Part shown: in pieces, positions 1 through 64,000 of the stretch | How positions within the stretch are numbered: position 1 is the first letter of the stretch | Layout: the number at the start of each line of letters is the position of its first letter | From: a virus | Virus record (IMG/VR): IMGVR_UViG_3300028948_000703 | Span: 32,001-96,000 of that record | Direction: 5' to 3' (one strand) | Length of the DNA stretch: 64,000 bases | Notes under the pieces: model-generated | Seen by the model: the letters and a program-made list of their open reading frames with translations, nothing else | What the model was told of the DNA's origin: nothing | Databases searched by the model: none | Translations under genes and position numbers: made by a program

Positions 1-189
1 GTTACCAAGACTAACCGCGAGGCTCTGTTTGAAGAGCTGGATCGGAACAACGATACCGGGGTTGCTACTGAAAACCTCGTAGCGATTGTAGAAGCGCATA
101 ACGCTGATGTCTGGGAAGATCTCACTGATGATTACCTAGCAAACCTCAAGAAACAATTGGCAGAAACCAACAATGGCAGTAGCATTTAA
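1..189 (+). CDS. Partial small acidic protein overlapping a RelE/YafQ-like toxin gene; putative antitoxin
   Basis: Frame 1 is open from the window edge to TAA 187-189 (VTKTNREALFEELDRNNDTG...LAETNNGSSI). It is acidic and overlaps the toxin ATG at 173. Confidence 0.4.
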   Translation, partial: VTKTNREALFEELDRNNDTGVATENLVAIVEAHNADVWEDLTDDYLANLKKQLAETNNGSSI

Positions 190-541
190 GATTTCGCCAT
201 TATTCAAAAAGACTCTTGCTGATCTAGCTGCTCAGAATCCGCGATTAATTGATCGTGTTGAAGCATTTAAAAATTTCAAAAGTCAAAACCCACTGGCTAG
301 TTTTGGCAGTAGTGATAAACCATTGTCAGGTACAGGATATTTTTCTAAAGCCGTGCCCGGCATAAAACATGCCCATCTCACACGAGATATCAGCATATGG
401 TACACTGTCAGTGGCAGAGATCCTACCGAATTTAAGCTCTACGGTATGTTTACTCATCATGATACTGGTACAGGTGAGCCTCCAAACTTAAAGAGGCAAA
501 AATCTGCAGCTGAATGGTTAAAAAATCAACCTTTTAGATAA
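173..541 (+). CDS. RelE/YafQ-like ribosome-dependent mRNA interferase
   Basis: 122 aa. N-terminal 'SPLFKKTLADL', 'DKPLSG', 'HAHLTRDISIWY' and 'GMFTHHD' match the YafQ/RelE layout. Confidence 0.6.
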   Translation: MAVAFKISPLFKKTLADLAAQNPRLIDRVEAFKNFKSQNPLASFGSSDKPLSGTGYFSKAVPGIKHAHLTRDISIWYTVSGRDPTEFKLYGMFTHHDTGTGEPPNLKRQKSAAEWLKNQPFR

Positions 542-603
542 ATTAAGGTTGCGTTATTCCAATTGCCTGTTATAATGCGGACATGGCACAGAGGAAAGCT
601 AAA

Positions 604-729
604 ATGAAGACTCAGAAGCGTCGCGCTATCGAACTCTTTGCGGCTAACAGCCCGTTCCGTAGCAAGCGTGTGGTCAAGAGCAAGAAGCTCTACACTCGTC
701 GTGTTCGTTCCAACAAGAAGGATATCTAA
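604..729 (+). CDS. Short basic peptide, ArfA-like (not in the ORF track)
   Basis: MKTQKRRAIELFAANSPFRSKRVVKSKKLYTRRVRSNKKDI, with SD GAGGA upstream and a TTGCGT/TATAAT promoter at 549-577. Confidence 0.5.
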   Translation: MKTQKRRAIELFAANSPFRSKRVVKSKKLYTRRVRSNKKDI

Positions 730-730
730 C

Positions 731-907
731 ATGCGTGTTGGATTTGGTCTGTTTGGTGTATTCTTTGCAGTGGTTGCAGCACTCGTTCTGGTGTCATTCG
801 TTGCCGCTGGATTCCTGTCATACCAGTGCTATGCTAGCGGCGATCCCAACAGTATTGCCTGCTTTATGATCAGCGATCGGCACGAGATCGGCATTCGTAC
901 CCGCTAA
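731..907 (+). CDS. Small membrane protein
   Basis: ATG at 731 directly after the previous stop; one long hydrophobic helix. Confidence 0.55.
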   Translation: MRVGFGLFGVFFAVVAALVLVSFVAAGFLSYQCYASGDPNSIACFMISDRHEIGIRTR

Positions 908-1035
908 AGGTGCATGATGGAATACGGAATCTTGATGTGTGTCGCTTGGGTGCAATGGCATATTAAGCGGTACGGTCCCTTTGTACTGGGAGCAGTTGCT
1001 TGCGGTGCAGTAGGATACTTTCTCAGGGGCTGGGT

Positions 1036-1239
1036 ATGACATCTGAAGAGTTTAACGCACGTGAAGCAGAGCTTCTTCAAGATGTGCCCATAGAATTTCG
1101 CTCAGCTCTCAGCTATTATGCATATGACAAAGGTCATGCTTATGGGCATGAAGAGGTACTGATCCATCTAGGCGAACTGGTTGATATGCTGGTTCCTTGT
1201 TTTAAACAATACAATAACCGTGTAGGTGTCAAGCCATGA
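1036..1239 (+). CDS. Hypothetical phage protein
   Basis: MTSEEFNARE...; stop overlaps the next ATG (ATGA). Confidence 0.55.
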   Translation: MTSEEFNAREAELLQDVPIEFRSALSYYAYDKGHAYGHEEVLIHLGELVDMLVPCFKQYNNRVGVKP

Positions 1240-1421
1240 GTTGCCGTGAAGTAGATCTCGATGATGCTGTGGTCGAAGCTCTCTATGAGTACAACTGCAC
1301 AGGTGTTGATTCTGTGCTGAGGCATGTGCGGCGTCGCTTTAAAAATATCAATGACACGCAGGTGCGTCAGTGCTATAACGAGCTACGTAACAAGCAACGC
1401 GAAGTATTTCAGGAGCAGTAA
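1236..1421 (+). CDS. Hypothetical protein
   Basis: Translationally coupled ORF in the + strand cluster. Confidence 0.5.
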   Translation: MSCREVDLDDAVVEALYEYNCTGVDSVLRHVRRRFKNINDTQVRQCYNELRNKQREVFQEQ

Positions 1422-1422
1422 G

Positions 1423-1818
1423 ATGAGCTGGTATAACTACGATCATTGTGATATCAGTGAGTTCATCGGCAAGACGCCCACGGAAATCATCAACGGTTAT
1501 GATGAGATTCGATTCCGTATGAGCGATGGGTCTGAGTATGTGATGGCTCACATCCAGGACTGCTGCGAAAGTGTCTCAGTTGAGGACATTGCCGGCGAGC
1601 TCAATGATCTGCTCAACAATCCGATCACTGTGGCCGAAGAGCGCTCCAACTTCAAGGAGACCGAGTACGGTGATGCTCGGTGGACCTTTTACGAACTTCA
1701 GGGATCGCGTGGTTATGCTACGATCCGTTGGTATGGTACTAGCAATGGCTACTATGGCACCGGCGTAGACATTATGCGTGTATCTGGGCCCAAGGTAGCA
1801 GACGAGCCCAGTTTTTAG
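1423..1818 (+). CDS. Conserved phage hypothetical protein (H.QDCCESV / IRWYG.SNGYY family)
   Basis: SD AGGAG upstream; motifs common in phage hypothetical proteins. Confidence 0.7.
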   Translation: MSWYNYDHCDISEFIGKTPTEIINGYDEIRFRMSDGSEYVMAHIQDCCESVSVEDIAGELNDLLNNPITVAEERSNFKETEYGDARWTFYELQGSRGYATIRWYGTSNGYYGTGVDIMRVSGPKVADEPSF

Positions 1819-1867
1819 GTTGACTCAAATCAATTAGTCTAGTAGTTTACATCAAAGGAGAGCAAGC

Positions 1868-2131
1868 ATGAACGCCAATCAGATTACCGATCGTGAGTCG
1901 TACATCAAGTTTCGTCGTGATTGGAAGGCGGTGTACCGCTACGTCAGCGAAGAAATTCGTGCCAGCAAGCGTGCTACCAACAGCATGAACTGGCGTCGCA
2001 ACAGCATCAGCATGGTCAAGACCCATGCACGTGGGCAGGCTGAAACGGCTATGCTGAGCCGGCGTGCCAATGTGCTCATGCAGGAGCTGACCGAGGCCAA
2101 GGCTCGTCGTCCGCTGCGTGTGCAGGCCTAA
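1868..2131 (+). CDS. Hypothetical basic protein
   Basis: Own TTGACT promoter and SD AAGGAG. Confidence 0.6.
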   Translation: MNANQITDRESYIKFRRDWKAVYRYVSEEIRASKRATNSMNWRRNSISMVKTHARGQAETAMLSRRANVLMQELTEAKARRPLRVQA

Positions 2132-2132
2132 C

Positions 2133-2351
2133 ATGGCCGAGTCGCTGGAATCGCTGCAGGCATATCGCAACAACATGGATCTCCCTATGGAGATCCTGGC
2201 ATCGACTCTGGGAGAACTGGGCTGGAAAGGTGAAGGTGCTGCAGACTGCGATGTGGTAGATGTTGCCACTCGCAAGCTGCGTACCCTGCACGCACTGGTG
2301 CTTGCCGGGGGTCTTAACCCCAAGATGCTTGAAGCTATTATGGGTGAATAA
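2133..2351 (+). CDS. Hypothetical protein
   Basis: ATG 2 nt after the previous stop; codon usage like its neighbours. Confidence 0.55.
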   Translation: MAESLESLQAYRNNMDLPMEILASTLGELGWKGEGAADCDVVDVATRKLRTLHALVLAGGLNPKMLEAIMGE

Positions 2352-2352
2352 C

Positions 2353-2604
2353 ATGATACGGACAATCATCGCAGCGATCGTTGCAGTTGGGTTGGGTGCA
2401 TGTGACAATTCACCCAAGTGCCTAGTGGACGCTAAAGACACCGCCGTGGTCATTGATGTTGATCAGCTCTGTTCTAGCGGTAGGTATGATTGCACCAGGT
2501 ATGACCGACTGCGTATGACTCGTGATGCTGACGGTACGGTCTGTGCCATGCACAGTTATGGCTGGAAGTACAAGGTTGGCGATAAGATCCGCGGACCAAT
2601 GTAA
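2353..2604 (+). CDS. Putative lipoprotein
   Basis: MIRTIIAAIVAVGLGA-C lipobox signal. Confidence 0.55.
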   Translation: MIRTIIAAIVAVGLGACDNSPKCLVDAKDTAVVIDVDQLCSSGRYDCTRYDRLRMTRDADGTVCAMHSYGWKYKVGDKIRGPM

Positions 2605-2670
2605 CTAACCTTTTACTCATTGACAGCTAATCCAAATCGTTATAATATCGGCGAACTAACAAAGGAGTAG

Positions 2671-2823
2671 ATGATGAATCGGAAGTTCAAGGGTGTGTGG
2701 AAGACTCCGGGCGGTGGGCTTCAGACTGTGTTCTGTGAAGCCAAGAACTACAATATCGCTTGCCAGATGTTCGAAGCTCAGTATGGCAAGGGCAAGGTGA
2801 TGAACGTCTGCGAGACCCGCTAA
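2671..2823 (+). CDS. Small hypothetical protein (not in track)
   Basis: MMNRKFKGVWKTPGGG...VCETR; consensus TTGACA-N-TATAAT promoter at 2620-2647 and SD AAGGAG. Confidence 0.6.
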   Translation: MMNRKFKGVWKTPGGGLQTVFCEAKNYNIACQMFEAQYGKGKVMNVCETR

Positions 2824-2869
2824 TACAATAAAATTTGTGGTATCATGCTCTTGTTGTTATAATAGGAGC

Positions 2870-3541
2870 ATGATACCCCTTTATTGTGTGTGTACTACAA
2901 ATGCCGAACGTATCAGTCGTATGACGATGCGTTTTACTCAGCTGGGACTATATCACGAATTTGTGCCAAGTCCCGGTACTTGTATAGATGGACATCTTGT
3001 ATGTCTAGACAAGTTTTTAAAAACCGGTGCCGAATTTGGCATAGTATGCGAAGACGATGTTCATATACGTCGTGACTTCCTACAAGAACTACCCATTATA
3101 GTCGAACAATTTAAAAAGCTCAAGCTAGATATTCTTTTGCTAGGATATCTGCTGGATTACCCATTGTTACACCATCAACAACACGATCCCAATTTACCCA
3201 TGTTAGCCGTGCCGTTTAGCTTTCACAACTACGGCTCACAGCTATGGGGTACACAGATGTATCTGATAACTCGCAGTTATGCTGCACAAGTGTTGCATAA
3301 TTTTGGTCCAGCATCTGGGTACAAGCAGCGTGCAGCGATTAATTCATCACTGACACCACATGCCAGTGACCATATAATCACCAAGGATACCAGTCAACGG
3401 GCGTTAATTTGGCCAATGCTTGCAGTGGAAGAAGGTGTGATTAGACGCGAAATAGACACGTCATTGCCTGAGCATCACGCTCAGAACGACTTCCATCAAC
3501 GTGTATTCACTGCTAACTATGATCCAGCGTTGTTTGTTTAG
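2870..3541 (+). CDS. Glycosyltransferase family 25-like protein
   Basis: 'GHLVCL', 'IVCEDDV' and 'WGTQMYLIT' are GT25-like motifs; SD AGGAG. Confidence 0.6.
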   Translation: MIPLYCVCTTNAERISRMTMRFTQLGLYHEFVPSPGTCIDGHLVCLDKFLKTGAEFGIVCEDDVHIRRDFLQELPIIVEQFKKLKLDILLLGYLLDYPLLHHQQHDPNLPMLAVPFSFHNYGSQLWGTQMYLITRSYAAQVLHNFGPASGYKQRAAINSSLTPHASDHIITKDTSQRALIWPMLAVEEGVIRREIDTSLPEHHAQNDFHQRVFTANYDPALFV

Positions 3542-3659
3542 GTTACCAGCTATACCAGATTAGCATTTTTGCGTCACCGTGTTGGTCGTAGATCTTGTTA
3601 TCTACCAGCATCACCACCACTGGGGTAATACTGATCGAAACCAAACAGCAACCAACGAT

Positions 3660-4088
3660 TCATCGAAAGTTCTCCCGTTTATTGGGCAACAGTCCCAGCA
3701 CACTCTTTTCTTCATCAGTGAGCTTGTCCAGCGCTCGTTCTTTAACGTCGGCTAGACGCTGCTTTTCAATCTTGTGTGTTTCAACACGCTCAACCAGCGT
3801 TTCCAGATCGGTAAAGCACCACGGATTGGTATAGTTGAACTCATTGGGATTGAACCACACACGAGCCACAGAGTCTTCCTTGTAGCCCAGGTCTTCCACT
3901 GAGGCTTTTACCTGCACGTCAACTGCAGACTTTTCTACATTGAAGGCAACGGTGTAGTTAAGCCCAAGCTTTTCAGCATTGGCCAGTATTCTCAATGCTC
4001 GAACAGCAAAAGTCTTGTTGGCTTCAACGTCCTGCTGAACTCTTTCTAGCTCTTGAAGACGTCGTTCGTCTCGGGTCAGTCTAGCCAT
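3660..4088 (-). CDS. Hypothetical protein
   Basis: MARLTRDERRL...ALDKLTDEEKSVLGL, a common phage C-terminal motif; SD GAGGA. Confidence 0.6.
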   Translation of the reverse strand: MARLTRDERRLQELERVQQDVEANKTFAVRALRILANAEKLGLNYTVAFNVEKSAVDVQVKASVEDLGYKEDSVARVWFNPNEFNYTNPWCFTDLETLVERVETHKIEKQRLADVKERALDKLTDEEKSVLGLLPNKRENFR

Positions 4089-4242
4089 TTTTATCCTCGT
4101 TATCATTGGCACCAATCAACCTTGCAGTAGCCGGGACCTTGACCACAGCATGAAATACAACGGTATGCCCAACAGGCGGCCAGTAAACCTTACCCTTGAG
4201 CAGCATACGAAGATCGATTGGTGCAGAGATTGGTGTGTTCAT
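4081..4242 (-). CDS. Small hypothetical protein (not in track)
   Basis: MNTPISAPIDL...GANDNEDKNG; TTGACA/TATAAT promoter on the - strand at ~4249-4277. Confidence 0.4.
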   Translation of the reverse strand: MNTPISAPIDLRMLLKGKVYWPPVGHTVVFHAVVKVPATARLIGANDNEDKNG

Positions 4243-4349
4243 TCCGCCATTATAGCAAAAAGATTCTAGCTGTCAACTGTGTAATTGCGGTTGATCTCAC
4301 CTGCTACCAGTGTTAGTTTGCGGACTAGAAAATCACCGAGGACGACTCC

Positions 4350-4805
4350 ATGGCAGACTATCATTGCATCAGTGCGTATCAGTTTAAGCCGGTTGTTAAG
4401 AAGACTGCAACTGCAATTCGTCGCTTGCAGAAGCTTCTGGGATTTGAGCAGATTGTCTGCACAGGAATCAGCGGGCAAAGCATTGCGTGGCCGGTTAGCT
4501 ATGTCACTGATATTCCTGTGGCAGTGGTGCGTCGCAAAGGCGAGCGCGGGCATCATGGATACAAGGTAGAAAACTTCGCCAGAGACAAAAGCTATATCAT
4601 CATGGATGACTTTATTTGTTCCGGTGATACCATTCGGCACATGGTACGCACAATTAACAAGGAATATGCCGACGACGGTTCGCAATGTGTGGGTGTGTTT
4701 TGTTATTCGCCCACTGGACGTGAGTTTGTAACTGTTGACAAGACCAAGCTGTTTGTATATGATGCATCTAGCAGAAAGAAGAAAACAGCGGAGACGAAAA
4801 TGTAG
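4350..4805 (+). CDS. Type I phosphoribosyltransferase
   Basis: PRPP-binding motif 'IIMDDFICSGDT' and 'VVRRKGE' loop. Confidence 0.75.
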   Translation: MADYHCISAYQFKPVVKKTATAIRRLQKLLGFEQIVCTGISGQSIAWPVSYVTDIPVAVVRRKGERGHHGYKVENFARDKSYIIMDDFICSGDTIRHMVRTINKEYADDGSQCVGVFCYSPTGREFVTVDKTKLFVYDASSRKKKTAETKM

Positions 4806-4869
4806 TAGCACACGCTAGTTTTTATTGATTGAACATATTTTTTGACACACTGTGGTAGTTTAATAGTAA

Positions 4870-5025
4870 CCCCGGAGGCAGCAATGCGGTAACTAAATCT
4901 TTTTTTTGTTGTTTTATGTTTACGATTGGCTGTGACTTTATCATGAAGCACAGAGTTCTCGGGCAGTTAATGTAAGCCGTGGAGGGCAAGATCCGGGGGC
5001 AGAGCTAGAAATAGCTTTGCCTTCC
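4870..5025 (+). ncRNA. Candidate small structured RNA plus terminal hairpin
   Basis: TTGACA promoter upstream; CCCCGGA (4870) pairs with TCCGGGG (4992); a GGCAGAGCTA-GAAA-TAGCTTTGCC hairpin follows; no ORF. Confidence 0.3.
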
Positions 5026-5474
5026 GTGTTTTTGCATTGACAGTAGATCTGGTTCTGCTAAACTACGCAGCAAACAACGCAGGTTGACGATGTATTATTA
5101 CGTTAGGGACTGTCCTACCACGATCAAGCCCCACTTTGACGCACGTTGGTCACGTGAACAAAAGCTGTGGTGCATACGATCGCCGGTGCCGTTAGCTGGG
5201 TTCGTTCAGCTTGATTACTATGTAGTTCGCGAGTTTTTTAAAGTTAGATACTAAGATATCGGTTGCACTAGAGTCAAACGCTGCTAAAATACTCAGGTAA
5301 CAAGGAGAACACATTGTCGCAGTTGCAGATTGAAGAGAACGAAGATGGTAGCTGGGTGTTGCTGAAGCTTAACAGCGACGGCAATTGGGACGCTGTCAGT
5401 GAGCACGCCAGCAAGGCTGCTGCACGCACGGCTCAGCAGGACTATCTGGTCGCAGAGCAGTACTCACTTCCTGC

Positions 5475-6197
5475 ATGACACGCAAGTGGACTAAAAACAA
5501 GCCCCCAGCGGAGCAGTTCGACACAGAGCTGCTAATGGCCCTGGCATTTGCTGCGTATAGAGAAAATAACAATAATCTATACACAGAAGATGTCGTCTAT
5601 TGCCCTACCACCGGGGATAGACAGGAAGTTGTAACCAATAAAAAACACATGCAACGTCATCTTGCAGGCACAAAAACCTTGCAGATCCTAGACAGCGACT
5701 ATGAAAATGCTCGCAATGCTCGAGATTTTCTAGTTAACTGGTGTGTACTTAGAACACTTCAGGAAGAATTCCTGTCTAATTTTGTTGCGACTCTAAAGGA
5801 ATCTGCAAATCAAGAGAAACATCCTGCGATAGCCTGTGGATTGTTTAGCTATCTTCCTAGCCAGTACTTGAAGTTGATTGCCAAGCAACAGCGTGAAAAC
5901 CAGCTGTTGAATCTTGTTAATACCAGTGCATGGATTGGCACAATCGGGCAGAAAACAGAATTTACAATTACCGTGCTGGAAAGCAAGTACGTTGCCAAAT
6001 TTAACTGTTACCATGTTTTTGGCTATACACCAGATGATAACTGTGTGTCATTCTTTACATCCAACAAGGAATACTGTAGCAGCGGCACCTATTCAGGTCG
6101 AATCAAAAAGCATATCGTTGACAGCTATAATAAAAATGTAAATGTTACACAGTTTACCTATGTCAAACCGGTTGCGGCTGTGATCAACTCTAAGTAA
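5475..6197 (+). CDS. Conserved jumbo-phage protein with probable C-terminal OB-fold
   Basis: 'WIGTIGQK.EFTITV...G.IKKH...TQFTYVK' beta-rich C-terminus. Confidence 0.5.
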   Translation: MTRKWTKNKPPAEQFDTELLMALAFAAYRENNNNLYTEDVVYCPTTGDRQEVVTNKKHMQRHLAGTKTLQILDSDYENARNARDFLVNWCVLRTLQEEFLSNFVATLKESANQEKHPAIACGLFSYLPSQYLKLIAKQQRENQLLNLVNTSAWIGTIGQKTEFTITVLESKYVAKFNCYHVFGYTPDDNCVSFFTSNKEYCSSGTYSGRIKKHIVDSYNKNVNVTQFTYVKPVAAVINSK

Positions 6198-6221
6198 TAT
6201 CTTGCAAACAGGGAGCTGATA

Positions 6222-6560
6222 ATGAGCACAGTTAATCTCAGCGCTATCGCTACTTTTATGGAATCTGGCTTGACATTGGGCCGTAGCCCACTTGAGTGTC
6301 TGCGTTTGCTCAATGAAGCCGAGCTTGAAGCCGTGATCGATAGTTTTCTCAAGGCCAATCGTCCTATGCGTACCATTAAGCTGGGCCTTGCTGTGGAGAA
6401 TAGTGATCGAGTTAATGCTATCAAAACGCTGCGTTCAATTGTTAAAAATTGTAGCCTTCTCGAAGCCAAGAACTTTGTGGAATGTGCCGGCGAGCTGACT
6501 GTTACTGATCAGCAGCTGACTGAGCTGCGCCAAGCTATGGCTCACATCATCGCAAAATAG
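6222..6560 (+). CDS. Protein with ribosomal protein L7/L12 C-terminal-like domain
   Basis: 'RVNAIKTLRSIVKNCSLLEAKNFVE' resembles L12 'KV.VIK.VR..TGLGLKEAK.LVE'. Confidence 0.6.
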   Translation: MSTVNLSAIATFMESGLTLGRSPLECLRLLNEAELEAVIDSFLKANRPMRTIKLGLAVENSDRVNAIKTLRSIVKNCSLLEAKNFVECAGELTVTDQQLTELRQAMAHIIAK

Positions 6561-6777
6561 TTGACTTTTTCGTACTATTTGCTAGTATAAAGTCAGCAAT
6601 GGAGAGGGTGATGCAGACTTGGGAAGAAGCAGCACGAGCAGCAGGTTGGAAGGTTTTTATTGATCTTCCCAGCCGTACAGAATTTCGGCATGATACTCTC
6701 GACGATGATTATGTAACTGATCTCAAGGGTGAAGCTGCTTGGAAAGAACTTTGTGAGTTTATGGGGATTCGCCGATA

Positions 6778-7059
6778 ATGTCTAGGATTTGTTCAGAATG
6801 CCGGTATGCAGTACTGGTCGACTATGGCTATAGCAATTACACCGTAGAAGGTACCAATCTATACTGTGCCAAGAAACTGCACCCCAACGATGGGTTTGAT
6901 CATTGGTATGGGGAAAACAAGGAAGTTCGCTTTGCTGAGAACTGCTCAGGATATGTCAGCGGAGCCCCTGTGCAGGTTGATGTCGATCACGAAGCATTCA
7001 ACGACATGCCCGGCGAAGAGCTTGAAATCTATCAAATGGTGTTTGGCAAACCCAGTTGA
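6778..7059 (+). CDS. Hypothetical Cys-containing protein
   Basis: CxxC...C...C pattern; ORF track. Confidence 0.55.
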   Translation: MSRICSECRYAVLVDYGYSNYTVEGTNLYCAKKLHPNDGFDHWYGENKEVRFAENCSGYVSGAPVQVDVDHEAFNDMPGEELEIYQMVFGKPS

Positions 7060-7089
7060 CGTTTACTAGAAAGATGCTAGTATAGAGTT

Positions 7090-7253
7090 GATTCAGTTTA
7101 GTCGAATGCTCAGGTGGGTAAGCTCTGCAGAGCGAGGCCAACGTGCCGATAAACCTAGGGCTGTAGACTAATATGATAGGTCACCTGTCCAATATGCAGG
7201 AGATAAAGGTTTGATTCCTTTCAGCGGACTTGAGCTTTCGGCTAAACTGAATC
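7090..7253 (+). ncRNA. Unknown structured RNA with an embedded CCA-less tRNA-like cloverleaf (7160-7225)
   Basis: Long closing stem GATTCAGTTTAGTCGAA.GCTCAGGT / ACTTGAGC.TTCGGCTAAACTGAATC followed by a T-run. Inside: GCTG/CAGC, a D-arm, CCTGT-CCAATAT-GCAGG and AAAGG-TTTGATT-CCTTT. Own TTGACG/TAGTAT promoter. Confidence 0.6.
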
Positions 7254-7296
7254 TTTTTGTCATTGACAAATCCGCAGTCTGCGCTAAATTAGCAGT

Positions 7297-7551
7297 GTGA
7301 ACAAGGAGATCATGATGATCATCAGTGCAGAACAAGCTCAGGCTTACACCGGTCTCGAAGGTCAGCAGGCTTTTGTCGAGCTGGGATTTGACAGCATGGG
7401 CTATACTCGTACCATCACCGACGGTGCCACTGGAGCGACTGCGGTAGTTCTGTATAGCGGTCTTGGCCTGCCCATTGCATATTTTCGCACTACCGACGAG
7501 GCTATCGGGTCAGCGATGCAGAACAACATTGAGGTTTTTAACCTTCACTAA
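7297..7551 (+). CDS. Hypothetical protein
   Basis: TTGACA promoter and SD AAGGAG (true start probably ATG ~7312). Confidence 0.55.
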   Translation: MNKEIMMIISAEQAQAYTGLEGQQAFVELGFDSMGYTRTITDGATGATAVVLYSGLGLPIAYFRTTDEAIGSAMQNNIEVFNLH

Positions 7552-7607
7552 AATTGGTTGCACGAGCTCTAGATCGCTGTATAATGAGCTCAACAACGGA
7601 GCAGCGT

Positions 7608-8027
7608 ATGAAAACCGAAGAACAGTATATGGAAGAGTTCGACGAAGCTCACCGCAATTATGTTGCTGCTCGAGCTCGTGCAGGCTTTCCTTTTAATCCT
7701 CCTGACAAGAACAAGCCCTTGCCTAGCTGGGTTCTGCGGCATGGCGAACGACCCACGTTGACGTTTGTCACTCGGCCGTACTCGGGTGCTGTACCAGCTG
7801 CTAAGAGCGTGCAAAAGCCCGCTGTAGCGGTGGCTCCGGAGGTCGCTACAGTTGTTAAGCCCGAAGCTGGTCAGAGCTTTGCGTCGCAAGTACGTGCAGT
7901 TATTGCAGACGTTAAACCCAAGGGCTGGACACAAGAACAGGTTGTTGAGCACGCGGTTTCTGTGCTTAATATGAAGCGTACAAGTGCTATCAACTGCGTC
8001 CGACATAACTGGGACCGTGTTAAGTAA
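7608..8027 (+). CDS. Hypothetical protein, paralog of 23330-23749
   Basis: LPSWVLRHGE...VRAVI...NCVRHNWDRV is shared with the 23330 ORF. Confidence 0.7.
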   Translation: MKTEEQYMEEFDEAHRNYVAARARAGFPFNPPDKNKPLPSWVLRHGERPTLTFVTRPYSGAVPAAKSVQKPAVAVAPEVATVVKPEAGQSFASQVRAVIADVKPKGWTQEQVVEHAVSVLNMKRTSAINCVRHNWDRVK

Positions 8028-8038
8028 AGGATAAGGCT

Positions 8039-8251
8039 ATGTCTAATGTAGATTTTGAAGCTCTTAAGCAGCGTTGTGAAGCCGAAATGAACAGGCATGA
8101 CAGTGTTGGTCGTGAGAAGCGTATGCTGAACTACTCGGGCAAGGACTTTGCACCGGTTTTGGATCCCGAGTGGAATCGGCAGCATCGAGCTGCGCCCAAG
8201 CCCAGGTATACACTGAGCCCTGTTCAGCTGCGGCGTATGCGGAGCATCTAA
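8039..8251 (+). CDS. Hypothetical protein
   Basis: ORF track; SD-like AAGG upstream. Confidence 0.5.
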   Translation: MSNVDFEALKQRCEAEMNRHDSVGREKRMLNYSGKDFAPVLDPEWNRQHRAAPKPRYTLSPVQLRRMRSI

Positions 8252-8675
8252 CAATGCGTCGCTGGTACTGGCCCGTTTGCGCGCTTAATGTGGCATTCGC
8301 TGCACAGCCATTTCTTTTTGATGTACCTGCCACAGGTTTTCATGTATTCAATGCATGTGTGGCGCTGCTGATGATCTGGGCAGGTCCCGTCAAACAGGAA
8401 AGCTAACAGTGGCATACATCGACTTCTACGACATTGCAGGGTCCTTGGAAGCTGTCAAGGACATTGCTCACAGTGCAGCACCTGGTGCACTGGTGCGTGA
8501 AGATGGGTTTCAGCGTCAAGGTTATGGTGAAATTCATCGAGTCTATATCACCTCGCAGGATCAACGATCGGCTCTTGATCTTGTTGCTCACGACACGTTT
8601 CTTACAATCTAACAGTATTCGGTTGTGATGTTTCACGTTTGTGCTATAATCGGCACATAGCAAGGAGCTAGGCAG

Positions 8676-8891
8676 ATGTCACACTGGGAACATGGATACC
8701 ACGACGGGCTTAACAACAGGAATCCTGCAACGGCACGCTATCTGCATGATTCAATCCACGATCCGTATGACTTGAATGATTACTGTGCCGGCTACCGAAT
8801 GGGCATTCGGTGTCAGCCTGAAAAGGATCGCTGCATCGAAGGCGACCTGATTGGCAAGCCCGAGAACTTTGAAATTCGCAACTTCAACTAA
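8676..8891 (+). CDS. Hypothetical protein (ribosome modulation factor-like 'GY.DG...Y..GY..G' pattern)
   Basis: WEHGYHDG...DYCAGYRMG; own promoter and SD AAGGAG. Confidence 0.4.
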   Translation: MSHWEHGYHDGLNNRNPATARYLHDSIHDPYDLNDYCAGYRMGIRCQPEKDRCIEGDLIGKPENFEIRNFN

Positions 8892-8908
8892 CATCAAGGA
8901 GACTAATC

Positions 8909-9112
8909 ATGGCATTTGTTCGTTCCACAGCTAATCCGCAAGTTGGTGATATTCGCACGCTGAAGACTGATGTCGGTGCTGGACATGGCACCATTCTTCG
9001 TGGTAGCCGTGTGAAGATCATTGGACACAGCTATCGCGGCTGGGATATCGAAGACCTTGAGTCGGGTGAGCGGGTTTACGAGACCATTAGTTTCGATCTG
9101 TTCGAGCGTTGA
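8909..9112 (+). CDS. Hypothetical SH3-like small protein
   Basis: SD AAGGAG; 'VGDIRTLKTDV...GSRVKIIG'. Confidence 0.55.
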   Translation: MAFVRSTANPQVGDIRTLKTDVGAGHGTILRGSRVKIIGHSYRGWDIEDLESGERVYETISFDLFER

Positions 9113-9131
9113 TAGACAACGGAGCAGGGCA

Positions 9132-9344
9132 ATGGCTGGGCAGTTCCTTTACCTGAATATGACGTACGAAACACAAGCGGGAACGCACGTCAAGATGGTG
9201 AAAATTCACAATGCTGGGACTAGCTACGAAACGCTTGAGGACGAGCATGGTGTAAATCGCTATTCTCGCAGAGCTGAAGACATAGGTCGTTGCACCGGGT
9301 CTGCACACGATTACAGCGACCCGCGCAATATCAAACGATCCTAA
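9132..9344 (+). CDS. Hypothetical protein
   Basis: CAACGGAGCA RBS motif upstream of ATG 9132. Confidence 0.55.
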   Translation: MAGQFLYLNMTYETQAGTHVKMVKIHNAGTSYETLEDEHGVNRYSRRAEDIGRCTGSAHDYSDPRNIKRS

Positions 9345-9402
9345 AAACCACTAGACACGCTACCAATAGTCTTCTAGTATAGGATCAACAACGGAGCATA
9401 TT

Positions 9403-9690
9403 GTGTTCGACGATCTAGAGGATTATGAATCCAACGGTATCACCCTAAAGTTGGGCTGCGGTGCTTGTCCTGAGCAATATGAAGCCTATAACGAGAGTGG
9501 CGACCATGTGGGTTATCTTCGCTTGCGACATGGACGTTTCACTGTGGAATGTCCAGACGTTGGTTATGACCTTGTGCTGGAAGGGCGGCCCGAGGGCGAC
9601 GGACATTTCATGTATGAAGAACGCACACAGTGGCTGGAAAAGGCTGTGACTGCAATCAAAGAATGGATGGTGGCGCATGGAAAAGCGTAA
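9403..9690 (+). CDS. Conserved phage hypothetical protein (CGACPEQYE...GYLRLRHG family)
   Basis: Recognisable phage motif; GTG start with a CAACGGAGCA RBS. Confidence 0.65.
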   Translation: MFDDLEDYESNGITLKLGCGACPEQYEAYNESGDHVGYLRLRHGRFTVECPDVGYDLVLEGRPEGDGHFMYEERTQWLEKAVTAIKEWMVAHGKA

Positions 9691-10009
9691 GATCTACGAC
9701 GTCAGCACCAATACCGATCTCACTGAAGGCCGCGGCAGTGAGTATGTCAAGCATACCTGTGTGTTGCTTTCTACAGCTATACGACTTGCGCACCGAGGCT
9801 ATGTGCAGGGCAGCGACTGTCCTATTACCGCACGCGAAGTAGACTACGATCCCAAAACTGATATGTACTACGGTAAGATTGAAGTCAATCGTGGTACACC
9901 TGCAGATGTAAAGCAGGAAGAAAAGAGAGATCGGTTGCAATCAGTTCTAGAGCGTGCTAAACAGCTCGGACTAAGCGACGAAGACATCAAGATCATTCAG
10001 GAAAAATAA
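9677..10009 (+). CDS. Conserved phage hypothetical protein (NTDLTEGRG family)
   Basis: 'NTDLTEGRG', 'VQGSDCPI' and 'AKQLGLSDEDI'. Confidence 0.65.
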   Translation: MEKRKIYDVSTNTDLTEGRGSEYVKHTCVLLSTAIRLAHRGYVQGSDCPITAREVDYDPKTDMYYGKIEVNRGTPADVKQEEKRDRLQSVLERAKQLGLSDEDIKIIQEK

Positions 10010-10010
10010 C

Positions 10011-10214
10011 ATGCCTACGATTTATCGTGTTATTGCACGTGACGATAACAAGGTGCAACAGTTTCGCACTGCCTATGACGTTAGCATCTTCCTCTTGGGT
10101 CGTCGCATCACTGCGTACTTGATCATCAAGAGCGACAATCAGGGCGATCGCCTTATTGCGTGGCCCAGTGATCCCAATATTGAAATCATCGAAACGCATC
10201 TTGAATCCAGCTAG
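10011..10214 (+). CDS. Hypothetical protein
   Basis: ORF track; SD AGGA. Confidence 0.5.
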   Translation: MPTIYRVIARDDNKVQQFRTAYDVSIFLLGRRITAYLIIKSDNQGDRLIAWPSDPNIEIIETHLESS

Positions 10215-10943
10215 CTATTTTCGACCTCTTCTCCATCCATTTATAATATATTGATCTACCAAGTTTTTATTAATCATTCTTACTTGACCATCTTTAATAA
10301 CGCACACGCTGCCTTTTTTAGATTTGCTCATTTTGAGCTTTGATTCGTCGGTATGACATGTTATATGTTTAAAAAATATACGACCCATAACCCATCCGGC
10401 TTCTAAAAAGGGCTCTACCTTACTAGGATCAATATGCTTTGTTTTTTTCTCTGCAACATTTGATATCCAAATAAGACCTTTGCGTGTCTGTGACATTTTA
10501 TCCTTAACGTGATCAGACATTTTCTTACCAACATTTGCTAACCTTACTTTTTCTATAACAGAGCTTGGTTTTTTAACACCTTTTAATGCATTACTTATTT
10601 TTTGCTTATGTTCTTGTGTTTTTGGTGCATTAATGTTAAAAACTCCTTTGATATTTCCGTTTATCCAGTCAGATCTATTCATTACATCTAGTTTACGTAG
10701 GACATTCGCTTCCCATGACAATGCTTCGTTAGCAGTATGAAATGTTCGTCTCACTTCGACGTCAAAACTATCTTTACCATATTCTTTGATTAATTCGTGT
10801 ACTTTTTTGCTTGATGTAAAGTATGTAACCCAAAATGTCGCAGGATTGGCAATGTTTCGTTTGTGTTTTGCTACTTTAACGCCATAATACCGTAGACCAG
10901 TTGGTCGATGTATAATATAGTAAGTGTAAGGAATGTAATTCAT
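10215..10943 (-). CDS. Free-standing GIY-YIG (Seg-like) homing endonuclease with NUMOD3-type repeats
   Basis: 'YTYYIIHRPTGLRYYGVK', 'YFTSSK', 'KTQEHKQKISNALKG' and 'HTDESKLKMSKSKKG'; AT-rich and on the opposite strand to its neighbours. Confidence 0.8.
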   Translation of the reverse strand: MNYIPYTYYIIHRPTGLRYYGVKVAKHKRNIANPATFWVTYFTSSKKVHELIKEYGKDSFDVEVRRTFHTANEALSWEANVLRKLDVMNRSDWINGNIKGVFNINAPKTQEHKQKISNALKGVKKPSSVIEKVRLANVGKKMSDHVKDKMSQTRKGLIWISNVAEKKTKHIDPSKVEPFLEAGWVMGRIFFKHITCHTDESKLKMSKSKKGSVCVIKDGQVRMINKNLVDQYIINGWRRGRK

Positions 10944-11318
10944 ATGAAACCTCTTTATCATGCCCAAGCGTCCGCACGTAGATATGGTGGAACGGTAGAG
11001 TGTTATTTACCTTTGCACAATTTCTTTGACAGTTCCAAACAGTGTTTGGCGGATGTTAGGCATCGTGCTATTCTGCACTCCAGCTTTGGTATCTTTCTGC
11101 TAGAACGAGTCTTTGGAGAGTATATCACAAATTCAGCAGGTCGTCGAGTTTGTGTACGTGATATTGGCGAAGAGCATGTCATTGAGGATCTGGGCACCAT
11201 TCCCACTGTGGAAAAATGGCTGCGTAATCTGCCCATTGAAGACTGGATGACCAGCGCACGCCATAACAAGATCATCAAGACTACGCATATCAGTTTCGAT
11301 GATGTCAAGGTTGATTAA
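10944..11318 (+). CDS. Conserved hypothetical protein (DUF6915-like, H..SS.RR.GG...RHRA..HS.FG)
   Basis: MKPLYHAQASARRYGG...RHRAILHSSFG...IGEEHVIEDLG.IPT. Confidence 0.7.
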   Translation: MKPLYHAQASARRYGGTVECYLPLHNFFDSSKQCLADVRHRAILHSSFGIFLLERVFGEYITNSAGRRVCVRDIGEEHVIEDLGTIPTVEKWLRNLPIEDWMTSARHNKIIKTTHISFDDVKVD

Positions 11319-11333
11319 CAAGGAGCAAAATTA

Positions 11334-11756
11334 ATGACGAATACCCGCAATCTACTTTCTCTAGTTCAGGAATATGACGCCAAGGTCAAGGCCATGCGTG
11401 AAGAGCTCAGCAACGAGTTCAAGACGCAGTTCAAGACCATTAGCACGGAGATTTTCTCCAAGTATCCTGAAATCCTCAAGTTTGGTTGGACTCAGTACAC
11501 GCCCTACTTCAATGACGGTGATGCCTGCGTTTTCCACTACAATGATATGTATGTCTGCACGGATCCTGAATCTGCAGACGGCAGCGTCTATGACTGGGAA
11601 GACATGTATAGCCTCAAGAATAAGTACCCTGAGCTTGCAGAGTTTGAAAAGGTTCTGAGCTCCAGCGAGGACATCCTGCTTGCTATGTTCGGTGATCATG
11701 TTCAGGTCACTGTGACGCCGGCTGGAATTGATGTTGACGAGTACGAACACGACTAG
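11334..11756 (+). CDS. Conserved phage protein (WTQYTPYFNDGD.C family)
   Basis: Motif recognised; SD AAGGAG. Confidence 0.7.
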   Translation: MTNTRNLLSLVQEYDAKVKAMREELSNEFKTQFKTISTEIFSKYPEILKFGWTQYTPYFNDGDACVFHYNDMYVCTDPESADGSVYDWEDMYSLKNKYPELAEFEKVLSSSEDILLAMFGDHVQVTVTPAGIDVDEYEHD

Positions 11757-11880
11757 TATATTGCAGGTACAGCGGAGGTTGCGTTTACTACCAATTAACG
11801 AAAACACGCTGTCAAGCCGTTAGGGACCGCGGGGAAGTAGCTGAAAAGGCCTTCCAGAGTGTCCCACTTTTTTAGGTGCA

Positions 11881-12234
11881 ATGATGATACTGGCTTGTTG
11901 TCCATTCTGCGCTGCTGAACCCCCAAATACCATTGTAATCAACGAAGTTAGACGCTTTTATAGGGTCTACTGCAATGGTTGTGGCAGTGCTGGTCCATTT
12001 GGTGACACCGAAGAGCAGGCCAGTGAGCTGTGGAATTTGTCCAGTAAACAGCGCTCTCAAGCATTCGCCGAAGCAGCCAAGATAGTTCGCAGTGAGATTA
12101 CCAGAGTTCAAGATCTCTGTAAGTTCCCAGAATCCACAGATGTAGCCACAGAGCGTCTTAGATTTGCAGTTTTGGGTCGCGTTGATGGCCTTGTTATGCT
12201 AGAACGAGCTATGCTAGATAAGGTCGTAAAATAG
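11881..12234 (+). CDS. Lar-family restriction-alleviation-like zinc-ribbon protein
   Basis: 'CPFC...VYCNGCG..GP......A...WN'. Confidence 0.65.
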   Translation: MMILACCPFCAAEPPNTIVINEVRRFYRVYCNGCGSAGPFGDTEEQASELWNLSSKQRSQAFAEAAKIVRSEITRVQDLCKFPESTDVATERLRFAVLGRVDGLVMLERAMLDKVVK

Positions 12235-12284
12235 GTTCAAAATGATTGACTTATTCTTGGACACGAAGTAACAATCAAGTTACA

Positions 12285-12788
12285 CTGTTGATAGCCTTGC
12301 TCGGGCGATTGAGAGAGCAGCTCACCATTGGAATAAGAATGGGATGCATTTGGGCAGCAGCAAGTCTGATATGCACTAACCTACTGACGGTAGGATGAGC
12401 AGGCACGTCCTCTGCATATCTGGATAACAAGTCAAATAGGCTTGTCGAAGCACGTATAAACCGCAAATGGTACTTGAGATATGGAGGCGGTAATCTCACA
12501 TCAATGACATCGCATGGTAGTGTTACATCTGAAGCTATACGACGAGATGAGCAGACTTTAGCATAATCGGGAGGAAATCATGACAGCCCCGTTCCTGTGT
12601 GACGCACAGGTTGCGAATAGCAGATGAGGCAATTAAAGGACTCGACGAACGCAAACTTTAATTTACACGATTGACTGGACACAGTCGTCGTGTGACTTTG
12701 GATCTGACGAATGCAATAGAGTTGGTGAAGCAAAGTGAACCGTTAGGTGAAACGGCTGAAATCAACAGATGAACGTGAGGTTCATCTC
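12285..12788 (+). ncRNA. Large structured ncRNA, ROOL-like
   Basis: ~500 nt with no credible ORF, after a TTGACT promoter. 5' CTGTTGAT-AGCC pairs with 3' GGCT-GAA-ATCAACAG. Many internal hairpins. The 3' 'GACGAAT..TAGAGTTG..GCAAAGTG..GGCTGAAATC' segment resembles ROOL as I recall it. Confidence 0.5.
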
Positions 12789-12826
12789 ATTTGACTGCAA
12801 ATGAATAGTTTTGGTATAATATCTAG

Positions 12827-13351
12827 ATGTTTACCATCATAAAACCCAAAACTTACTCTGACTCTCGTGGTTGGTTTAGAGAGACATATCAATGCCAACA
12901 TATGGAATCACTGGGCATATATAGCAGTTTTGTCCAAGAGAATCAATCCTTATCATATCAAGCAGGCACTGTGAGAGGTCTGCATTATCAAGCACCACCA
13001 TATGCACAGTCCAAGCTAATATCTGTGCTAGCCGGCAGTATCTATGATGTAATCATTGACATACGCCGGAATTCTGCTACATATGGGCATTGGACTGCAT
13101 ATACGCTAACTGTAGAGTCAGGTGAACAGCTTTACGTTCCCAGCGGATTTGCACATGGCTTTTGCACGCTGGAACCCAACACACGCATACAATACAAGGT
13201 AGACCATGTATATCATCCTGCCAGTGAGGGTGGTATTTCATGGTGTGATCGTGACTTGAACATCCCGTGGCCAGTATCTATGGCTCAAGCAATAGTGTCA
13301 GATCGAGACGCTGCGTTGCCGACGTGGAACAACTTTATAAGCCCATTTTAG
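12827..13351 (+). CDS. rfbC: dTDP-4-dehydrorhamnose 3,5-epimerase
   Basis: 'DSRGWFRE', 'GTVRGLHYQ' and 'GFAHGFCTL'. Confidence 0.95.
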   Translation: MFTIIKPKTYSDSRGWFRETYQCQHMESLGIYSSFVQENQSLSYQAGTVRGLHYQAPPYAQSKLISVLAGSIYDVIIDIRRNSATYGHWTAYTLTVESGEQLYVPSGFAHGFCTLEPNTRIQYKVDHVYHPASEGGISWCDRDLNIPWPVSMAQAIVSDRDAALPTWNNFISPF

Positions 13352-13359
13352 GTCTGTCA

Positions 13360-14250
13360 ATGCTTTTGATATTTGGTAAAACAGGACAACTAGCGCAATC
13401 ACTGGCCGGCCTCGCTCAATCGAGCAACATTCCAGTAACTGCAACTGCACGAGATACAGTGGACATCACCGACAAATCCAGCATAGAGTCTGTGATCAAG
13501 ACCGTTCGTCCTAGATTAGTCGTCAATGCCGCGGCTTATACAGCAGTAGATCTTGCAGAGACTGAGCGAGACCAAGCCGAACAAGCAAATACTCTAGCTC
13601 CGGGTCTCGTAGCAGAAGTCTGTGCAAATTCCAAGGTACCCATGATACATATATCAACTGACTATGTGTTTGATGGCTGCAAACTCAAACCTTACATAGA
13701 AAGTGATCAATTGTCCCCTGTGTCAGTCTATGGCCAGACAAAAGCAGCCGGCGAGGCACGTGTACGAGATGCTCTTGAGCAGCATGTGATCCTTAGAACC
13801 AGCTGGGTTTACAGCAGATTCGGACGAAACTTTGTTAAAACTATGATCAATCTTGCTGCAACGCAACCTGAAATATCAGTTGTTGCAGATCAAACAGGCT
13901 GTCCCACAGCAGCTGACGACGTATCATCCGCTATAATCACTGTATATCAAGCTATGCAGCAAGGCATCACAGCCTGGGGAACATATCACTTTGCTGGCAC
14001 AGGCATCACCACATGGTATGATTTTGCAGTGAGAGTCATTGACGCTCAATCTGCTATAACAGGACATTGTCCTCAGATGCGACCTATCTCTTCCAGAGAA
14101 TATCCCACTGCGGCACAGCGACCACAGAACTCAGCATTGAGCAGTGATTTGTTTGCACGGAAATTTGGCTATCGTGCTAGGCCATGGCATCTTGCAGTTA
14201 AACAAACAGTTGATCAGCTATTAAAAGGAAAACACAGTGACATCACTTAG
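13360..14250 (+). CDS. rfbD: dTDP-4-dehydrorhamnose reductase
   Basis: 'GKTGQL', 'NAAAYTAVD.AE', 'STDYVFDG' and 'YGQTK..GE'. Confidence 0.95.
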   Translation: MLLIFGKTGQLAQSLAGLAQSSNIPVTATARDTVDITDKSSIESVIKTVRPRLVVNAAAYTAVDLAETERDQAEQANTLAPGLVAEVCANSKVPMIHISTDYVFDGCKLKPYIESDQLSPVSVYGQTKAAGEARVRDALEQHVILRTSWVYSRFGRNFVKTMINLAATQPEISVVADQTGCPTAADDVSSAIITVYQAMQQGITAWGTYHFAGTGITTWYDFAVRVIDAQSAITGHCPQMRPISSREYPTAAQRPQNSALSSDLFARKFGYRARPWHLAVKQTVDQLLKGKHSDIT

Positions 14251-14947
14251 CGTCACCTGCATTGAAACTAGACATTATCAACGCTCTGCTGAAGCTGTTC
14301 AACGCACTATAAGCTGTTTACCTGCGGGTAGTGTAGACTGTGTTTATTGGTTTAGCAATGCAGATTTTCCAGTGTCATTGCCTGGCATTGAGATTATACG
14401 CATAGACACACCATGTTTTACTCACTTCATCGACGATATCAATAGACTTTGTTTACGTATAATTCCACGTGTTGTCACCACAGATCACACAATAGTTGTT
14501 CAAGGTGATGGATTTGCCGTGAATGGCGATGCATGGGATCCCTCATTCCTTGAGTATGATTACATAGGTGCGTGTTGGCCTTGTATGTGGGACGGACCAC
14601 ATTCCATAGTAGGCAATGGAGGATTTAGTCTACGAAGTCAGCGTTTGTTAAAAGCTCTTAGAGAAATCAATGCTCGCTGGCAACTCAGTGACTGGGAAGG
14701 TGATCCTCGATTGGATCAGCGTGATCATTATGTGTTGAATCCTGACAAGAGTCTACCAGAAGATATTCTCGTTTGCCAGTGGTATAGACCGCAGCTCGAA
14801 GCTGACTATGGTATTAAATTCTGCCCAGTTGAGCTAGCAAACAAGTTCAGCGTTGAAAGCATTCATCCAGTTACAGAATCTTGGCTAGGCAAAAGCTTTG
14901 GATTTCATGGTGTTACTGCTGCACCTTATTATGGTGTTAGCTTATAG
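14237..14947 (+). CDS. DUF5672-like putative glycosyltransferase
   Basis: 'VQGDGF', 'YDYIGACW', 'VGNGGFSLRS', 'PEDI' and 'FGFH'. Confidence 0.75.
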   Translation: MTSLSVTCIETRHYQRSAEAVQRTISCLPAGSVDCVYWFSNADFPVSLPGIEIIRIDTPCFTHFIDDINRLCLRIIPRVVTTDHTIVVQGDGFAVNGDAWDPSFLEYDYIGACWPCMWDGPHSIVGNGGFSLRSQRLLKALREINARWQLSDWEGDPRLDQRDHYVLNPDKSLPEDILVCQWYRPQLEADYGIKFCPVELANKFSVESIHPVTESWLGKSFGFHGVTAAPYYGVSL

Positions 14948-15223
14948 CTACCAAACGAACTCACTATATAGCTCTCCAAGCTGTTCTGCAAGCTCAATGT
15001 GTTCTTGTATCAGCTGACCGCTTGAGCGAGCAATAGTTAATGCTTCTGCTCGGCTGACAAACTCATCACGGTCTGTAATAAATCCTTCTTCGCCATAGGA
15101 AATCCTGCATAAGCTATAACCCATGCTCAGCAACAGCCAGATTACATTGTGATGACGAGAGGGAGGAAGAATCCAATGGACTTCTCCATCTCGTGTTTTG
15201 ATTGCAGCAGCTTTAATCTGCAC
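14948..15223 (-). CDS. Conserved phage hypothetical protein (RHH...GF.T....FVSR.EA...LYSE)
   Basis: Motif recognised. Confidence 0.65.
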   Translation of the reverse strand: MQIKAAAIKTRDGEVHWILPPSRHHNVIWLLLSMGYSLCRISYGEEGFITDRDEFVSRAEALTIARSSGQLIQEHIELAEQLGELYSEFVW

Positions 15224-15405
15224 TAGCGCAGAGTCCAGTCCATGATAATAGCCACGGCTTTTGCACTCATTGCCAGAAAGAAAAACCAGTAGGCAATCCT
15301 CTCAGCAGCTACTGGTTTTTCCCAACCTCTTGCAATAAAGTAAAAAGCGGCTGCAAACGATGTTAGATAGCCGATGATGTATGTAATTGCTTCAAGAGAA
15401 GTCAT
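15223..15405 (-). CDS. Small membrane protein
   Basis: Two hydrophobic segments; preceded by the TGCGGGGACCA motif. Confidence 0.55.
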   Translation of the reverse strand: MTSLEAITYIIGYLTSFAAAFYFIARGWEKPVAAERIAYWFFFLAMSAKAVAIIMDWTLR

Positions 15406-15419
15406 CGTGGTCCCCGCAG

Positions 15420-15668
15420 CTATTTGTTGAGCATCTTGGCCAGCAACTTGCTATCAAGCTCGGGCTCGCTCTTGAGCTTAAGGCTGATGCTTTCACCGTG
15501 AGCAACTACAGATCCGTCATCTTCGACGCGAACAAAGCCTGCACGCTCCGGCTTCCACTGCCCGATAATCAGGGCCATGCTGCCATGCTGCACGTGATTA
15601 GGGAAGATAACAGGCACATAGTTGAGCCCAGTATCAAAGATGATGTATTTGGCATCTGTGCTAAACAT
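15420..15668 (-). CDS. Conserved phage hypothetical protein (P.IFP..V.H...AGF...GES.SL)
   Basis: Motif recognised. Confidence 0.65.
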   Translation of the reverse strand: MFSTDAKYIIFDTGLNYVPVIFPNHVQHGSMALIIGQWKPERAGFVRVEDDGSVVAHGESISLKLKSEPELDSKLLAKMLNK

Positions 15669-15701
15669 TTGGTCCCCGCAGCATATTACTCAAATACTAT
15701 A

Positions 15702-15881
15702 CTACTTGAGTACTTGGATTTCAACCACTGTATAAGACCAGTTTGCTTCGTCTGGTTGACGTGGCATTGCGTTAATTTCCTCAACCCAAGACTCAGCACG
15801 CTCCTGAGTTTCATATGCAAGGATAGCTCCGTCCTTAACAGAGCCACGCCAGCGTTCAATTACAAATACAGTCTTATACAT
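15702..15881 (-). CDS. Hypothetical protein
   Basis: MYKTVFVIERWRG...; ATG directly after the repeat motif. Confidence 0.55.
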   Translation of the reverse strand: MYKTVFVIERWRGSVKDGAILAYETQERAESWVEEINAMPRQPDEANWSYTVVEIQVLK

Positions 15882-15891
15882 GGTCCCCGCA

Positions 15892-16272
15892 CTAGTCTTC
15901 GTATTCCGCACGCTTCCGTTGAAGTTCGGCAATCTGCTGGTCGATCTTCTCTCGTTGACGTGCACGCGCTTCCACACGCGCCCGCTCAGCATCCTTTGCC
16001 ACATCATTGATGTTCTTGACGTTGATCTTAACGATAGACCCACCGCCGCCCCACTGCCAGAACCCTGGCATAATTACAGCAGTAGCGAGAATGTCTTTGA
16101 GTTTGCCAGCATACACGCCAAGATTGGGCTGATGATGATGCCCACCGAGATCACAGTTGGGATCTTCACCACGGACCTGCCACAGCCCTTCCTCATCAAG
16201 CTGATGCTTTTCCATAAGGGACTTGTATGCGTAGGTACCGCGATACTTGGCAAGTGCTTCCTGAGAATTCAT
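15892..16272 (-). CDS. Conserved phage protein (GEDPNCDLGG.HH.P.LG family)
   Basis: Motif recognised; SD AAGGAG. Confidence 0.7.
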   Translation of the reverse strand: MNSQEALAKYRGTYAYKSLMEKHQLDEEGLWQVRGEDPNCDLGGHHHQPNLGVYAGKLKDILATAVIMPGFWQWGGGGSIVKINVKNINDVAKDAERARVEARARQREKIDQQIAELQRKRAEYED

Positions 16273-16298
16273 GTTGTTTCTCCTTGTGTTACCGGATA

Positions 16299-16496
16299 TT
16301 AGACATAATCCAAGTGGGTTGCAAGCTGTTTCTTGAGAGTGTCAATTCGTCCTGTCAACTCCTGAAACATCTTGGAGTATTTTTCGCGAGTGTAGTAACC
16401 ACTCTGCGAGGTAAGATAGGAGTAATCCTGGTTCAGCTCACGCAGCTCTCGCAGCAGCGACATTGCGTAAGTCATAGAATGGTCCATGAGAATCAA
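16299..16496 (-). CDS. Hypothetical coiled-coil protein
   Basis: Coupled ORF in the - strand operon. Confidence 0.5.
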   Translation of the reverse strand: MILMDHSMTYAMSLLRELRELNQDYSYLTSQSGYYTREKYSKMFQELTGRIDTLKKQLATHLDYV

Positions 16497-16699
16497 TCCT
16501 TGTATAGATAGCTTGCAGCCAACTCCAGTGCGGTGATACGGCTAATACGCATGTATTGTAGCTTCTTTAGATGCTCAAGTCGAGCACGTTTTTCCTTGGG
16601 CTTTTCCTTCATTGCCTCGCGAATGGCTTCTGCATTCTCTCTGGCAACGTTGAGATGCAGACGCGCACGGCGACGAAACTCAACTCGATCTTCCAGCAT
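16493..16699 (-). CDS. Hypothetical basic protein
   Basis: Coupled ORF. Confidence 0.55.
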   Translation of the reverse strand: MLEDRVEFRRRARLHLNVARENAEAIREAMKEKPKEKRARLEHLKKLQYMRISRITALELAASYLYKD

Positions 16700-16702
16700 T
16701 GT

Positions 16703-16945
16703 TTACCCCTTGATATACTTGTCAACGTCCAGCAAGGCCTTGATCACACCTGCATGATCATTCTGACGCATGGGTTTTGACACATGCTCTACCAGCATGT
16801 CAAGCATTGCGGCATCACGCTGCCGCTTTGCCTCGCTGCGCTGATTTTTGCGCTGACGAATTTCAGCCTGGCGTGCGAGCTCAGCTTTGCGCGGATCAGG
16901 AAAACCCTGCGCCTTGAGTTCAGCAATGGTGGGATACTTAGCCAT
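16703..16945 (-). CDS. Hypothetical protein
   Basis: SD GAGG; downstream of a TTGACT/TATAAT promoter at ~17055-17083. Confidence 0.55.
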   Translation of the reverse strand: MAKYPTIAELKAQGFPDPRKAELARQAEIRQRKNQRSEAKRQRDAAMLDMLVEHVSKPMRQNDHAGVIKALLDVDKYIKG

Positions 16946-17149
16946 TTGCGCCTCACAGTTTGGTAAACCCGGTGGGTGCTGCCCCCACTATCCACCGCTT
17001 AAAAGGCGGTTGCTTTTGCTGCTAAGCTACGGGTTCTTTAACAACGTTCCGCTATTATACAGACTTGCCATCTAGAGTCAATTGATAGTTTATGGTTGCA
17101 TGTTATCGGTAATATGTTATGATAGCTAAAGCAACGCAAGGAGCACGTA

Positions 17150-17344
17150 ATGAGCACCAATTCTCCACTGATGGTCGATCCTCCCGAAGGATGGCGATAT
17201 GGCTTTCCCAAGGCCTACTTTAAGAACCGTGTGGGTTCCGATCGTGAACTGCGCTCGTGGCTTCTGCACTATGGCTACCCTGCCAAAATGATCGATAGCC
17301 TTGGTCCTAAGATGCGAGGCATTCGTTTCATCGGCGGTGAATAA
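17150..17344 (+). CDS. Conserved phage protein (DPP.GWRYGFPK family)
   Basis: Motif recognised; SD AAGGAG. Confidence 0.7.
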   Translation: MSTNSPLMVDPPEGWRYGFPKAYFKNRVGSDRELRSWLLHYGYPAKMIDSLGPKMRGIRFIGGE

Positions 17345-17403
17345 TACGTTGACTCTTAGATAGTGTTGATATATGATAATCAGACATTAACTAGGAGTGT
17401 GAC

Positions 17404-17805
17404 ATGACTGTAGACTTCAAAGCTAAGATTGAAGAGTTTGTCAAGGCTAATCGCAAGGTTTGGCCCGAGTGGCCCAAAGCGGTAAAGCCAAAGCGTCGTA
17501 ACCCCAGGCATCGTCACAGAGATCAGGTTTACTGGGTGTACGATAATACGTTTAGCTATGACCAAAAACTCACAACCTGGTTGTTATACGACAACGAAGT
17601 GCTTGAGATTGATGGCATTGAGAATATGGGTGTGGTAGATGGTCCGGAAGGCGAAGAGGGTCTCTGGGAGTGCTGGGATTCACATTATCAGCTAGCTAAC
17701 AAGCCCGGCAAAGGTGTAAGACTGCGTGAAGTAACGGCCAAGGAAGCACGTCGCCTTTGGCTGGGTCGGCTTTGCAGCGACGATAATGATGATGAATTTA
17801 GTTGA
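17404..17805 (+). CDS. Hypothetical protein
   Basis: Own TTGACT promoter, SD AGGAG. Confidence 0.6.
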   Translation: MTVDFKAKIEEFVKANRKVWPEWPKAVKPKRRNPRHRHRDQVYWVYDNTFSYDQKLTTWLLYDNEVLEIDGIENMGVVDGPEGEEGLWECWDSHYQLANKPGKGVRLREVTAKEARRLWLGRLCSDDNDDEFS

Positions 17806-17854
17806 CGGGCTATTACCAATAGCGTATAAAGCTCAGCACACAAGGAGCTAGACA

Positions 17855-18733
17855 ATGTTTGCAGATTTCCTTTTGGTACCCGGCGATCGAGTGGTCATAA
17901 AGATGGACCCGGAGGCCCGTGCATGGCGTGGCGGACTGCCCGATGGCACCCAGGGAACTGTGGTTGGCAAGGTGAGGTATCGTCGCTATGCCACTCGTTA
18001 CGGCATCGACACCTACAGCTTTGCTCAGCCTGGCATCTACGAGCTGGACGGTGTGCCGCGGGTCAAGTGGGACACTGGTAAGATTGACACTGTGAGCACC
18101 TACGATATCGAAGCAGTCGACACCAAAAAGTTCGAGCAGCGTGTGGAAACCCAGTATCGCTCTGCTGTTCGTGCAGGAGAAGATGGCAAAGAGATCGAAC
18201 ACCGGTTCCGCAATATGGTGAGGCTTGGTGATCTGCCCGATGCCAAGTTCTACGAGCTGGATCGTGTTCGTGTGTCGTGCTTTAACGATACGGGCACTGT
18301 CAAAGAGGTGATGTATACCTGGGCGCTGAACGAGCAGACCGGACAGTGCAACGATGAACGTGGCATGTGCTATCGCGTCGATCTGGACCGCGGTGGATCT
18401 ACTCACGTGCATGATACTGAGCTTGAGCTGAAAATGCGTGGAAACATGTATAATCATCTCCATGGGCTTCCTCTAGAGTTTGTTGACATCCGCGAGGAGA
18501 TCAGCTGGGCCAAAGGTCTGACGCAGATCAAGGAAGTTCGCAATCCTGCTAATCAGCTTTACAGCTGGACCAAAGAATCTGCTCTGGCTGCGGTGGAGTC
18601 TGGGCTGGGAGACTGCATTACTGCTGGTAACGGACTGTTTGGTAGTGGCCTGCATGTTTCCGTGTGGAAGTGCAACGACAGCGATCTTGGACGGCGTGCG
18701 CGGCTGGCAACTATGCGTGGTTTTGGCCTTTAA
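17855..18733 (+). CDS. Hypothetical protein with two SH3/KOW-like beta domains
   Basis: 'PGDRVVI...GTQGTVVG' and 'LDRVRV...GTVKEV'; own promoter and SD. Confidence 0.6.
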   Translation: MFADFLLVPGDRVVIKMDPEARAWRGGLPDGTQGTVVGKVRYRRYATRYGIDTYSFAQPGIYELDGVPRVKWDTGKIDTVSTYDIEAVDTKKFEQRVETQYRSAVRAGEDGKEIEHRFRNMVRLGDLPDAKFYELDRVRVSCFNDTGTVKEVMYTWALNEQTGQCNDERGMCYRVDLDRGGSTHVHDTELELKMRGNMYNHLHGLPLEFVDIREEISWAKGLTQIKEVRNPANQLYSWTKESALAAVESGLGDCITAGNGLFGSGLHVSVWKCNDSDLGRRARLATMRGFGL

Positions 18734-18792
18734 TTGGTTGAACAACCAGATCAGCTAGTGTATAAGCTAGCAGAACGAATTAGGAGCCAACA

Positions 18793-19116
18793 ATGAGCTT
18801 GGATGTTTATCTGAATGCGGTGCGTCCGACTACGGTCTACACTCGGAACATCACGCACAACATGGGCCGGATGGCTGATGCCGCGGGTATCTATCAGCAT
18901 ATCTGGCGGCCCGAAGAGCTGAACATCAAGACTGCTGGCGAGCTGATCGAACCCCTGACAGCGGGTCTGGCTCGCCTCAAGGCTGATCCTGCGCACTTCA
19001 GCCAGTTCAATCCTGCCAACGGCTGGGGTAACTATGAAAATCTGGTCGAATTCGTTGACGAGTATCTGGATGCGTGCATTGCTAATCCGGATGCAACAAT
19101 TGAAGCCTGTCGTTAA
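18793..19116 (+). CDS. Conserved phage protein (MSLDV.L...NITHN...NP.NGWG.YE family)
   Basis: Motif recognised; SD AGGAG. Confidence 0.75.
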   Translation: MSLDVYLNAVRPTTVYTRNITHNMGRMADAAGIYQHIWRPEELNIKTAGELIEPLTAGLARLKADPAHFSQFNPANGWGNYENLVEFVDEYLDACIANPDATIEACR

Positions 19117-19658
19117 AAGGAGATAACATGACCAACGAGAACGCTCAAGTCACCGCCTGGACCATTGTGGGAGTTGCGGTCTGTGCTGCATTTGCCTTTA
19201 TGATCCATGGCTGTGTTGACATGGTCAAGTCCAGCGATCAAGTCGAACTCCAGAAGCACGGCTTTCTAACCGGCGGTATCTTTGTAAAAGTGCGAGTCTG
19301 AGGTTCCTATGAATGATCTAGTTAAACTAGCATACGATACCGGTGCTGCATATGCCAAAACCATGGGCTATCGCACCATTGGCATGCAGGATAATCCCTA
19401 CAATCCAGATGACGAAATTAGCTTGCGAAAGGCTTGGTTTCGAGGGTATAGTGACGCTTGTAGAACTGCTGAAGAGGGCTAATCATGTTTGGGTTTCTGG
19501 TCGGTTGGGGTGTGTTCTGGCTGTCGCTCTGGATTACGTTTACTGTCCTAGGTGCACTAGCAAAAGAAGACAACATGGTCGGTGCCGGCATCATACTTTC
19601 TGCCATTAGCTTCTTCTATCTCATAGCTGTGCTCATCGGTAATGCAGTGAGCTAGATC

Positions 19659-19922
19659 ATGTATCCCAGATTTGAAATGCGTGTGCCGCGTATCAACTCA
19701 CAGTCTGCAGAAGAACGGATCACTCTGCAGTGTCTTCCCGACAACCTGTTTGAGCTTGGCCTCTACAACGATAACACTGCTGTTACTGACAGTTTTACCT
19801 GCACTGCAACTCTCAACCTTGAGCAGCTCGATACACTGATCAAGGAACTCACGGCAGCACGTGACATCAGAATTCGGCAGGTTCTCTTGGAACGGTGGAA
19901 GCATATTCCTGACATTCTCTGA
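19659..19922 (+). CDS. Hypothetical protein
   Basis: ORF track. Confidence 0.5.
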   Translation: MYPRFEMRVPRINSQSAEERITLQCLPDNLFELGLYNDNTAVTDSFTCTATLNLEQLDTLIKELTAARDIRIRQVLLERWKHIPDIL

Positions 19923-20213
19923 GATATCGCTTGCATCTAGCATGTGTTCTGCTATGTTACACAAATGAACACTATTCAACGTCTTGAACTAGCTGAGAAT
20001 ATTGCTCACCTCTATGGTCGGTGGCCTGAGTTCTCCAGGATCTACAGCGAGTATCGCAACAAGCACCGTGTCTTGGACAGCACTGAAAAGACCTTGCATG
20101 ATATGAACCTCTGGGAAGATTATTGCAAGGTGTTGGTCACTCGTCAGCAAAAATAAAGGTTGCAGCTGGCAGCCAAATCTGCTATGTTGCAATTGTAAAC
20201 AACGGGTGATAAA

Positions 20214-20411
20214 ATGCTAAAGAGCATACCGATAATCACAATTTGGAGCATTCCACGCACTGAGCCGTTCCGTCTCAAGAAGATTGTGGTTACAAGCCCG
20301 CGCGGCAAGATCTGGACCTTTGACAGCGAAAGTGATGCTCGCTGCATCTTCCCTGATAGCTGGGACCGCATCAAAGCTGGACTGTTGGGTTACACTGTCA
20401 CAGGAGTGTGA
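20214..20411 (+). CDS. Hypothetical protein
   Basis: Own promoter; ORF track. Confidence 0.5.
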   Translation: MLKSIPIITIWSIPRTEPFRLKKIVVTSPRGKIWTFDSESDARCIFPDSWDRIKAGLLGYTVTGV

Positions 20412-20611
20412 ACATGAAGCCTACTATCTATCGTGCATGGATCAATCAACCCAGCACCGATCAGCCCCTTCATGCGCTGCATGGGCTACGTTGCATTGCA
20501 GAGGATACTGGCGGAGCAACTGTTCGTTTATGGTTTGCAGAAGGCGACATCCATTCAATGGAAGCTCTGCGTACATGTATTAGCAGAATAAAGCTTAGTG
20601 AAGCCGGTTGA
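20408..20611 (+). CDS. Conserved phage protein (WINQPST.QPLH.LHG family)
   Basis: Motif recognised; SD AGGAG. Confidence 0.65.
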   Translation: MNMKPTIYRAWINQPSTDQPLHALHGLRCIAEDTGGATVRLWFAEGDIHSMEALRTCISRIKLSEAG

Positions 20612-20660
20612 CCCAAACAATCTAGACGCTATACTACCAGCGTTAACAACGGAGCGCACA

Positions 20661-20912
20661 ATGCAGCTTAAGACCGCAAACGAACTGAACATGCAGGCAG
20701 CTATCCAGCAGGGTCTGGGCACGCACTACATGCTGGACGAGAGTGACAACTGCGGGCTCTGCGGCGAAGATCTTGAGGGTGCTGTGAGTGAAGTGCAGGT
20801 GGCATCGATCATCAACGACACGATCGAAACCAATACCTGTACGGTCTATACCGATGCTGCCGGCGTGATGCGGGTGGCCAATCCGGACGAATTTGTGAGG
20901 TGCTTTGGCTAG
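20661..20912 (+). CDS. Hypothetical acidic protein
   Basis: CAACGGAGCG RBS before ATG 20661; TTGACC/TATACT promoter. Confidence 0.55.
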   Translation: MQLKTANELNMQAAIQQGLGTHYMLDESDNCGLCGEDLEGAVSEVQVASIINDTIETNTCTVYTDAAGVMRVANPDEFVRCFG

Positions 20913-20916
20913 GCTG

Positions 20917-21183
20917 TAGCAAGAGAGCTTTATTGGGCCCCTGTCGTTTAATTGGAATAGGACGCCGTGCTCGATTTCACTGCCTGACATGGCTATAGTA
21001 TTGATCATACCAGTGGTTGATTCTCTGTAGGTGTTGGGTAAAGATACTGTGCTGGTACACAGGAGAGCATTGGTATGCAGGTTCGAGACCTGTCAGGGGA
21101 AGCAATAAAGGTAGCCTGTGCGTGATGTAACATACAGGAGCAACTAACCCGAGGCGTCTTCACCACTACGCCTACTCTTGCTA
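20917..21183 (+). ncRNA. Unknown structured RNA containing a split tRNA-like elbow with a ~110-nt insert
   Basis: CCCCTG-TC-GTTT-AATTGGAAT-AGGAC (acceptor/D-arm) and GCAGG-TTCGAGA-CCTGT-CAGGGG (T-arm/acceptor). Outer stems CTTTATTG/CAATAAAG and TAGCAAGAG/CTCTTGCTA. No CCA. Confidence 0.6.
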
Positions 21184-22143
21184 GAGAAATACTTCTTTAA
21201 AACGTTGCATCACTGGCCATGGTGCAAACTGCTGAATTCGATCAGACCAAGTAGCCTGCGAACCCAGGTCTTTGATATTCATGAGTTTTTCCTTGACAGT
21301 GGATTCACTATAAAGTAGATTGCTATTGTTGAGCAACACTTGATGATTTTGATCATGGCCGCCCTCCCAGGCTAGAACGGGCTTGTTCAAGGACAATGCT
21401 TCGGCAATTGCAAGGCCAAATGATTCGCCTCCAGATCTAGCATGTATCATTGCATCACAGCTGGCAATAAAGTTTGATTTTGCTTGAGGGCTGTGTATTT
21501 CAGTGAGAAACCTAACCTGCGGATGTGATATCCAAGGTTCTGTGCCAACAAAAACAAAAGTATAGTCTTGCCGTGCTGCTAAGACTTCGGTGATCGCTTG
21601 TTTGACAAATGGGATATCAAAGGTATAATATCCTCCCATGCGTCCAATTACAGTATTAGACTGTGGAATTCCCAGTATCTCTCGATAGTTGTCAGTGACA
21701 CTGGGCAGCGTGACCATGTGAGGCACCCAGGGAATTGCAGCAGAATGTCGTTGATTCATTGTTAAAGCCAGCCATTCACTGATATAAGCATATCTGTGGC
21801 CGTGCGGATTGTAGTATTGAAATACAGCATGAATCGCTGTGGCACAACCCGGCGCAACATAGTTGCCATTGCCAGCATGTATCATGTATAGGAGATCTGG
21901 CTTCTCTTGATCAACAAGTCTTGATAGATCATCTTGGCCACAGTGTGATAAAACCTTGAATCTACTCTGCAGAGATTCTAACACTGCAGGTTCAGTACCA
22001 AGATCCTTTGCATATGCAAACGCAGTATCATAGCATATAATGCTTTGGTTTCCAAGTAATGATTGATTATATGTGGCATAATCTCTAACAGCTACGGTGG
22101 TACCTCTATATGATAATGTGTTGGTGTGAAACAGTATTTTCAT
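21181..22143 (-). CDS. Glycosyltransferase, GT-B fold (GT4-like)
   Basis: 'RGTTVA..DYA.YN' and 'DAMIHARSGGESFGLAIAEA..LNKPV'. Confidence 0.85.
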   Translation of the reverse strand: MKILFHTNTLSYRGTTVAVRDYATYNQSLLGNQSIICYDTAFAYAKDLGTEPAVLESLQSRFKVLSHCGQDDLSRLVDQEKPDLLYMIHAGNGNYVAPGCATAIHAVFQYYNPHGHRYAYISEWLALTMNQRHSAAIPWVPHMVTLPSVTDNYREILGIPQSNTVIGRMGGYYTFDIPFVKQAITEVLAARQDYTFVFVGTEPWISHPQVRFLTEIHSPQAKSNFIASCDAMIHARSGGESFGLAIAEALSLNKPVLAWEGGHDQNHQVLLNNSNLLYSESTVKEKLMNIKDLGSQATWSDRIQQFAPWPVMQRFKEVFL

Positions 22144-22208
22144 TGTAATGCATTATATGCAATATAAAATCGGTTGCATAATTGGATAAACACTTTATAA
22201 TCGAACAC

Positions 22209-22364
22209 ATGAACAAGAGCATCAAGCGTTATCTCAAGTGCGGACCCGGTGGGCGACGCTGTGTCTGTTGCTTTCCTGCTCCGGGTAGCCGCGAACGCAA
22301 GTTTGAGTATCGCCGGGCCAAGCGTAAGGCTCGCCAGCAAGCGTTGCGTGATCAGGAGCAGTAA
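22209..22364 (+). CDS. Small basic Cys-containing peptide
   Basis: MNKSIKRYLKCGPGGRRCVCCFPAPG...RRAKRKAR; own TTGCAT/TATAAT promoter. Confidence 0.55.
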   Translation: MNKSIKRYLKCGPGGRRCVCCFPAPGSRERKFEYRRAKRKARQQALRDQEQ

Positions 22365-22520
22365 ATGGATCCTATTTTAGTGATTGCAACAACCGCAATT
22401 GCTATGCTAGTGTTGCTTGGATAAAAAATAGCCGGATAGCTAAAACCTGGTCCCCGCAGCTCAAAAACCTGGTCCCCGCAGGGGTTTATAAAACACCAAT
22501 TATCAGTGAGAGATTAAACC

Positions 22521-23009
22521 ATGGCCCTGCTCAATCGTCGAAAGTTCCTGTTTCGCTCGGCTGCAATTGTCACTGCCAGCAACTTGATGCCTGGTCACAG
22601 CATTGCTCACCTGCTGGAACCCACGCCTCGCGAAGTGATTGTTGCCAACATGAAGATAATCCAACGAGAGCTGCAGGCCAACAGCATGAGTGATCTCTCA
22701 GCCACAGCACTGAGCAATATTGATGACATCATTCATCGGGCTGTGAACAACATCTGTTCGGTGGGTGTGGACCGACTTGCTACACCCAGCAAGGAAGATG
22801 TTGCTCATGTTTTCAATCCTCGGCACGAATGGTATCGCAGTGATGTGGCCAGCAACTTTCGTGATGTGCCCATTGATGTACTGCCCGTGCATGCACTAAA
22901 GACAGTGCTGGGCAAGTGGAAGGCTCCAGTTAACTCTCAGCACGAAGAGTTCAAGGACGGTTGGAAGCAGTTTGTGAGCAAGTATGTCAACACACTGCCC
23001 ACAATGTAG
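22521..23009 (+). CDS. Hypothetical protein with twin-arginine-like N-terminus
   Basis: 'LNRRKFLFRSAAIV'. Confidence 0.5.
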   Translation: MALLNRRKFLFRSAAIVTASNLMPGHSIAHLLEPTPREVIVANMKIIQRELQANSMSDLSATALSNIDDIIHRAVNNICSVGVDRLATPSKEDVAHVFNPRHEWYRSDVASNFRDVPIDVLPVHALKTVLGKWKAPVNSQHEEFKDGWKQFVSKYVNTLPTM

Positions 23010-23095
23010 CTTGCACTAAAACAAGAAGTGCGCTAGACTTGCTCACATACTAGCGCACTTCTTGCCAGATGTAAAATAAATTTACACCATCTCTG

Positions 23096-23215
23096 CACGG
23101 CGTGCCTCGGGCCTATTCACAACCTTTTGCTGTGATTTTCGTCACGGCGTGCCTCGGGCAATATCACAGTGCATTTTTGTAGTTTTCATCACGGCTAGCC
23201 TCGCAGTCACAGCTG
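23096..23215. repeat. Three degenerate tandem units of 47 bp starting CACGGC(G/T)
   Basis: CACGGCGTGCCTCGGG at 23096 and 23143; CACGGCTAGCCTCGC at 23190. Confidence 0.8.
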
Positions 23216-23329
23216 AATTTTTTTCTGCGGCTGGCGAACGAATTCATTTTTTTTGCACCTTTTTTGGTAGACTGCTGCTAGCAATGTGCTAAGTTCACAT
23301 TGTTAACACAAACACAAAAGGTAGTGCAA

Positions 23330-23749
23330 ATGATCAGCAACGAGCAAGCAATTGACGCCATGATGTGCAGCTTCGAAAAGTACGCCGCTCTGCGTGCTGA
23401 ACTGGGCTTTCCGCTGCCCAGCAAGGTCAACAACAACCTGCTGCCGAGCTGGGTCCTGCGTGTGGGTGAGAAGCCCAAGACGGAATGGGTCATGCCTAAG
23501 CGTGCTTCGCAGCCCGTCCAGCCCGCTGCTGAGACTGCAATCGTCGAAGTCAACGCGCCCGTGCAAGTCGCTGCAGAGCCCACTGCTGCAAAGCTCGACA
23601 GCTGGGCCGCGCGTGTGCGTGCTGTGATCCGTGCAGCCAAAACGGAAGGCCAGACGCCGCAGCAGGTGCTCAAGCACGTGGTGGAAAGCATGGGCATGAA
23701 GGAAAGCAGCGCTCGCAACTGCATCAAGCACAATTGGCTTAAGGTGTGA
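23330..23749 (+). CDS. Hypothetical protein, paralog of 7608-8027
   Basis: LPSWVLRVGE...VRAVI...NCIKHNWLKV. Confidence 0.7.
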   Translation: MISNEQAIDAMMCSFEKYAALRAELGFPLPSKVNNNLLPSWVLRVGEKPKTEWVMPKRASQPVQPAAETAIVEVNAPVQVAAEPTAAKLDSWAARVRAVIRAAKTEGQTPQQVLKHVVESMGMKESSARNCIKHNWLKV

Positions 23750-24488
23750 GGGGAGGCGCAAGCTTCTTACACTGGGAGAAGTGATACCTAAACATAGCGG
23801 GTCCTTTTCCAAGCTTATTACAGTGAGGGCACTCATAAACACGCAAAATGTTATGAGTGCCCTCCATCATGCGTTTTTGATTCGTCTTCCTTGACACTTC
23901 ACCGCCGAGAAAATTATGCCGTCCTTCAGCTACTAGACGCCTGTGTACTTCACCGCCGAGGAGATGATGCGTGCCTTCCTCAACACGCTTCCTTTGTAAG
24001 TCGCCCCCGAGAAAGTTGTGTGTACCATCCTCGATACGCCTCTTGTTGGCCTTCTTAACGTGTTCTCCGCCCTGGAAGGGATTTGTTCCGTTTTTAACAC
24101 GTTGCCGTGCATGATCGCCTCCAACAAAGGGATGTGTACCGTTGGCTAACATCTTATATACAGGATTTCTCTCCCTAATAAAAGGATGAGTTCCGTCGTC
24201 TATGCGCTTTTTTGCGGAAAGCTTTGCTATTTTTGATTTTTCTTCCTTGCTCATACCTAGCCTGGACATCAATCGCATAGCTGCGGCCCAGTCGCCTTGG
24301 TCAAGATGTATTTGAAGATGATCCTGTATTGACACAGCTAGCAAATTGCTTATATCGTTGTTTGACGGGTCGCCATCAATGTGATGTATATCATAAGTCC
24401 GACCTTGATCGTCCTGTGGGATAGGGCCGTGATGCTGTTCATAGATTTTTCTATAGACACGTGATTGACTTCTAGCATAAGTAGTCAT
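23739..24488 (-). CDS. HNH homing endonuclease with GTHxF repeats and C-terminal zinc ribbon
   Basis: 'YRKIYEQHHGPIP...YDIHHIDGD.SNN.ISNL...H...H'; seven G(T/R)(H/N)x(F/L/I) repeats; CPHC. Confidence 0.85.
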   Translation of the reverse strand: MTTYARSQSRVYRKIYEQHHGPIPQDDQGRTYDIHHIDGDPSNNDISNLLAVSIQDHLQIHLDQGDWAAAMRLMSRLGMSKEEKSKIAKLSAKKRIDDGTHPFIRERNPVYKMLANGTHPFVGGDHARQRVKNGTNPFQGGEHVKKANKRRIEDGTHNFLGGDLQRKRVEEGTHHLLGGEVHRRLVAEGRHNFLGGEVSRKTNQKRMMEGTHNILRVYECPHCNKLGKGPAMFRYHFSQCKKLAPPLTP

Positions 24489-24558
24489 AGCTGTTGTTCC
24501 TCTAAAACAATAGAGCGATCGGGAGTTCCACCGCCGCGGATCGCAACATTATTTATAA
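24489..24558 (-). promoter_or_regulatory. TATAAATA late promoter plus structured leader occluding the SD of the HNH gene
   Basis: On the - strand: TATAAATA-ATGTT-GCGATC...GATCGC-TCTATTGTTTTAGAG-GAACAACAGCT-ATG. Confidence 0.6.
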
Positions 24559-24600
24559 TGGCCTGTGCTGATTTTCTTAAATTAAATTTGCCGTGAGTGA

Positions 24601-24812
24601 TTGATTCTAAGAACTTCAGATCCAATCCACACGAGTATCCCAAACCCTACGTGTTGATTTTAAGGAGTCCATAGTCAATCCTCACGATCCCTAAGTAGCC
24701 GTGTCTGTTGATTTTAAGGATTCCAGGAAAGATCCGCACGAACGCATCTGAAGACTTCTAATGAATGTTAAGATAATCCTTAACCCCGGCTATTGATTCT
24801 AAGGATCTCGAC
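24601..24812. repeat. Degenerate ~54-bp tandem repeat (TTGATTyTAAGrA...ATCCdCACGA)
   Basis: Motif starts at 24601, 24654 and 24708, with a fourth half-copy at 24793. Confidence 0.75.
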
Positions 24813-25035
24813 TAGCCTACAACGGCTAGATTAACTGTTGACACACTTCCAAAATGCACTATAATAAAAAAATGGACGAGTTGATCACAGCCATTGTTTT
24901 TCAAGCTGTTTACATGCAGGACAACGGCTGCAAATATGCGGCTCGCTTGCCTTGCCAGCAAATCACTGACCCTGAATGGGGTAATCCAGAGTTTATGAGC
25001 GAAGTTACCAGAACGCTCTATCAAGGAAGCTAGCC

Positions 25036-25272
25036 ATGCATTGCTATATGATCATTGAACATCTTGAGCCGGATCAACACAAGGGACTGGGAACCATGCA
25101 CAGCATTGGCACAGTGTTTGCCAGCAGTGACGAGGATGCCATGCAGCAGATCGTTGATCACTGGGGAATCAAGGATCCCATGCGAGACCTCAGCGATAAC
25201 TGGGCTGTGGAAAACCGGCAGTTCTCAGTGGTCAAACTGGTCCCGCCAACAGCGGCAATCAAGATCAAGTAA
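25036..25272 (+). CDS. Hypothetical protein
   Basis: SD AAGGA; ORF track. Confidence 0.55.
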   Translation: MHCYMIIEHLEPDQHKGLGTMHSIGTVFASSDEDAMQQIVDHWGIKDPMRDLSDNWAVENRQFSVVKLVPPTAAIKIK

Positions 25273-25314
25273 AATCGGTTTACAACACATGTGCCATTGT
25301 GTATAAGTAGTTAG

Positions 25315-25488
25315 ATGAAAACATACGGACTCACTGATCGATCCCTGCGCGGATGCTGTCCTGGGCATGATAAATTCCCTCGAGAGAGCTATAATAACCG
25401 TCGCTCTAAGCGGAGAAATCGTCTAACAACTAAGATAATGCGTAGACGGCAGCGTCGTATTGATCGCCGCGCCGCTAAAGCCAGCTAA
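25315..25488 (+). CDS. Small basic peptide MKTYG...GCC...RR (not in track)
   Basis: MKTYGLTDRSLRGCCPGHDKFPRESYNNRRSKRRNRLTTKIMRRRQRRIDRRAAKAS. Confidence 0.5.
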   Translation: MKTYGLTDRSLRGCCPGHDKFPRESYNNRRSKRRNRLTTKIMRRRQRRIDRRAAKAS

Positions 25489-25493
25489 CATCA

Positions 25494-25646
25494 ATGAAAG
25501 CCTACGGACACAGTCGCAAAGACAAGCTGGAATGCCGGTACGGATGTTGCACTGGCAAAAGCGGCGCAAAGAAGAATTGCCGTCCTGTAGTTGACAAAGC
25601 CCGGCGAAAGCGCGCACGGCGTGCAGCTAAAGATACCCATGCATAA
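25494..25646 (+). CDS. Small basic peptide MKAYG...GCC...RR (not in track)
   Basis: MKAYGHSRKDKLECRYGCCTGKSGAKKNCRPVVDKARRKRARRAAKDTHA. Confidence 0.55.
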   Translation: MKAYGHSRKDKLECRYGCCTGKSGAKKNCRPVVDKARRKRARRAAKDTHA

Positions 25647-25809
25647 TCAACATTGCCTTGACTATTACCTCCACATGCAGGAAGAGGCAGGCGATGTCTG
25701 CGACCTAGATCATCAAACCATGTGGCAGGATTTTTGGTTTGACGAACAAGAATCGGTTGCAAAATTCTAAAACTCTGTTAGTATAGCACACCGTTAACAG
25801 GAGCACACC

Positions 25810-26028
25810 GTGGCCAAAGAGCTCAAGGTTGGTGAGCGGATCAACACACAAGAACTCAGCTATGCACATTTTACTGTTGCCGCTGGGTCAACGATTCAAC
25901 TATCAATGTACTCAAACAGCGATCACGAGCCTCGCAAGATCGTCACAGCTACTCTGGAATACGACATTGATATCTTTGAAGACAGCCGCGTGCAAGTCCT
26001 GATCACAGACATCAAGAACGCAGATTAG
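25810..26028 (+). CDS. Hypothetical protein
   Basis: Own promoter, SD AGGAG, GTG start. Confidence 0.55.
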   Translation: MAKELKVGERINTQELSYAHFTVAAGSTIQLSMYSNSDHEPRKIVTATLEYDIDIFEDSRVQVLITDIKNAD

Positions 26029-26029
26029 G

Positions 26030-27100
26030 CCAAAGAAATCGGTTGCAGAGTATTAACGAGCTGCTAATATAGCGCTTGTACACAGTTGCACACAACTTGA
26101 CCCGCTGATGTTGAAAAGCACAGCGGGTTCTTTTTGACCCTGAACTGCTCGTGCTGCTAGGCCTAGAGCTAGCCTATCAATACCCACACGACTAGATAGG
26201 CCAACAGTCAAATGTCTCCCTAGCCGTGGCTGAGCTTATATGGCATCCTTGATATGTTCTGCATGGCTTGACAAGATTCTATTGATTTCATCTAGGATCG
26301 TGTCTAGATATCCGGAGGTATCCATGGCAATCTAGCACGGTTATAGAGGGTCAAGTCAGCTTATCTGAGAACATTAGTCTAACTCGTGCTGGGCTTCTTG
26401 GAGGTATTCTAGGAGAAACACTGTGGCAAGCATTGATCATGCTGCTGTATTCTAAGGTTCTTCGACTTACTATGCACGATAATAGCCTGATCACACTCAG
26501 CTTTGTGGAGGTATTCTAGGAGAAACAGTGAGGCAAACGATATAGAAGCCTATTATAATCCTGAGCCGTGCTGGCTTATCCGGAGGTTCTGAACAGGTTT
26601 AATACGACATAGAGGACCTTAGACTAACATAGCCTGCCGTACTAGTGCCAATCAAGTCCGCTATTAGACGTGCACACGGTACATAAAAAGCTCTTGTACA
26701 CCGGCCAACTCTGTGCTATAGCTATAATGGAACACAGGGAAATGAATGCCTATGCTGGGCTCTTATACCTACCTTAAACATGTGCGTAAGTGCAGCACGA
26801 GTAGCCGTGCTGTGTACCCACAGGACTGCGCCATGCACCCAGGGGCTAGCAGTAGCGCAAAGCAACGGAGTGAGTTGCGGCAGAAAACTTTTGCCGTGCA
26901 GGTCGGAGAAGGGTAAAGAGACAGAGAGGTCGAGGCCGCCGTGAGGGGTTAAGAAAAAAGAAAAACCGGTATATAAACTATAGCTTTATAGTATACAATA
27001 TGTAATATAGCGTAGACTCACTATAAAAATCTGGTTTTTTGCCTCCTTAAAATCCTGAATTTTTTTTTCGAAAAGATTTTTGCATTTACAGCCTACCCCT
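26030..27100. other. ~1-kb non-coding region with direct repeats at the GC/strand transition; candidate terminus, origin or packaging/injection site
   Basis: No ORF >=60 aa. GGAGGTATTCTAGGAGAAACA at 26400 and 26507; TATCCGGAGGT at ~26310 and ~26577; many CACG/CGTG motifs. Confidence 0.5.
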
Positions 27101-27135
27101 CTAGATTTCTTCTTATTGTTGCATATAACTGTTAT

Positions 27136-27408
27136 ATGTCAAAGCGTAAATGGTCGTGGCAGCATAGGCATTTTATCAGCTCACGTATGTCTAAGCGTGA
27201 TTTTCATCTTCTACGGAGATTCTGCAGTGAGCATTTTGGCCCCGATCTTGGTGATTTTAACAATCGTTGGGATTATACTGGTCTAAAGCGTGTTAGTCAG
27301 TATCACGGACATGAATATCACAGTGTACAGCTATTTTTTCGTACGTTAGAAGATCTAGTGTTGTTTAAGCTAGTATATAACCCAGATGAAATCTATGGCA
27401 AATCGTAA
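27136..27408 (+). CDS. Small-protein family A member (C-terminal F.F...ED...F.L)
   Basis: 'LFFRTLEDLVLFKLVY'. Confidence 0.65.
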   Translation: MSKRKWSWQHRHFISSRMSKRDFHLLRRFCSEHFGPDLGDFNNRWDYTGLKRVSQYHGHEYHSVQLFFRTLEDLVLFKLVYNPDEIYGKS

Positions 27409-27643
27409 ATGGTCGTGGCGTTATAAAATTTCCATGGGTCATCTTAACAGCGATCGTATGACTAAGCTTAGAGAGTTCTGCGATGAACGGTTTAATAAAG
27501 ATTCTTCTAGGTATGATTTTAGCTTTGTTAAACGTAGACTAAATCCCACCAGTTGGTTTCCACGCTATTACTATTCCCGAGTAAAAATCCATTTTAAGGA
27601 TCATGAAGATCTAGTGTTGTTTAAGCTAACTTATACCGAGTAA
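27395..27643 (+). CDS. Small-protein family A member, tandem paralog of 27136
   Basis: 'RKWSW...IHFKDHEDLVLFKLTY'; shared DNA GAAGATCTAGTGTTGTTTAAGCTA. Confidence 0.65.
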   Translation: MANRKWSWRYKISMGHLNSDRMTKLREFCDERFNKDSSRYDFSFVKRRLNPTSWFPRYYYSRVKIHFKDHEDLVLFKLTYTE

Positions 27644-27868
27644 ATGTCGCTTATTCGTGGTCAACCTAATCCGTGGGTCAAAGACTATCCTTATAACTGT
27701 GAAATCTTGGTTATACCCTGGGAATTGTGGACTTGGATTGACTCTAATCTAGCAGTTGATCAATGGTGTTGGGATATGATATATGATTTCACTGAAAACA
27801 CAAATTTTGTTTGGTTTGGGTTTAAACGACAAGAAGATTACGTTAGGTTTTGTTTAACATGGATCTAG
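27644..27868 (+). CDS. Small-protein family A member
   Basis: 'VWFGFKRQEDYVRFCLTW'. Confidence 0.65.
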   Translation: MSLIRGQPNPWVKDYPYNCEILVIPWELWTWIDSNLAVDQWCWDMIYDFTENTNFVWFGFKRQEDYVRFCLTWI

Positions 27869-28077
27869 CAGTGGAATTTCAGTGGTCTGCGACTTGCGTA
27901 TATGGTGGGGAAGTATCTGATCGTGCCATTGAATGGTTGGAGAATAACATGGATAACAATCTATACTTTATAGATTTTTTACATGAATCACCTACAAGTT
28001 GGCATCCTTCGCATGTTTGGTTTGGATTTAGGTCCAGAGAAGATCTAGTACGGTTTCAATTTTCCTGTGGGGGCTAA
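27850..28077 (+). CDS. Small-protein family A member
   Basis: 'VWFGFRSREDLVRFQF'. Confidence 0.6.
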   Translation: MFNMDLAVEFQWSATCVYGGEVSDRAIEWLENNMDNNLYFIDFLHESPTSWHPSHVWFGFRSREDLVRFQFSCGG

Positions 28078-28381
28078 AACTTTTTGCGTGGTGGTAGATT
28101 AGATTTTAAAAAATTTTTAGCAAAAAAAAGTTTTGAATTATAATCTATAGGCCGGTTATAAAATTGCAGATTGAGAAAGTTGTATTGATTAACAAGCTTG
28201 GTAAATTTTCCGCATTATAATATGAAATTAACTACATAGTTAATAACGGCGGAGCGTTGGCTTCGCCAACTATTTCTGCAAGGTTGCGGTTTGGTTTTTG
28301 GTTAAGTGTGCCTTGCCAATATCATAGATTTCTGTCAGTGTTGTTATCTATAATTTATTATAGTCTGATAAATACGCTATC

Positions 28382-29086
28382 ATGAGAATACAAGAATTGC
28401 TAGAAGCTAAACCATTATCAAATGGGTATGATGTTGAACACTATGGTGTTTGGACAGTAGAAATGAGTCAACATCCAGTTAGAATGCCTGCTATTACCGG
28501 TAATACTGCACAATATGTAGCCAAGGTTACACACAAACGCACTGGAAAAATTGAAATAGCTGCAGGATCAAGCCAAAGTGAAGCTAGAGAACGTGCATTA
28601 GGTTTAGCCACAGGAGTTAAGGCTGATGATCCTACATATGATGCCGGCCAATACGATGCATTTACAATTGATTTCAATGCGGCCTTTACACGAGAGTATT
28701 GGAATAAAAACAGCAGTTCCTGGTATAGATTTTCTCATGAAGGTGATCAAATTTTACTAATAAGGGCCAGTCAAAATTATGCTCAGGAATTTGGTGAGGA
28801 GCTGAGAGAGCTGGGATTCTCCCGTGCTATAATACGTACTCAACATCGTGGTATTGAGTTAGCAACTCCGCACCTTGGATTTAGTCTGGGTGCACAGCAG
28901 TTTCGTCGCACGGGGTTATCAATTAAAACACGTTACATGGTAAAATTTGAATATCTTGACAGCGATAAAAATGAAGTATTTTCAACGATGGTTCACAGCA
29001 GAGTTCAAGGAATTGAAGGTCCGGGAAAACCAGAACTATTAAAATTTCCTGCATTTTCTACCAGTGGTAGTTATAAAAATCTATAA
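28382..29086 (+). CDS. Putative late/virion head protein
   Basis: ATAAATA just upstream; N-terminus MRIQELLE. Confidence 0.55.
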   Translation: MRIQELLEAKPLSNGYDVEHYGVWTVEMSQHPVRMPAITGNTAQYVAKVTHKRTGKIEIAAGSSQSEARERALGLATGVKADDPTYDAGQYDAFTIDFNAAFTREYWNKNSSSWYRFSHEGDQILLIRASQNYAQEFGEELRELGFSRAIIRTQHRGIELATPHLGFSLGAQQFRRTGLSIKTRYMVKFEYLDSDKNEVFSTMVHSRVQGIEGPGKPELLKFPAFSTSGSYKNL

Positions 29087-29135
29087 TTTTTTAAATCTCT
29101 TTACAATTATATATTGTCTATGCTAACATAGAAAA

Positions 29136-29357
29136 ATGCACAAGTATGAATTCAGACCTAGTAAACTAACCTATTATCCATATCTCTGTGTGCCCATTCG
29201 ATCAAGAATGGAAGAAAATGATGTTCAGCATGCATGGTGTCAACGTATGTTTGGTTCAGAAGGTACTAGAAATTTAGGAAAATGGTACGGGGGTCTTCTG
29301 GGTTTTTATTTTTCCAGCCGTGAAGATGCAGTACAGTTTATGTTAGTCTGGGGCTAG
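29136..29357 (+). CDS. Small-protein family A member
   Basis: 'FYFSSREDAVQFMLVWG'. Confidence 0.65.
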   Translation: MHKYEFRPSKLTYYPYLCVPIRSRMEENDVQHAWCQRMFGSEGTRNLGKWYGGLLGFYFSSREDAVQFMLVWG

Positions 29358-30760
29358 TACCCTTGAATTTTTGTAATTTGACTGTCAATTCTGGAGAAAT
29401 ACTCTTCAACATTGGATCTGGCTTGTGCGTAGTTCATGGGCTGTTGATCATGATTCATCACAGCAATAGCACTGTTGCCTGCCATGGGTATGTTTTTAAC
29501 ACCGACTAAATTACCAAGATATTGATTTAACAGTGCTGCGATATTTTTTAGAGTCGTGTTATAGTAGTAATTGTTGATCATATCACCAGAGCCTTTGTTA
29601 AACCAGCCATCTGATCCAATACCCCAGAACGGATACCATTGACCCGCAGCAACATCTGCTTTGCCTCCGCGACCAGTACTGCAGTAAAAAGGTACAGTAT
29701 GCCCATTTAAGTTTACCACTACAATTGGTCGTTGTTCCAGATTGACTATAAATGTTTTACCGCCGTTTACTGTGGGCATTAGTACAAGACTGACGTGATC
29801 AATTAGTTTAGTGAGTTTTGCAGCTAGAGCACGTTGTTCTGCGGATAGTTCTTCATATAAAGATTCATCAGATGCGAAACGATCGTCTAGCCATTTGTTA
29901 TTAACAAGAGCATACATTTTTCCTGTAATATTTTGTCTATCATCTGTCCACAGTATAAAATCATCTGGTAATGAATCTAAATCTTCTGAAAAATCTGAAT
30001 AGCCACTGGCAATATTATTATTAATCATCCACGGGACTAGTTTATTATACAATTTAATTCTACTAGAATCCTTGTCATTTGCTATAAATGCTATAATAGA
30101 CGGTTTCTTTCCAGAGATAAATTGTTTCATTGCAGATACAAATGTTGAAAATATCTTGATAGAATCACCTTTGCCTGTGATATCTTGCTGGTCGTCTACA
30201 TAAAAATTTACCAATGCATATCTAATTTCTGGATCCCACTCAAACTCAATTTTAAATATTCTATTATCATCTAATACAATTTGCTTTGAAAATTGTTCGC
30301 TTCCTTGAGAAACTTTCCATCTTTTTGGCAAAGTATATGGTTTATTAAATATTTCATTTATAAATGAATCTTCTTGCGCATTCTTTCGACCACGACGCAT
30401 GTTTAATTGCCAACGTGCCAGTTGACCTTTACGGCCTTTAGCTTTTGCTGCTTTTTCTAGCTGTGCTATCGTGGCATTTTTTAGAATACCATGACGTTGA
30501 CTGTCTCCCGGTCGTCCTGGTCCTCGACCATCTGCAAAGTTTTCGTCTATGGATTTATTTTTATTGCGTATATCTTTTAACTGTTGTTTTAATCTGTGTA
30601 ATTCACCAGCATTGCTTTCGGTACCTGATAATTTACGATCATAGAGTATTTGCCTGATACGTGTTAAAATTTGTTTTTCTGTGGTGTATGTATATGAACT
30701 ATCTTCTTGAATGTTGTCAAGTATATAAGAAGATTCAGAAATAATGTCCGCAATTTTCAT
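29354..30760 (-). CDS. Putative multi-module internal head protein
   Basis: MKIADIISE N-terminus; modules begin after I.E/L.E (IQE, IDE-NFADG, INE-IFNKPY, LYE). Confidence 0.55.
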   Translation of the reverse strand: MKIADIISESSYILDNIQEDSSYTYTTEKQILTRIRQILYDRKLSGTESNAGELHRLKQQLKDIRNKNKSIDENFADGRGPGRPGDSQRHGILKNATIAQLEKAAKAKGRKGQLARWQLNMRRGRKNAQEDSFINEIFNKPYTLPKRWKVSQGSEQFSKQIVLDDNRIFKIEFEWDPEIRYALVNFYVDDQQDITGKGDSIKIFSTFVSAMKQFISGKKPSIIAFIANDKDSSRIKLYNKLVPWMINNNIASGYSDFSEDLDSLPDDFILWTDDRQNITGKMYALVNNKWLDDRFASDESLYEELSAEQRALAAKLTKLIDHVSLVLMPTVNGGKTFIVNLEQRPIVVVNLNGHTVPFYCSTGRGGKADVAAGQWYPFWGIGSDGWFNKGSGDMINNYYYNTTLKNIAALLNQYLGNLVGVKNIPMAGNSAIAVMNHDQQPMNYAQARSNVEEYFSRIDSQITKIQGY

Positions 30761-30775
30761 TTTTGTTAAATCTTT

Positions 30776-31804
30776 TTATGTTTGAGTAGGCGGAGGAGTT
30801 TCAGTTGCCGGTGGTGTTTCGTTTTCTGGTTTCTTAGTTGCAGGTCTCTTTTTATCTGTCCAATAATCTGATAGCCTGTTTAATTTCTGTATTTCTGCTT
30901 CAACATCGTAGATTTTTTTCTCAATTCCAGATTCTTCTCGAGGAGCTTCAATATCGTTTTTATGTGCACGAAGTCCTGCTACAAGATCAGTGTATAGATA
31001 AGGAAATCTTTCTTTAATTTGTTCCGCTGAAACTTGCATATCTAGAGGATTTTTAAACTGATTACTTGCTGCATCAAATTGAAACTTTTCTGGTAGTTCT
31101 TTTTGTGGTTTACCAAATGCATCTGTTCCTGTATAACTACGTTGTTCAGCTGGGACCATTCCAAAAATTGCACCAGCTTTACTGTACCTTTCCCAGTTTC
31201 CTGGATCTGTGCTACTAGCAGTGCAAAATGTTGCTCCTTTGCCAAATGCGCAAGCAGCTCCGCGATTTTGTAATAACCATATTTTATAATCTGGATTATC
31301 AACAACCAATATACTTCTTTTATTTTTAATTATAGCATTAAGTACTGCATCTTTTCTTAGATCTTTTAGAATATTGTCATAATGTGTTACAAGATAACGA
31401 TGTAAATTTTTAACTCCATTGTACTGAGTTAGTTCTTTGTGATTAGAGTCTAATAGATTACGATTTCTCAATAACATAAAGTCTCTAATAGTTTCAGGAT
31501 ATTCACCGGTGATATCTTCCCAGAGATCATTACCGTTAGCATAGCATTTAGCTAGCCACATATGATTTTTACCATCTCTTACCGATATAATACCATGTAC
31601 GCCTTCTGCTTCAATTCTATCAAGTTCTTTTACAAACCATGTTGCAAGATCAAGATCTGTTTTAGTACGATCTCTACGTATGTTTACAGGAACTGTACGA
31701 TCAAACCGTACGTGATCGGCTATACGAGAAACTAGCTGTTTATTAGCTAGTACATTTCGAGCACCTGCTGTGTCTTCTGTGAGGATTACTTCTAATATAC
31801 GCAT
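30776..31804 (-). CDS. Putative virion-associated protein
   Basis: MRILEVILTE N-terminus; 'AACAFGKGATFCTA' motif. Confidence 0.55.
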   Translation of the reverse strand: MRILEVILTEDTAGARNVLANKQLVSRIADHVRFDRTVPVNIRRDRTKTDLDLATWFVKELDRIEAEGVHGIISVRDGKNHMWLAKCYANGNDLWEDITGEYPETIRDFMLLRNRNLLDSNHKELTQYNGVKNLHRYLVTHYDNILKDLRKDAVLNAIIKNKRSILVVDNPDYKIWLLQNRGAACAFGKGATFCTASSTDPGNWERYSKAGAIFGMVPAEQRSYTGTDAFGKPQKELPEKFQFDAASNQFKNPLDMQVSAEQIKERFPYLYTDLVAGLRAHKNDIEAPREESGIEKKIYDVEAEIQKLNRLSDYWTDKKRPATKKPENETPPATETPPPTQT

Positions 31805-31810
31805 TTGATA

Positions 31811-34264
31811 TTAATACCATATGTTAAATTGGTCGCTATCATCTATCTTATCAAGGAAATTATACATAAACTCCTTCATTGCCGACGGTTTGCGTTGCAT
31901 TAGATCTTTAACAACTTCTTCTTTATCTTTAGGTGTTGTATAACTATCAACTGTTTGATTTGCAATAGTTGTTAATTTGCGTAGAGGAGTTGTTGCCCAA
32001 TTTGGTTTTGATGTATCCAACGCAATTTGCATCTGATCAATCTTATCCATTTTGTTTAAAAGATTTTGAGCTTCTTTGCGATTACCGCCTTCAGTATATC
32101 TCATAGCCATTTTCTGCATTTCGCCCATTTTTCTCTGTAACATTTTAACAAGTAACGGACTTAGCTGTTGAGCAATATCGCGTCCTGGTTCTTTAGTAAC
32201 AAATTTACCTGGAGTAAATGGTGGAGTTTCTTTTCTCTTTGTGGCAATTTCTCTTTCTGTGCCTCCAGGTATTCTTTCGCCTGGCACAGTAGTAGATTGA
32301 ATCCATTTTTGCGCTTGTGGATCCCATACTCTCACAGGTTTTCCAGTTGTGGCAACAATCTCTCCTTTTTCAGGATCACTAATATATTCGCCCTTACCAG
32401 GAATTTTTCCTGCTTGGTATTTGCCAATCCATGCTTTAGCAGCATCACCTTTTAGTCCGCCTGCTCTTGAAGTTGACACATATAGCTCTAAATCTGATCC
32501 CTTTATGTCGCGACCAATTGCACTCTTTAATAGATCAAAGAAGTTTTGTGTTAGTTCTGGTGTATACGGTCTACCAGCTCTAGTCATTGTGACTACGGTT
32601 GCAGGAGCCATTGGATTTAGATTACCACGACGTCTTGCAGCAGAGTTATCAACTTTAACTACTGGTTTTTCATATGTTTTATTTGGATTTTTAGGATGAG
32701 GAACGGTTTCAGTTTTAACTTTTTCTTTTCCTGTAGCTGGATCAATTTCTGTTTCATATTCATCGGGTATTAGCATATTATCAACACGCATACCTTCGCT
32801 GAATGCAACTACTTGATATTGAAGTTTTGTATCACGCTCTGGGTTATAAGATTTACCTCTTTCCTGTGCGGATTTTATTTTTGCAGTAAAGTCTTTGAGA
32901 TCTGGACGAACTGCTGCAACTCCACGAGGACCTTTGATTACCATGAAATGATCTGGGCTAGCTTTGAATAGCATCATATAAATACGATCTGCAGTTTTAG
33001 CTATTTGATCCCATTCGGCTGTTGCACTAACGTTATCGTATTTGTGCAACCATTTAGCCAGTGCTCTAGCACTTTCTGCAGCAGTTACATCAGCTGCAGT
33101 TGGTTCTTTCCATTCTTTACCACGACGTTGTGCAGCAGCCTTTCCTTTACCAGTTAAACTAGCACGACGAGCTTTTGCAGCTTCATCATCTTCTGCTTCT
33201 CCATCTTTTGCTGCCCAATAACGATAACCTGTAGGATCAAGTATGTTTAAAAGTGTGCTACGTTCAAATAGGTAATTTTCTACTAATTTTGTAGCATAAT
33301 TCTTTGTAGAATTTTTTAAATTATTATGTTCTTCAACTAAAACCGATTCGGTTAATATAGTTAAACCTGCTAGTTGTTTAATTCTAGCTAAATCTGCATT
33401 ATTTTCAAGCAATGGTTTTTTGGTCATTATAGCCTCTCTTAGTAATTTCTTTGGTGCTCCGTAGTCGTCGTATTCATCTTCGTCAGATGTAATTGCAGAT
33501 TGTGTATTGTTATTCACAGCATCTGCTTCTGGATAAGCATAGATATAGTATCCGGCAAAATCTTTAACCACATGAAAACGTGTGTCGCCGGTTCTAAATT
33601 CTATAATTTCTGGAGTGTATCCTGGCATAATTTGGCCGAAATCAATGTCAACTTGTCCAAGATTTTCTGCATTTTGTTTTAGCCAACCTAAAACTGAATT
33701 AACTTCTAAACTAGTGTTTGGCCCTCGGTTGTTAACATTTGCAATAGTTACAATATCTTCTTGAGGAGTTTTTGTGAACATTTGAAACAGTTGTCTTCCC
33801 ATGGCTCTTATAGGACCTTGTAACCATCCTGGTAATGTAGATATTGTGTGCCAATTTGGAGATATTCTCTCATCGGCTAATAAGTCCCCTGTGACTCTAG
33901 CAATATCTGATCTAACTGTTACAGGAAGTGTGTTAATTACAGCTGGTAAATTTTCATAATTTACTGGACGAGTGTTAGCTAGTCCTGCTCGACGAGCTGC
34001 TTCTTCGTCGCTGATTTCATCGTCGCCGACACCTTGTAATCTACTCATCATATCACGCATTTGATCGGTAGATGTCATTCCTCGTAGAGCAGACCGAGTT
34101 TGATCTGCTGTGGCTCTTTTGAGTTCTGGTTCAACTGGGCGATTTGATGGTATATCTGTAGCACTGCTAGCAGTAACAACAGGTTGATCAACACGTGGAG
34201 AAATTAAGTCGTCAAATGTAGAGTCTGTGGGTTTTGTTATTGTTGGGCGATTAACCGGCGGCAT
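31811..34264 (-). CDS. Large hypothetical late protein (possible two-gene fusion)
   Basis: 817 aa; ATAAATA and SD AGGAG upstream; internal 'LLE...LARIKQLAGL..LTE' motif. Confidence 0.6.
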   Translation of the reverse strand: MPPVNRPTITKPTDSTFDDLISPRVDQPVVTASSATDIPSNRPVEPELKRATADQTRSALRGMTSTDQMRDMMSRLQGVGDDEISDEEAARRAGLANTRPVNYENLPAVINTLPVTVRSDIARVTGDLLADERISPNWHTISTLPGWLQGPIRAMGRQLFQMFTKTPQEDIVTIANVNNRGPNTSLEVNSVLGWLKQNAENLGQVDIDFGQIMPGYTPEIIEFRTGDTRFHVVKDFAGYYIYAYPEADAVNNNTQSAITSDEDEYDDYGAPKKLLREAIMTKKPLLENNADLARIKQLAGLTILTESVLVEEHNNLKNSTKNYATKLVENYLFERSTLLNILDPTGYRYWAAKDGEAEDDEAAKARRASLTGKGKAAAQRRGKEWKEPTAADVTAAESARALAKWLHKYDNVSATAEWDQIAKTADRIYMMLFKASPDHFMVIKGPRGVAAVRPDLKDFTAKIKSAQERGKSYNPERDTKLQYQVVAFSEGMRVDNMLIPDEYETEIDPATGKEKVKTETVPHPKNPNKTYEKPVVKVDNSAARRRGNLNPMAPATVVTMTRAGRPYTPELTQNFFDLLKSAIGRDIKGSDLELYVSTSRAGGLKGDAAKAWIGKYQAGKIPGKGEYISDPEKGEIVATTGKPVRVWDPQAQKWIQSTTVPGERIPGGTEREIATKRKETPPFTPGKFVTKEPGRDIAQQLSPLLVKMLQRKMGEMQKMAMRYTEGGNRKEAQNLLNKMDKIDQMQIALDTSKPNWATTPLRKLTTIANQTVDSYTTPKDKEEVVKDLMQRKPSAMKEFMYNFLDKIDDSDQFNIWY

Positions 34265-34342
34265 TATAAACTCCTAAAAATCTAAGCTATTTATTTATCA
34301 ATACAGCCAATTAATTTTAAAGTTTATAAAACACCATGCCAT

Positions 34343-34372
34343 AAAAAAAGGGCGAATAAATCGCCCTTTTTA
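34343..34372. terminator. Bidirectional intrinsic terminator
   Basis: AAAAAAAGGGCGA-ATAAA-TCGCCCTTTTT. Confidence 0.8.
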
Positions 34373-34391
34373 TTAATATGTTTACGTTTAA

Positions 34392-35351
34392 TTAACGTAG
34401 AACAATTTCTACGCGACGGTTCTGTGCTTCACGAACGTTAGCACCAGTCTTAACCATAAGACCCTGTTCGCCTTTGCCAACTACAGTAATAACGTTAGCT
34501 GGTACACCTTCTGTAACTAGTGCGCTTTTAACTGCATTAGCACGACGAAGGCTCAATGCCATGTTATAGCTTTCTGGTCCGCTGGTATCAGTATGACCTG
34601 TAGCAGTGATACTAGCACTTCCAGTAGACTTGTATGCACTAGCAGCTTGCTTTACAACATTCATTGCCTGTGAAGTTAGATTGCTCTTATCCCAGTCAAA
34701 GAATACCATAAAACTAGCTGGTGCAACTGGTGCAGCAACTGGTGCAGCAACTGGTGCAGGAGAAGTAAACTTGTATGTTAGACCAAGCATAACTGTCCAG
34801 TTATTGTTATTCCAATTCTGACCATTTACGTATGGATTGGTTGTTCCATAATAGCGACCGTCGAGGTTAACACGAAGGTTGTCAGTTGCCTTATATCCTA
34901 GACCTGCAATGCCCTGATATGCAAGTGCAGTGCTTCCTAGGCTAGTGTTACCGTCAACAAATGCAACACCTAGACCTGCACCTAGGTATGGTGTAAAGCG
35001 ACTGTTTGGCATAAAGTCATAGAGACCATTTACCATTAATGCTAGCTGACCAACCTGGTTGTTAACTGCAGTGCCTGGTAGACCAACATTAGTTGGATTC
35101 CAACGATAAACAGCCTCAAGCTCGACACGAGGACCAACGAAGTCATAACCTACAACTCCGCCTACTGCATAGCCCATTCCAGGAGTTACACCAATCTGTG
35201 GGAAAGCAGGTGCATTTGTATTTGCTGTAAAATTGCTTAGCCAGTTTAGTCCACCTTCGGCACCAATATAAAATCCAGTGCTTTCAGTCTGTGCAACAGC
35301 AGGAGCAGCAAATGCAACTGCTAGCACAGTTGCTAGTAATGTTTTCTTCAT
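34392..35351 (-). CDS. OmpA-family outer membrane protein (beta-barrel + peptidoglycan-binding domain)
   Basis: Signal peptide; 'FTPYLGAGLG'; PVAAP linker; 'VFFDWDKS', 'GHTDTSG..YN.ALSLRRA..V' and 'NRRVEI'. Confidence 0.9.
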   Translation of the reverse strand: MKKTLLATVLAVAFAAPAVAQTESTGFYIGAEGGLNWLSNFTANTNAPAFPQIGVTPGMGYAVGGVVGYDFVGPRVELEAVYRWNPTNVGLPGTAVNNQVGQLALMVNGLYDFMPNSRFTPYLGAGLGVAFVDGNTSLGSTALAYQGIAGLGYKATDNLRVNLDGRYYGTTNPYVNGQNWNNNNWTVMLGLTYKFTSPAPVAAPVAAPVAPASFMVFFDWDKSNLTSQAMNVVKQAASAYKSTGSASITATGHTDTSGPESYNMALSLRRANAVKSALVTEGVPANVITVVGKGEQGLMVKTGANVREAQNRRVEIVLR

Positions 35352-35562
35352 TTAATCTTCCTTTCATTTGAAGTATATAAGAAATTCTAAAACATAACGT
35401 TATTAGAAGGTTTGTTATCAAACAAACTCATGTATTATATATACACTATATACCATTAATATGCTAGATGGCAACGTAAGTTGAAATATGAGTGTTGCAT
35501 TTATGCAGCAACACCAATACCTATAAGTTGACATACCAAGATATTATAGTAAATATGTAAAG

Positions 35563-35715
35563 ATGAAAACACTTTGGTCGATATTAATAGTTGCTATTTT
35601 AATATGTTTAATTTTATTTCCACTTAAATCAATTGCCGCAGTGATTCTAATTGGCAGCGGAATGTTAGTACTTGTTCTTTTTGTATTTGTACTTTTATTT
35701 TCAATATTTGATTAA
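35563..35715 (+). CDS. Small two-helix membrane protein (not in track)
   Basis: MKTLWSILIVAILICLILFP...FSIFD; TTGACA promoter upstream. Confidence 0.5.
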   Translation: MKTLWSILIVAILICLILFPLKSIAAVILIGSGMLVLVLFVFVLLFSIFD

Positions 35716-35720
35716 AAAAT

Positions 35721-35942
35721 ATACATGTGGTGATTTTGCAGTGCCGAGTTCCTTTGTGAACCAATGACATCAAACAGTTTGCCAAACCTACGTCAAAGTA
35801 GTCATTATTTCAGACCTGCGCTTTTTCCTAATCACCTCAGGGAAGAGACTTAAGACGGACACTCTACTCTATACATACTGTGTGTATGGTCTTTCCTCGC
35901 ATCACCGGCTTCTTCCTTACCGCGCTGGATTTTAACATGTAT
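35721..35942 (-). ncRNA. Unknown ~220-nt structured RNA with RNase P RNA-like motifs
   Basis: Closing ATACATGT/ACATGTAT; internal stems; GAGGAAAGACC, GAAATAATGAC and ACAAAGGAACTCGGC in CR-I/IV/V order. Confidence 0.4.
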
Positions 35943-36022
35943 ACTTTTATATTTTATATAATTGACATCTAAAAAACCACAGCATTCTTTAAACGTCAAC
36001 TATATTGTTAACAACTATAACA

Positions 36023-37147
36023 CTATTTGCTTGCGTGTCTATCGATAAATGCAGGTGCCCACGGTAACCCAAATGCTGTTGCAACTTCTTGATTTACCAC
36101 ATTTTGGCTCCAGATATTAAGTCCATTTCTTAGACCATCATGATTCCACATGGTTCTTTCTAGCCCATTATCTGCTAGAATTTTAATATAAGGCAGTGTT
36201 GCATTATTCAGTGCATACGTTGCTGTTTTAGCTACAGACCCAGGCATATTTGTAACGCAGTAATGTAGAACATCGTGTGTATAGTAAGTAGGTTTAGAAT
36301 GATTAGTTGGCAAACTAGTTTCTATACAGCCTCCTTGATCAATGGCAATGTCAACAATAACAGACTTTGGAGTCATTGACTTAACTATGTCTTCTGTGAC
36401 TAATTTTGGTGCTACTGCACCTGGAATCAAAACTGCACCAATTAATAAATCTGCTGATTCCACAGCAGTTGTTATGTTCTTCCTGGTAGAATAAACAGTT
36501 TTAATTCTTGAACCATATAGAGAATCTAATAGGTTTAATTTTTCAAGATTTTTATCTATTACTGTAACCTGTGCACCCATACCTACTGCAATTTTTAAAG
36601 CATTGCTACCTGCTACCCCAGCTCCTAAGATTACAACATTAGCTGGTTCAATACCTGGAACGCCGCTTAAAAGTATTCCTTTACCGCCGTTGTTTTTTTC
36701 GAGGAAATGTGCACCTACCTGCACAGACATTCGTCCGGCAATAGCACTCATAGGTGCTAGAAGAGGCAATAGTCCTGCTGTGTCTGTAACTGTTTCATAT
36801 GCTACACAACTGACTCCTGAATTTAAAAGATGCATGGTTTTTTCACGATCGGCTGCTAAGTGCAAATAGGTAAAAACAATCTGTCCGGGTTTTAATTTAT
36901 CAATTTCTTCCCATTGTGGTTCTTTAACTTTTACAATCATTTCTGATACATCAAATATGTCTTCACTTCTTTTTAAGATTGTTGCACCAGCTTGAATGTA
37001 TTCTCGATCGTCGATTCCAATGTTAGCACCTGCATTGGTTTCTATATAAACGTCGTGTCCGCTATTAACTAGTTCAGCAACGCTTCCGGGTACTAAACCA
37101 ACTCTAAATTCTTTTATTTTGATTTCTTTTGGAACGCCAATACGCAT
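36023..37147 (-). CDS. ald: Alanine dehydrogenase
   Basis: 'IGVPKEIK..EFRVGL', 'KVKEP', 'LLAPMS.IAGR', 'VDIAIDQGGC.ETS' and 'HYCVTNMPG'. Confidence 0.95.
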   Translation of the reverse strand: MRIGVPKEIKIKEFRVGLVPGSVAELVNSGHDVYIETNAGANIGIDDREYIQAGATILKRSEDIFDVSEMIVKVKEPQWEEIDKLKPGQIVFTYLHLAADREKTMHLLNSGVSCVAYETVTDTAGLLPLLAPMSAIAGRMSVQVGAHFLEKNNGGKGILLSGVPGIEPANVVILGAGVAGSNALKIAVGMGAQVTVIDKNLEKLNLLDSLYGSRIKTVYSTRKNITTAVESADLLIGAVLIPGAVAPKLVTEDIVKSMTPKSVIVDIAIDQGGCIETSLPTNHSKPTYYTHDVLHYCVTNMPGSVAKTATYALNNATLPYIKILADNGLERTMWNHDGLRNGLNIWSQNVVNQEVATAFGLPWAPAFIDRHASK

Positions 37148-37213
37148 ACTATTCGTCTCCTATATAACCATTTAATTAAAATATAAAAAAACGAAAAAGT
37201 ATATTTTTGATCA

Positions 37214-37246
37214 CAAAAAAAGCGTAGTAAAAACTACGCTATTTTT
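37214..37246 (-). terminator. Intrinsic terminator downstream of the GOLLD-like RNA
   Basis: AGCGTAGT-AAAA-ACTACGCT flanked by A/T runs. Confidence 0.75.
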
Positions 37247-37248
37247 AA

Positions 37249-38155
37249 AAGCTCTGAGATTACAAGCTTAGCATTAGTACCTCGGAGATTATATTCAACC
37301 TTGCGAGTCGTTTTCCTCCGACATCCACAATCCCGGCGACGCAGCGCACTATTGGAACTGTCTACTAACAATGTCGCCTTTTTTAAGGTCAGGCAGTAGA
37401 CCTTTCATGTAATGCTACTCTACAACTTCTAATCCGTTAGCCTTGCGAGCTATTCAGGAGCGCTAACCCCTTACGACTCTTCCGTTATAAACCAACTCCG
37501 CCTTGCGAGCTTTGCTGGACTTGATTCCCTTGCGGGTCAAGCTTTAGACATCTTTCACACTACACAGGGCCAGGCTTTGCTTTTTGTAATCGAAAGTTGG
37601 AATCGAACCAACATACGACTGCTTAAAATGCAGTTGCCTAAACCGTTCGGCTATATCGTGTAACCTACTGTGATGTGCTAGCCCAGTTGCTCAGTATCTT
37701 GTTAGATACCAAATACAACACACCACCTGTATTTCGTCTTGCGGACTACTATACCGTTTACCTGGACACTGTCTGATCTTACGAACCAGCCAATCCCCTC
37801 AAAACTGCCAACCGCCCTTAGTTGCAACACCTTGGACTAATTGACTATCCGTTGTCTATCAGCATTTGGTTGGTTTGCATGTAAAGGTGATACTTGCGGT
37901 ATCTTGCTCCTCACCGATTGGCTCTGGAACACATCCTTTCGGACCTTTACCCAACCGTCCTGCTTACCACCCTTTAGTGGATGGCCCCTTTCGGAGCAGA
38001 CCGGACCTGTATAGTTGGACCTATTGCTAGGTGCTGGTATGTAGGCTTTCCAGCTTTGGCTCAGTTGCCTGACTTATCCTTTATTGACGCTATACCGCCA
38101 ATGCTTTATTTTTAACTACTTACTGCACATTTTGCTTTTGCTTGTGTGCAGCTTC
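37249..38155 (-). ncRNA. GOLLD-like giant structured RNA
   Basis: ~900 nt without an ORF. Many GNRA-capped hairpins (CCGAAAGG, CTCGCAAGG, CCGCAAG), 'AGGTGGTG', 'GAGTAGC', 'CTTAAAAAAGG', and a 3' end 'GGTTGAATATAATC...GTAATCTCAG'. Embedded tRNA. TTGCAT/TATATT promoter at 38165-38192. Confidence 0.75.
37587..37660 (-). tRNA. Degenerate tRNA-Lys(UUU)-like element embedded in GOLLD
   Basis: D-arm TAGCCGAACGGTTTAGGCA, ACTGC-ATTTTAA-GCAGT, T-arm GTTGG-TTCGATT-CCAAC; imperfect acceptor stem and no CCA. Confidence 0.65.
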
Positions 38156-38210
38156 TATTTTCTTAATATACTGTTTTTATTTTTAAATGCAAGAGCAAAA
38201 ATAGATTATT

Positions 38211-38642
38211 TTACAAATTTTTAATAATTTCGCTAGCCATTTTTCCGTCGTACTGTCCTGAATAGGTATTTTTTAAATAAGCCATTGCTTGTCCTATTGC
38301 GCGTGGACCCGAAAGATTATTAGTAGCTAAAAACTCTTTTAGAATAGTTTCTAACGAATTTTTATCTAATTGGCTCGGCAAATACTTGTTAAGTATTTCA
38401 ACTTCAGACTGTTGTGTTAGATCATTTTGATTTCTTTCCTTTAACAATCTGGAAGTTTCTGTAGCATTTGCTATAAACTTTTTCACAGTGGCTATTACTT
38501 CCTCGTCAGTACTTGGACCGTTTCGTTTATCTTTTCCAACTTTACTGGCTTCGGAATACAGTGTTATTAAAAGATTTTTAGTAACCGTATCTGAGTTTTG
38601 TCTAGCCAACATCATGTCGGCATGAATTTGATTAATTAACAT
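38211..38642 (-). CDS. GatB/YqeY domain protein
   Basis: 'E.EILNKYLPSQL', 'IGQAM..LK..Y.GQYDGK.AS'. Confidence 0.85.
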   Translation of the reverse strand: MLINQIHADMMLARQNSDTVTKNLLITLYSEASKVGKDKRNGPSTDEEVIATVKKFIANATETSRLLKERNQNDLTQQSEVEILNKYLPSQLDKNSLETILKEFLATNNLSGPRAIGQAMAYLKNTYSGQYDGKMASEIIKNL

Positions 38643-38746
38643 ATTTTATATGTAACTATTCACGGTCTATAAGTCAATAGTATATTTAAAAATATTGCTA
38701 CCAACAGTGCTGCAGTGGCATAAAAGTTAATAGCTATGAGGAATCA

Positions 38747-39313
38747 ATGACTAACGATTTGTTTATATTTAACGAACCCTACAAACCTGGAATTGGGTAT
38801 CAAGAATACAAAATTTTAAGAAAGCATCGAGAAAATTTAAGACCTAGTCAACTTGAACATCAAGATTATAAAAGACATATACTATATTTTGGCAGAATGC
38901 ATTTAATTGACCATATGTCTAAAGAAGAGAGTGTCGGTCCAATGAAAGTAGGAAAGACGTATTATCCTACCAGTTTATTTCGTGCTCGAAATGAAGCCGG
39001 CGGCGAATTTCGATTGTATGCTGAGATTGTTTTATATGATCAATTTGAAATGGATTCAATTGAGAAAATAGCTCATAAAGCATTAAATATTTATAGAATT
39101 GAAGGACCTCAGGGTCAAAAAGAGCTGTTTAACTTATCAAATATTGATTTAGACCAGCACATTGACTCAGTATTGTATGCATTTTTAAAAAATAGATTCT
39201 TTGATTCAAAAGTACAAGAGGTTTTGAAATTTGATAATAATGAACACTCGATATATTCAATTTCAAAATTCAAAATTCATAATGAATCCAACGAGGATTG
39301 CATAATAGTATAA
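38747..39313 (+). CDS. Hypothetical protein, possibly T5orf172/GIY-YIG-like
   Basis: 'ILYFG...KVGKT...R', 'EK.AHK.L' and 'ELF'. Confidence 0.4.
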   Translation: MTNDLFIFNEPYKPGIGYQEYKILRKHRENLRPSQLEHQDYKRHILYFGRMHLIDHMSKEESVGPMKVGKTYYPTSLFRARNEAGGEFRLYAEIVLYDQFEMDSIEKIAHKALNIYRIEGPQGQKELFNLSNIDLDQHIDSVLYAFLKNRFFDSKVQEVLKFDNNEHSIYSISKFKIHNESNEDCIIV

Positions 39314-39438
39314 AAACGATTAAGATATAAATCTATCACAAGATGAAGGGTCGAGTGGCAGAAATTCAACCCTTTTCTTTATTAAAGAGGTCTTAGCGTA
39401 TGTTAGAACATGAAACCTACATTAAATGTCGCAATAAG

Positions 39439-39657
39439 TTATTGCCAGGACATTCTCCACATTGTATATTGTTCTGTTGTGGGTATAGTAAAATATATTG
39501 TGTCAGTGGTTGGTGTAAATTCTGGACAGTTTCTTTCAAACCAAGTTTTAATTTTATCTAGATTCTCATTCCACCAACCTCGATTTGTTACAATCAAATG
39601 CCAAGGGCCCTGTTCTTGCATATTATTGTATGCTGAATATTTTTTTTCTATGTCCAT
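39439..39657 (-). CDS. Small-protein family A-like
   Basis: 'IKTWFERNC...FTIPTTEQYTMWRMSW'. Confidence 0.55.
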   Translation of the reverse strand: MDIEKKYSAYNNMQEQGPWHLIVTNRGWWNENLDKIKTWFERNCPEFTPTTDTIYFTIPTTEQYTMWRMSWQ

Positions 39658-39845
39658 GTTAATATAAATGTTGTTACATCTTCCATTGTTTGGAATTCAA
39701 ACAAACCGTTACCATAATTTATTATGGATGGTAAATTTTGTTCAATCCAATAGTTTAGCTCGTATTTTTGTCTAACTGGCCAATGTTGCATACTAATATG
39801 CCCTATATAACCTCCATCAGTTGTTTGCCAATAAAAAAAAGACAT
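39648..39845 (-). CDS. Small-protein family A member
   Basis: 'FEFQTMEDVTTFILTW'. Confidence 0.6.
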   Translation of the reverse strand: MSFFYWQTTDGGYIGHISMQHWPVRQKYELNYWIEQNLPSIINYGNGLFEFQTMEDVTTFILTWT

Positions 39846-39892
39846 ATATGGAGTTTATTATAAACTGTAACGTTAATCAACTATAATTTTGA

Positions 39893-40240
39893 TTATATAT
39901 GAAAACTTGAGCCGCATCCGCATCGGCCTTTCTCATTAGGATTAGTAAAGCTAAATCCTTTTTCAAACGTAGAGTCTTTGTAATCTATTACAGTGCCAAT
40001 TACAAATAATAAAGATTTTGAATCAATAAAAATTTTAATACCATCTTGTTCTACAACATCATCGGTTGCGTTTGCAATGTCACAAAATTCAAGAGTATAG
40101 CTTAATCCACTACAACCTTTTGTTCTAACAGCAATTCTAATGCCAAGAGTTGTATCTTTATTTCGGTCCGCAATTAGTTTTTTAATTTCAACTACGGCTA
40201 AATCTGTAATTTTTATTAAAGTAGGGCGTGACTTACGCAT
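39893..40240 (-). CDS. iscA: Fe-S cluster assembly A-type carrier (IscA/HesB)
   Basis: 'KGCSGLSY' and 'F.NPNEKGRCGCGSSF'. Confidence 0.93.
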   Translation of the reverse strand: MRKSRPTLIKITDLAVVEIKKLIADRNKDTTLGIRIAVRTKGCSGLSYTLEFCDIANATDDVVEQDGIKIFIDSKSLLFVIGTVIDYKDSTFEKGFSFTNPNEKGRCGCGSSFHI

Positions 40241-40248
40241 TACAATAT

Positions 40249-40557
40249 TTATGCTGATTCAACACGGCATTCTAATGGAAAGGAGTGAGACCTTGCTACA
40301 AACACAGTTTCTTTGCATTTTTGATCTGCTACTTCATAGGTATAAGTGCCAGCAATGCCTTTACCTTCGTCGTGTATTCGCATTGTTAAATCGTTAGCTT
40401 CATCAAATGTTTTATAAAAAATATTCATCAGAACTAAAATAACAAATTCAACTGTGGTGCTGTCGTCATTATACAGCACCACATTGAACATTCCGGGTTC
40501 TTGCATGACTACCCGTGTATCAGTTTTAGTAATAGTTTCTGTATTCACAGATGTCAC
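40249..40557 (-). CDS. clpS: ATP-dependent Clp protease adaptor ClpS
   Basis: 'VVLYNDDSTT.EFV', 'IH.EGKGIAG.Y.YEVA' and 'FPL'. Confidence 0.93.
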   Translation of the reverse strand: MTSVNTETITKTDTRVVMQEPGMFNVVLYNDDSTTVEFVILVLMNIFYKTFDEANDLTMRIHDEGKGIAGTYTYEVADQKCKETVFVARSHSFPLECRVESA

Positions 40558-40568
40558 GCGATTCTCCG

Positions 40569-41039
40569 TTATTTAGATTCTAGTAAAGTCGATGTAGACG
40601 TAGATCCGATAGCAATCTTACGTGGTTTCATTGACTCTGGCAATTGATATTCAAAGTCAATTGTAAGAATGCCATTTTCTAAAGAAGTGTTCTTAACTTC
40701 AATATAGGTGTTGAGATAGAATTCTCGTTTGAAATTTCTACCTGCGATACCTTTATGAAGATAAGTTTTGTTAGTATCCTTTTCGGTTCTACCTTCGATA
40801 GTAAGTATACCTTGATGTAAGGTAATATTAATATTATTTTCAGTAAAACCAGCTACAGCCATAGTAAGACGATATTTATTTTCATCCGTCTGCTCTAGAT
40901 CATATGGCGGATAGTTAGTTTGAGACGTATCTCGAACATTGTTAATCATTCTAAGTGTTGGTTCAAATCCAACAGTAAAACGATTCATATCTCGAAACAT
41001 GTCATCAATATAACTATTAAGTGTAGTAACTTCTCTCAT
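40569..41039 (-). CDS. Small heat shock protein (Hsp20/IbpA family)
   Basis: 'NYPPYD', 'MAVAGF', 'YLHKGIA.R.F.R.F' and 'PESMKPRKI.I'. Confidence 0.93.
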   Translation of the reverse strand: MREVTTLNSYIDDMFRDMNRFTVGFEPTLRMINNVRDTSQTNYPPYDLEQTDENKYRLTMAVAGFTENNINITLHQGILTIEGRTEKDTNKTYLHKGIAGRNFKREFYLNTYIEVKNTSLENGILTIDFEYQLPESMKPRKIAIGSTSTSTLLESK

Positions 41040-41152
41040 TATAATACCTCCTGTAATAAGCAAAGTAAATGATTTAGATCCTAATTAGGCATCTAAAGCT
41101 AGTATGTAACTAGCGTAGTTAATATATGCATAATGTTTCATTTTGTCAACGG

Positions 41153-41476
41153 TTACGTTCTATCTTTTGGAAGATTTATTACAGAACGGTCCACAGGTTT
41201 TGTCTGAGCATATGGCTTCTTTTTACGCGGCAATTCAATGTCCATAATTTGAGCATATTTCTTTTTCCAACGAAGTTTTGCTTCAGCCATACGTTGCCGT
41301 TTTTCAATACTATTAGGAGTAAAATGCTTACGACGACGCAGTTCTTTATTAACGCCTTCGCTATTCATTCTTCTCTTTAGCTGTGCAATTGCACCTTCTA
41401 TATTTCCGTTGTTGACTCTTACAGTCATACCTTTCTTACGAAAGGGATTTTCTTCATGTTGCATCTGTTTCTCCAT
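41153..41476 (-). CDS. rpsU: Ribosomal protein bS21
   Basis: 'VRVNNGNIE.AI..LKRRMN.EG..KELRRRKHF..NS'. Confidence 0.85.
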   Translation of the reverse strand: MEKQMQHEENPFRKKGMTVRVNNGNIEGAIAQLKRRMNSEGVNKELRRRKHFTPNSIEKRQRMAEAKLRWKKKYAQIMDIELPRKKKPYAQTKPVDRSVINLPKDRT

Positions 41477-42064
41477 TTAATTAACATTTGCATTTTTGCT
41501 AATGGGTGCGATTATTGCCGTAATCATTCTAGACTCAAGTTGAGGTTGTTTTTCAATACGGCAAGGACCTAAGCCATTAATAAATGTTTGCATAATTTCA
41601 AACCCTTTGTCACTAAAATTCAGTTCACGACCCCAGAATTTAACAGTGATTTTTAATTTATTATTATCTGCTAAAAATTCTTTAGCTCGATTAATTTTTA
41701 TTTCAAGATCATGTTTATCTGTAACAGCACGTAGCTGTATTTCTTTCATAACAATTGTGTTTTGTCTAGTTTTTTTGTCTTGCTCTTTTTTAGATTTCTT
41801 TAAATTATAAATCCATTTGTTGAGATCAACAATGCGTACAACCGGTGGATTAGCTGATCTAGTAACTTCTACTAAATCTAATCCCTGATTATATGCCATT
41901 TGAATGGCTTGTTTAGAACTTAAAACACCGAGAGGATTGCCATCAACGTCCAATAGTCTTACATCTTGATATCTAATCTGCTCATTTATTAACAGACCTG
42001 CACGTATTGGATCTTCAGGACGTCTTCTATCTCTATATGAATTGTTTGAATAACGAGTGTTCAA
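41477..42064 (-). CDS. infC: Translation initiation factor IF-3
   Basis: 'INEQIR..DVRL', 'LDLVEV...NPPV.RI.D' and 'KEIQL...DKHDL..K...A..FL'. Confidence 0.93.
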
Positions 42065-44379
42065 TTAATTTCTCCAGTGGCTAAGTCAAAAACTTTTAGT
42101 GGTTGTTTCATTTGTTCTACAGTCTCCTTTGTGATACATAATTTTTTTACATTTTGTTTTGCAAGTCCGGGCAAGTCAAACTGACTTTCCATTAAAATAT
42201 TTTCTAAAATACTTCGAAGCCCTCTTGCTCCGGTTTTCCTATTCATTGCCTGTTCGGCAATTGCATCAAGACTCTCTGGGCTAAACTCAAGTTTAACATC
42301 ATCAAGCTCGAATAATTTTTGATATTGTTTTATCAAAGCATTCTTAGGTTCAGTTAGTATCTTTACTAGAGCTGATTTATCAAGATCATGAAACGTTACA
42401 ATAATTGGTAGTCTTCCAATCATTTCTGGAATAATACCAAATTTAACTAAATCTTCGCCCTGTACTTGTTTAATTAATTCGTAGTTGTCGATAGACGCAT
42501 TCTTGTCTTTGATCGCAGCTCCAAATCCAATTGTGGTTTCGTCGGTGTTAAGACGATCTGCTATAATTTTATTCAATCCTTCAAACGCACCACCGACAAT
42601 AAAAAGAATATTTTTTGTATTCACAGTTACAAACTCACCGGATGGGTTTTTACGACCGCCTTGAGGAGGAATTTTAACCTCGCATCCTTCAATCATTTTT
42701 AACAATGCTTGCTGCACGCCTTCGCCGCTAACATCTCTGGTTACGCTTGTATTTTCGCCTTTTCTTCCTTTTTTATCAATTTCGTCGATATAAACAATGC
42801 CGCGTTCAGTTTTTGAAATATCGTTATCGGCCGCATGATATAGCTTAGCAATAGCATCTTCGACATCAAGCCCGACATAACCGCTTTCTGTTAAGCTAGT
42901 TGCATCAACTAATGCAAATGGTACATCTAAAATTTTTGCTACAGTTTGAATGGTAAATGTATTATGCGTAACTACGTAGTTATTTGTAACATATAAATGT
43001 TCTGGATGATCAACCATAATACATTGCGCCGGCATTTTCCCAACATACTTGACATCTCTAATTCCTAAACGCAATTCTCGATTAATTGATGCGTCTGAAT
43101 ATTGATATTGCATCGGTACAAGATTTAATTTTCTCGGCAACGATACTAAATCTCTAGGAGAATGATATCTAATTGATACAATATAATTAATCTTTCCTAA
43201 TTTTTTTACACCTTTATCTTTATAAGATGGTGATTTTTCTGAAATTTTTGCAATTCCCCCTATAGACCAAATTAATTCCTGCACATCTAATGCAAGTCTT
43301 TTTGATGATGTTGAAAATGACAATGATCCAGTTTTAACATCTACGTATCCATCGGTATCCATTAATCCTTTGATTAGATCTAGTCTCTGATTTAAAGACG
43401 AGTTCTTATATATATAAGGTATAAATTTATCATTGCTTAATTTTTCGTGCAGACCCAACGACACAAAGATCTTTTTATATAAATGTAATTTTTCTATTTT
43501 CTCTTTTCTAATTAATGGTATAGTTGAAGAAATATTGTAATCATATTTTAATCCGCGTTTTTTCAGAAAATATCCATCTTTTTTAATTATATTTGAAATT
43601 TTATTTAGAATAAAATCGTCTTTTGACGATATCATAAAAGTACCATGCCGTGTACAACCATCGCCAATCATTACGCCTAAAAAGTATGGGTCCATTGGCA
43701 GTTTGATATTTTTATGAGTATCAATCTTTGAAATCAATGGTATATATAATTTTCTAGATTTTCTTTGCATATGAAACATTATTTCTTTTAGAGAAATAGT
43801 TTGATATCCATATTTTGGTATATAAACTTTCCATAAATGTTCATCACAACATTCCACAGTACGGCCGTCATCAAATGTAATCTTATATATTTCTTTATCT
43901 CCTTGAGGATATATGCCTACTACCTTAGTAGTTCCGCCATTTGGAGTACTAATCATATCTCCAATTTTAATATCACCCATTTTGACCCATTTCTTTGGTG
44001 CTCTAATTAATGAATGCAACGGTTGAGCTTTACCTGTACCGCTACCGCCAATAAAAAGCATATTACTTTTATCAATTTCAACACCGTCAATTACTGGATT
44101 GTTAATCCGTTTAACGTGGTTATATATTGCAACAGCTAATGTCTTTTTTGCAATGTCTTGGCCAACTACATACTCATCAAGACGTTTTTTAATTATACTT
44201 GGCTTAATTGTTACCTCAGATAAAACTTTGGGTTGATCTTTTTTAATAATCTCAAATGACAATTTAATACATTCGTCACATATATAAACATCATTACCTG
44301 CAACAAGTTTGCTAACTTGTTGTTGATTTTTTCCACAAAAACTGCATTGATGTAATACTTTAGTTTGATCTACGGTCAT
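42061..44379 (-). CDS. clpX: ClpX ATPase subunit containing an intein
   Basis: Zn finger CSFC...ICDEC; Walker A GGSGTGK interrupted; '[12 protein letters not shown]', 'YIDEIDK', '[14 protein letters not shown]', 'IGFG' loop and 'TGARGLR'. Confidence 0.95.
42961..44028 (-). mobile_element. 356-aa LAGLIDADG intein in the ClpX Walker A motif (Ala1 ... His-Asn | Thr+1)
   Basis: GK|AQPLHSLI...'CCDEHLW'...'LGVMIGDG'...'GLMDTDGYV'...VVTHN|TFT. Confidence 0.92.
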
Positions 44380-44387
44380 TTGTCCTC

Positions 44388-45935
44388 TTAATACTTATAT
44401 CCTCGATAGTCTCTTTTAATTTGAATGATTGGTTTATTTTTATTTTTTGTATGGTTTTTAAGCTTAGATATAACTTCGTCGGCGTTTACTTGAGATAATT
44501 CAATATTAGAGTTTGATGTAGTAATTGATTGAATTGTTGTATTGTTTACTGCGTTGTTTGAAGTTGTGATATTAGTTTCAAATATTTGATTGTTAGATTC
44601 ATTTATTGAATTATCTATTTCTACGTTAGGCTTTGTATCTTCAGATTGTACAAGATTTACAGCATCTGTCAAGCTTGACTCATTAATTTCATAGCTTTTA
44701 TCTATATTCACGTTTGGTGAACCTACATACGACAACGTATTAGACTCTATGATCAAGTTAGATTCTTTTTCAACGGGTTGAATCTTTTTTTTTAGATCGC
44801 TATTTGCTGCAATTAACATAAGAACTGCTAATGGATCAAATACTATTATTATTATGATAATCATCCATGTAACTGATTTTTCTAATACAGCACTGTCGGT
44901 ATTGCTATCATAGATAAAATTTGCAATATATTTAATTGGACCAACTTCTGCTTCAAGCTTGCGATATGCAGATTCTAATTGATATTTTTTTTCTGTAATT
45001 TTATCAAGTTCTGTAGATGTAGCTTTTATAATATCCTGCTGTTCTTGTATATCTTTCGATAGAGAATCAACACTAGATTTACCAAGCTGATCTCTTAATC
45101 TGTTTATTAATTTGTTCGATTCGTTTACTTGTAATTCTGCAGTTTCTCTAATTTTTGCAATCTCATCCCTTGCTTTTTTAATAGTTAGGTTATTTTGATT
45201 AAAATCATCAAGTTTACTGACTATTTGAGATTTTTCTTGCATTTTTTGTTGTTGCCAGTTGCGAACTGCGGTTGCAGTTCCCGGTCCCCAATTACCATCT
45301 GCTCGGGTTCCAACTAGTTGTTGTGCTTTGGTAATATCGTTGCTATCAATATATTTTTGTAAAATGCTAAGTTCCTGATCAATCTGCGATAATTGACCGG
45401 AAATTAATTTAGTTTGATTTTCAATAATTCTGTTTTGTTCATCTATAACAGGTTGTATACGAATATACGCATTATCAATTCTCTGTTGTTCTGTATTAAT
45501 TTGGTTTTGAATATTAACATCTGCGCCGCCTCCAGATGTTTCTAGCTGTTTAAGTCTAGTTGTTGCTCTTTCTAAGTTAAACTTGTATTGTGCAATATCG
45601 CTATTGATTTTATTAATTTGAGCTAGATTTTCTTGTGTTCCAACAGTTTGATCTATATGTGCTTTAGATAAAAATCCAAAAATGCCAATGCTTGTTATAC
45701 ACATTAACACAATAACTGCACTGGTTAAATATGTTTTTAATAAAAAGGGTATTTCATTCCATTTTTGATAGAGCCAACTACTAACTATTAATTTTGAAGC
45801 TTCTAAAATACTTCCCATTATTATTACAGGATAAAATGCTCCAGCAAATATTGTGGCAAGCCCGATAATGCTATACCATGCTGCAATTGAACTTAGTGCC
45901 AATGCACATATTAGTAATAATAATGTTATAAACAT
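44388..45935 (-). CDS. Membrane-anchored coiled-coil protein with a peptidoglycan-binding-like motif (common in large phages)
   Basis: N-terminal TMs, 'LEASK' and '[13 protein letters not shown]'; '[13 protein letters not shown]'; 'EVGPIKY'; 'VFDPLA'. Confidence 0.7.
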
Positions 45936-45939
45936 AATT

Positions 45940-46347
45940 TTATCCGTGTATATAATTTCCAGACTTGAGCTCTATAAAATCGTTTTCTCGGTCTAGGAAT
46001 TTATATCCAGCAGATTTTATCTCAAAATGATTGCAAATGTATTCCATTACTTCGTCAACTTCAAATGGTGCGCATGAATATAAATCAAATTGCATCATAC
46101 TATCATTTGGTTCGTCAAAGTTCCAGATATGTAATGTACAATGGCTGGTAGTTAAAATTACAGTTGAAGTTATACCTTCATTACCCAAATCATTGCACCA
46201 AGCAGTAACAGGATCGATCATCACTTTCATGCGAACATGTTTTACCATGCCTCGCATAAATTCACTCACTTTATCGCAGTCTGTAGGACCCGGTGGATTC
46301 TTAATTGCTGCGTTAATTAACAAATGAAGATGTGCATCAGGTTTCAA
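45940..46347 (-). CDS. speD: S-adenosylmethionine decarboxylase proenzyme (SpeD/SpeH family)
   Basis: 'HLHLLIN', 'GIT..VILTTSHC.LHIW' and 'FDLYSC'. Confidence 0.85.
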   Translation of the reverse strand: MKPDAHLHLLINAAIKNPPGPTDCDKVSEFMRGMVKHVRMKVMIDPVTAWCNDLGNEGITSTVILTTSHCTLHIWNFDEPNDSMMQFDLYSCAPFEVDEVMEYICNHFEIKSAGYKFLDRENDFIELKSGNYIHG

Positions 46348-46362
46348 TATATTCTCCTATGT

Positions 46363-47508
46363 TTATACGTTTGGAATTTGTGTTACAGATATATTTTGTT
46401 CTATAATTTCTATATTATCAATAATATCTAACCCTTGCGCTGTAATTTTTTGTATTCTTGCTGCATTTGGTCTGTCAGTGTAACTGCTGTATGATGCCAA
46501 GGTTGGATCAAAAACCTTACAATTTTTAGTGATGTTTCCAACCATTGCTCTAGCTATAGCTCGTTTAATTGCAAGAGCTCCTTCAAATACAGTCCCTGCA
46601 TCTGGTTCATTTGGTCTAGCAACAGTTCTAATGTAATCTGGTCTATCATATCCAATTGTAAATGTAAAGGTTGTGCAAGCACCATTACCGTTAAGGTTTC
46701 CTGTACGAACAATATCTCCAACTAATATTGGTAATGACCATTCTTCTAGTTCACTAATTGCCTGTACCCATCTTGAATTGGCACGTTCTTTATTTTGACT
46801 TGTGGCAATAGTAGTTGGGTAGCCGCCGTGGTTGCCTGCAGAAAATCCCATAGCGGTTAGAGCAGTTCCACTGTTTAATGCGTATGGTTGCCCATTTACG
46901 CTTGCTAATTGTAATTTGCCTCCAGCAGCTTGTGCAACAACACCGGTGGTTGGTGTGTTTTCGTTGATTTTGCTAACAACACCGGAAAGTGGACCGGCAC
47001 TAAACGTTATATTAATTCCGTTAATAACAACATTATCACCATTTCCTACAGCCGAAAATGCAGAACCAACTTCATTTGGCCAATATTGATATGCTCCTGC
47101 AACCAATCCAAGCTTTGATAATGCAGATCCGTTGCCTTCTGCTAGGCTAAAAGGATAACCTTCTGATCCAGGAGCATTTGCTAATGTTATGTAATTAGAA
47201 GCTATTCTTTGGTCGGCAATTACATTTGTGAACTTTGAAGCTAGATTAATCCTGGAAATAACATTAGCTAATGTCATAGAACTATCAAAAATAATTGCTT
47301 TATCATTTACTATAATTGTTTCACCATCTGACATTACAGTTGATGTAACTTCTGTATTTCCAGTTGTATGAATTAATCTATTGTAATTCCATGCATTAGT
47401 ACTATCAAGTCCGCCGGCTTGATCGCCTGTTAACGTTGAAAAGTTATTTGGACTTGATAGGTTCCATGTTACTTGGTAATAAGTTGGATTTAATGAATAA
47501 GTTGTCAT
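46363..47508 (-). CDS. Putative virion structural protein
   Basis: G/S/T/N-rich with repeated 'INGI.ITF...L..VV..IN' units; ATAAATA upstream. Confidence 0.6.
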   Translation of the reverse strand: MTTYSLNPTYYQVTWNLSSPNNFSTLTGDQAGGLDSTNAWNYNRLIHTTGNTEVTSTVMSDGETIIVNDKAIIFDSSMTLANVISRINLASKFTNVIADQRIASNYITLANAPGSEGYPFSLAEGNGSALSKLGLVAGAYQYWPNEVGSAFSAVGNGDNVVINGINITFSAGPLSGVVSKINENTPTTGVVAQAAGGKLQLASVNGQPYALNSGTALTAMGFSAGNHGGYPTTIATSQNKERANSRWVQAISELEEWSLPILVGDIVRTGNLNGNGACTTFTFTIGYDRPDYIRTVARPNEPDAGTVFEGALAIKRAIARAMVGNITKNCKVFDPTLASYSSYTDRPNAARIQKITAQGLDIIDNIEIIEQNISVTQIPNV

Positions 47509-47581
47509 AAAATTATCCTCTGCATAATATATGTGTGCTAGGCTTATTTATGCAGAAATTGACTATTATGACCTGTATCTG

Positions 47582-48079
47582 TTATTTAATTGCAAAACGT
47601 TCCATATGTATTCCGCGTGAATACGGCAATCCAGTAGTATATAGTACTCTACCAACTTTATACGTTTCAATTGCTTTTGCGCATCCTTCGCACGGCATGC
47701 TCAATGCCGGACGACCTCCAGTTGTTAACCGTAGGACATACATAGTAGATTTTGATAGAAGATGTTCGTTGTTATTTTTAATTGTGTTTCGTATTGCATG
47801 TGTTTCTGCATGCCAATACACAGCATGTGGATTTTTACAATATCTAGCCTGAAAAGGATGAGTTTTGGATCCATTAAATCCAAAACTCAATATTTCACCT
47901 CGGTGTGCAATAATAGCAGAAACCCTAGCACCTGCATAAGGAACAGAATCTCTAGCTAATTTTTCAGCCATATTGATAAATTTAATATCTCTATCCGAAA
48001 ATTTTTCGTTACTAGACTTCAAGTTCCACCATTGACCATTTAGAGTTTTCACCAGGGTAACCAACAGGATTACAAACAT
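47582..48079 (-). CDS. Cytidine/dCMP deaminase-like protein (start uncertain)
   Basis: 'HAETHAI' and 'PCEGC' zinc motifs. Confidence 0.8.
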   Translation of the reverse strand: MFVILLVTLVKTLNGQWWNLKSSNEKFSDRDIKFINMAEKLARDSVPYAGARVSAIIAHRGEILSFGFNGSKTHPFQARYCKNPHAVYWHAETHAIRNTIKNNNEHLLSKSTMYVLRLTTGGRPALSMPCEGCAKAIETYKVGRVLYTTGLPYSRGIHMERFAIK

Positions 48080-48836
48080 AATTAATACCGTTGATAGTTT
48101 TCATACTTCTATAATGTGTATGGCCGTAACACCAGTACTTAATATTGTTATTAATAATATCTTCACAATGTGTGTTTACAAACATTCCGTGTAGCTTAGT
48201 CCAAATTTGATCAAATGGCTTAGCATAACTTAACAATCTATTTGGCAGATGATGAGTAACTACAACACACGGAAGATCAGTAGCTGAAACGGAACTTCTA
48301 ATATAATTAGCATCCTCATATGCAGCGGTTTCGACTATTTCGTTGTCTCTTGTTTTTCCACGCCAATTTATAATTCTATCAGCTGATTTAAATTGCCATG
48401 CATCGATTTGTTGATCTTTTGAAAAAGGTTCACCAGCAACAAAATTGTGCCAGCCAGTAGCACCTATAAAAAGAACATTATCGATGTTTACAGAATCACG
48501 ATGAATCATATGAATATCATGATCCTGGCTCCACTTTTTATAATGACTATAAATTTCATTCACATACATTGGATATGGATATTTTTCATATAGCTCAGAA
48601 TTAGCTAGTTTGGTTTTATGCACTCCGACGTTATAAAAGTCATGATTGCCTGGGACCCAGATTACATTATTAAAGCGTAATCTAAGATCGGCTAACCAAT
48701 TACTAGTTATCCAGATGTCATTGCTAATGTCGCCAGACACTACAATTGTATTGCAATCTGCAGAGCAAGAGTCTAGCAACTCCCAGCTCCAAGGCATAAT
48801 ATCGACGTGTACGTCACTAATTAATATAAATTTCAT
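48012..48836 (-). CDS. Calcineurin-like metallophosphoesterase
   Basis: 'SDVH.D', 'SGDI', 'PGNHD', 'THHLP' and 'GHTH'. Confidence 0.9.
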   Translation of the reverse strand: MKFILISDVHVDIMPWSWELLDSCSADCNTIVVSGDISNDIWITSNWLADLRLRFNNVIWVPGNHDFYNVGVHKTKLANSELYEKYPYPMYVNEIYSHYKKWSQDHDIHMIHRDSVNIDNVLFIGATGWHNFVAGEPFSKDQQIDAWQFKSADRIINWRGKTRDNEIVETAAYEDANYIRSSVSATDLPCVVVTHHLPNRLLSYAKPFDQIWTKLHGMFVNTHCEDIINNNIKYWCYGHTHYRSMKTINGINYVCNPVGYPGENSKWSMVELEV

Positions 48837-48883
48837 AGCTTATTTTAACATAGATAATTGTCAAGTCAATTAGAATTTTTGAT

Positions 48884-49444
48884 TTACATTTTCCAAAATA
48901 AATGGCTACCAATTGGTATCTTTCTAATTGATGGTGCCCAATCTGCTGTCCTGTGTGAAAAATAAATTGAGCCATGTGCTGTATCTTGAATGTTTTGGCG
49001 ATATACGTTATATGCTATTTCTTGTACTTTTAACCATGTATTATGTTCGATTTTCCATTTTTTATTTGGTTTATACCCTGCCCAAACAAATTGAAAAAAT
49101 TTTCGACCATTGACATAATTATATTGAAAAACATTTGTACAAATATCTAAACTAAACCTTGAATGCTTTGTTCTATTAATTGGAATATACGCAACAGCTA
49201 CTTGTTCAATTTTGGTTCCTCCTCTTGCTTCAAAATATAAATTCCATGCAATGCATTCTAAATCTTTTAATTCAGATTCATTTAACTCGTTAATAACCTC
49301 AATAGATAACGGTAAAACCTCTTTTAGATTAGGTATTATCCCAAAGTCAGCTGTTATACGATCCGACGCGTATGTCGACATGCATAACAACAACGACAAA
49401 AGATAGACACACACAATTGTTATTGTGTTTTTGATTAATAGCAT
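48884..49444 (-). CDS. Cell wall hydrolase (SleB/Hydrolase_2)
   Basis: 'C.AWNLYFEARG', 'VA...NR', 'QF.W' and 'IGSHLFW'. Confidence 0.85.
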   Translation of the reverse strand: MLLIKNTITIVCVYLLSLLLCMSTYASDRITADFGIIPNLKEVLPLSIEVINELNESELKDLECIAWNLYFEARGGTKIEQVAVAYIPINRTKHSRFSLDICTNVFQYNYVNGRKFFQFVWAGYKPNKKWKIEHNTWLKVQEIAYNVYRQNIQDTAHGSIYFSHRTADWAPSIRKIPIGSHLFWKM

Positions 49445-49727
49445 AATTATTCCCCTCTGTTTTATAAGGCAGGATATACCTGCTAAGAAGATAGTTAAAA
49501 CGTATCTCTTATTTGCAACCAATTAATATAACGTTGGTACGATATTTAAATCGTATTAAAATTACTTAAAATATAAGTTAATTTTGTAGGCTTATTGGCT
49601 ACTAAACTAGGTAGTATGTCTAGTGTGTTATATATGTAACACTATTCTTTTTGAAATACAAATAAAATCTTGAAATTTGCGTACAAATACGTTATCACAT
49701 ACTGAACAAATGTAACCAGGATTGACA

Positions 49728-50081
49728 ATGCACACAATATCGCAAGAAGATTTAGTAGTATGGAATACATATATTGATAATCTATATAAAACTCCTGAGC
49801 ATCAGTTTACTTCGAAAAAAGTTCAAAAAGATGAGCCGGATATTATAGATCTGCATGGCATGACTATTCAACAGGCGTTCCATAAAACTAATTCTTTTCT
49901 ACGCCGGCATTTCGAGGTTGGTAACAAATTAGTAACAGTTATCACTGGCAAGGGTGGTCAAATTAACAAAGAATTCTTGCATTGGTGCAACAATATTCCG
50001 TTTATTACCAGTGTGGAGCCATTAACTGATAGTCGTGGGCAAGCTGGCGCTTATTTGATTTTGTTGAAAAAGAAAAGATAA
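49728..50081 (+). CDS. Smr domain protein
   Basis: 'IDLHGMT...A', 'VITGKG' and 'GA..ILLK'. Confidence 0.9.
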   Translation: MHTISQEDLVVWNTYIDNLYKTPEHQFTSKKVQKDEPDIIDLHGMTIQQAFHKTNSFLRRHFEVGNKLVTVITGKGGQINKEFLHWCNNIPFITSVEPLTDSRGQAGAYLILLKKKR

Positions 50082-50088
50082 ATTGAAT

Positions 50089-50496
50089 TTAATCTTGTTG
50101 AAGATATAACAATGTAGCAATGGATTTAAAATCCTCAACATCGCCGGATAGGTTAACTGTAATATCTGTGCCACATCCATTCCAGCTATTTGCATCTTCA
50201 ATAATATGTCCATTCCAAAATGTATTTTCTTTCCATTTTGGCAATCTAGATGTGCTACTAACTGGCCATTCTATCTTTTTTTCCAATGTCCACGATGGAC
50301 CTTTAAGAGTGTATATATTAGTTACAATACCTGGAACAACAGCTAAATTTTTCTGTATACTTAGCTCTAAAGAATGATCGCAGCATTGATAAGAGATTTG
50401 TCCAAACTCTTTTGATCCGTAGAGATATTTTCTATTTTCAATAAATTTAAAAATAAAATCACAAAGATTTCTATACTCTAATGGAGCCAATGACAT
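50089..50496 (-). CDS. Hypothetical protein
   Basis: ORF from ATG 50496 (MSLAPLEY...). Confidence 0.5.
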   Translation of the reverse strand: MSLAPLEYRNLCDFIFKFIENRKYLYGSKEFGQISYQCCDHSLELSIQKNLAVVPGIVTNIYTLKGPSWTLEKKIEWPVSSTSRLPKWKENTFWNGHIIEDANSWNGCGTDITVNLSGDVEDFKSIATLLYLQQD

Positions 50497-50630
50497 TTTT
50501 AGATAATATACGATATCAATATCATACACAAGAAAAATTATATGTAATACTGTGCAATGCCAAAAAAATACAAGCAAATATGTTGCAATGCAACATAAAT
50601 AGTATTATATACAAAGTAAGGAGAAATGCT

Positions 50631-50801
50631 ATGCAGTGGTTTAGCGCAATTTCAACAAAAATATTAAATTGGTGGCACGGATTTACCATGAATCCAACCG
50701 ATGAATATTTAAATCAAGCAGTCGATCTTGTAGACCTCGAACATAGACTGCGTGCAATCTCATATAGGGCAACCGACAAAACTAGACATGGAGTACTATA
50801 A
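50631..50801 (+). CDS. DUF3563-like small protein
   Basis: 'EYLNQAVDLVDLEHRLRAI'; SD AAGGAG; ATAAATA upstream. Confidence 0.7.
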   Translation: MQWFSAISTKILNWWHGFTMNPTDEYLNQAVDLVDLEHRLRAISYRATDKTRHGVL

Positions 50802-50974
50802 TGGAAAAAACATTTAAAGAAATGAACGAAGCTGTATTATCATATATGATGAGCAGCGCACGTCAAGTAGTAGAGTTAAATCAAAAACTCTGGAGTGATT
50901 ATGTTGAGCTTACAAACAACATTGTTGCTAAGAACACTGTGTTATCTACAGTAACACAAAACACCAAGAAGTAA
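50801..50974 (+). CDS. Small helical protein (not in track)
   Basis: MEKTFKEMNEAVLSYMM...NTKK; SD GGAG; followed by a terminator. Confidence 0.5.
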   Translation: MEKTFKEMNEAVLSYMMSSARQVVELNQKLWSDYVELTNNIVAKNTVLSTVTQNTKK

Positions 50975-51008
50975 AAAATAAAGCCCATTTTAGATGGGCT
51001 TTATTTTT
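50974..51008. terminator. Bidirectional intrinsic terminator
   Basis: AAAAATAAAGCCCAT-TTTAG-ATGGGCTTTATTTTT between convergent genes. Confidence 0.85.
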
Positions 51009-51027
51009 GTTAATAATTTATATAAAT

Positions 51028-52161
51028 TTATCTTACAATCCAGTTAATTTCGTGTGCTTCTATCCGGCTTACAGGTTCCCACTTATTAAGCATACTGTAA
51101 ATTACAGATTCCGGAACAACTGCTTTACGTGATTTATTACTTGCCAACGTAGTTTGAAAATCTGTGCCCATAATATAAATGTTTGTATAAGCATCATATG
51201 CACGACATAGGTCAATAACTTTTCCTCGTGCAAGTCTTGTTAGGTTTGTACTATTCCACACAAATGGTGATTTTTTGCGCAGGTATTCTTTTGCTGTTTC
51301 CAGTGCAGTTTGAATAACAGGACCTTGATTATCCCCATGATCAATCTTTAATGCAATACGTATCTGATCCATACTGATAACAGGAAGCCCACCGAAATTT
51401 TCTGCTACATATGTATCCTTTCCGGAACCAGGAAGTCCGCACATAATAATTACATTACTTCCTTTTGGTCTCTGAGCGTGATATGTATGATCTCTGCCCT
51501 CTTTTTCAAAATAGAAAATTTTACTAGAATTGCTGTGCCATTGTTTGTTAGAAATATTATTTTCTTCGAGCCACATGCGCAACAGCTCTAAACTCTCGAC
51601 AGTTTCTTGTTGATGTGCGCTAATACGACCAAGATTATCACAAATAGAAAATTCAATAAGATCATGCCACGGTGCATCTATGCTATATGTCAATGCCGAT
51701 CTTACCATATCAGTGTGTTTCCATATATGATATGAACGTTGATGCCATTGAATCTGTTTATATACTTGCAATCTGGTTGCAATATCTCCAATATTATGTT
51801 GCCACATGTCGACCCATGCCATTTGAGCGCTTATTCGACTGTGGTATGGATGACTAATACGTATCCGGTCTGGTTGTACAATTTCTTCTCTGGTTTTAGC
51901 CTTTGCGACATCGTGGAATAGAGTTGTAAGCAGTTGTACATCGTTTGAATGTCCGCGATCATGTACATGCTGTGCAATCATCTGAATATGAGTCCAGACA
52001 TCACCCTCTGCATGATAAACAGAATCTTGTATACATTCTTTCATTTCAGCTGAATACGGAAAGAGATTCTCTACTCTTTGCCAATGGATACGTTTAGTTT
52101 TAGCATCAGTTGTGTTGAGTGCTAACTTCAGTTCGGACAAAATATTTTTATAATTAATCAT
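51028..52161 (-). CDS. HD-domain phosphohydrolase fused to a P-loop (PNK-like) kinase
   Basis: 'YHAEGDVWTH', 'LFHDVAK' and 'GLPGSGKDT'. Confidence 0.88.
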   Translation of the reverse strand: MINYKNILSELKLALNTTDAKTKRIHWQRVENLFPYSAEMKECIQDSVYHAEGDVWTHIQMIAQHVHDRGHSNDVQLLTTLFHDVAKAKTREEIVQPDRIRISHPYHSRISAQMAWVDMWQHNIGDIATRLQVYKQIQWHQRSYHIWKHTDMVRSALTYSIDAPWHDLIEFSICDNLGRISAHQQETVESLELLRMWLEENNISNKQWHSNSSKIFYFEKEGRDHTYHAQRPKGSNVIIMCGLPGSGKDTYVAENFGGLPVISMDQIRIALKIDHGDNQGPVIQTALETAKEYLRKKSPFVWNSTNLTRLARGKVIDLCRAYDAYTNIYIMGTDFQTTLASNKSRKAVVPESVIYSMLNKWEPVSRIEAHEINWIVR

Positions 52162-52164
52162 ATG

Positions 52165-52944
52165 TCACCTAAAAATATTTACACCATCTGCGAGCATATT
52201 AGGCAATATTGGTCTATCTGCCCAATGCGTGCCACTATCTAAAATAGTCTGAACAAAATCAAATCGAACATATTTGTAACGTCCAATTACTTTACCGTTC
52301 TGCTCGTGTTTAAGATATAACCCTTCAGATAAATTACTTTTTTCAGTTTCTTTAACAGCTTGGTCCGAATCAATGCCGTGTCGTTCAGCTTGAAGCCTAA
52401 GATTAGCTACCCAATTTTCACTTTTAAACAAACTTGGTTTAATAAGAGCTTCGATACCTTTTTTATCTTTTACAGGTCCTCGATGAACAACAGGTACGCT
52501 TACAACAGGTAAGTCTTTTAAAAGAGTATGTCTAGAATTAGTATCTAACCAATAATTATCTTTTCTGTCATATATGTCAAATTCTAAAAAATAATGAGGA
52601 AGTTTGTCATAAAAAACTGAATGTTTTGCATAACACCATTCCCCGTACATAGTATACCTGTCACCTAGCACTAGATAAAAATCATCTGTAAGAGATGTTG
52701 CCCATTGCTTGAATAGGTTAAACTGTGCTTCTCGCGCTCCGCCAAGTAAAACATGTCCGCGGCTTTGAAGTTGAATAGACACGTCAGTACGCGCACTTAC
52801 TCCGCTATTTGCACCGTCTATCTTTTCTTCCCATACAAACTCGCCACCAGACAACGACGAAATAGGAATTTGATCGTTCGCAGTATCGCCGGGCTGTAAG
52901 CGGCTTCCTTCGAGATGAGGAGTTCTAGGATATTTTATAAACAT
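52165..52944 (-). CDS. ATP-dependent RNA ligase family protein
   Basis: 'KYPRTPHL', motif I 'EEKIDGAN', 'YGEW', 'EFDIYD' and 'EGLYLK'. Confidence 0.88.
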   Translation of the reverse strand: MFIKYPRTPHLEGSRLQPGDTANDQIPISSLSGGEFVWEEKIDGANSGVSARTDVSIQLQSRGHVLLGGAREAQFNLFKQWATSLTDDFYLVLGDRYTMYGEWCYAKHSVFYDKLPHYFLEFDIYDRKDNYWLDTNSRHTLLKDLPVVSVPVVHRGPVKDKKGIEALIKPSLFKSENWVANLRLQAERHGIDSDQAVKETEKSNLSEGLYLKHEQNGKVIGRYKYVRFDFVQTILDSGTHWADRPILPNMLADGVNIFR

Positions 52945-53025
52945 AACATCAAACCTTATTATGGTCCTATAATAGCATTATATGATTACAACGTCAATGC
53001 TAAAATTTAGGTGCAAATTATTAAG

Positions 53026-53057
53026 AAAAATAAAGCCTGCTGTAATGCAGGCTTTAT
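53026..53057 (-). terminator. Intrinsic terminator
   Basis: ATAAAGCCTGC-TGTAAT-GCAGGCTTTAT with an A-run on + (U-run on -). Confidence 0.8.
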
Positions 53058-53059
53058 CT

Positions 53060-53301
53060 TTATCGCAGGTTGACTTTATATCAACTTATGGGACTTTTGT
53101 TAACAGTTGCTTCGGAATTCTATCCCTGTCGTATCATGGCCTCTATCTTCGACAGTTAGTTAACATGGTCTCTTTAGAAGTTGGTCGGTATATCTCCGCT
53201 CACATTGGCCAAATTGTTTGTCCTCATTCACCCTTTATAGAGTCTAACATATTGTTGCTCTACACCCTCACATCATCGTGTAACACACGCCTCTGCGATA
53301 A
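53060..53301 (-). ncRNA. Unknown ~240-nt structured RNA
   Basis: TTATCGCAG/CTGCGATAA closing stem; TATAAATA at 53305-53312 just upstream; terminator just downstream; internal stems (GTTGA/TCAAC, TGTTAAC repeats, CTGTCG/CGACAG, TAGAG/CTCTA). Confidence 0.55.
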
Positions 53302-53356
53302 CTATATTTATATATAATGATTGATAAAGTCAAAGATAGAATTGTAAGCTGCGTAT

Positions 53357-54004
53357 TTAAACGATTAGGGTTTTTTCATGTCCTACACGTATAGCAGGAT
53401 CTACAAGAATGTCAAATCCTTTTTCTTGTGCACTCCAACAAAACCCAACATCTTCGGCACAAAAATCATGGAAGTTATTGTTTGATATCCATCTAGGTCT
53501 GAACCACGGATATTCCATAGATTCAATTACTCCTTTTTTAATTGCAATAAATCCAAATCCAACATAACTAACATTAAAGGGAGAAGATTTTAACGAAAGG
53601 TCTCGATCTGTCATGAACTTAAATGTTCCATAATTTTCTAAATGTTGAAAATTTAAATTTTCAACAATTGGATAGTTTATTCCATTGGACATATGATAAC
53701 ATCCACTAACAATAGGTTTATCATGTTTTAAAAGATTTAATATGTCTTCTGGTTTCCAAACAATGTCGTTATCTATCCAGATTTGATATTCATAATCAAT
53801 TTGACCTTGCCACGGTATCTGATTTTTGCCTTTAACATTATCTCCGCCTAATATTCGATTTCGTGTATAGTACACTACTGGATCATAGTCCATGCAATAT
53901 GCATAAGCAATATGATTTTTTGCTAATTCGTGGATTGTAGAATTCCAGCTACTAAAATATCGACTAGATATGGTATTACCAGGCAGACAAAAAACAACTC
54001 TCAT
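53357..54004 (-). CDS. Glycosyltransferase-like protein (GT-A fold)
   Basis: 'WIDNDI', 'GFGF..IKKGV.E', 'AEDVGFC' and 'VGHEK'. Confidence 0.8.
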   Translation of the reverse strand: MRVVFCLPGNTISSRYFSSWNSTIHELAKNHIAYAYCMDYDPVVYYTRNRILGGDNVKGKNQIPWQGQIDYEYQIWIDNDIVWKPEDILNLLKHDKPIVSGCYHMSNGINYPIVENLNFQHLENYGTFKFMTDRDLSLKSSPFNVSYVGFGFIAIKKGVIESMEYPWFRPRWISNNNFHDFCAEDVGFCWSAQEKGFDILVDPAIRVGHEKTLIV

Positions 54005-54012
54005 TGATATTA

Positions 54013-54216
54013 TTATTCTCCTAAATTTTCTGTAAATGTTAAAAGATATAATGACTGATCATTAACAGATTTAAAAAATACACTATCTCCAAATACAAAT
54101 ACATCGCTTTCGCAATTAAAAATGAATCTCACAAAATTATTTGTATATATGCCGTCATTGAGTACACCAAGTTTAACAGGTGACAATAACCAACTATTAT
54201 CTAAATATTCCTCCAC
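54013..54216 (-). CDS. Small-protein family A-like
   Basis: 'VFFKSVNDQSLYLLTF'. Confidence 0.5.
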   Translation of the reverse strand: MEEYLDNSWLLSPVKLGVLNDGIYTNNFVRFIFNCESDVFVFGDSVFFKSVNDQSLYLLTFTENLGE

Positions 54217-54914
54217 GGAAATCCTCCAGGATATCGAGTTTTCATTATCTTGTTTCCGGTTAAAAAGAAATCTGATGTTACTGAATTTGGATTACCATCT
54301 AACCTATAGCATACTGTTGCTTGACCAGTACATTTATAATTGGGAGCATACTGATCAATTATACTGTAAAATCGCCGATCGCCACCCCACCCGCTGTACC
54401 ATGCAGATGCTAAACCTGTTATAATTTCTTTTTTTATACAGTATGTGGAAGTATCAACTAATCTGTGTTGATCTGACATATATATAGGCCATCGTCCTAA
54501 ACTTTCGCAGTCGTCATCGCATATATAATTTAAATTAGAGTCGTATATTTTTCGTAGGCTATGACACCACTGTAATTTATTATTTTCACAAGTATTAATC
54601 ATAGTGTCTACATGGTTTGCTTCAAACCAATTATCTTCGTCGCAATATAAAATGTAATTATGATCAAATAAAAAGCTTACAGCGGCTAAAATACGATGTC
54701 CATACCATCCGTTTTTACCAGTGTTAGCAGGTAATATACAGTGTTTAACCTGCGGATATTGTTTTAATATTTGTAATGACCTTTCAGCATATTCTGGACC
54801 ATCAATTATAGACCAAACTTCTGTATTAGTATATGTCTGAGAGGTGGCACCGGATAATGCTTTGTTAAGTTTTTCTGTACCTATAGTTGGAATAACAATT
54901 AGAGCAGATGTCAT
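54201..54914 (-). CDS. Glycosyltransferase family 2
   Basis: 'VIPT.G', 'QTY.N.E...IIDG' and 'YCDEDN'. Confidence 0.85.
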   Translation of the reverse strand: MTSALIVIPTIGTEKLNKALSGATSQTYTNTEVWSIIDGPEYAERSLQILKQYPQVKHCILPANTGKNGWYGHRILAAVSFLFDHNYILYCDEDNWFEANHVDTMINTCENNKLQWCHSLRKIYDSNLNYICDDDCESLGRWPIYMSDQHRLVDTSTYCIKKEIITGLASAWYSGWGGDRRFYSIIDQYAPNYKCTGQATVCYRLDGNPNSVTSDFFLTGNKIMKTRYPGGFPWRNI

Positions 54915-54950
54915 AACAAATTATATTTAATTGATTATCATTATTCCTAA

Positions 54951-55679
54951 TTAAAAATACCAACAAAAATTCTTAATATATTGATCACGTTCCGTTTCAT
55001 TTAATGTTAAAAAATCTTTTTCCATTTTATACCATTTATCCATTAATGGGTTAGAAATTGACGGATACCAAAATAGTCCTAATGAATTTCGGCTCCACGG
55101 AAATCTTCCCTTAATTCTAAATTCTTCAAGCATATCAATTATAATCCATCTTAGATTTGCACCTGACTCGACGCTTAAATTATTTCTATCAAATGCAGTT
55201 GTAGTGAGCCATTCTCTTATTTTTAAACGAATAGGTAAAGGAGCAAGGCCAATAGTCTGATTAACTACATTACTTGTCCACACCAGTGAACTGCCAAAAT
55301 TGCTTAAAGACATTGACTCTGGTACACCTCGACGAATGGGCACTAAATGATCTTTAGTTCCCATCCATGGCATTACTTTAGAATCATGATTCCATTTTTC
55401 TCTTTTATGAGTTACAGGTAAACACACAACACTTGAATAAAAACATCTGTAATCTATAGTTGGCAGATGAAATTTTTTATATTTTATAGTATTTCTAGAT
55501 GAATAATAAGAAGGAGGTTCCCATAACCCAATTATATTTTTTGATATAATTGGTTTTTGAATTTCACCGTATACGCCTTGTGCAAATCTTTCGTGTCTTT
55601 TTACTTTATGTTTATGATGTTTACGAGCCGCTTTTGGCATGCTTTCTGTTAGAGGTTGAATTAACTGTGTCATTTTCAA
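54951..55679 (-). CDS. Hypothetical protein with HNH-like motif
   Basis: 'CFYS..C' and 'TKDHLVP..RG...LVW....VN'. Confidence 0.5.
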   Translation of the reverse strand: MKMTQLIQPLTESMPKAARKHHKHKVKRHERFAQGVYGEIQKPIISKNIIGLWEPPSYYSSRNTIKYKKFHLPTIDYRCFYSSVVCLPVTHKREKWNHDSKVMPWMGTKDHLVPIRRGVPESMSLSNFGSSLVWTSNVVNQTIGLAPLPIRLKIREWLTTTAFDRNNLSVESGANLRWIIIDMLEEFRIKGRFPWSRNSLGLFWYPSISNPLMDKWYKMEKDFLTLNETERDQYIKNFCWYF

Positions 55680-56631
55680 TAAAAATCTTTTTCCCGTGTT
55701 TCCTCAAGCGAAAACCTTTGACATACAATTCATTTTTAGAATCAAACGTAGCATTTTTAATTCCGTGCGAGAATTGTTCAATATGTCCAATGCTATATCC
55801 ATATACTTCGTTGTTGCTTAGAATATGAAGAATTAGATTCTTAATTCTAAGAGAACTTAGCTTTTGAATTTTAGTCCAGTCTAGAACATTATCATCAATT
55901 TTTGAGTTTTGATAATCATTCATAGCCAAGTCTGTGTTTAATTCCCACGACTCTCCCAATAGTTCAATACTTTTAGCAATATTGATATCTGCAATATCAA
56001 ATCTACTAGAGATCACTGGCCATACTTCGTGACGAATATAGTTGCGATCATATTTTGTATCATAATTACTAGTATCATTGCAAGATTGAATATCATTCAG
56101 AGCAGCATATGCTTCAATTGTACTGCGACTTACATTTAAAAGAGGTCGAACAATTGATACATCACTGTCGTACCAACAAGGACTAACAACTGGCATGCTT
56201 TTTAGCCCTCGAATACCACTACCACGGAATAGCTTCAAAAAGAAAGTTTCAATTTGGTCGTTCATGTGATGTGCTAAGATCAGCGTATCTGACTTAGTTT
56301 CACAAAATGCTTGATATCGAGCTTGTCTTGCAGCATACTCGACATTTTTGCCAAACGAATCAATGTTAACATTCTTAATAGTGCAAGACAACCCAAGATT
56401 TGCACAGGTCATACTTACTAGATCTGCCCAATTATCACTGTTTGGATGAATTCTGTGATTAATATGCATAATGTGCATTTCTTTGTCAATATGGTCTTTA
56501 TTGTCTGCTAACCAGTGCAATAGTACCATACTATCAACACCGCCGCTTACACCTACCAGGCATCGACGACTATCTTTGATAAGTCTATTAAACCAATTTG
56601 TATCGATTAATTGCATATGTGATTCCATCAT
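55621..56631 (-). CDS. tilS: tRNA(Ile)-lysidine synthetase
   Basis: PP-loop 'VSGGVDSMVLL', 'AAR.ARY', 'AHH.NDQ.ETF', 'RGSG..GL', 'RPLL' and 'RNYIR'. Confidence 0.93.
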   Translation of the reverse strand: MMESHMQLIDTNWFNRLIKDSRRCLVGVSGGVDSMVLLHWLADNKDHIDKEMHIMHINHRIHPNSDNWADLVSMTCANLGLSCTIKNVNIDSFGKNVEYAARQARYQAFCETKSDTLILAHHMNDQIETFFLKLFRGSGIRGLKSMPVVSPCWYDSDVSIVRPLLNVSRSTIEAYAALNDIQSCNDTSNYDTKYDRNYIRHEVWPVISSRFDIADINIAKSIELLGESWELNTDLAMNDYQNSKIDDNVLDWTKIQKLSSLRIKNLILHILSNNEVYGYSIGHIEQFSHGIKNATFDSKNELYVKGFRLRKHGKKIFIENDTVNSTSNRKHAKSGS

Positions 56632-56659
56632 ACACTAATAACAATAAATTTAGTATAAA

Positions 56660-57112
56660 TCAACGAGTATTTTGAGCAGTTAAATTAACTAATCTCTTTG
56701 CAGCACGGTCGCTGTTAAACAACTGCGTAAGACCCCAATGTAACGGGTCTGGTAATTCATCAATGGTGCACCATAGATAATCTACGCTTTCCCAATTTAA
56801 TCTTGGTTCAAATTTTTTGTCTATGATACATGCAAACGTATAAAATTTAAATTTTGGAGCATGTGTTTCATTGGTATAAATCAATGAGAGAGTTGATGGA
56901 TCAACTTGATATCCAATTTCTTCGTATGCCTCTCTACATGCTGCATGTGCAGGCAATTCTTGTTTTTCTGCAGATCCGCCAGGCAAGCACCATGTGTTTG
57001 GCATAGAAACTAAACTACTGCGTTTTATTAATAAAAAATTCCTATTGCTTGGAATGTAAAATAAACAACCTGCTCCTCTATGTTGAGGAGCAGCTAAATC
57101 ATTGGCTTTCAT
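56660..57112 (-). CDS. NUDIX hydrolase
   Basis: Nudix box 'GG..E..E....AA.REAYEEIG'. Confidence 0.92.
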   Translation of the reverse strand: MKANDLAAPQHRGAGCLFYIPSNRNFLLIKRSSLVSMPNTWCLPGGSAEKQELPAHAACREAYEEIGYQVDPSTLSLIYTNETHAPKFKFYTFACIIDKKFEPRLNWESVDYLWCTIDELPDPLHWGLTQLFNSDRAAKRLVNLTAQNTR

Positions 57113-57120
57113 AGAAATAT

Positions 57121-58479
57121 TTATCGTTCTACAGTGGGTAATTTTTTCAACTCTGTTACTTCTTTTCTATATATAGCACGTATTTTAGTTTCGTCGGCTA
57201 AAATTGAGTTGTATTCTGCAATAGTTTGTTTTAGTTCTTTTATTTTGTCTACTATTTCTTGGTATGCATCTTTAGCCCATCTATACGATGGTAAAGCACT
57301 TAACCGATCTAGCTGATCGTTATCAAGATCTAGGTCTTTACAAATCTTTGTAATTTTATCAATTAACTCACTTCTGTCATTTGCTTTTGGTAAAAAGGCT
57401 GGCAATCCTTTGTCTATACATTCTTTAAGGGCCAAATACCAATTTAACGAATGTGTAGCATCTTTGATCCATTTTGAATATCGAACTTTATAGAATTTAA
57501 GTCTCCATTCAACAAACTCTCTTATTAATGTTTCAGCAGATGTGTATTGCCTAATAGAAGTACCGTCCCAGTCAAGTACTACGATACGTTCGGTTGTTTT
57601 GCTGCGTAGCTTTAAAAAATCAACAGCTTTGTCTTCGGTCCAGTTATCTATTGAACCACGTTTGAATCTAATTTCGACATGTATATTTTTTGTACTGCGA
57701 TCAACATATGTTTGTATTTGACCCTCGTCTTCCATCTTGTTGAGACGTACTTTAAATTTTTCAAGACTGAGGTCAGGTGGTAGTTCACTAACAATAATAG
57801 TGCTTCCATCTATAGCGAGTTTACCAACAAATTCATACGCATTATCGCCAATCCCTCGTACACTGGTATTAAGATATTCGTAACAGGGTAATAATTCAGG
57901 CAACTTTTTCTTTCCGTCAATTGCAGCAATAGTAGCATCTACTAAATCAGAAAATGACCGTGGTAAAATATCAGTGCTCCAACCAACTGCAATACCGCTT
58001 ACACCGTTTAACAATACCAACGGAATTAACGGAAGAAAATTCTTAGGTTCCATTACACTTCCATCATAATTTTCTTTCAATGGGATAATTTCGTAATCAT
58101 GATAGATTAGTTTATCCGTAAATGTATTCTTTTTGACATATGTATATCTAGGTGCACCCCAATCTGTAGGTCCAACTCTAGTTCCAAATGCTCCAATACC
58201 AGACAGCAATGTAATATTATTGCAATAAGGAGCTGCCATCAAGCTGATAGTATCACATGCAGATGCATCTGAGTGTAGGTAAATGTTCTGAGATATCATT
58301 TCGCCAGCAAGAGAGATAGTTTTTAGCTTATCACTCTTAGGTTTCATCACAAATAATGCTTTACGCTGTGCGTCTTTTAAACCGTCACTAACACAAGGAA
58401 TTCCTCGGCTTTGACAAACATATATACTGTAGTCTCTACTAGTATCTTTGATAAAATCTGTTGTAGTTGAATATTTCAT
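57121..58479 (-). CDS. Type II DNA topoisomerase, breakage-reunion subunit (T4 gp52-like)
   Basis: 'DGLKDAQRK', 'YLHSD', 'APRY' and 'LLNG.SGIAVGW'. Confidence 0.92.
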   Translation of the reverse strand: MKYSTTTDFIKDTSRDYSIYVCQSRGIPCVSDGLKDAQRKALFVMKPKSDKLKTISLAGEMISQNIYLHSDASACDTISLMAAPYCNNITLLSGIGAFGTRVGPTDWGAPRYTYVKKNTFTDKLIYHDYEIIPLKENYDGSVMEPKNFLPLIPLVLLNGVSGIAVGWSTDILPRSFSDLVDATIAAIDGKKKLPELLPCYEYLNTSVRGIGDNAYEFVGKLAIDGSTIIVSELPPDLSLEKFKVRLNKMEDEGQIQTYVDRSTKNIHVEIRFKRGSIDNWTEDKAVDFLKLRSKTTERIVVLDWDGTSIRQYTSAETLIREFVEWRLKFYKVRYSKWIKDATHSLNWYLALKECIDKGLPAFLPKANDRSELIDKITKICKDLDLDNDQLDRLSALPSYRWAKDAYQEIVDKIKELKQTIAEYNSILADETKIRAIYRKEVTELKKLPTVER

Positions 58480-58767
58480 TTAGGCCTCTATATCATGTGT
58501 TAGTAAAAATTGTGTTGCATGTTCTTTATTTTTAAACCTACAACTTACACGTACAGTTGTTAGATATAACACTGGATCGTAATCAGATATTATATGTATT
58601 GGACAATAGTCTAGATTTTCACTGATCCAATTTATAATATCTGGATGATTTTTGTAAAACTCAAAACTTATTGCATTAATATTTTCGTCACTAATATCAG
58701 TAAATTTGTATTTTTTGATTAAGATATCTATAAACTTATTTTTTTCAGAAATCATAGAGATATCCAT
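58480..58767 (-). CDS. Small-protein family A-like, between the topoisomerase subunits
   Basis: 'INWISEN...CRFKNKEHATQFLLT'. Confidence 0.55.
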   Translation of the reverse strand: MDISMISEKNKFIDILIKKYKFTDISDENINAISFEFYKNHPDIINWISENLDYCPIHIISDYDPVLYLTTVRVSCRFKNKEHATQFLLTHDIEA

Positions 58768-60626
58768 GCTTTTCTATCGTCGGCGCGCGTACCAGAGAAA
58801 ATCAAATCTAGTGCATCGGACAATTTGCCGTCATCAATAATAGGAATTAGCTTAGGTTCTTTAAGACTGTGAATCCAATCCTCTTCTTCTAGACTACCCA
58901 GACCCTTTGCACGAGTTGGTTTTGGACAATTCTTCCAGTCGTCTGGATTATATGTGTGGTAATTATCTGCATACCAATAATGTCTCTTCTTACCTTTCTC
59001 CTGAATAATAAAAGGAGTTTGGAAACTATAGAAAAATGGTGGTAATTTAGAATCAAAAAGCTCTGGCCATTGTAGATAAAAGAAATTTACCAACAGCGCA
59101 GTGATATTTGCACCGTCTGGGTCCTGGTCAGCCGCAAGATAAACTTTGCCATATCTTAACTCTTCTCTTATCGCAGTCTGACCAATTCCTACTCCAATCG
59201 CTGACATAAGATCAGAAATTATCTGATTGTCAATAATTGCTTTTACACTTTCTCCTCGTACATTGAGAATTTTACCCCTCAATGGAAGAGCGCCATGTAT
59301 TTCAGGATCTCTAACAGAGCTTACCATTGTTTTAGCACTATCGCCCTCTGTAATTAGCAAAATACACTTGGTCCTATCTTTGCCATTTGCGTCTAATAGC
59401 TTAGGAACTTTTTGACGCATGAGTTTTCTGTTAGCTTTTGCTAGATCAGCATCGTCTTTTTTCTGTGTACGAGCTGCACAACGATCATAGATCGTTTGTA
59501 TCCATTCCTTGTTTTGTCTAATAATTGTTTTAAACGTAGCATCGTCGACTAAGTTATCTTTAATTAACTTTTCAACATTATCATTAATTAATCTGGTCTT
59601 TGATTGGCTGTCAAACTCGGGCTTTTTCATAGTAGTTATGTTAAAGATTAACATAGTTTCCAGCACATCGCTGCGATTGGGAACTAGTCCTCTTTTTTTA
59701 GATTCTTTTTCTAGTGACGAAAGTATCCCCTGAGAGAAGTATTTCTTAAACGATTCTATGTGTACACCACCGTCAAATGCTGGGATATTGTTCACTAGAG
59801 TTTGTGCATGATCTCCGGTTTCAATTAGCCCAGGAACTAGAATAAACTTGCTGTCAAATGTTTTCTCTTGATCGTTTAGGTTTATAGTAATTGTTTTCCT
59901 ATTGCCAAATAGTTCTTTCTCAATGTTTTTAACCTTAATAGTGTCATTGTTAAATGTTATTTTCAATTTTGGATTACATGCGGCAATCTCAATTAGTCGA
60001 TCTTTGACAAATTTTTCAGATAAGGTTAAATCTTTGAACACAGACTTAGACAGTTTAAAACTTATTTTTGTACTGGAGTTTCCAGTCTTCTTTGTAATCT
60101 TAGGTTCAGATTTTTGTAGCTCAGGAAGAAGATCATTTCCTTCGGTAAACTTCTGAAGAAATTTTTGTCCGTCCCGGTGAATTTCAACTGTAAAATATTC
60201 TGAACAAAAATTGACACCGGACGCACCAATTCCGTTCATACCTGCTGTGTTGTTACGTTCGTCAAAGTTTCTACCAGACATTAACTCGCTTAATGCCAGC
60301 GTAGCTTTATGCATATTATGCTCGCTATCCCAATCGATCGGAATTCCTCTGCCGTTGTCTTCGATAGAAAATTCCATAGTAGCAGGATCGAATGTAACAT
60401 CAATTCTATTACCATGCCCATGTGCAACAACTTCATCAAGTGCGTTGTCTAATATTTCTCTAAATGATGTAAAAACCGCTGGTACCCATTTTGACTCAAC
60501 TACAGATGCTGTGTTGTTTTCGTATGACAATACATTGCCAGTGTGCAATGTTGTAGAACCATAATAAACTGTGGTTCTAAGTCGTACGTGTTGATACGGT
60601 GTTAGTTTTTTAATTTCGTTATTCAT
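58752..60626 (-). CDS. Type II DNA topoisomerase, ATPase/TOPRIM subunit (T4 gp39/60-like)
   Basis: 'EILDNA.DE', 'DNGRGIP', 'GMNGIG', 'TEGDSA', 'PLRGKILN', 'DQDPDG' and 'KGLGS'. Confidence 0.95.
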   Translation of the reverse strand: MNNEIKKLTPYQHVRLRTTVYYGSTTLHTGNVLSYENNTASVVESKWVPAVFTSFREILDNALDEVVAHGHGNRIDVTFDPATMEFSIEDNGRGIPIDWDSEHNMHKATLALSELMSGRNFDERNNTAGMNGIGASGVNFCSEYFTVEIHRDGQKFLQKFTEGNDLLPELQKSEPKITKKTGNSSTKISFKLSKSVFKDLTLSEKFVKDRLIEIAACNPKLKITFNNDTIKVKNIEKELFGNRKTITINLNDQEKTFDSKFILVPGLIETGDHAQTLVNNIPAFDGGVHIESFKKYFSQGILSSLEKESKKRGLVPNRSDVLETMLIFNITTMKKPEFDSQSKTRLINDNVEKLIKDNLVDDATFKTIIRQNKEWIQTIYDRCAARTQKKDDADLAKANRKLMRQKVPKLLDANGKDRTKCILLITEGDSAKTMVSSVRDPEIHGALPLRGKILNVRGESVKAIIDNQIISDLMSAIGVGIGQTAIREELRYGKVYLAADQDPDGANITALLVNFFYLQWPELFDSKLPPFFYSFQTPFIIQEKGKKRHYWYADNYHTYNPDDWKNCPKPTRAKGLGSLEEEDWIHSLKEPKLIPIIDDGKLSDALDLIFSGTRADDRKAWISL

Positions 60627-60697
60627 GTTTGATCCGTTTACTGCTTTTAATGTGTATAGCTTAATATTTGTTTGTGTAATGTCAAATTTACAAAGCA

Positions 60698-60724
60698 TTA
60701 GAGGTGAGTTTCCTCACCTCTAAT
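60698..60724. terminator. Hairpin/terminator
   Basis: TTAGAGGTGAG-TTTC-CTCACCTCTAA. Confidence 0.6.
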
Positions 60725-60830
60725 AATTTCTTGCGTTATATTTTAGAATTTGATCAGTTCTATCAATGCAAGCGTCGGTGACTGACCTCTTTAACATTTA
60801 TTACAATATAAACAAACTTATGATAACTAT

Positions 60831-61529
60831 TTATTTACGATCACCTAACAAACTAAGTAAATGAACAAAAATATTAATAAAATTAAGATATAAACTTAAC
60901 GCACCAAAAATACTTGCCTTTTCTGGGCTTTCAAATCCGTATACACTGCCATTGCTTGTATAATCACTTTTTATATTTTGAGTATCGTATGCTGTAAGTC
61001 CAACAAAAATTAAAACGCCAATAACTGAAATTGCAAATGATAAAAATGAACTTGCTAAAAATATATTTACCAAGCCTGCAATAATTATACCTATGAGTCC
61101 CATTAATAAAAATGAACCCCATGAGCTAAGGCTTTTATTTGTTGTATAACCATATAAACTGGCAGCAGCAAATGTCCCTGCAGTAATAAAAAATACCTTA
61201 GTAATGCTGGCACCTGTATACAATAAGAATAAAGTACTTAAACTTAATCCCATTGAAACACTAAAAAGATAAAATAGCAATGTTGCAGTTGCAATACTAA
61301 AAGATTTAATACCAAAAGACAGAGCAAAAACAAATGCCAATGGTAGAAGTGCAAAAACTATCCACACAGGACTTTGTATATAGGCTGTTAAATAGACCGA
61401 CGCAAACCAAGCAGTTAAACCTGTAACAGCTAAACCTGCTGTCATCTTGTTATAAATGCCAAGCATGAATTGACGTAATCCTTGATCAATACTGTCAACT
61501 TGTGCAATTGCTGAAAATTGATTGTTCAT
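60831..61529 (-). CDS. Bax inhibitor-1/YccA family membrane protein
   Basis: 'DQGLR.FM..IYN.M', 'YGYTT', 'TAYDTQ.IK' and 'GALSLYL.FIN.F'. Confidence 0.92.
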   Translation of the reverse strand: MNNQFSAIAQVDSIDQGLRQFMLGIYNKMTAGLAVTGLTAWFASVYLTAYIQSPVWIVFALLPLAFVFALSFGIKSFSIATATLLFYLFSVSMGLSLSTLFLLYTGASITKVFFITAGTFAAASLYGYTTNKSLSSWGSFLLMGLIGIIIAGLVNIFLASSFLSFAISVIGVLIFVGLTAYDTQNIKSDYTSNGSVYGFESPEKASIFGALSLYLNFINIFVHLLSLLGDRK

Positions 61530-61604
61530 TGTTTCTCCATATTTGTAAGAAATTTACATTAAATTATAATTGATTTTTTACAAAAATCAAATGGATACCA
61601 AAAA

Positions 61605-61877
61605 GGTAGGCGAATAGTTGCCTATCCGCCTTTCTGTTTCCAGGTTCCCTTTAAAACCCATTGAGGCTTACGCTGCTAGGCGAACTTCCTCAAATGCAAT
61701 GTTATCATTGACATTTATTTGTTTTGAACAGATTGACGGTCGTATCTTACCGAATATCTCAATCAATTTTTACACACACGTCGATCCTAGTTTACCCACA
61801 TAAAAAAATGTGGTGTAGGTAACGGGTACTGCCCCCGTGTCCGCATTGCTTATTATATTAATCTACAAACGATATTA
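61605..61877 (-). ncRNA. ssrA: Permuted (two-piece) tmRNA, tag (A)VNDNIAFEEVRLAA
   Basis: The acceptor piece ends GAC-ACGGG-GGCAGTA-CCCGT-TACCTAC-A-CCA (61811), followed by an 11-nt spacer. The coding piece starts GTGGGTA-AACTAGGATCGAC (61799), giving G3.U70. Tag ORF is 61712-61668. Confidence 0.92.
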
Positions 61878-61887
61878 ATTATATTTA

Positions 61888-62517
61888 TTATGTTGTAATA
61901 GAAGAAGTCAAATTTTTTCTAAACTCAGTTGAAATAAAATCTAAATCAGATTTATAGTATAATTTTCTATCTTTTGGATTATATCCTTCATCTAAATTTG
62001 TTAGATATCCACCATATATTTGTAAACCAAATATATCTATTAGTTTTGCTTCTAACGACAATGCTTCACATTCGGTTAAATTATCTTTAATAATAAAAGA
62101 TATAGGTTCTTTATCTAATTCATTTATCCATTGTCGAATTTTTCGATGTGTTTCGTTCCTAGCCAGATTTGAAAATCTATCACCTAAGCCTTTACCAACA
62201 TAAAAAGGAAAATGTGTCATTCCTAATGTAGCAGAAAATGTAGTTAACCAATTAAACCCCACCGCTATTTTTTTCAAAGGATTCATATGGACATAAACAT
62301 AGTATTGTCGTGTTTGGTCTAATTTTAAATTGTTATATAAACTTGAAATGTCTGTATTATACACATTCATACATGACTCAAATTTACGCCTATTCATCTC
62401 TTTCTTAGAAATTTTATTTGGATTAATTTGTCCTAACCTAGATTTTATTTGAGTTCCTAATTTTGATACTTGTTTATAGTCATCCCAATCAATTGTAAAT
62501 GTTTTAATATTTGTCAT
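61888..62517 (-). CDS. GIY-YIG (LEM-3-like) endonuclease; frame stays open upstream through the tRNA-like 5' strand
   Basis: 'YYVYVHMNP...PFYVGKG.GDR', 'EAL.LEA.LI..FG' and 'LTN'. Confidence 0.8.
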   Translation of the reverse strand: MTNIKTFTIDWDDYKQVSKLGTQIKSRLGQINPNKISKKEMNRRKFESCMNVYNTDISSLYNNLKLDQTRQYYVYVHMNPLKKIAVGFNWLTTFSATLGMTHFPFYVGKGLGDRFSNLARNETHRKIRQWINELDKEPISFIIKDNLTECEALSLEAKLIDIFGLQIYGGYLTNLDEGYNPKDRKLYYKSDLDFISTEFRKNLTSSITT

Positions 62518-62526
62518 TGTAATGTA

Positions 62527-62695
62527 TCGATCCCATTTCGCCCCCATCATAGACACATTAAGTAAACAGCCGCAAAGGTTAGCTACTCCTCTGGTCCGGG
62601 ATACCCTCCCGGTGCTTAACGTGTCTATGGTGGAGGCGTCGGGAGTTGAACCCGAGTCTTGTTCACCTATATATTGCTATCAACGACAGCTACGT
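62527..62695 (-). ncRNA. Second permuted tmRNA-type tRNA-like domain with no recognisable tag region
   Basis: GAC-TCGGG-TTCAACT-CCCGA-CGCCTCC-A-CCA (ends 62628); 82-nt stem-closed intervening segment; GGGGGCG-AAATGGGATCGA (starts 62545) with G3.U70. Confidence 0.85.
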
Positions 62696-62696
62696 T

Positions 62697-62987
62697 ATTT
62701 ATAGCACAAAACTTATAAAAAGCAAGAGATTATAAAAATTAGCGATCACAGGGTTATGAGAATATATTATACAGATAACCTTAATCTTACATCATACGCA
62801 CACGGCCAAGGGTAACTATCCAGCCTGCTTAACTACTGGATCATGCCTTGTTAGGTATAAAGCAGGAAATCCCGTAATAAACCATGTACGTATGATGTAC
62901 GATGTAAGATTGAGGAGTTAACCTTACATCATTTCTATCTATATAACTACTATAGTTATAACACAACAATTATAAAAAGCAAGAGAT
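62697..62987 (-). promoter_or_regulatory. Two copies of a sigma70-like promoter (TTGCTT-N16-TATAA) driving ncRNAs; 18-bp direct repeat at 62713 and 62970
   Basis: ttataaaaagcaagagat occurs twice on the + strand. Confidence 0.65.
62768..62945 (-). ncRNA. Unknown rod-shaped RNA with a pseudoknotted core
   Basis: CCTCAATCTTACATC/GATGTAAGATTAAGG and CATACGTACATGG/CCGTGTGCGTATG stems. In the core, CCTGCTT can pair with AAGCAGG in the loop of ATCCAG/CTGGAT. Confidence 0.55.
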
Positions 62988-62990
62988 CAT

Positions 62991-63096
62991 AAAAAACATT
63001 TGGCGTCTGCATTTCCTTGGTTATCTTACTTGCAACTCCGGACCCCATAGTATTATCTAACTTGTCCTTTGTATCCGAGAAGACCAAATGTTTTTT
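62991..63096 (-). ncRNA. Candidate ~105-nt structured RNA
   Basis: AAAAAACATTTGG/CCAAATGTTTTTT closing stem with two internal stems; strand inferred from context. Confidence 0.35.
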
Positions 63097-63128
63097 GTTA
63101 GTAAAAATATTTACCAAATTATATTAAA

Positions 63129-64000
63129 TCAACCCACACTTGAATTTTTAATTCTATGTGCAACCATACTAGCATATTGCCAACAGAACGTAGCAGCAGC
63201 TAGAGATGTAATTTCACCATGATCATACGGTGGACTTATTTCTACACAATCCATTCCAATCCAGTTAACACTGTCTAAATTGTCTAACAATTCTCTCAAC
63301 CAAACTGTGTTAAGTCCTGCAATTTCCGGAGTTCCTGTTCCTGGTGCATATGCAGGATCAAGACAATCTATATCCAATGACAGATACGTTGGTGAATCTT
63401 TTACTTTGGTTTTAATAATATCTGCCATTGCAACAGGAGACCATCGTAATGCACGAGCAGCAGTGTAAGTTGTTCCTCCGTTTTTTTCTAGATATGTTCT
63501 TGATATTTCATCACTTGGACTTCGTATGCCAATGCTTATTGTGTTATTACTATTAATTAAATTTTTCTGAATTGAATTATATAACCATGTCCCGTGGCCA
63601 TATGGTTCGCCAAAGTGACTTGACCATGTATCACAGTGTGCATCAAAATGCACAACTGCGATATCTTTATATTTCTTGCTTAATGCACGAAGTATACCAA
63701 AAGTAATCGAATGATCACCACCCAATGTAATTAGGTTTTTATCTTGATTATCTAATATTGCCCCTTCAACTGCAGCTAGCATTATATGTGTGTTACCAGT
63801 AGGCAACACCATATTACCTAAGTCTTGAACGTAATCGTTAAGGTTTACTTGATACTTAGGATGTGTACCATCTGTAAGCATAAGGCTAACATTACGAATT
63901 GCATTAGGGCCCATTCGAGTGCCACTGCGAAATGTAGTTGCGCAATCAATGGGTGCACCGATAACACCAATTGGTCTAGATTCCTGTCCTACACCGCAAA
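63129..64000 (-). CDS. speB: Agmatinase (5' end outside the window)
   Basis: 'LGGDHS', 'HFDAHCD', 'HGT', 'SLDIDCLDPAYAPGTGTPE' and 'VEISPPYD'. Confidence 0.93.
   Translation of the reverse strand, partial: CGVGQESRPIGVIGAPIDCATTFRSGTRMGPNAIRNVSLMLTDGTHPKYQVNLNDYVQDLGNMVLPTGNTHIMLAAVEGAILDNQDKNLITLGGDHSITFGILRALSKKYKDIAVVHFDAHCDTWSSHFGEPYGHGTWLYNSIQKNLINSNNTISIGIRSPSDEISRTYLEKNGGTTYTAARALRWSPVAMADIIKTKVKDSPTYLSLDIDCLDPAYAPGTGTPEIAGLNTVWLRELLDNLDSVNWIGMDCVEISPPYDHGEITSLAAATFCWQYASMVAHRIKNSSVG

Follow-up and report, generated by a model that had tools for sequence, protein, structure and literature searches.

Genomic context of the RNA genes

The window analysed in this work is a 64-kb stretch of a 116-kb viral record that is 28% complete according to CheckV, and the nearest cultured relatives of the record are Sinorhizobium phage Phosso and Agrobacterium phage Atu_ph07. 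The window divides into two compositional halves. An ORF of the left half (17855-18733) has relatives in the related records G006 and G009, both of which also carry tmRNA and GOLLD, and as judged from these relationships the two halves are parts of a single phage lineage. The window is indeed rich in RNA genes, and such collections of RNA genes are typical of large Atu_ph07/Phosso-like jumbo phages. Phosso has a large tRNA island of at least 23 annotated tRNAs inside 6 kb. GOLLD matches were obtained in 1 of 5 and 3 of 8 related records (4/13 in total, two of them above the cut-off), permuted tmRNA at E<=0.001 in 4/11 (Phosso, G006 and G009 included), and TROVE in 5/11, Phosso and Atu_ph07 among them. 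Tags were read by ARAGORN in the tmRNAs of G006, G009 and G004. Across related jumbo phages, GOLLD, permuted tmRNA, Ro60 genes and tRNA islands therefore recur independently of one another.

Fold scores (z) were compared with a background of 378 windows of 160 nt from the first 15 kb, with 20 shuffles each, which gave a mean of -0.42, a standard deviation of 1.31, and 5th and 1st percentiles of -2.9 and -4.9, respectively. Because of this local spread, a z between -2 and -2.6 is no outlier here.

tRNA-Lys(UUU) and the translation and RNA-repair genes

The window had been described as free of canonical CCA-ending tRNAs. This statement fails because a tRNA-Lys(UUU) gene with an encoded CCA lies at 16961-17036 (-); it also rested on a record of which only 28% is present. 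The Rfam tRNA model matched 16964-17036 (-) over its full length (positions 1-71) with 48.5 bits. The gene has a 7-bp acceptor stem, the anticodon loop CUUUUAA, the 3' end ACCA and, directly upstream, the best sigma-70-like promoter of the region (TTGACT-16-TATAAT, 17081-17054). It was not called by default ARAGORN. The T loop (GGCAGCA) is non-canonical and the D loop lacks GG, and because of these unusual loops its charging is putative only. In the DNA run X2, which represents a diverged strain, a contig skips 16973-17040, i.e., the 66-nt tRNA-Lys body. Both tRNA-shaped elements with a U33-normal anticodon loop, namely this gene and the GOLLD insert described below, carry UUU (Lys).

The co-occurrence of RNA repair, TilS and YqeY genes noticed earlier is real. 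Pfam confirmed YqeY, a TilS-type PP-loop protein, an RNA ligase (PF09414), an AAA_33 kinase, Smr, IF3, S21, ClpX, ClpS and Hsp20 in the window, while SmpB, RtcB and TROVE/Ro60 were sought in the 116 kb and none was found. We hypothesize that tRNA-Lys(UUU), together with the ligase and the kinase, could sustain lysine decoding after cleavage of the host tRNA-Lys by host anticodon nucleases, following the T4 PrrC and T5 PARIS paradigms.

GOLLD RNA and its tRNA-like insert

A GOLLD RNA occupies 37249-38155 (-), so the giant RNA anticipated here is present. Its conserved 3' domain (37251-37726) matched Rfam with 196.8 bits (cut-off 150, E 5e-54), the z of the whole 907-nt unit was -3.33, and the unit has a promoter motif at 38185-38195 and a terminator at 37221-37240. 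The tRNA-like module expected at 37587 was recovered as a tRNA-Lys(UUU)-like insert in the linker at 37591-37658 (-), with 46.6 bits to the Rfam tRNA model. Its acceptor stem is imperfect (about 4 of 7 pairs, read by eye), position 32 is A, and there is no CCA, so its release as a functional tRNA is unlikely. The anticodon arms of tRNA-Lys (ACCGC-CUUUUAA-GCGGU) and of the insert (ACUGC-AUUUUAA-GCAGU) are the same except for one compensatory pair and position 32. Other tRNA-like inserts occupy the matching linker position in the GOLLDs of G006 and G002, with Asp-like and Met CAU anticodons, respectively, and the insert of Phaeobacter phage MD18 is annotated as tRNA-Arg. It was reported that phage tRNAs sometimes sit in GOLLD linkers and that GOLLD forms a 14-mer nanocage in cryo-EM (10.1101/2024.12.08.627333).

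Two-piece tmRNA and a second tRNA-like domain

A two-piece (permuted) tmRNA of the alphaproteobacterial type, as previously proposed, was identified at 61623-61910 (-) by Rfam (alpha_tmRNA, 136 bits; tmRNA_permuted, 112 bits) and by ARAGORN tmRNAp at -ps95, which read the tag VNDNIAFEEVRLAA. The T loop is GGCAGUA, the acceptor stem is GUGGGUA/UACCUAC with G3.U70, and the spacer is 11 nt. The acceptor stem has alanine identity and the tag is of the degradation type. The tmRNA would free stalled ribosomes with the host SmpB, or with an SmpB from the missing 72% of the genome.

The tRNA-like module placed at 62545-62660 also exists and represents a second tRNA-like domain of the permuted-tmRNA type (62527-62658, -), here called TLD2. 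It matched Rfam tmRNA_permuted with 51.1 bits (cut-off 47), over model positions 33-105 only. The order is a T arm (loop UUCAACU), CGCCUCC-ACCA, an 82-nt stem-closed spacer and GGGGGCG (G3.U70), followed by ..GGGAUCGA; the acceptor stem is a perfect 7 bp and the T loop is canonical. This layout equals the 5' part of the G006 and G009 tmRNA genes (...CTCCACCA, stem-closed spacer, ATGAT-GGGGNNG...GGGATCGA) and departs from them exactly at the start of the P2 helix and pseudoknots. In place of the pseudoknots and tag, the sequence enters an ORF (61888-62556) whose GIY-YIG matches stay sub-threshold (17.5 bits; 27 required). TLD2 is most readily understood as a second tmRNA gene truncated after its head, and not as a designed mimic. 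A GIY-YIG-like endonuclease gene may have cut off this second tmRNA gene, with TLD2 as its surviving head, and the ORF may now be driven by the promoter (motif at 62718-62728) and leader of TLD2. This homing-endonuclease history is inferred, given the sub-threshold match and the search of viral contigs, which returned no relative of the ORF.

Orphan RNAs

Homologues of the orphan RNAs were sought in the relatives and in a metagenome scan and none was detected, hence there is no covariation support for them, and no RNA contig spanned any of the four left-half elements.

The 169-nt RNA at 7090-7258 (+) is a plausible orphan RNA resembling Y RNA. Its 5' and 3' ends form a 25-bp closing stem with GUCGAAUG in the 5' strand. 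Within this stem lie a tRNA-like cloverleaf and two small hairpins, and a run of U comes after it. The z was -4.57, and 0 of 200 shuffles folded as well. The cloverleaf at 7160-7225 (+), in agreement with the tRNA-like module predicted there, matched Rfam tRNA with 38.3 bits over model positions 4-67 only; the elbow contacts are kept, with A19-U56 in place of the usual G19-C56. A promoter-like site (TTGACG-16-TAGTAT with an upstream TG) lies at 7056-7083. The chance of the motif GNCGAAN0-1G occurring in the 5' strand of the closing stem is about 1%. The Rfam YrlA model did not match, no homologue was found in 11 relatives or the metagenome scan, and a search within 1.5 kb of the TROVE genes in five relatives gave no Y-like RNA. 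The RNA may be a Y-RNA-like scaffold of Yrn1-type topology, whose likely partner would be a Ro60 of the kind found among the relatives.

The orphan at 20917-21183 (+; core 20937-21100) is also plausible, although more weakly, as an RNA with a tRNA elbow and a 113-nt insert, and may be tRNA-derived. The acceptor, D and T arms of the tRNA-like module proposed at 20938 are readable, but the fold (z -2.55 for 20917-21183) and the match to the tRNA model are not convincing: no Rfam tRNA match was obtained at E<=10 on the small locus, and a separate search gave 17 bits at E 0.05. In the core, the acceptor stem is 6 bp long and has mismatched G1/A72, the D arm contains GG, the T loop is UUCGAGA, about 113 nt of helices take the place of the anticodon loop, and CCA is lacking. 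An unconstrained fold recovers the acceptor, the D arm and an extended anticodon stem. A different cloverleaf (21021-21101) can be formed with the same T arm, and ARAGORN called an alternative tRNA-???. In relatives, model R2 matched only ordinary 71-80-nt tRNAs. The stretch 20644-21961 is spanned by an X2 contig that shows 74 differences (5.6%) and no gaps.

The RNAs predicted at 53060 and 62768 are present beyond chance, and both units are plausible orphan RNAs that may be real small RNAs. The first, of about 265 nt, lies at 53029-53333 (-), immediately upstream of the genes for RNA ligase and kinase. It has its own terminator and its own promoter (TTGACT..TATAAATA, 53305-53333), a pattern found only here in the window, with 0.01 matches expected; the z was -3.96, terminator hairpin included. 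Rfam gave only sub-threshold terminator-like matches, and the opposite-strand ORF 52982-53317 had no PHROG match. The second, of about 180 nt (62767-62947, -), is strongly folded (z -6.82 for 62745-62950) and has no homologue in 11 relatives and no Rfam family. Its promoter block (62947-62995) and the block upstream of TLD2 are copies with 86% identity, which form a 49-nt direct repeat. The motif CTCTTGCWTTT has just three occurrences in the 116 kb, one each in front of GOLLD, TLD2 and the 62767 RNA, and this common rare promoter motif argues for some co-regulation. It is a caveat for reading the RNA genes as separate modules.

About ten structured RNAs had been predicted in the window. Two of them are unsupported. 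The 'ROOL-like' giant at 12285-12788 lies in a non-coding gap (12235-12826) upstream of rmlC, bounded by the ORF 12827-13351 and a promoter at 12791-12820; with a z of -1.96 and no Rfam family at E<=10, it gave no evidence of being ROOL or another defined RNA. The claimed compact 'RNase-P-like' RNA at 35721-35942 (-) had a z of +1.04, 178 of 200 shuffles folded at least as well, and Rfam had no match at E<=10 on 35352-36022. Both stretches are probably ordinary intergenic DNA. A 50-aa hydrophobic ORF (35563-35715, +) adjoins the latter in the same gap.

One system or separate modules

We consider it likely, with a probability of about 0.68, that the elements are independent stable-RNA genes within the known translation-maintenance and RNA-repair repertoire of Atu_ph07/Phosso-like jumbo phages. 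No single system is shown, since the elements extend over 56 kb and two compositional halves, have different promoters and recur independently in relatives. The original prediction had combined the tRNA-shaped RNAs (7160, 20937, the GOLLD insert and TLD2), GOLLD, the tmRNA and the repair enzymes into one counter-defence or translation-control system acting by tRNA mimicry. On this reading, the RNAs would be decoys for nucleases that target tRNA or for factors that bind it. The RNA-rich window and the repair context stand, and four tRNA-shaped elements are unable to decode as written, the window contains two anticodon arms of the Lys(UUU) type beside genes for RNA ligase and kinase, tRNA elbow contacts are retained in the Y-like and the insert-bearing RNA, and GOLLD, TLD2 and the 62767 RNA have their promoter motif in common. 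However, such integration is very improbable: the elements lie among unrelated genes with at least three promoter types, and the modules assort separately in relatives. Furthermore, truncation of a tmRNA gene accounts for TLD2, the GOLLD inserts of relatives bear other anticodons (Met CAU, Asp-like, the tRNA-Arg annotation), there is no conservation evidence for any mimic, and a chargeable-looking tRNA-Lys exists, contrary to that prediction.

It is also unlikely, to a lesser degree, that most of the non-canonical elements are functionless, the GOLLD insert, TLD2 and 20937 being broken tRNA or tmRNA genes and the orphans structured intergenic DNA or the leaders and terminators of neighbours. 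The lack of homologues and covariation for every orphan would fit such decay or chance folding, as would the structure-rich left half, where 5% of background windows have z below -2.9. On the other hand, the z values of -4.6, -4.0 and -6.8 belong to whole, ORF-free units bounded by promoter and terminator and fall within or close to the most extreme few percent of the background; two orphan units have dedicated promoters, one of a type common with GOLLD. The mismatched acceptor stem and missing CCA of the GOLLD insert, the absence of tag and pseudoknots from TLD2 and the skipped tRNA-Lys body in the X2 strain likewise point to decay, but in TLD2 the 7-bp acceptor stem with G3.U70 is still perfect and the T loop canonical, elbow contacts are kept with the compensatory A19-U56 included, and 20644-21961 is kept gap-free in a strain differing by 5.6%.

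Comparison with known systems

The GOLLD resembles RF02032 in its full match to the conserved 3' domain, phage origin, length of about 900 nt, less conserved 5' region, tRNA-like element in the linker, and own promoter and terminator. It differs in that its insert is a Lys(UUU)-type cloverleaf with a mismatched acceptor stem, A32 and no CCA, and its lineage an Atu_ph07/Phosso-like jumbo phage. The tmRNA follows the permuted tmRNAs of alphaproteobacteria and jumbo phages (RF01849, RF04321) in the order of acceptor piece, spacer and coding piece, in G3.U70, in the alpha-type T loop GGCRGUA and in a tag ending LAA. It differs from them by the extra tag-less tRNA-like domain 620 nt upstream, with a canonical T loop and fused to the GIY-YIG-like ORF, and by the absence of an SmpB gene within 116 kb.

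The 7090 RNA shares with the bacterial and phage Y RNAs bound by Ro60/Rsr a long end-formed stem with GNCGAAN0-1G in the 5' strand and an internal tRNA-like domain with elbow contacts. Its arm order (D, anticodon, T) and ends at the acceptor side correspond to D. radiodurans Yrn1 as presented in PMC4201824, whereas the permuted order of T, acceptor-like stem-loop and D belongs to YrlA (RF02553). Unlike those Y RNAs, it has no Ro60 gene beside it or in the record, although Ro60 genes, the partners of Y RNAs, occur in 5 of the 11 relatives.

PrrC attacks tRNA-Lys(UUU) and T4 ligase repairs the PrrC-cut tRNA-Lys (PMC10264068), and PARIS AriB attacks the same tRNA and is neutralised by a T5 tRNA-Lys variant (PMC11464382). 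The lone, promoter-driven, non-standard tRNA-Lys(UUU) is comparable to these cases, as are the RNA ligase and polynucleotide-kinase-like genes to those of T4, but here it is the T and D loops that deviate, with a standard anticodon loop. According to Iyer et al. (2021; PMC7824862), the supply of tRNAs by jumbo phages goes together with ATP-grasp RNA ligases and kinases and, in a subset, with TROVE and a tRNA-like partner, and this repair repertoire is read there as a counter to host attacks on translation. The same combination of tRNA, ligase and kinase is found here; the catalogue of that work is one of proteins and tRNA counts, to which the present window adds GOLLD, tmRNA and the orphan RNAs.

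RNA families recognized in the window

At the Rfam gathering thresholds, seven matches were obtained in the window, the tmRNA locus being matched by two models. They comprise GOLLD at 37251-37726(-) with 196.8 bits, a tRNA model match inside the GOLLD linker at 37591-37658(-) with 46.6 bits, the two-piece tmRNA at 61623-61910(-) (alpha_tmRNA 136 bits, tmRNA_permuted 112 bits), a second, partial tmRNA_permuted match at 62527-62658(-) with 51.1 bits (the second permuted-tmRNA-type tRNA-like domain, TLD2), a tRNA at 16964-17036(-) with 48.5 bits, and a tRNA-like match at 7160-7225(+) with 38.3 bits. When the search was relaxed to E<=1 on the window, no further credible match appeared. The original prediction counted about ten structured RNAs. 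Rfam supports GOLLD, the tmRNA, TLD2 and the tRNA-like element at 7160, and two other members of that count are unsupported. The supposed ROOL-like RNA at 12285-12788 is a 590-nt gap before rmlC. The ROOL model (RF03087) matched nowhere in the window at E<=1, the gap searched by itself gave no Rfam family at E<=10, and the fold stability against shuffles (z) was -1.96. The supposed RNase-P-like RNA at 35721-35942 had no match at E<=10 and folds no better than its shuffles (z +1.04). As a background, 160-nt windows over 15 kb of the left part were scored, and 5% of these reach z -2.9, so values near -2 carry no weight. Outside the listed elements, 160-nt windows at 2161-3120, 4881-5120 and 9281-9440 (+) gave z from -4.8 to -6.1 (20 shuffles), and the left part may hold further structured RNAs or leaders.

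A tRNA-Lys with a tmRNA-type T loop

It had been stated that the window contains no canonical CCA-ending tRNA. This is wrong as written, since a tRNA-Lys(UUU) with an A-CCA end is encoded at 16961-17036(-), where the Rfam tRNA match covers model positions 1-71. The gene has a 7-bp acceptor stem, a D stem GCUU/AAGC, the anticodon arm ACCGC-CUUUUAA-GCGGU (Lys UUU, U33 present), and the 3' end ...CGGGUUU-A-CCA, with discriminator A and encoded CCA. The cloverleaf features of an elongator tRNA are thus all present, namely the acceptor stem, 7-nt loop, U33, discriminator and CCA. The standard elbow is absent, as the T loop is GGCAGCA and the D loop, AGCAGCAA, has no GG; these two loops account for the lack of any call here by ARAGORN (default, -ps95 and -ps90). 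This T loop is one base away from that of the phage's own tmRNA (GGCAGUA) and agrees with Rfam's alpha_tmRNA consensus, GGCgGUA. Of the sigma-70-like promoters in the 14.5 kb scanned, the best one, TTGACT-16-TATAAT, ends 17 nt before the gene. The scarcity of other ordinary tRNAs is also expected from a fragment of 28% completeness. In the Sinorhizobium phage Phosso, at least 23 tRNAs are annotated in a 6-kb stretch. In a metagenome DNA run with a diverged wastewater strain (X2), a contig joint skips 16973-17040, the body of the tRNA-Lys gene; that strain may lack the gene or have another in its place.

The tmRNA locus and a probable second gene head

The two-piece tmRNA at 61623-61910 scored 136 bits with RF01849 and 112 bits with RF04321, against thresholds of 50 and 47, and its parts follow in the order acceptor piece, spacer, coding piece. 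The acceptor stem GUGGGUA/UACCUAC-ACCA carries the alanine identity pair G3.U70 and a CCA end, and the tag called by ARAGORN (-ps95), VNDNIAFEEVRLAA*, is a reading frame that ends in a degradation signal. No SmpB gene was found in the 116-kb record, whose completeness is 28%, and the protein may come from the host.

TLD2 (62527-62658(-)) begins with a T arm with the canonical loop UUCAACU, followed by CGCCUCC-ACCA, an 82-nt stem-closed spacer, GGGGGCG and AAAUGGGAUCGA. Its acceptor CGCCUCC/GGGGGCG is a perfect 7-bp stem with G3.U70 and CCA, so that the defining features of a tRNA-like domain are present. The tmRNA_permuted match spans model positions 33-105 of 213 and stops there. After the 5' acceptor strand there is no P2 helix (the P2 pairs are flagged non-standard), no pseudoknots and no short tag frame, and ARAGORN (-ps95) called no second tmRNA at this place. 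The same layout is found in the tmRNA genes of two large phage relatives (G006 and G009), which read ...CUCCACCA, a stem-closed spacer and AUGAU-GGGGNNG...GGGAUCGAC. These genes run on into P2, pseudoknots and tag, and the similarity of the window stops at GGGAUCGA. What follows TLD2 is an ORF of 209-222 aa, whose best Pfam match is a sub-threshold GIY-YIG domain (17.5 bits vs 27) and which has weak PHROG matches only; no relatives of it were found in viral contigs. The complete alpha-type tmRNA begins directly past this ORF. From this arrangement of sequence we infer that TLD2 is probably a gene head, left when a mobile gene of endonuclease type truncated a second tmRNA gene. Such a fusion of a tmRNA gene head to an endonuclease-like ORF may show mobile nuclease genes remodelling stable-RNA genes. 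Among the relatives, Phosso has a permuted tmRNA (113 bits), whose spacer measures about 410 nt and which is located in a 750-nt gap with no annotated feature (PV764938.1, 349488-350238). Two RF04321 matches in another relative (G004) were considered as tandem tmRNAs and rejected, as they are parts of a single one-piece tmRNA.

GOLLD and its tRNA-like insert

The GOLLD match (RF02032, gathering threshold 150) covers model positions 1-416 of 416 with an E-value of 5.3e-54. A terminator lies directly past the 3' end and a promoter-like site before 38155. GOLLD RNAs are encoded by phages or prophages, frequently with tRNAs next to or within the linker, and the present one lies in a viral record and has a tRNA model match within the linker. 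Among relatives, GOLLD matches were obtained in four of 13 records: Phosso (186.6 bits; PV764938.1, 33533-34001), G006 (188.3 bits), G002 (148.1 bits, just under the cut-off) and G009 (30.9 bits, weak). The region also aligns to Phaeobacter phage MD18 and to DSS3_MAL1, with a tRNA-Arg annotated there.

As read from the printed alignment, the insert at 37591-37658 has D, anticodon and T arms (T loop UUCGAUU), but it lacks a CCA end, forms only about four of seven acceptor pairs and carries A at position 32. Compared with the free tRNA-Lys, the anticodon arm of the insert (ACUGC-AUUUUAA-GCAGU) shows one compensatory pair change and another base at position 32. With ARAGORN at -ps90, a tRNA-like element was found at the same linker position in the GOLLDs of G006 (Asp-like, two acceptor mismatches, no U33) and G002 (Met CAU, non-TTC T loop), and none was found in the Phosso GOLLD linker. 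Because inserts occupy the same linker position in relatives, the insert is a regular part of GOLLD, although a variable one, and is not peculiar to this window.

A multimeric RNA-only nanocage has been described by cryo-EM for a single GOLLD, env-38 (10.1101/2024.12.08.627333). If the present GOLLD formed a similar cage, it would display many copies (fourteen, should the assembly resemble that of env-38) of a non-chargeable tRNA-Lys(UUU) anticodon arm. The cage could then act on Lys-specific anticodon nucleases (for example PrrC or PARIS AriB) as a decoy or sponge. Maintenance and repair of the functional tRNA pool would fall to the free tRNA-Lys with its tmRNA-type T loop, to the RNA ligase and kinase, and to a Y-RNA-like scaffold binding a phage Ro60. 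We regard this as a long shot. If true, it would be the first function for GOLLD. The Lys(UUU)-type look-alike in the linker, next to a free tRNA-Lys whose anticodon arm is almost the same, gives a concrete and testable idea of what GOLLD may do.

Candidate orphan RNAs

The RNA at 7090-7258(+) has a 17+8-bp stem formed from both ends, two small hairpins and a cloverleaf inside, and a U run after it (z -4.57), with a promoter-like site at 7056-7083. The cloverleaf, to which the Rfam tRNA match of 38.3 bits belongs, retains U8, A14, A21, U54 and A58 and has A19-U56 in place of the tRNA pair G19-C56, which is a compensatory change. In the 5' strand of the closing stem, RNA positions 12-19 read GUCGAAUG, which fits GNCGAAN0-1G, the motif tied to Ro60 binding by Chen et al. 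(PMC4201824); the chance of this motif falling in the 5' strand is about 1%. Two features of a Y RNA (YrlA/Yrn1), an end-formed stem with the 5' motif and an internal tRNA-like domain, are therefore present. Its arms come in the order D, anticodon, T and its ends leave on the acceptor side, which agrees with the account of Deinococcus radiodurans Yrn1 given in PMC4201824 and not with that of YrlA, and the YrlA model RF02553 had no match here at E<=10. A Y RNA is expected within about 4 kb of a TROVE/Ro60 gene on the same strand and would be bound by Ro60. No such gene occurs in the 116-kb record; five of the 11 relatives have one, and no Y-like RNA was found within 1.5 kb of the TROVE genes in these five. 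Two candidate homologues were rejected. A match in Phosso (461162-461267) to R1, the single-sequence covariance model of this RNA, is an annotated tRNA-Thr with complementary flanks. The sole match of a pattern scan of metagenomes (locus L053) was treated as chance, since it is coding-like, has no R1 match at that place and shows no similarity to this genome.

The RNA at 62767-62947(-) folds with z -6.82, and the block that holds its promoter repeats the one before TLD2 with 86% identity. The sequence CTCTTGCWTTT has only three copies in 116 kb, all on the minus strand (38185-38195, 62718-62728 and 62975-62985), and each precedes an ORF-free RNA unit, namely GOLLD, TLD2 and the 62767 RNA. This motif may be the mark of promoters reserved for stable RNAs. 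The RNA at 53029-53333(-), with z -3.96 when the terminator is included, has the sole TTGACT-N-TAWAAATA promoter in the window, and RNA ligase and kinase genes lie just downstream. The element at 20937-21100(+) resembles a tRNA with an acceptor stem of 6 bp plus G1/A72, a D arm with GG and a T arm UUCGAGA, readable in the sequence and recovered by free folding, and about 113 nt take the place of the anticodon loop. The same T arm allows an alternative cloverleaf, z is only -2.55, and the tRNA model gives 17 bits. A group I intron in this element is unlikely, as the insert is too short and no intron family matched; tRNA group I introns are not known to be shorter than about 200 nt.

The original prediction proposed covariance models as a check. 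Such models were run for three orphan RNAs (R1 for 7090, R2 for 20937, R3 for 62767), and no homologue appeared in 11 relatives. In these relatives and the own record, R1 and R2 recovered ordinary tRNAs only, and R3 had no match outside the own record. The E-values of such own models are rough, and the comparisons of motifs and loops by tRNA position are readings of printed alignments. A blastn search of 6500-13500 against the phage collection gave no match, and 14 candidate stretches against loci L002-L011 and L012-L017 gave chance-level matches of 16-21 nt only. The pattern scan of metagenome contigs, which used two anchors, found no homologue of an orphan RNA, and in loci retrieved with alanine dehydrogenase and RNA ligase none of the RNAs was near those genes. 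No homologue, and hence no covariation, was detected for any orphan RNA, and the candidate assignments draw on folding statistics, promoter and terminator context, and the internal logic of tRNA contacts.

In contigs of two small metatranscriptome runs (runs of 70-120 million letters), RNA contigs on 7080-27079 were confined to 25494-25630 and to a 36-nt piece at 11487-11522, both ends of which are loose. No RNA contig covered 7090-7258, 12285-12788, 16961-17036 or 20917-21183, which says nothing either way in runs so small. Of the sampled words of 35300-45000, three RNA runs contained shares of 0.10 (X8), 0.09 (X9) and 0.05 (X15); habitat labels of runs with small shares were left out of account. 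In a stretch of 9.7 kb, a share of 0.09-0.10 corresponds to roughly the length of GOLLD, although the words are unplaced within 35300-45000 and so are no evidence of GOLLD expression. The contigs at 25494-25630, the sole longer RNA coverage on 7080-27079, are 100% identical and present in both metatranscriptome runs. They fall in ORF 25495-25647(+), encoding 50 aa rich in Cys and Arg/Lys (MKAYGHSRKDKLECRYGCC...), and this stretch is a small mRNA; one contig folds back on itself at 25557-25586.

Source phage and compositional halves

The viral record of 116,272 bases has a CheckV completeness of 28%, from which a source phage of roughly 400 kb follows. The topoisomerase IV-A-like protein shares 56.5% identity with that of Phosso (469 kb) and 54.5% with that of the Agrobacterium phage Atu_ph07 (490 kb), and the IF3-ClpX-topoisomerase neighbourhood is common to both. 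Smr and polynucleotide-kinase genes are annotated in Phosso too. Both phages have a nucleotidyl-transferase gene, annotated as tRNA nucleotidyltransferase only in Atu_ph07. The ClpX homologue at 42061-44379(-), of 772 aa, has a LAGLIDADG domain between the zinc finger and the AAA module and probably contains an intein.

From position 1 to about 27,000 the G+C content is 42-50% and genes are short; beyond, it is 31-40%. The left-half gene at 17855-18733 has relatives in the large phage records G006 and G009, which also carry the tmRNA and GOLLD of the right half, and we therefore take both halves to belong to one phage lineage. The closest relatives seen are a 93%-identical counterpart of the protein from this ORF, encoded on a 157-kb contig, and the X2 strain. 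An alternative genetic code for the gene-poor left half was considered and set aside, as any recoding raises open-frame cover and there is no clear winner. Sugar-nucleotide and glycosyl-transfer genes lie at 12827-14947 and 21181-22143 (RmlD, DUF5672, group-1 glycosyltransferase, and an RmlC-like ORF assigned by reading its sequence), and these genes may serve to modify DNA or the host surface. A search of viral contigs based on RmlD found no relatives. In the X2 strain, 25301-27079 shows 15 differences in 1779 nt, whereas the other pieces are 5.6-12.6% divergent. This segment takes in the region of small ORFs together with most of the gene-free 1.1-kb boundary at which G+C falls, and its low divergence reflects either strong conservation of something there or recent exchange.

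One system or separate modules

The original prediction joined these RNAs into a single system built on tRNA mimicry. Several features that this proposal brings together do occur, i.e., tRNA-like folds in GOLLD, TLD2 and the 7090 RNA, and RNA repair genes in the same window. The evidence argues against one integrated system: the recognisable modules (GOLLD, TROVE, permuted tmRNA) occur in differing combinations among relatives, the RNA loci of the window are scattered among unrelated genes, including those for OmpA, alanine dehydrogenase, arginase and topoisomerase, and the RNA units use at least three promoter types. We conclude that the window is another case of a known jumbo-phage kind, with a few candidate orphan RNAs and the speculation on the GOLLD Lys arm added. 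The orphan RNAs, the idea on the GOLLD insert and the TLD2 fusion are candidates, not discoveries. Among them are orphan RNAs bounded by promoters, three or four in number; one of these is Y-RNA-like, and Ro60 genes are frequent in this lineage.

For the known kind, a published jumbo-phage survey already treats the provision of tRNAs, the RNA ligases and kinases, and TROVE proteins with tRNA-like partners as a counter to attacks on translation (PMC7824862). Phage tRNA-Lys is an established answer to PARIS (PMC11464382), and tRNA repair is an established answer to PrrC (PMC10264068). In this picture, jumbo phages carry their own kit for translation maintenance and RNA repair, and the GOLLD, tmRNA, tRNA-Lys and repair enzymes of the window add to it an uncultured freshwater/wastewater relative of Atu_ph07 and Phosso.

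Follow-up and report, generated by a model that had tools for sequence, protein, structure and literature searches.

Several described systems place mobile DNA in or beside genes for small RNAs, or restore a gene behind an insertion. Phage T4 SegB is a free-standing GIY-YIG homing endonuclease encoded in a tRNA gene cluster; it is reported to be absent from related phages, to spread itself together with adjoining RNA genes, and to have a target that includes a conserved tRNA T-arm motif (PMC2330249). In the fungal mitochondrial mORFs, described for Allomyces atp6 and for Glomus atp6, atp9, cox2 and nad3, an endonuclease ORF brings a replacement gene end (PMC3630166). Genes for tmRNA can themselves contain group I introns, some of them carrying LAGLIDADG homing endonuclease genes (PMC11915505), or can house integrated genomic islands and prophages (Islander, PMC4383910). 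A full-text literature search turned up no account of a homing endonuclease within or next to a permuted tmRNA gene of a phage, although the supplements of PMC11915505 may list cases.

Here we describe a locus within a window of 64,000 nucleotides of viral DNA (positions 32,001 to 96,000 of IMG/VR record IMGVR_UViG_3300028948_000703), in which a GIY-YIG nuclease gene stands between a message-less tRNA-like domain (TLD) and a complete permuted tmRNA, all on the minus strand (Table 1). From comparison with related phages we consider it likely that a mobile GIY-YIG gene entered the phage's own tmRNA gene, leaving the front half stranded upstream while an intact tmRNA was regenerated behind it. 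The apparent second TLD is then most likely a fresh scar rather than a new kind of RNA.

Table 1. Features of the locus in window coordinates, listed in minus-strand order.
Feature	Position	Strand	Remarks
Native tmRNA promoter block	62696..62725	-	TTGCTT 62725-62720 and TATAAATA 62703-62696; now 5' of the stranded half and nuclease gene; aligns with L095
Stranded native acceptor piece	62628..62695	-	Orphan helix 2 5' strand, T arm (UUCAACU loop), acceptor 3' strand, ACCA
Structured intervening segment (spacer) of the stranded copy, 82 nt	62546..62627	-	Fold; 30/88 aligned columns identical to L095
Stranded 5' acceptor strand GGGGGCG and AAAUGGGAUCGA	62527..62545	-	Likeness to intact tmRNAs stops at 62527/62526
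GIY-YIG nuclease gene, 209 aa	61888..62517	-	ATG start; probably a free-standing homing endonuclease
AAUAAAUA motif	61882..61889	-	Overlaps nuclease ORF stop codon, 5' of the complete tmRNA; similar motif precedes relatives' tmRNAs
Complete permuted tmRNA	61623..61910	-	alpha_tmRNA 136 bits, tmRNA_permuted 112 bits, both full models
Terminator-like hairpin and T run	61598..61631	-	Closes the tmRNA unit; sole terminator-like site listed on the minus strand from 63150 down

The upstream TLD was recognized by the Rfam tmRNA_permuted model at 62658-62527 (51.1 bits, above the gathering score of 47; window-wide E 4.2e-7), with the match confined to model positions 33-105. Its T stem is formed by 62655-62651 and 62643-62639 and is followed by the acceptor 3' strand CGCCUCC at 62638-62632, an A at 62631 and CCA at 62630-62628. 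The 5' strand at 62545-62539 makes all seven acceptor pairs, including G3.U70. The promoter, TLD pieces, 82-nt spacer and perfect acceptor stem of the original prediction are thus all in place, and the 291-nt region folds better than 200/200 shuffles (z -4.5). A long stem-closed spacer is not peculiar to the stranded copy, as comparable ones occur in complete tmRNAs of syntenic relatives (e.g. L087, L095, L096, L110, L111, L117 and L120). In the promoter block, TATAAATA is a motif that we take to be that of T4 late promoters, and ATAAATA is invariant in a four-sequence alignment (A3); the consensus scan did not list the block because its first hexamer matches at just 3/6 positions. Both copies at the locus carry the TLD hallmarks of permuted tmRNAs (T arm, 7-bp acceptor stem with G3.U70, ACCA and permuted order; RF04321 / RF01849). 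The downstream copy also has helix 2 pairing, the PK1 region and a tag frame complete with its resume codon and stop. The upstream copy has none of these, and a protein gene comes next; for this reason we do not class it as a tmRNA. ARAGORN reported neither copy at the locus as a tmRNA.

The nuclease ORF starts 9 nt past the TLD, and no stop interrupts its frame upstream as far as a GTG at 62556, so that it runs through the TLD 5' acceptor strand. The sole purine-rich run before the ATG is a GGGA 13 nt away, too far for a Shine-Dalgarno site, so that the ORF, its open frame and its poor initiation context agree with what had been predicted. Residues Y74, Y105, R113, E155 and N173 are invariant among 21 family sequences, and the catalytic role of each is presumably that of its counterpart in other such enzymes. 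A profile search matched PDB 9u75, a GIY-YIG protein (E 0.0025), and the predicted model (pLDDT 91.4) shows a GIY-YIG core flanked by two helices on its N-terminal and one on its C-terminal side; in Foldseek its best matches were GIY-YIG proteins (9u75 at E 4e-3 and the UvrC N-terminal domain). The protein has the features that define the GIY-YIG superfamily, namely the GIY and YIG tyrosines, the Arg, Glu and Asn, and an alpha/beta core. The LEM-3-like GIY-YIG domain of Pfam (PF22945) scores below threshold at 17.5 bits against a cut-off of 27, and a precomputed match to it exists in 5/54 listed homologues. The family is conserved along its full length and keeps an N-terminus of its own, MxxKxFxVDWD. 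A search of 50,697 phage records gave eight distant matches, none covering 80% of the query and none in T4; a single-protein scan of viral contigs gave no relative, and a metagenome scan gave nothing above 52% identity. Homologues with 87% and 65% identity exist, and the closest one readable in its genomic context is 52% identical; relatives number about 340 per collection.

The original prediction also drew attention to a 12/13 match between the 5' end of the ORF and the intact tmRNA. The match exists, but at least one such match arose in 30% of 200 codon-order shuffles of the ORF, which is chance level, and it falls in codons of a family-conserved motif, IDWDD. A separate 15/16 match between codons of the YIG motif and the downstream tmRNA was likewise taken as chance.

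The complete permuted tmRNA foreseen downstream is confirmed, with AAUAAAUA preceding it, and lies 640 nt downstream of the upstream TLD. Its CCA end lies at 61811, followed by an 11-nt spacer and the 5' strand GUGGGUA at 61799-61793. The tag frame at 61712-61668, as read from the DNA, is VNDNIAFEEVRLAA and then a stop; the tag ends in LAA. The 3' half of this tmRNA aligns with those of relatives (78/96 with L110, 87/113 with L096), and the 5' half aligns with them in patches of at most 34 nt, except for 44/61 with L116. The downstream tmRNA is thus, on alignment, a mosaic whose 3' half is clade-like and whose 5' half is atypical. The six sequences that best match this 3' half do not include the 3' half of L095 itself. 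In the window all intron families stayed below their Rfam gathering scores, and no SmpB gene was found in the 116-kb record, which is 28% complete.

The origin of the upstream TLD emerges from comparison with syntenic relatives, among which L095 carries, behind the closest arginase-family gene (65% amino acid identity), a full tmRNA (82.6 bits, model 1-213). The stranded half shares 91% identity with the L095 tmRNA over a 75-nt stretch that ends in ACCA, as against at most 76% with nine other relatives and 64% with the downstream copy, in a comparison that leaves out 4/16 sequences whose T arm the pattern missed (L104p, L111, L117 and L120) and in which the L104 row is the wrong stretch. Counted by columns against L095, identity is 85/101 across the promoter-to-CCA stretch and 20/23 across that from UGAUGGGGG to GGGAUCGA, falling to 34/100 past the break; the likeness to an intact tmRNA stops directly after GGGAUCGA(U), at the start of the nuclease gene. 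The upstream TLD represents the front half native to this phage lineage's own tmRNA and is orthologous to that of L095. An exact 21-mer of the helix-2 strand matched the L095 contig only. The T arm and acceptor, searched as an exact 26-mer, matched only L003, an unrelated high-GC contig with a standard tmRNA, and this was dismissed as chance identity.

Nuclease-free alleles, for which the original prediction proposed a search, are the rule among these relatives: none of 20 syntenic loci (gaps of 54-1954 nt) has the nuclease between the arginase-family gene and the tmRNA, which is the sporadic presence expected of a free-standing homing endonuclease. A distant GIY-YIG gene (31% identity) occurs elsewhere in five syntenic loci, upstream of the arginase-family gene by 2.7 kb or more. 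In L104 a stranded TLD is broken at the same position as in the window and is followed by an unrelated 250-aa ORF, which has no Pfam or PDB match and matches PHROG 23051 (function unknown). Atlas neighbours of this ORF that carry HNH or NUMOD3 score <0.9 throughout and serve only as leads. The break position shared by two unrelated ORFs could reflect an RNA-level constraint rather than a common cleavage site.

The nuclease family as a whole is linked to tmRNA genes. Among 41 viral records with a homologue, 34 have a permuted tmRNA beside it (tmRNA_permuted E <= 0.01; 31 above the cut-off), always, by converted coordinates, within 270 nt of the ORF, and no tmRNA was found in the other 7/41; in metagenome loci, 13/17 homologues have a permuted tmRNA alongside. 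Independent cases are fewer than these counts because several loci are near-duplicates. Such a position in or beside a conserved target gene is again that of a free-standing homing endonuclease. Placement relative to the tmRNA gene varies (before, after, inside or opposite), and in L026 the ORF occupies the spacer of that record's only tmRNA. A search for the arrangement of the window, likewise among the proposals of the original prediction, recovered a stranded TLD, nuclease and full tmRNA in L005 (model 33-105, 32.5 bits), L141 (33-105, 44.8 bits) and L037 (2-132, 39.4 bits), and by eye in L009, with 3 to ~180 nt between TLD and ORF. Acceptor stems of the six stranded copies pair 7/7 in the window, L141 and L104, 6/7 in L005, and 5/7 in L037 and (by eye) L009. 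We read 28/41 viral loci, omitting near-duplicates (L008, L010, L014, L018, L021, L029 and L030) and partial matches (L039 and L041-L045). At 22 of these 28 loci no T arm with CCA end lies within 110 nt ahead of the ORF, and six of the 22 have a whole tmRNA farther upstream, on either strand. The strict TLD pattern finder misses tmRNAs with unusual T arms and was therefore used for positive cases only.

Assembly chimerism was set aside, as the layout recurs in other records and a Logan contig of run X1 (187 nt, 0 differences) spans the TLD/ORF junction, although X1 may be the sample behind the window assembly. Run X3 covers, at 90-98% likeness, the stranded-half region as well as the tmRNA 3' end with the Bax1-I gene, and leaves the nuclease region without cover; this is not evidence for an empty allele because no contig joins across the nuclease region. 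Another tmRNA, one with an alpha-type T loop, seems to be the source of both the loose end at 62527 and the 62557/62621 joint.

The original idea of a homing cassette that enters tmRNA at GGAUCGA and supplies a replacement appears in essence borne out, because of the TLD orthology, the break after GGGAUCGA(U), the nuclease-free alleles, the tie between family and tmRNA, and the recurring layout. The mobile gene is most likely a free-standing homing endonuclease specialized on permuted tmRNA genes of phages. Its insertion point would lie just past the D-loop-equivalent GGGAUCGA, leaving stranded upstream everything from the promoter through the 5' acceptor strand, with the helix-2 5' strand, T arm, CCA-ended acceptor 3' strand and spacer between them. 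It would have arrived with at least a foreign tmRNA front half, so that an intact tmRNA would be regenerated directly behind. The nuclease may cut nuclease-free tmRNA genes and repair may then copy the cassette. Homology would be provided on the left by the stranded half and on the right by either the tmRNA 3' half or the downstream gene; the downstream tmRNA copy would escape cutting. The nuclease gene would be transcribed from the native tmRNA promoter, and tRNA-processing enzymes would trim the stranded domain off the mRNA. The locus also has the two marks of a gene-restoring cassette of the mORF type, a stranded native fragment nearer to relatives than the incoming copy and a regenerated target.

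The stranded copy is fully intact and has its promoter, and selection for some function would explain this too. The TLD might be a chargeable, tag-less decoy for SmpB, AlaRS or EF-Tu after RNase P and 3' trimming, or a promoter and processing signal for the nuclease mRNA and tmRNA. Its perfect T and acceptor stems, G3.U70, ACCA and own promoter block fit such a role, as do the 7/7 pairing of the L141 and L104 copies and the terminator scan, which lists no terminator-like site between the TLD and the complete tmRNA; mycobacteriophage DS6A is reported to have a TLD-only gene, and a similar molecule to inhibit tmRNA (PMC4131195). However, stems have decayed in L005, L037 and L009, no remnant appears within 110 nt ahead of the ORF at 22/28 homologue loci read, and a decoy would oppose the full tmRNA supplied by the same phage. 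The undecayed stems, which the original prediction took to argue for selection, are accounted for as well by a recent insertion, and the pairs that differ from L095 could predate the insertion. The proposed decoy under selection is not supported, imperfect acceptor stems being present in 3/6 stranded copies, and we regard retention for function as unlikely. A variant in which the nuclease mRNA carries a two-piece, alanine-chargeable TLD at its 5' end (from the native promoter, by RNase P and 3' trimming), soaking up SmpB or docking the message on stalled ribosomes so that nuclease is made under translational stress only, seems to us very improbable.

The GIY-YIG protein could instead be a working partner of phage tmRNA, for example cutting host ssrA or the tmRNA genes of rival phages so that its own tmRNA takes over, with the tandem locus an ordinary duplication. 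Very tight linkage to tmRNA genes across diverse phages speaks for this, as do full-length conservation and invariant catalytic residues, which indicate purifying selection. Against it, the nuclease is missing from 20/20 syntenic relatives with a tmRNA and has no close homologue among the phage records searched, its placement varies, and an unrelated ORF occupies the same site in L104, all of which fits mobile elements; we give the partnership little credence. The original prediction further entertained a tmRNA derivative with the entire nuclease as its message, read only upon entering stalled ribosomes. The ORF so close behind the TLD, the frame open through the acceptor strand and the lack of a Shine-Dalgarno site would suit trans-translation, but the copy matches model positions 33-105 only and has no helix 2, PK1 or resume-codon context, proteins of the family keep a conserved start of their own, other members begin after ordinary sequence (22/28 loci lacking T arm and CCA), some with a Shine-Dalgarno site (e.g. 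L005), and the TLD-to-ORF distance is not fixed among recurrences. Trans-translation of the nuclease thus finds no support and is barely credible.

Insertion of a mobile nuclease gene, the reading we favor, would mean that a selfish gene can inhabit an essential-type RNA gene without intron or intein if an intact copy is regenerated directly behind the insertion. The locus also ties a large unnamed GIY-YIG family to phage tmRNA genes. Cassettes of this type would shuffle tmRNA halves between phages. They would also yield partial tandem duplications, the proposed raw material for circular permutation of tmRNA, although this link to cassettes is speculation. Annotation by covariance models will miscount stranded halves as second tmRNAs.

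Among known systems, the locus resembles SegB in having a GIY-YIG nuclease gene free among RNA genes. It is unlike SegB in that the gene lies within a tmRNA gene and goes together with a partial duplication; no sequence relation was found (eight distant phage matches, none T4), and nuclease activity here is putative. As in the intron-borne case, homing endonuclease genes inhabit tmRNA genes without destroying them (PMC11915505), but those introns self-splice in the T loop, whereas rescue here comes from duplication or, in L026, from a spacer discarded at maturation. With Islander islands it shares a target that is split and regenerated by incoming sequence and a displaced fragment that marks the event; those depend on tyrosine integrases in bacterial chromosomes, whereas the genome here is that of a lytic-type phage, and the locus has a nuclease gene but lacks an integrase. 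DS6A is a precedent for a phage-borne TLD without message (PMC4131195), yet its TLD is solitary, whereas ours is an orthologue of the front half of the complete L095 tmRNA with a full tmRNA downstream. In the mORFs too, an inserted endonuclease ORF travels with a foreign part-copy and the stranded native fragment is nearer to relatives (here 91% against at most 71%). There a protein gene has its 3' end replaced and the native end is stranded downstream, whereas here the gene encodes an RNA, the front half is stranded upstream, and a whole tmRNA comes next.

The tRNA-like domain (TLD), the nuclease ORF with its open frame and the complete permuted tmRNA described in the original prediction are all present at the locus, as judged by Rfam searches, ORF analysis and reading of the sequence. 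The part of the model that the upstream, stranded copy covers runs from the T arm through the ACCA-bearing acceptor 3' strand and an 82-nt spacer to the 5' acceptor strand and, last, the GGGAUCGA element. Its stems are perfect, G3.U70 is present, and the region folds more stably than 200 of 200 shuffles. The nuclease frame contains no stop upstream as far as 62556. Because a promoter block precedes the nuclease gene and the sole terminator-like site listed on the minus strand here comes after the complete tmRNA, the nuclease gene is probably co-transcribed with both RNA elements.

Features of the tandem tmRNA locus and neighboring genes in the window
Feature	Position	Strand	Remarks
Arginase-family (agmatinase-like) protein gene	63914-63129	minus	
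Native promoter block	62725-62696	minus	Now precedes nuclease gene
Stranded TLD	62658-62527	minus	Rfam tmRNA_permuted, 51.1 bits (gathering score 47); model positions 33-105 only
Nuclease ORF	62517-61888	minus	209 aa; start nine bases past GGGAUCGA element
Complete permuted tmRNA	61910-61623	minus	Rfam alpha_tmRNA, 136 bits; tmRNA_permuted, 112 bits over 61873-61668
Bax1-I family membrane protein gene	61529-60831	minus	
PP-loop ATPase gene	55621-56631		TilS-like by our own reading

Two details now carry less weight. A 12/13 match between the 5' end of the ORF and the downstream tmRNA loses its weight because it falls in the IDWDD codons, which are kept family-wide whichever tmRNA is nearby, and because a similar match arose in 30% of 200 codon-order shuffles. 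Long stem-closed spacers are common in the complete tmRNAs of related phages that we read. We attributed to chance a further 15/16 match, in which the FYVGKG codons (62206-62191; motif invariant in the family) resemble the spacer and 5' strand of the downstream tmRNA (61806-61791); a rough estimate puts the expectation at about 0.03. The promoter block of the stranded half (TCTTGCTTTTTATA...) is repeated ~265 nt upstream, before a ~250-nt non-coding stretch (62742-62990) that gave no Rfam match at the gathering threshold.

The parent viral record (116 kb, of which the window is bases 32001-96000) is rated 28% complete by CheckV, so the window is a fragment of a large phage. Two type II topoisomerase subunit genes also lie near the tmRNA locus, and Rfam detects several tRNAs elsewhere in the window. 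A GOLLD RNA matches the full model at 37251-37726 (196.8 bits), with a tRNA match inside it (37591-37658). ARAGORN reports a single odd tRNA with a two-base anticodon (21021-21101) and misses both tmRNA elements (61623-62658) as well as three tRNAs found by Rfam.

We call the 209-aa ORF product a GIY-YIG nuclease on the strength of its predicted activity-bearing fold and family; the activity itself is inferred. It belongs to an unnamed family of ~200-aa proteins, with 54 members at E <= 0.001 among 132 candidates and query coverage of 67-100% (at least 88% in 49 of the 54). Y72, Y74, Y105, G107, K108, G109, R113, E155 and N173 are invariant in a 21-member alignment, in which the N-terminus is also conserved. 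A profile match links the protein to the solved GIY-YIG protein 9u75 (E 0.0025), and its match to the Pfam LEM-3-like GIY-YIG model fell below the cut-off. The AlphaFold model is confident (pLDDT 91.4); its top Foldseek matches are GIY-YIG proteins, albeit weak ones (E 4e-3; next, the UvrC N-terminal domain).

Phage relatives were located through the two flanking proteins (arginase-family and Bax1-I family), and a permuted tmRNA was found in 24 of the 41 relative records searched. Twenty loci have the tmRNA after the arginase-family gene, at a distance of 54-1954 nt. Seven of them also show the Bax1-I family gene downstream, and in L087 and L117 it comes immediately after the tmRNA. The window's nuclease was found in none of the 20 gaps between the arginase-family gene and the tmRNA, so that nuclease-free alleles, which the original prediction called for, do exist; at five loci a distant GIY-YIG protein (31% identity) is encoded outside that gap.

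L095, the relative with the closest arginase-family protein (65% at the amino acid level), has a full tmRNA (82.6 bits) that matches the upstream copy in promoter block, helix-2 5' strand, T arm and acceptor strand. Identity amounts to 85/101 columns from promoter to CCA, 30/88 in the spacer and 20/23 from UGAUGGGGG to GGGAUCGA, and falls to only 34/100 beyond GGGAUCGA. In the 75-nt stretch up to and including ACCA, identity to the upstream copy is 91% for L095, whereas nine other relatives reach 76% or less and the downstream tmRNA 64%. No relative compared is more than 71% identical to the downstream copy; four sequences in which the T arm was not found by pattern (L104p, L111, L117, L120) were left out of this comparison. 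For the 3' half of the downstream tmRNA (PK1, tag and tail), alignments to relatives extend over almost its whole length (78/96 with L110, 87/113 with L096); for the 5' half they are confined to patches of at most 34 nt, except for 44/61 with L116. By these alignments the upstream TLD is the native front half of this phage's tmRNA. They are most simply read as a break in the native gene immediately past GGGAUCGA(U), where the nuclease gene was inserted together with, at a minimum, a foreign front half. The intact tmRNA behind the nuclease would then most simply be the working gene, and either a native or a foreign origin of its 3' half fits.

The predicted order of TLD, ORF and tmRNA recurs. 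Stranded copies are followed by a nuclease homologue and a full tmRNA in L005 (model 33-105, 32.5 bits, acceptor stem 6/7), L141 (33-105, 44.8 bits, 7/7; full tmRNA 126 bits) and L037 (2-132, 39.4 bits, 5/7 with a decayed 5' strand). By eye we found the same layout in L009, where the T arm and CCA are kept, the acceptor stem pairs 5/7, and the element abuts the start codon of an ORF past which lies a full tmRNA. The T arm and acceptor 3' strand of L037 have the same sequence in its stranded and downstream copies. In the syntenic relative L104 (2475-3687) a stranded copy (model 32-106, 32.9 bits, acceptor stem 7/7), orthologous to the complete tmRNA of L111, has its break where the window's copy has it. 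Behind it come an unrelated ORF of 250 aa and then a full tmRNA, so this site is used by ORFs of two kinds. Class searches with this ORF yielded only PHROG 23051, HNH/NUMOD3 being just weak Atlas leads. Four of the six stranded copies, the window's included, stop at model position 105 or 106; three are intact and three decayed, as expected of scars of different ages. Between the stranded TLD and nuclease ORF of L141 (1220-1400) we also noted an apparent second, out-of-frame family N-terminal motif and a short stretch that looks like the beginning and the end of a tag joined together, which may be traces of repeated insertions.

The nuclease family as a whole is linked to phage tmRNA genes, which occur in 2.3% of 18,146 phage genomes according to one survey (PMC9004378). 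Of 544 pattern matches in the viral collection, 343 code for relatives of the nuclease, and the best 80 of the 343 were taken. Rfam detected a permuted tmRNA at the gathering threshold in 31 of the first 40 loci. When whole records were searched, 34 of 41 had a match at E <= 0.01, every one within 270 nt of the nuclease ORF (coordinates converted by us), and seven had none; independent cases are fewer than these counts, since several loci are near-identical (e.g. L006/L007/L008/L010, L016/L018, L028-L030). In the metagenome collection a tmRNA accompanied 13 of 17 full-length nuclease loci, three metagenome loci being the same contigs as viral ones. The gene's position varies: most commonly it lies on the same strand directly before the tmRNA, with five loci having it directly after and three on the opposite strand. 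In L026 (2931-3700) the GIY-YIG ORF (2965-3555) occupies the spacer of the record's only tmRNA, its start codon 6 nt past CCA and the 5' acceptor strand, which pairs 7/7 with the acceptor 3' strand upstream, 1 nt past its stop; this nuclease gene is located in RNA that maturation discards. On a high-GC viral contig, L003, an RNase P RNA of bacterial class A (187.7 bits) adjoins a standard tmRNA (116.9 bits) at 10778-11873; this pair could be phage-borne or stem from host DNA that was placed in a viral bin.

Taken together, break position, orthology, nuclease-free alleles, linkage and recurrence support in essence, at the level of sequence comparison, the proposal of a homing cassette that enters tmRNA at GGATCGA and supplies a replacement. 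The remaining mechanism is modeled on the established behavior of free-standing homing endonucleases; T4 SegB, for example, is reported to have a cut site that includes a conserved tRNA T-arm motif and to carry neighboring tRNA genes into phages without them (PMC2330249). The nuclease would cut tmRNA genes that lack the cassette, within or close to the conserved GGAUCGA region, and repair on a cassette-bearing genome would copy both the nuclease gene and the tmRNA front half that follows it. The target's own front half would serve as the left arm, either by pairing with the stranded half of the donor or through an illegitimate join, and the right arm would be provided by the 3' half of the tmRNA or by the gene downstream. 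The target's tmRNA gene would be regenerated and the old front half renewed at each transfer, which could explain the intact look of the window's stranded half. tRNA-processing enzymes would cut the co-transcript at the stranded domain.

The evidence does not support a nuclease made through trans-translation, as the adjacency of TLD and ORF is all that favors it: the upstream copy has no helix 2, PK1 or resume context, and members of the family share a conserved start of their own. Retention of the window's stranded domain for a function, whether as promoter plus processing signal or as the tag-less SmpB decoy originally considered, a role proposed for the TLD-only gene of DS6A (PMC4131195), is less likely, with the decoy reading unsupported, but may apply to this copy; the decayed stranded copies elsewhere argue against such a role in general. 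That the nuclease is a non-selfish partner of tmRNA conflicts with its absence from 20/20 syntenic relatives and with its variable gene position.

Group I introns, some with LAGLIDADG endonuclease genes, have been described in tmRNA genes (PMC11915505), as have two-piece tmRNAs of phages (PMC9004378). Our full-text literature search returned no description of free-standing endonuclease genes located at the permuted tmRNA genes of phages. What we add is a variant of nuclease insertion at tmRNA that strands the front half. The closest known design, as presented in PMC3630166, is that of the mORFs of fungal mitochondria, which supply a new 3' end and leave the native 3' end stranded; the window's locus is the mirror image of this design in an RNA gene, with the front half stranded instead.
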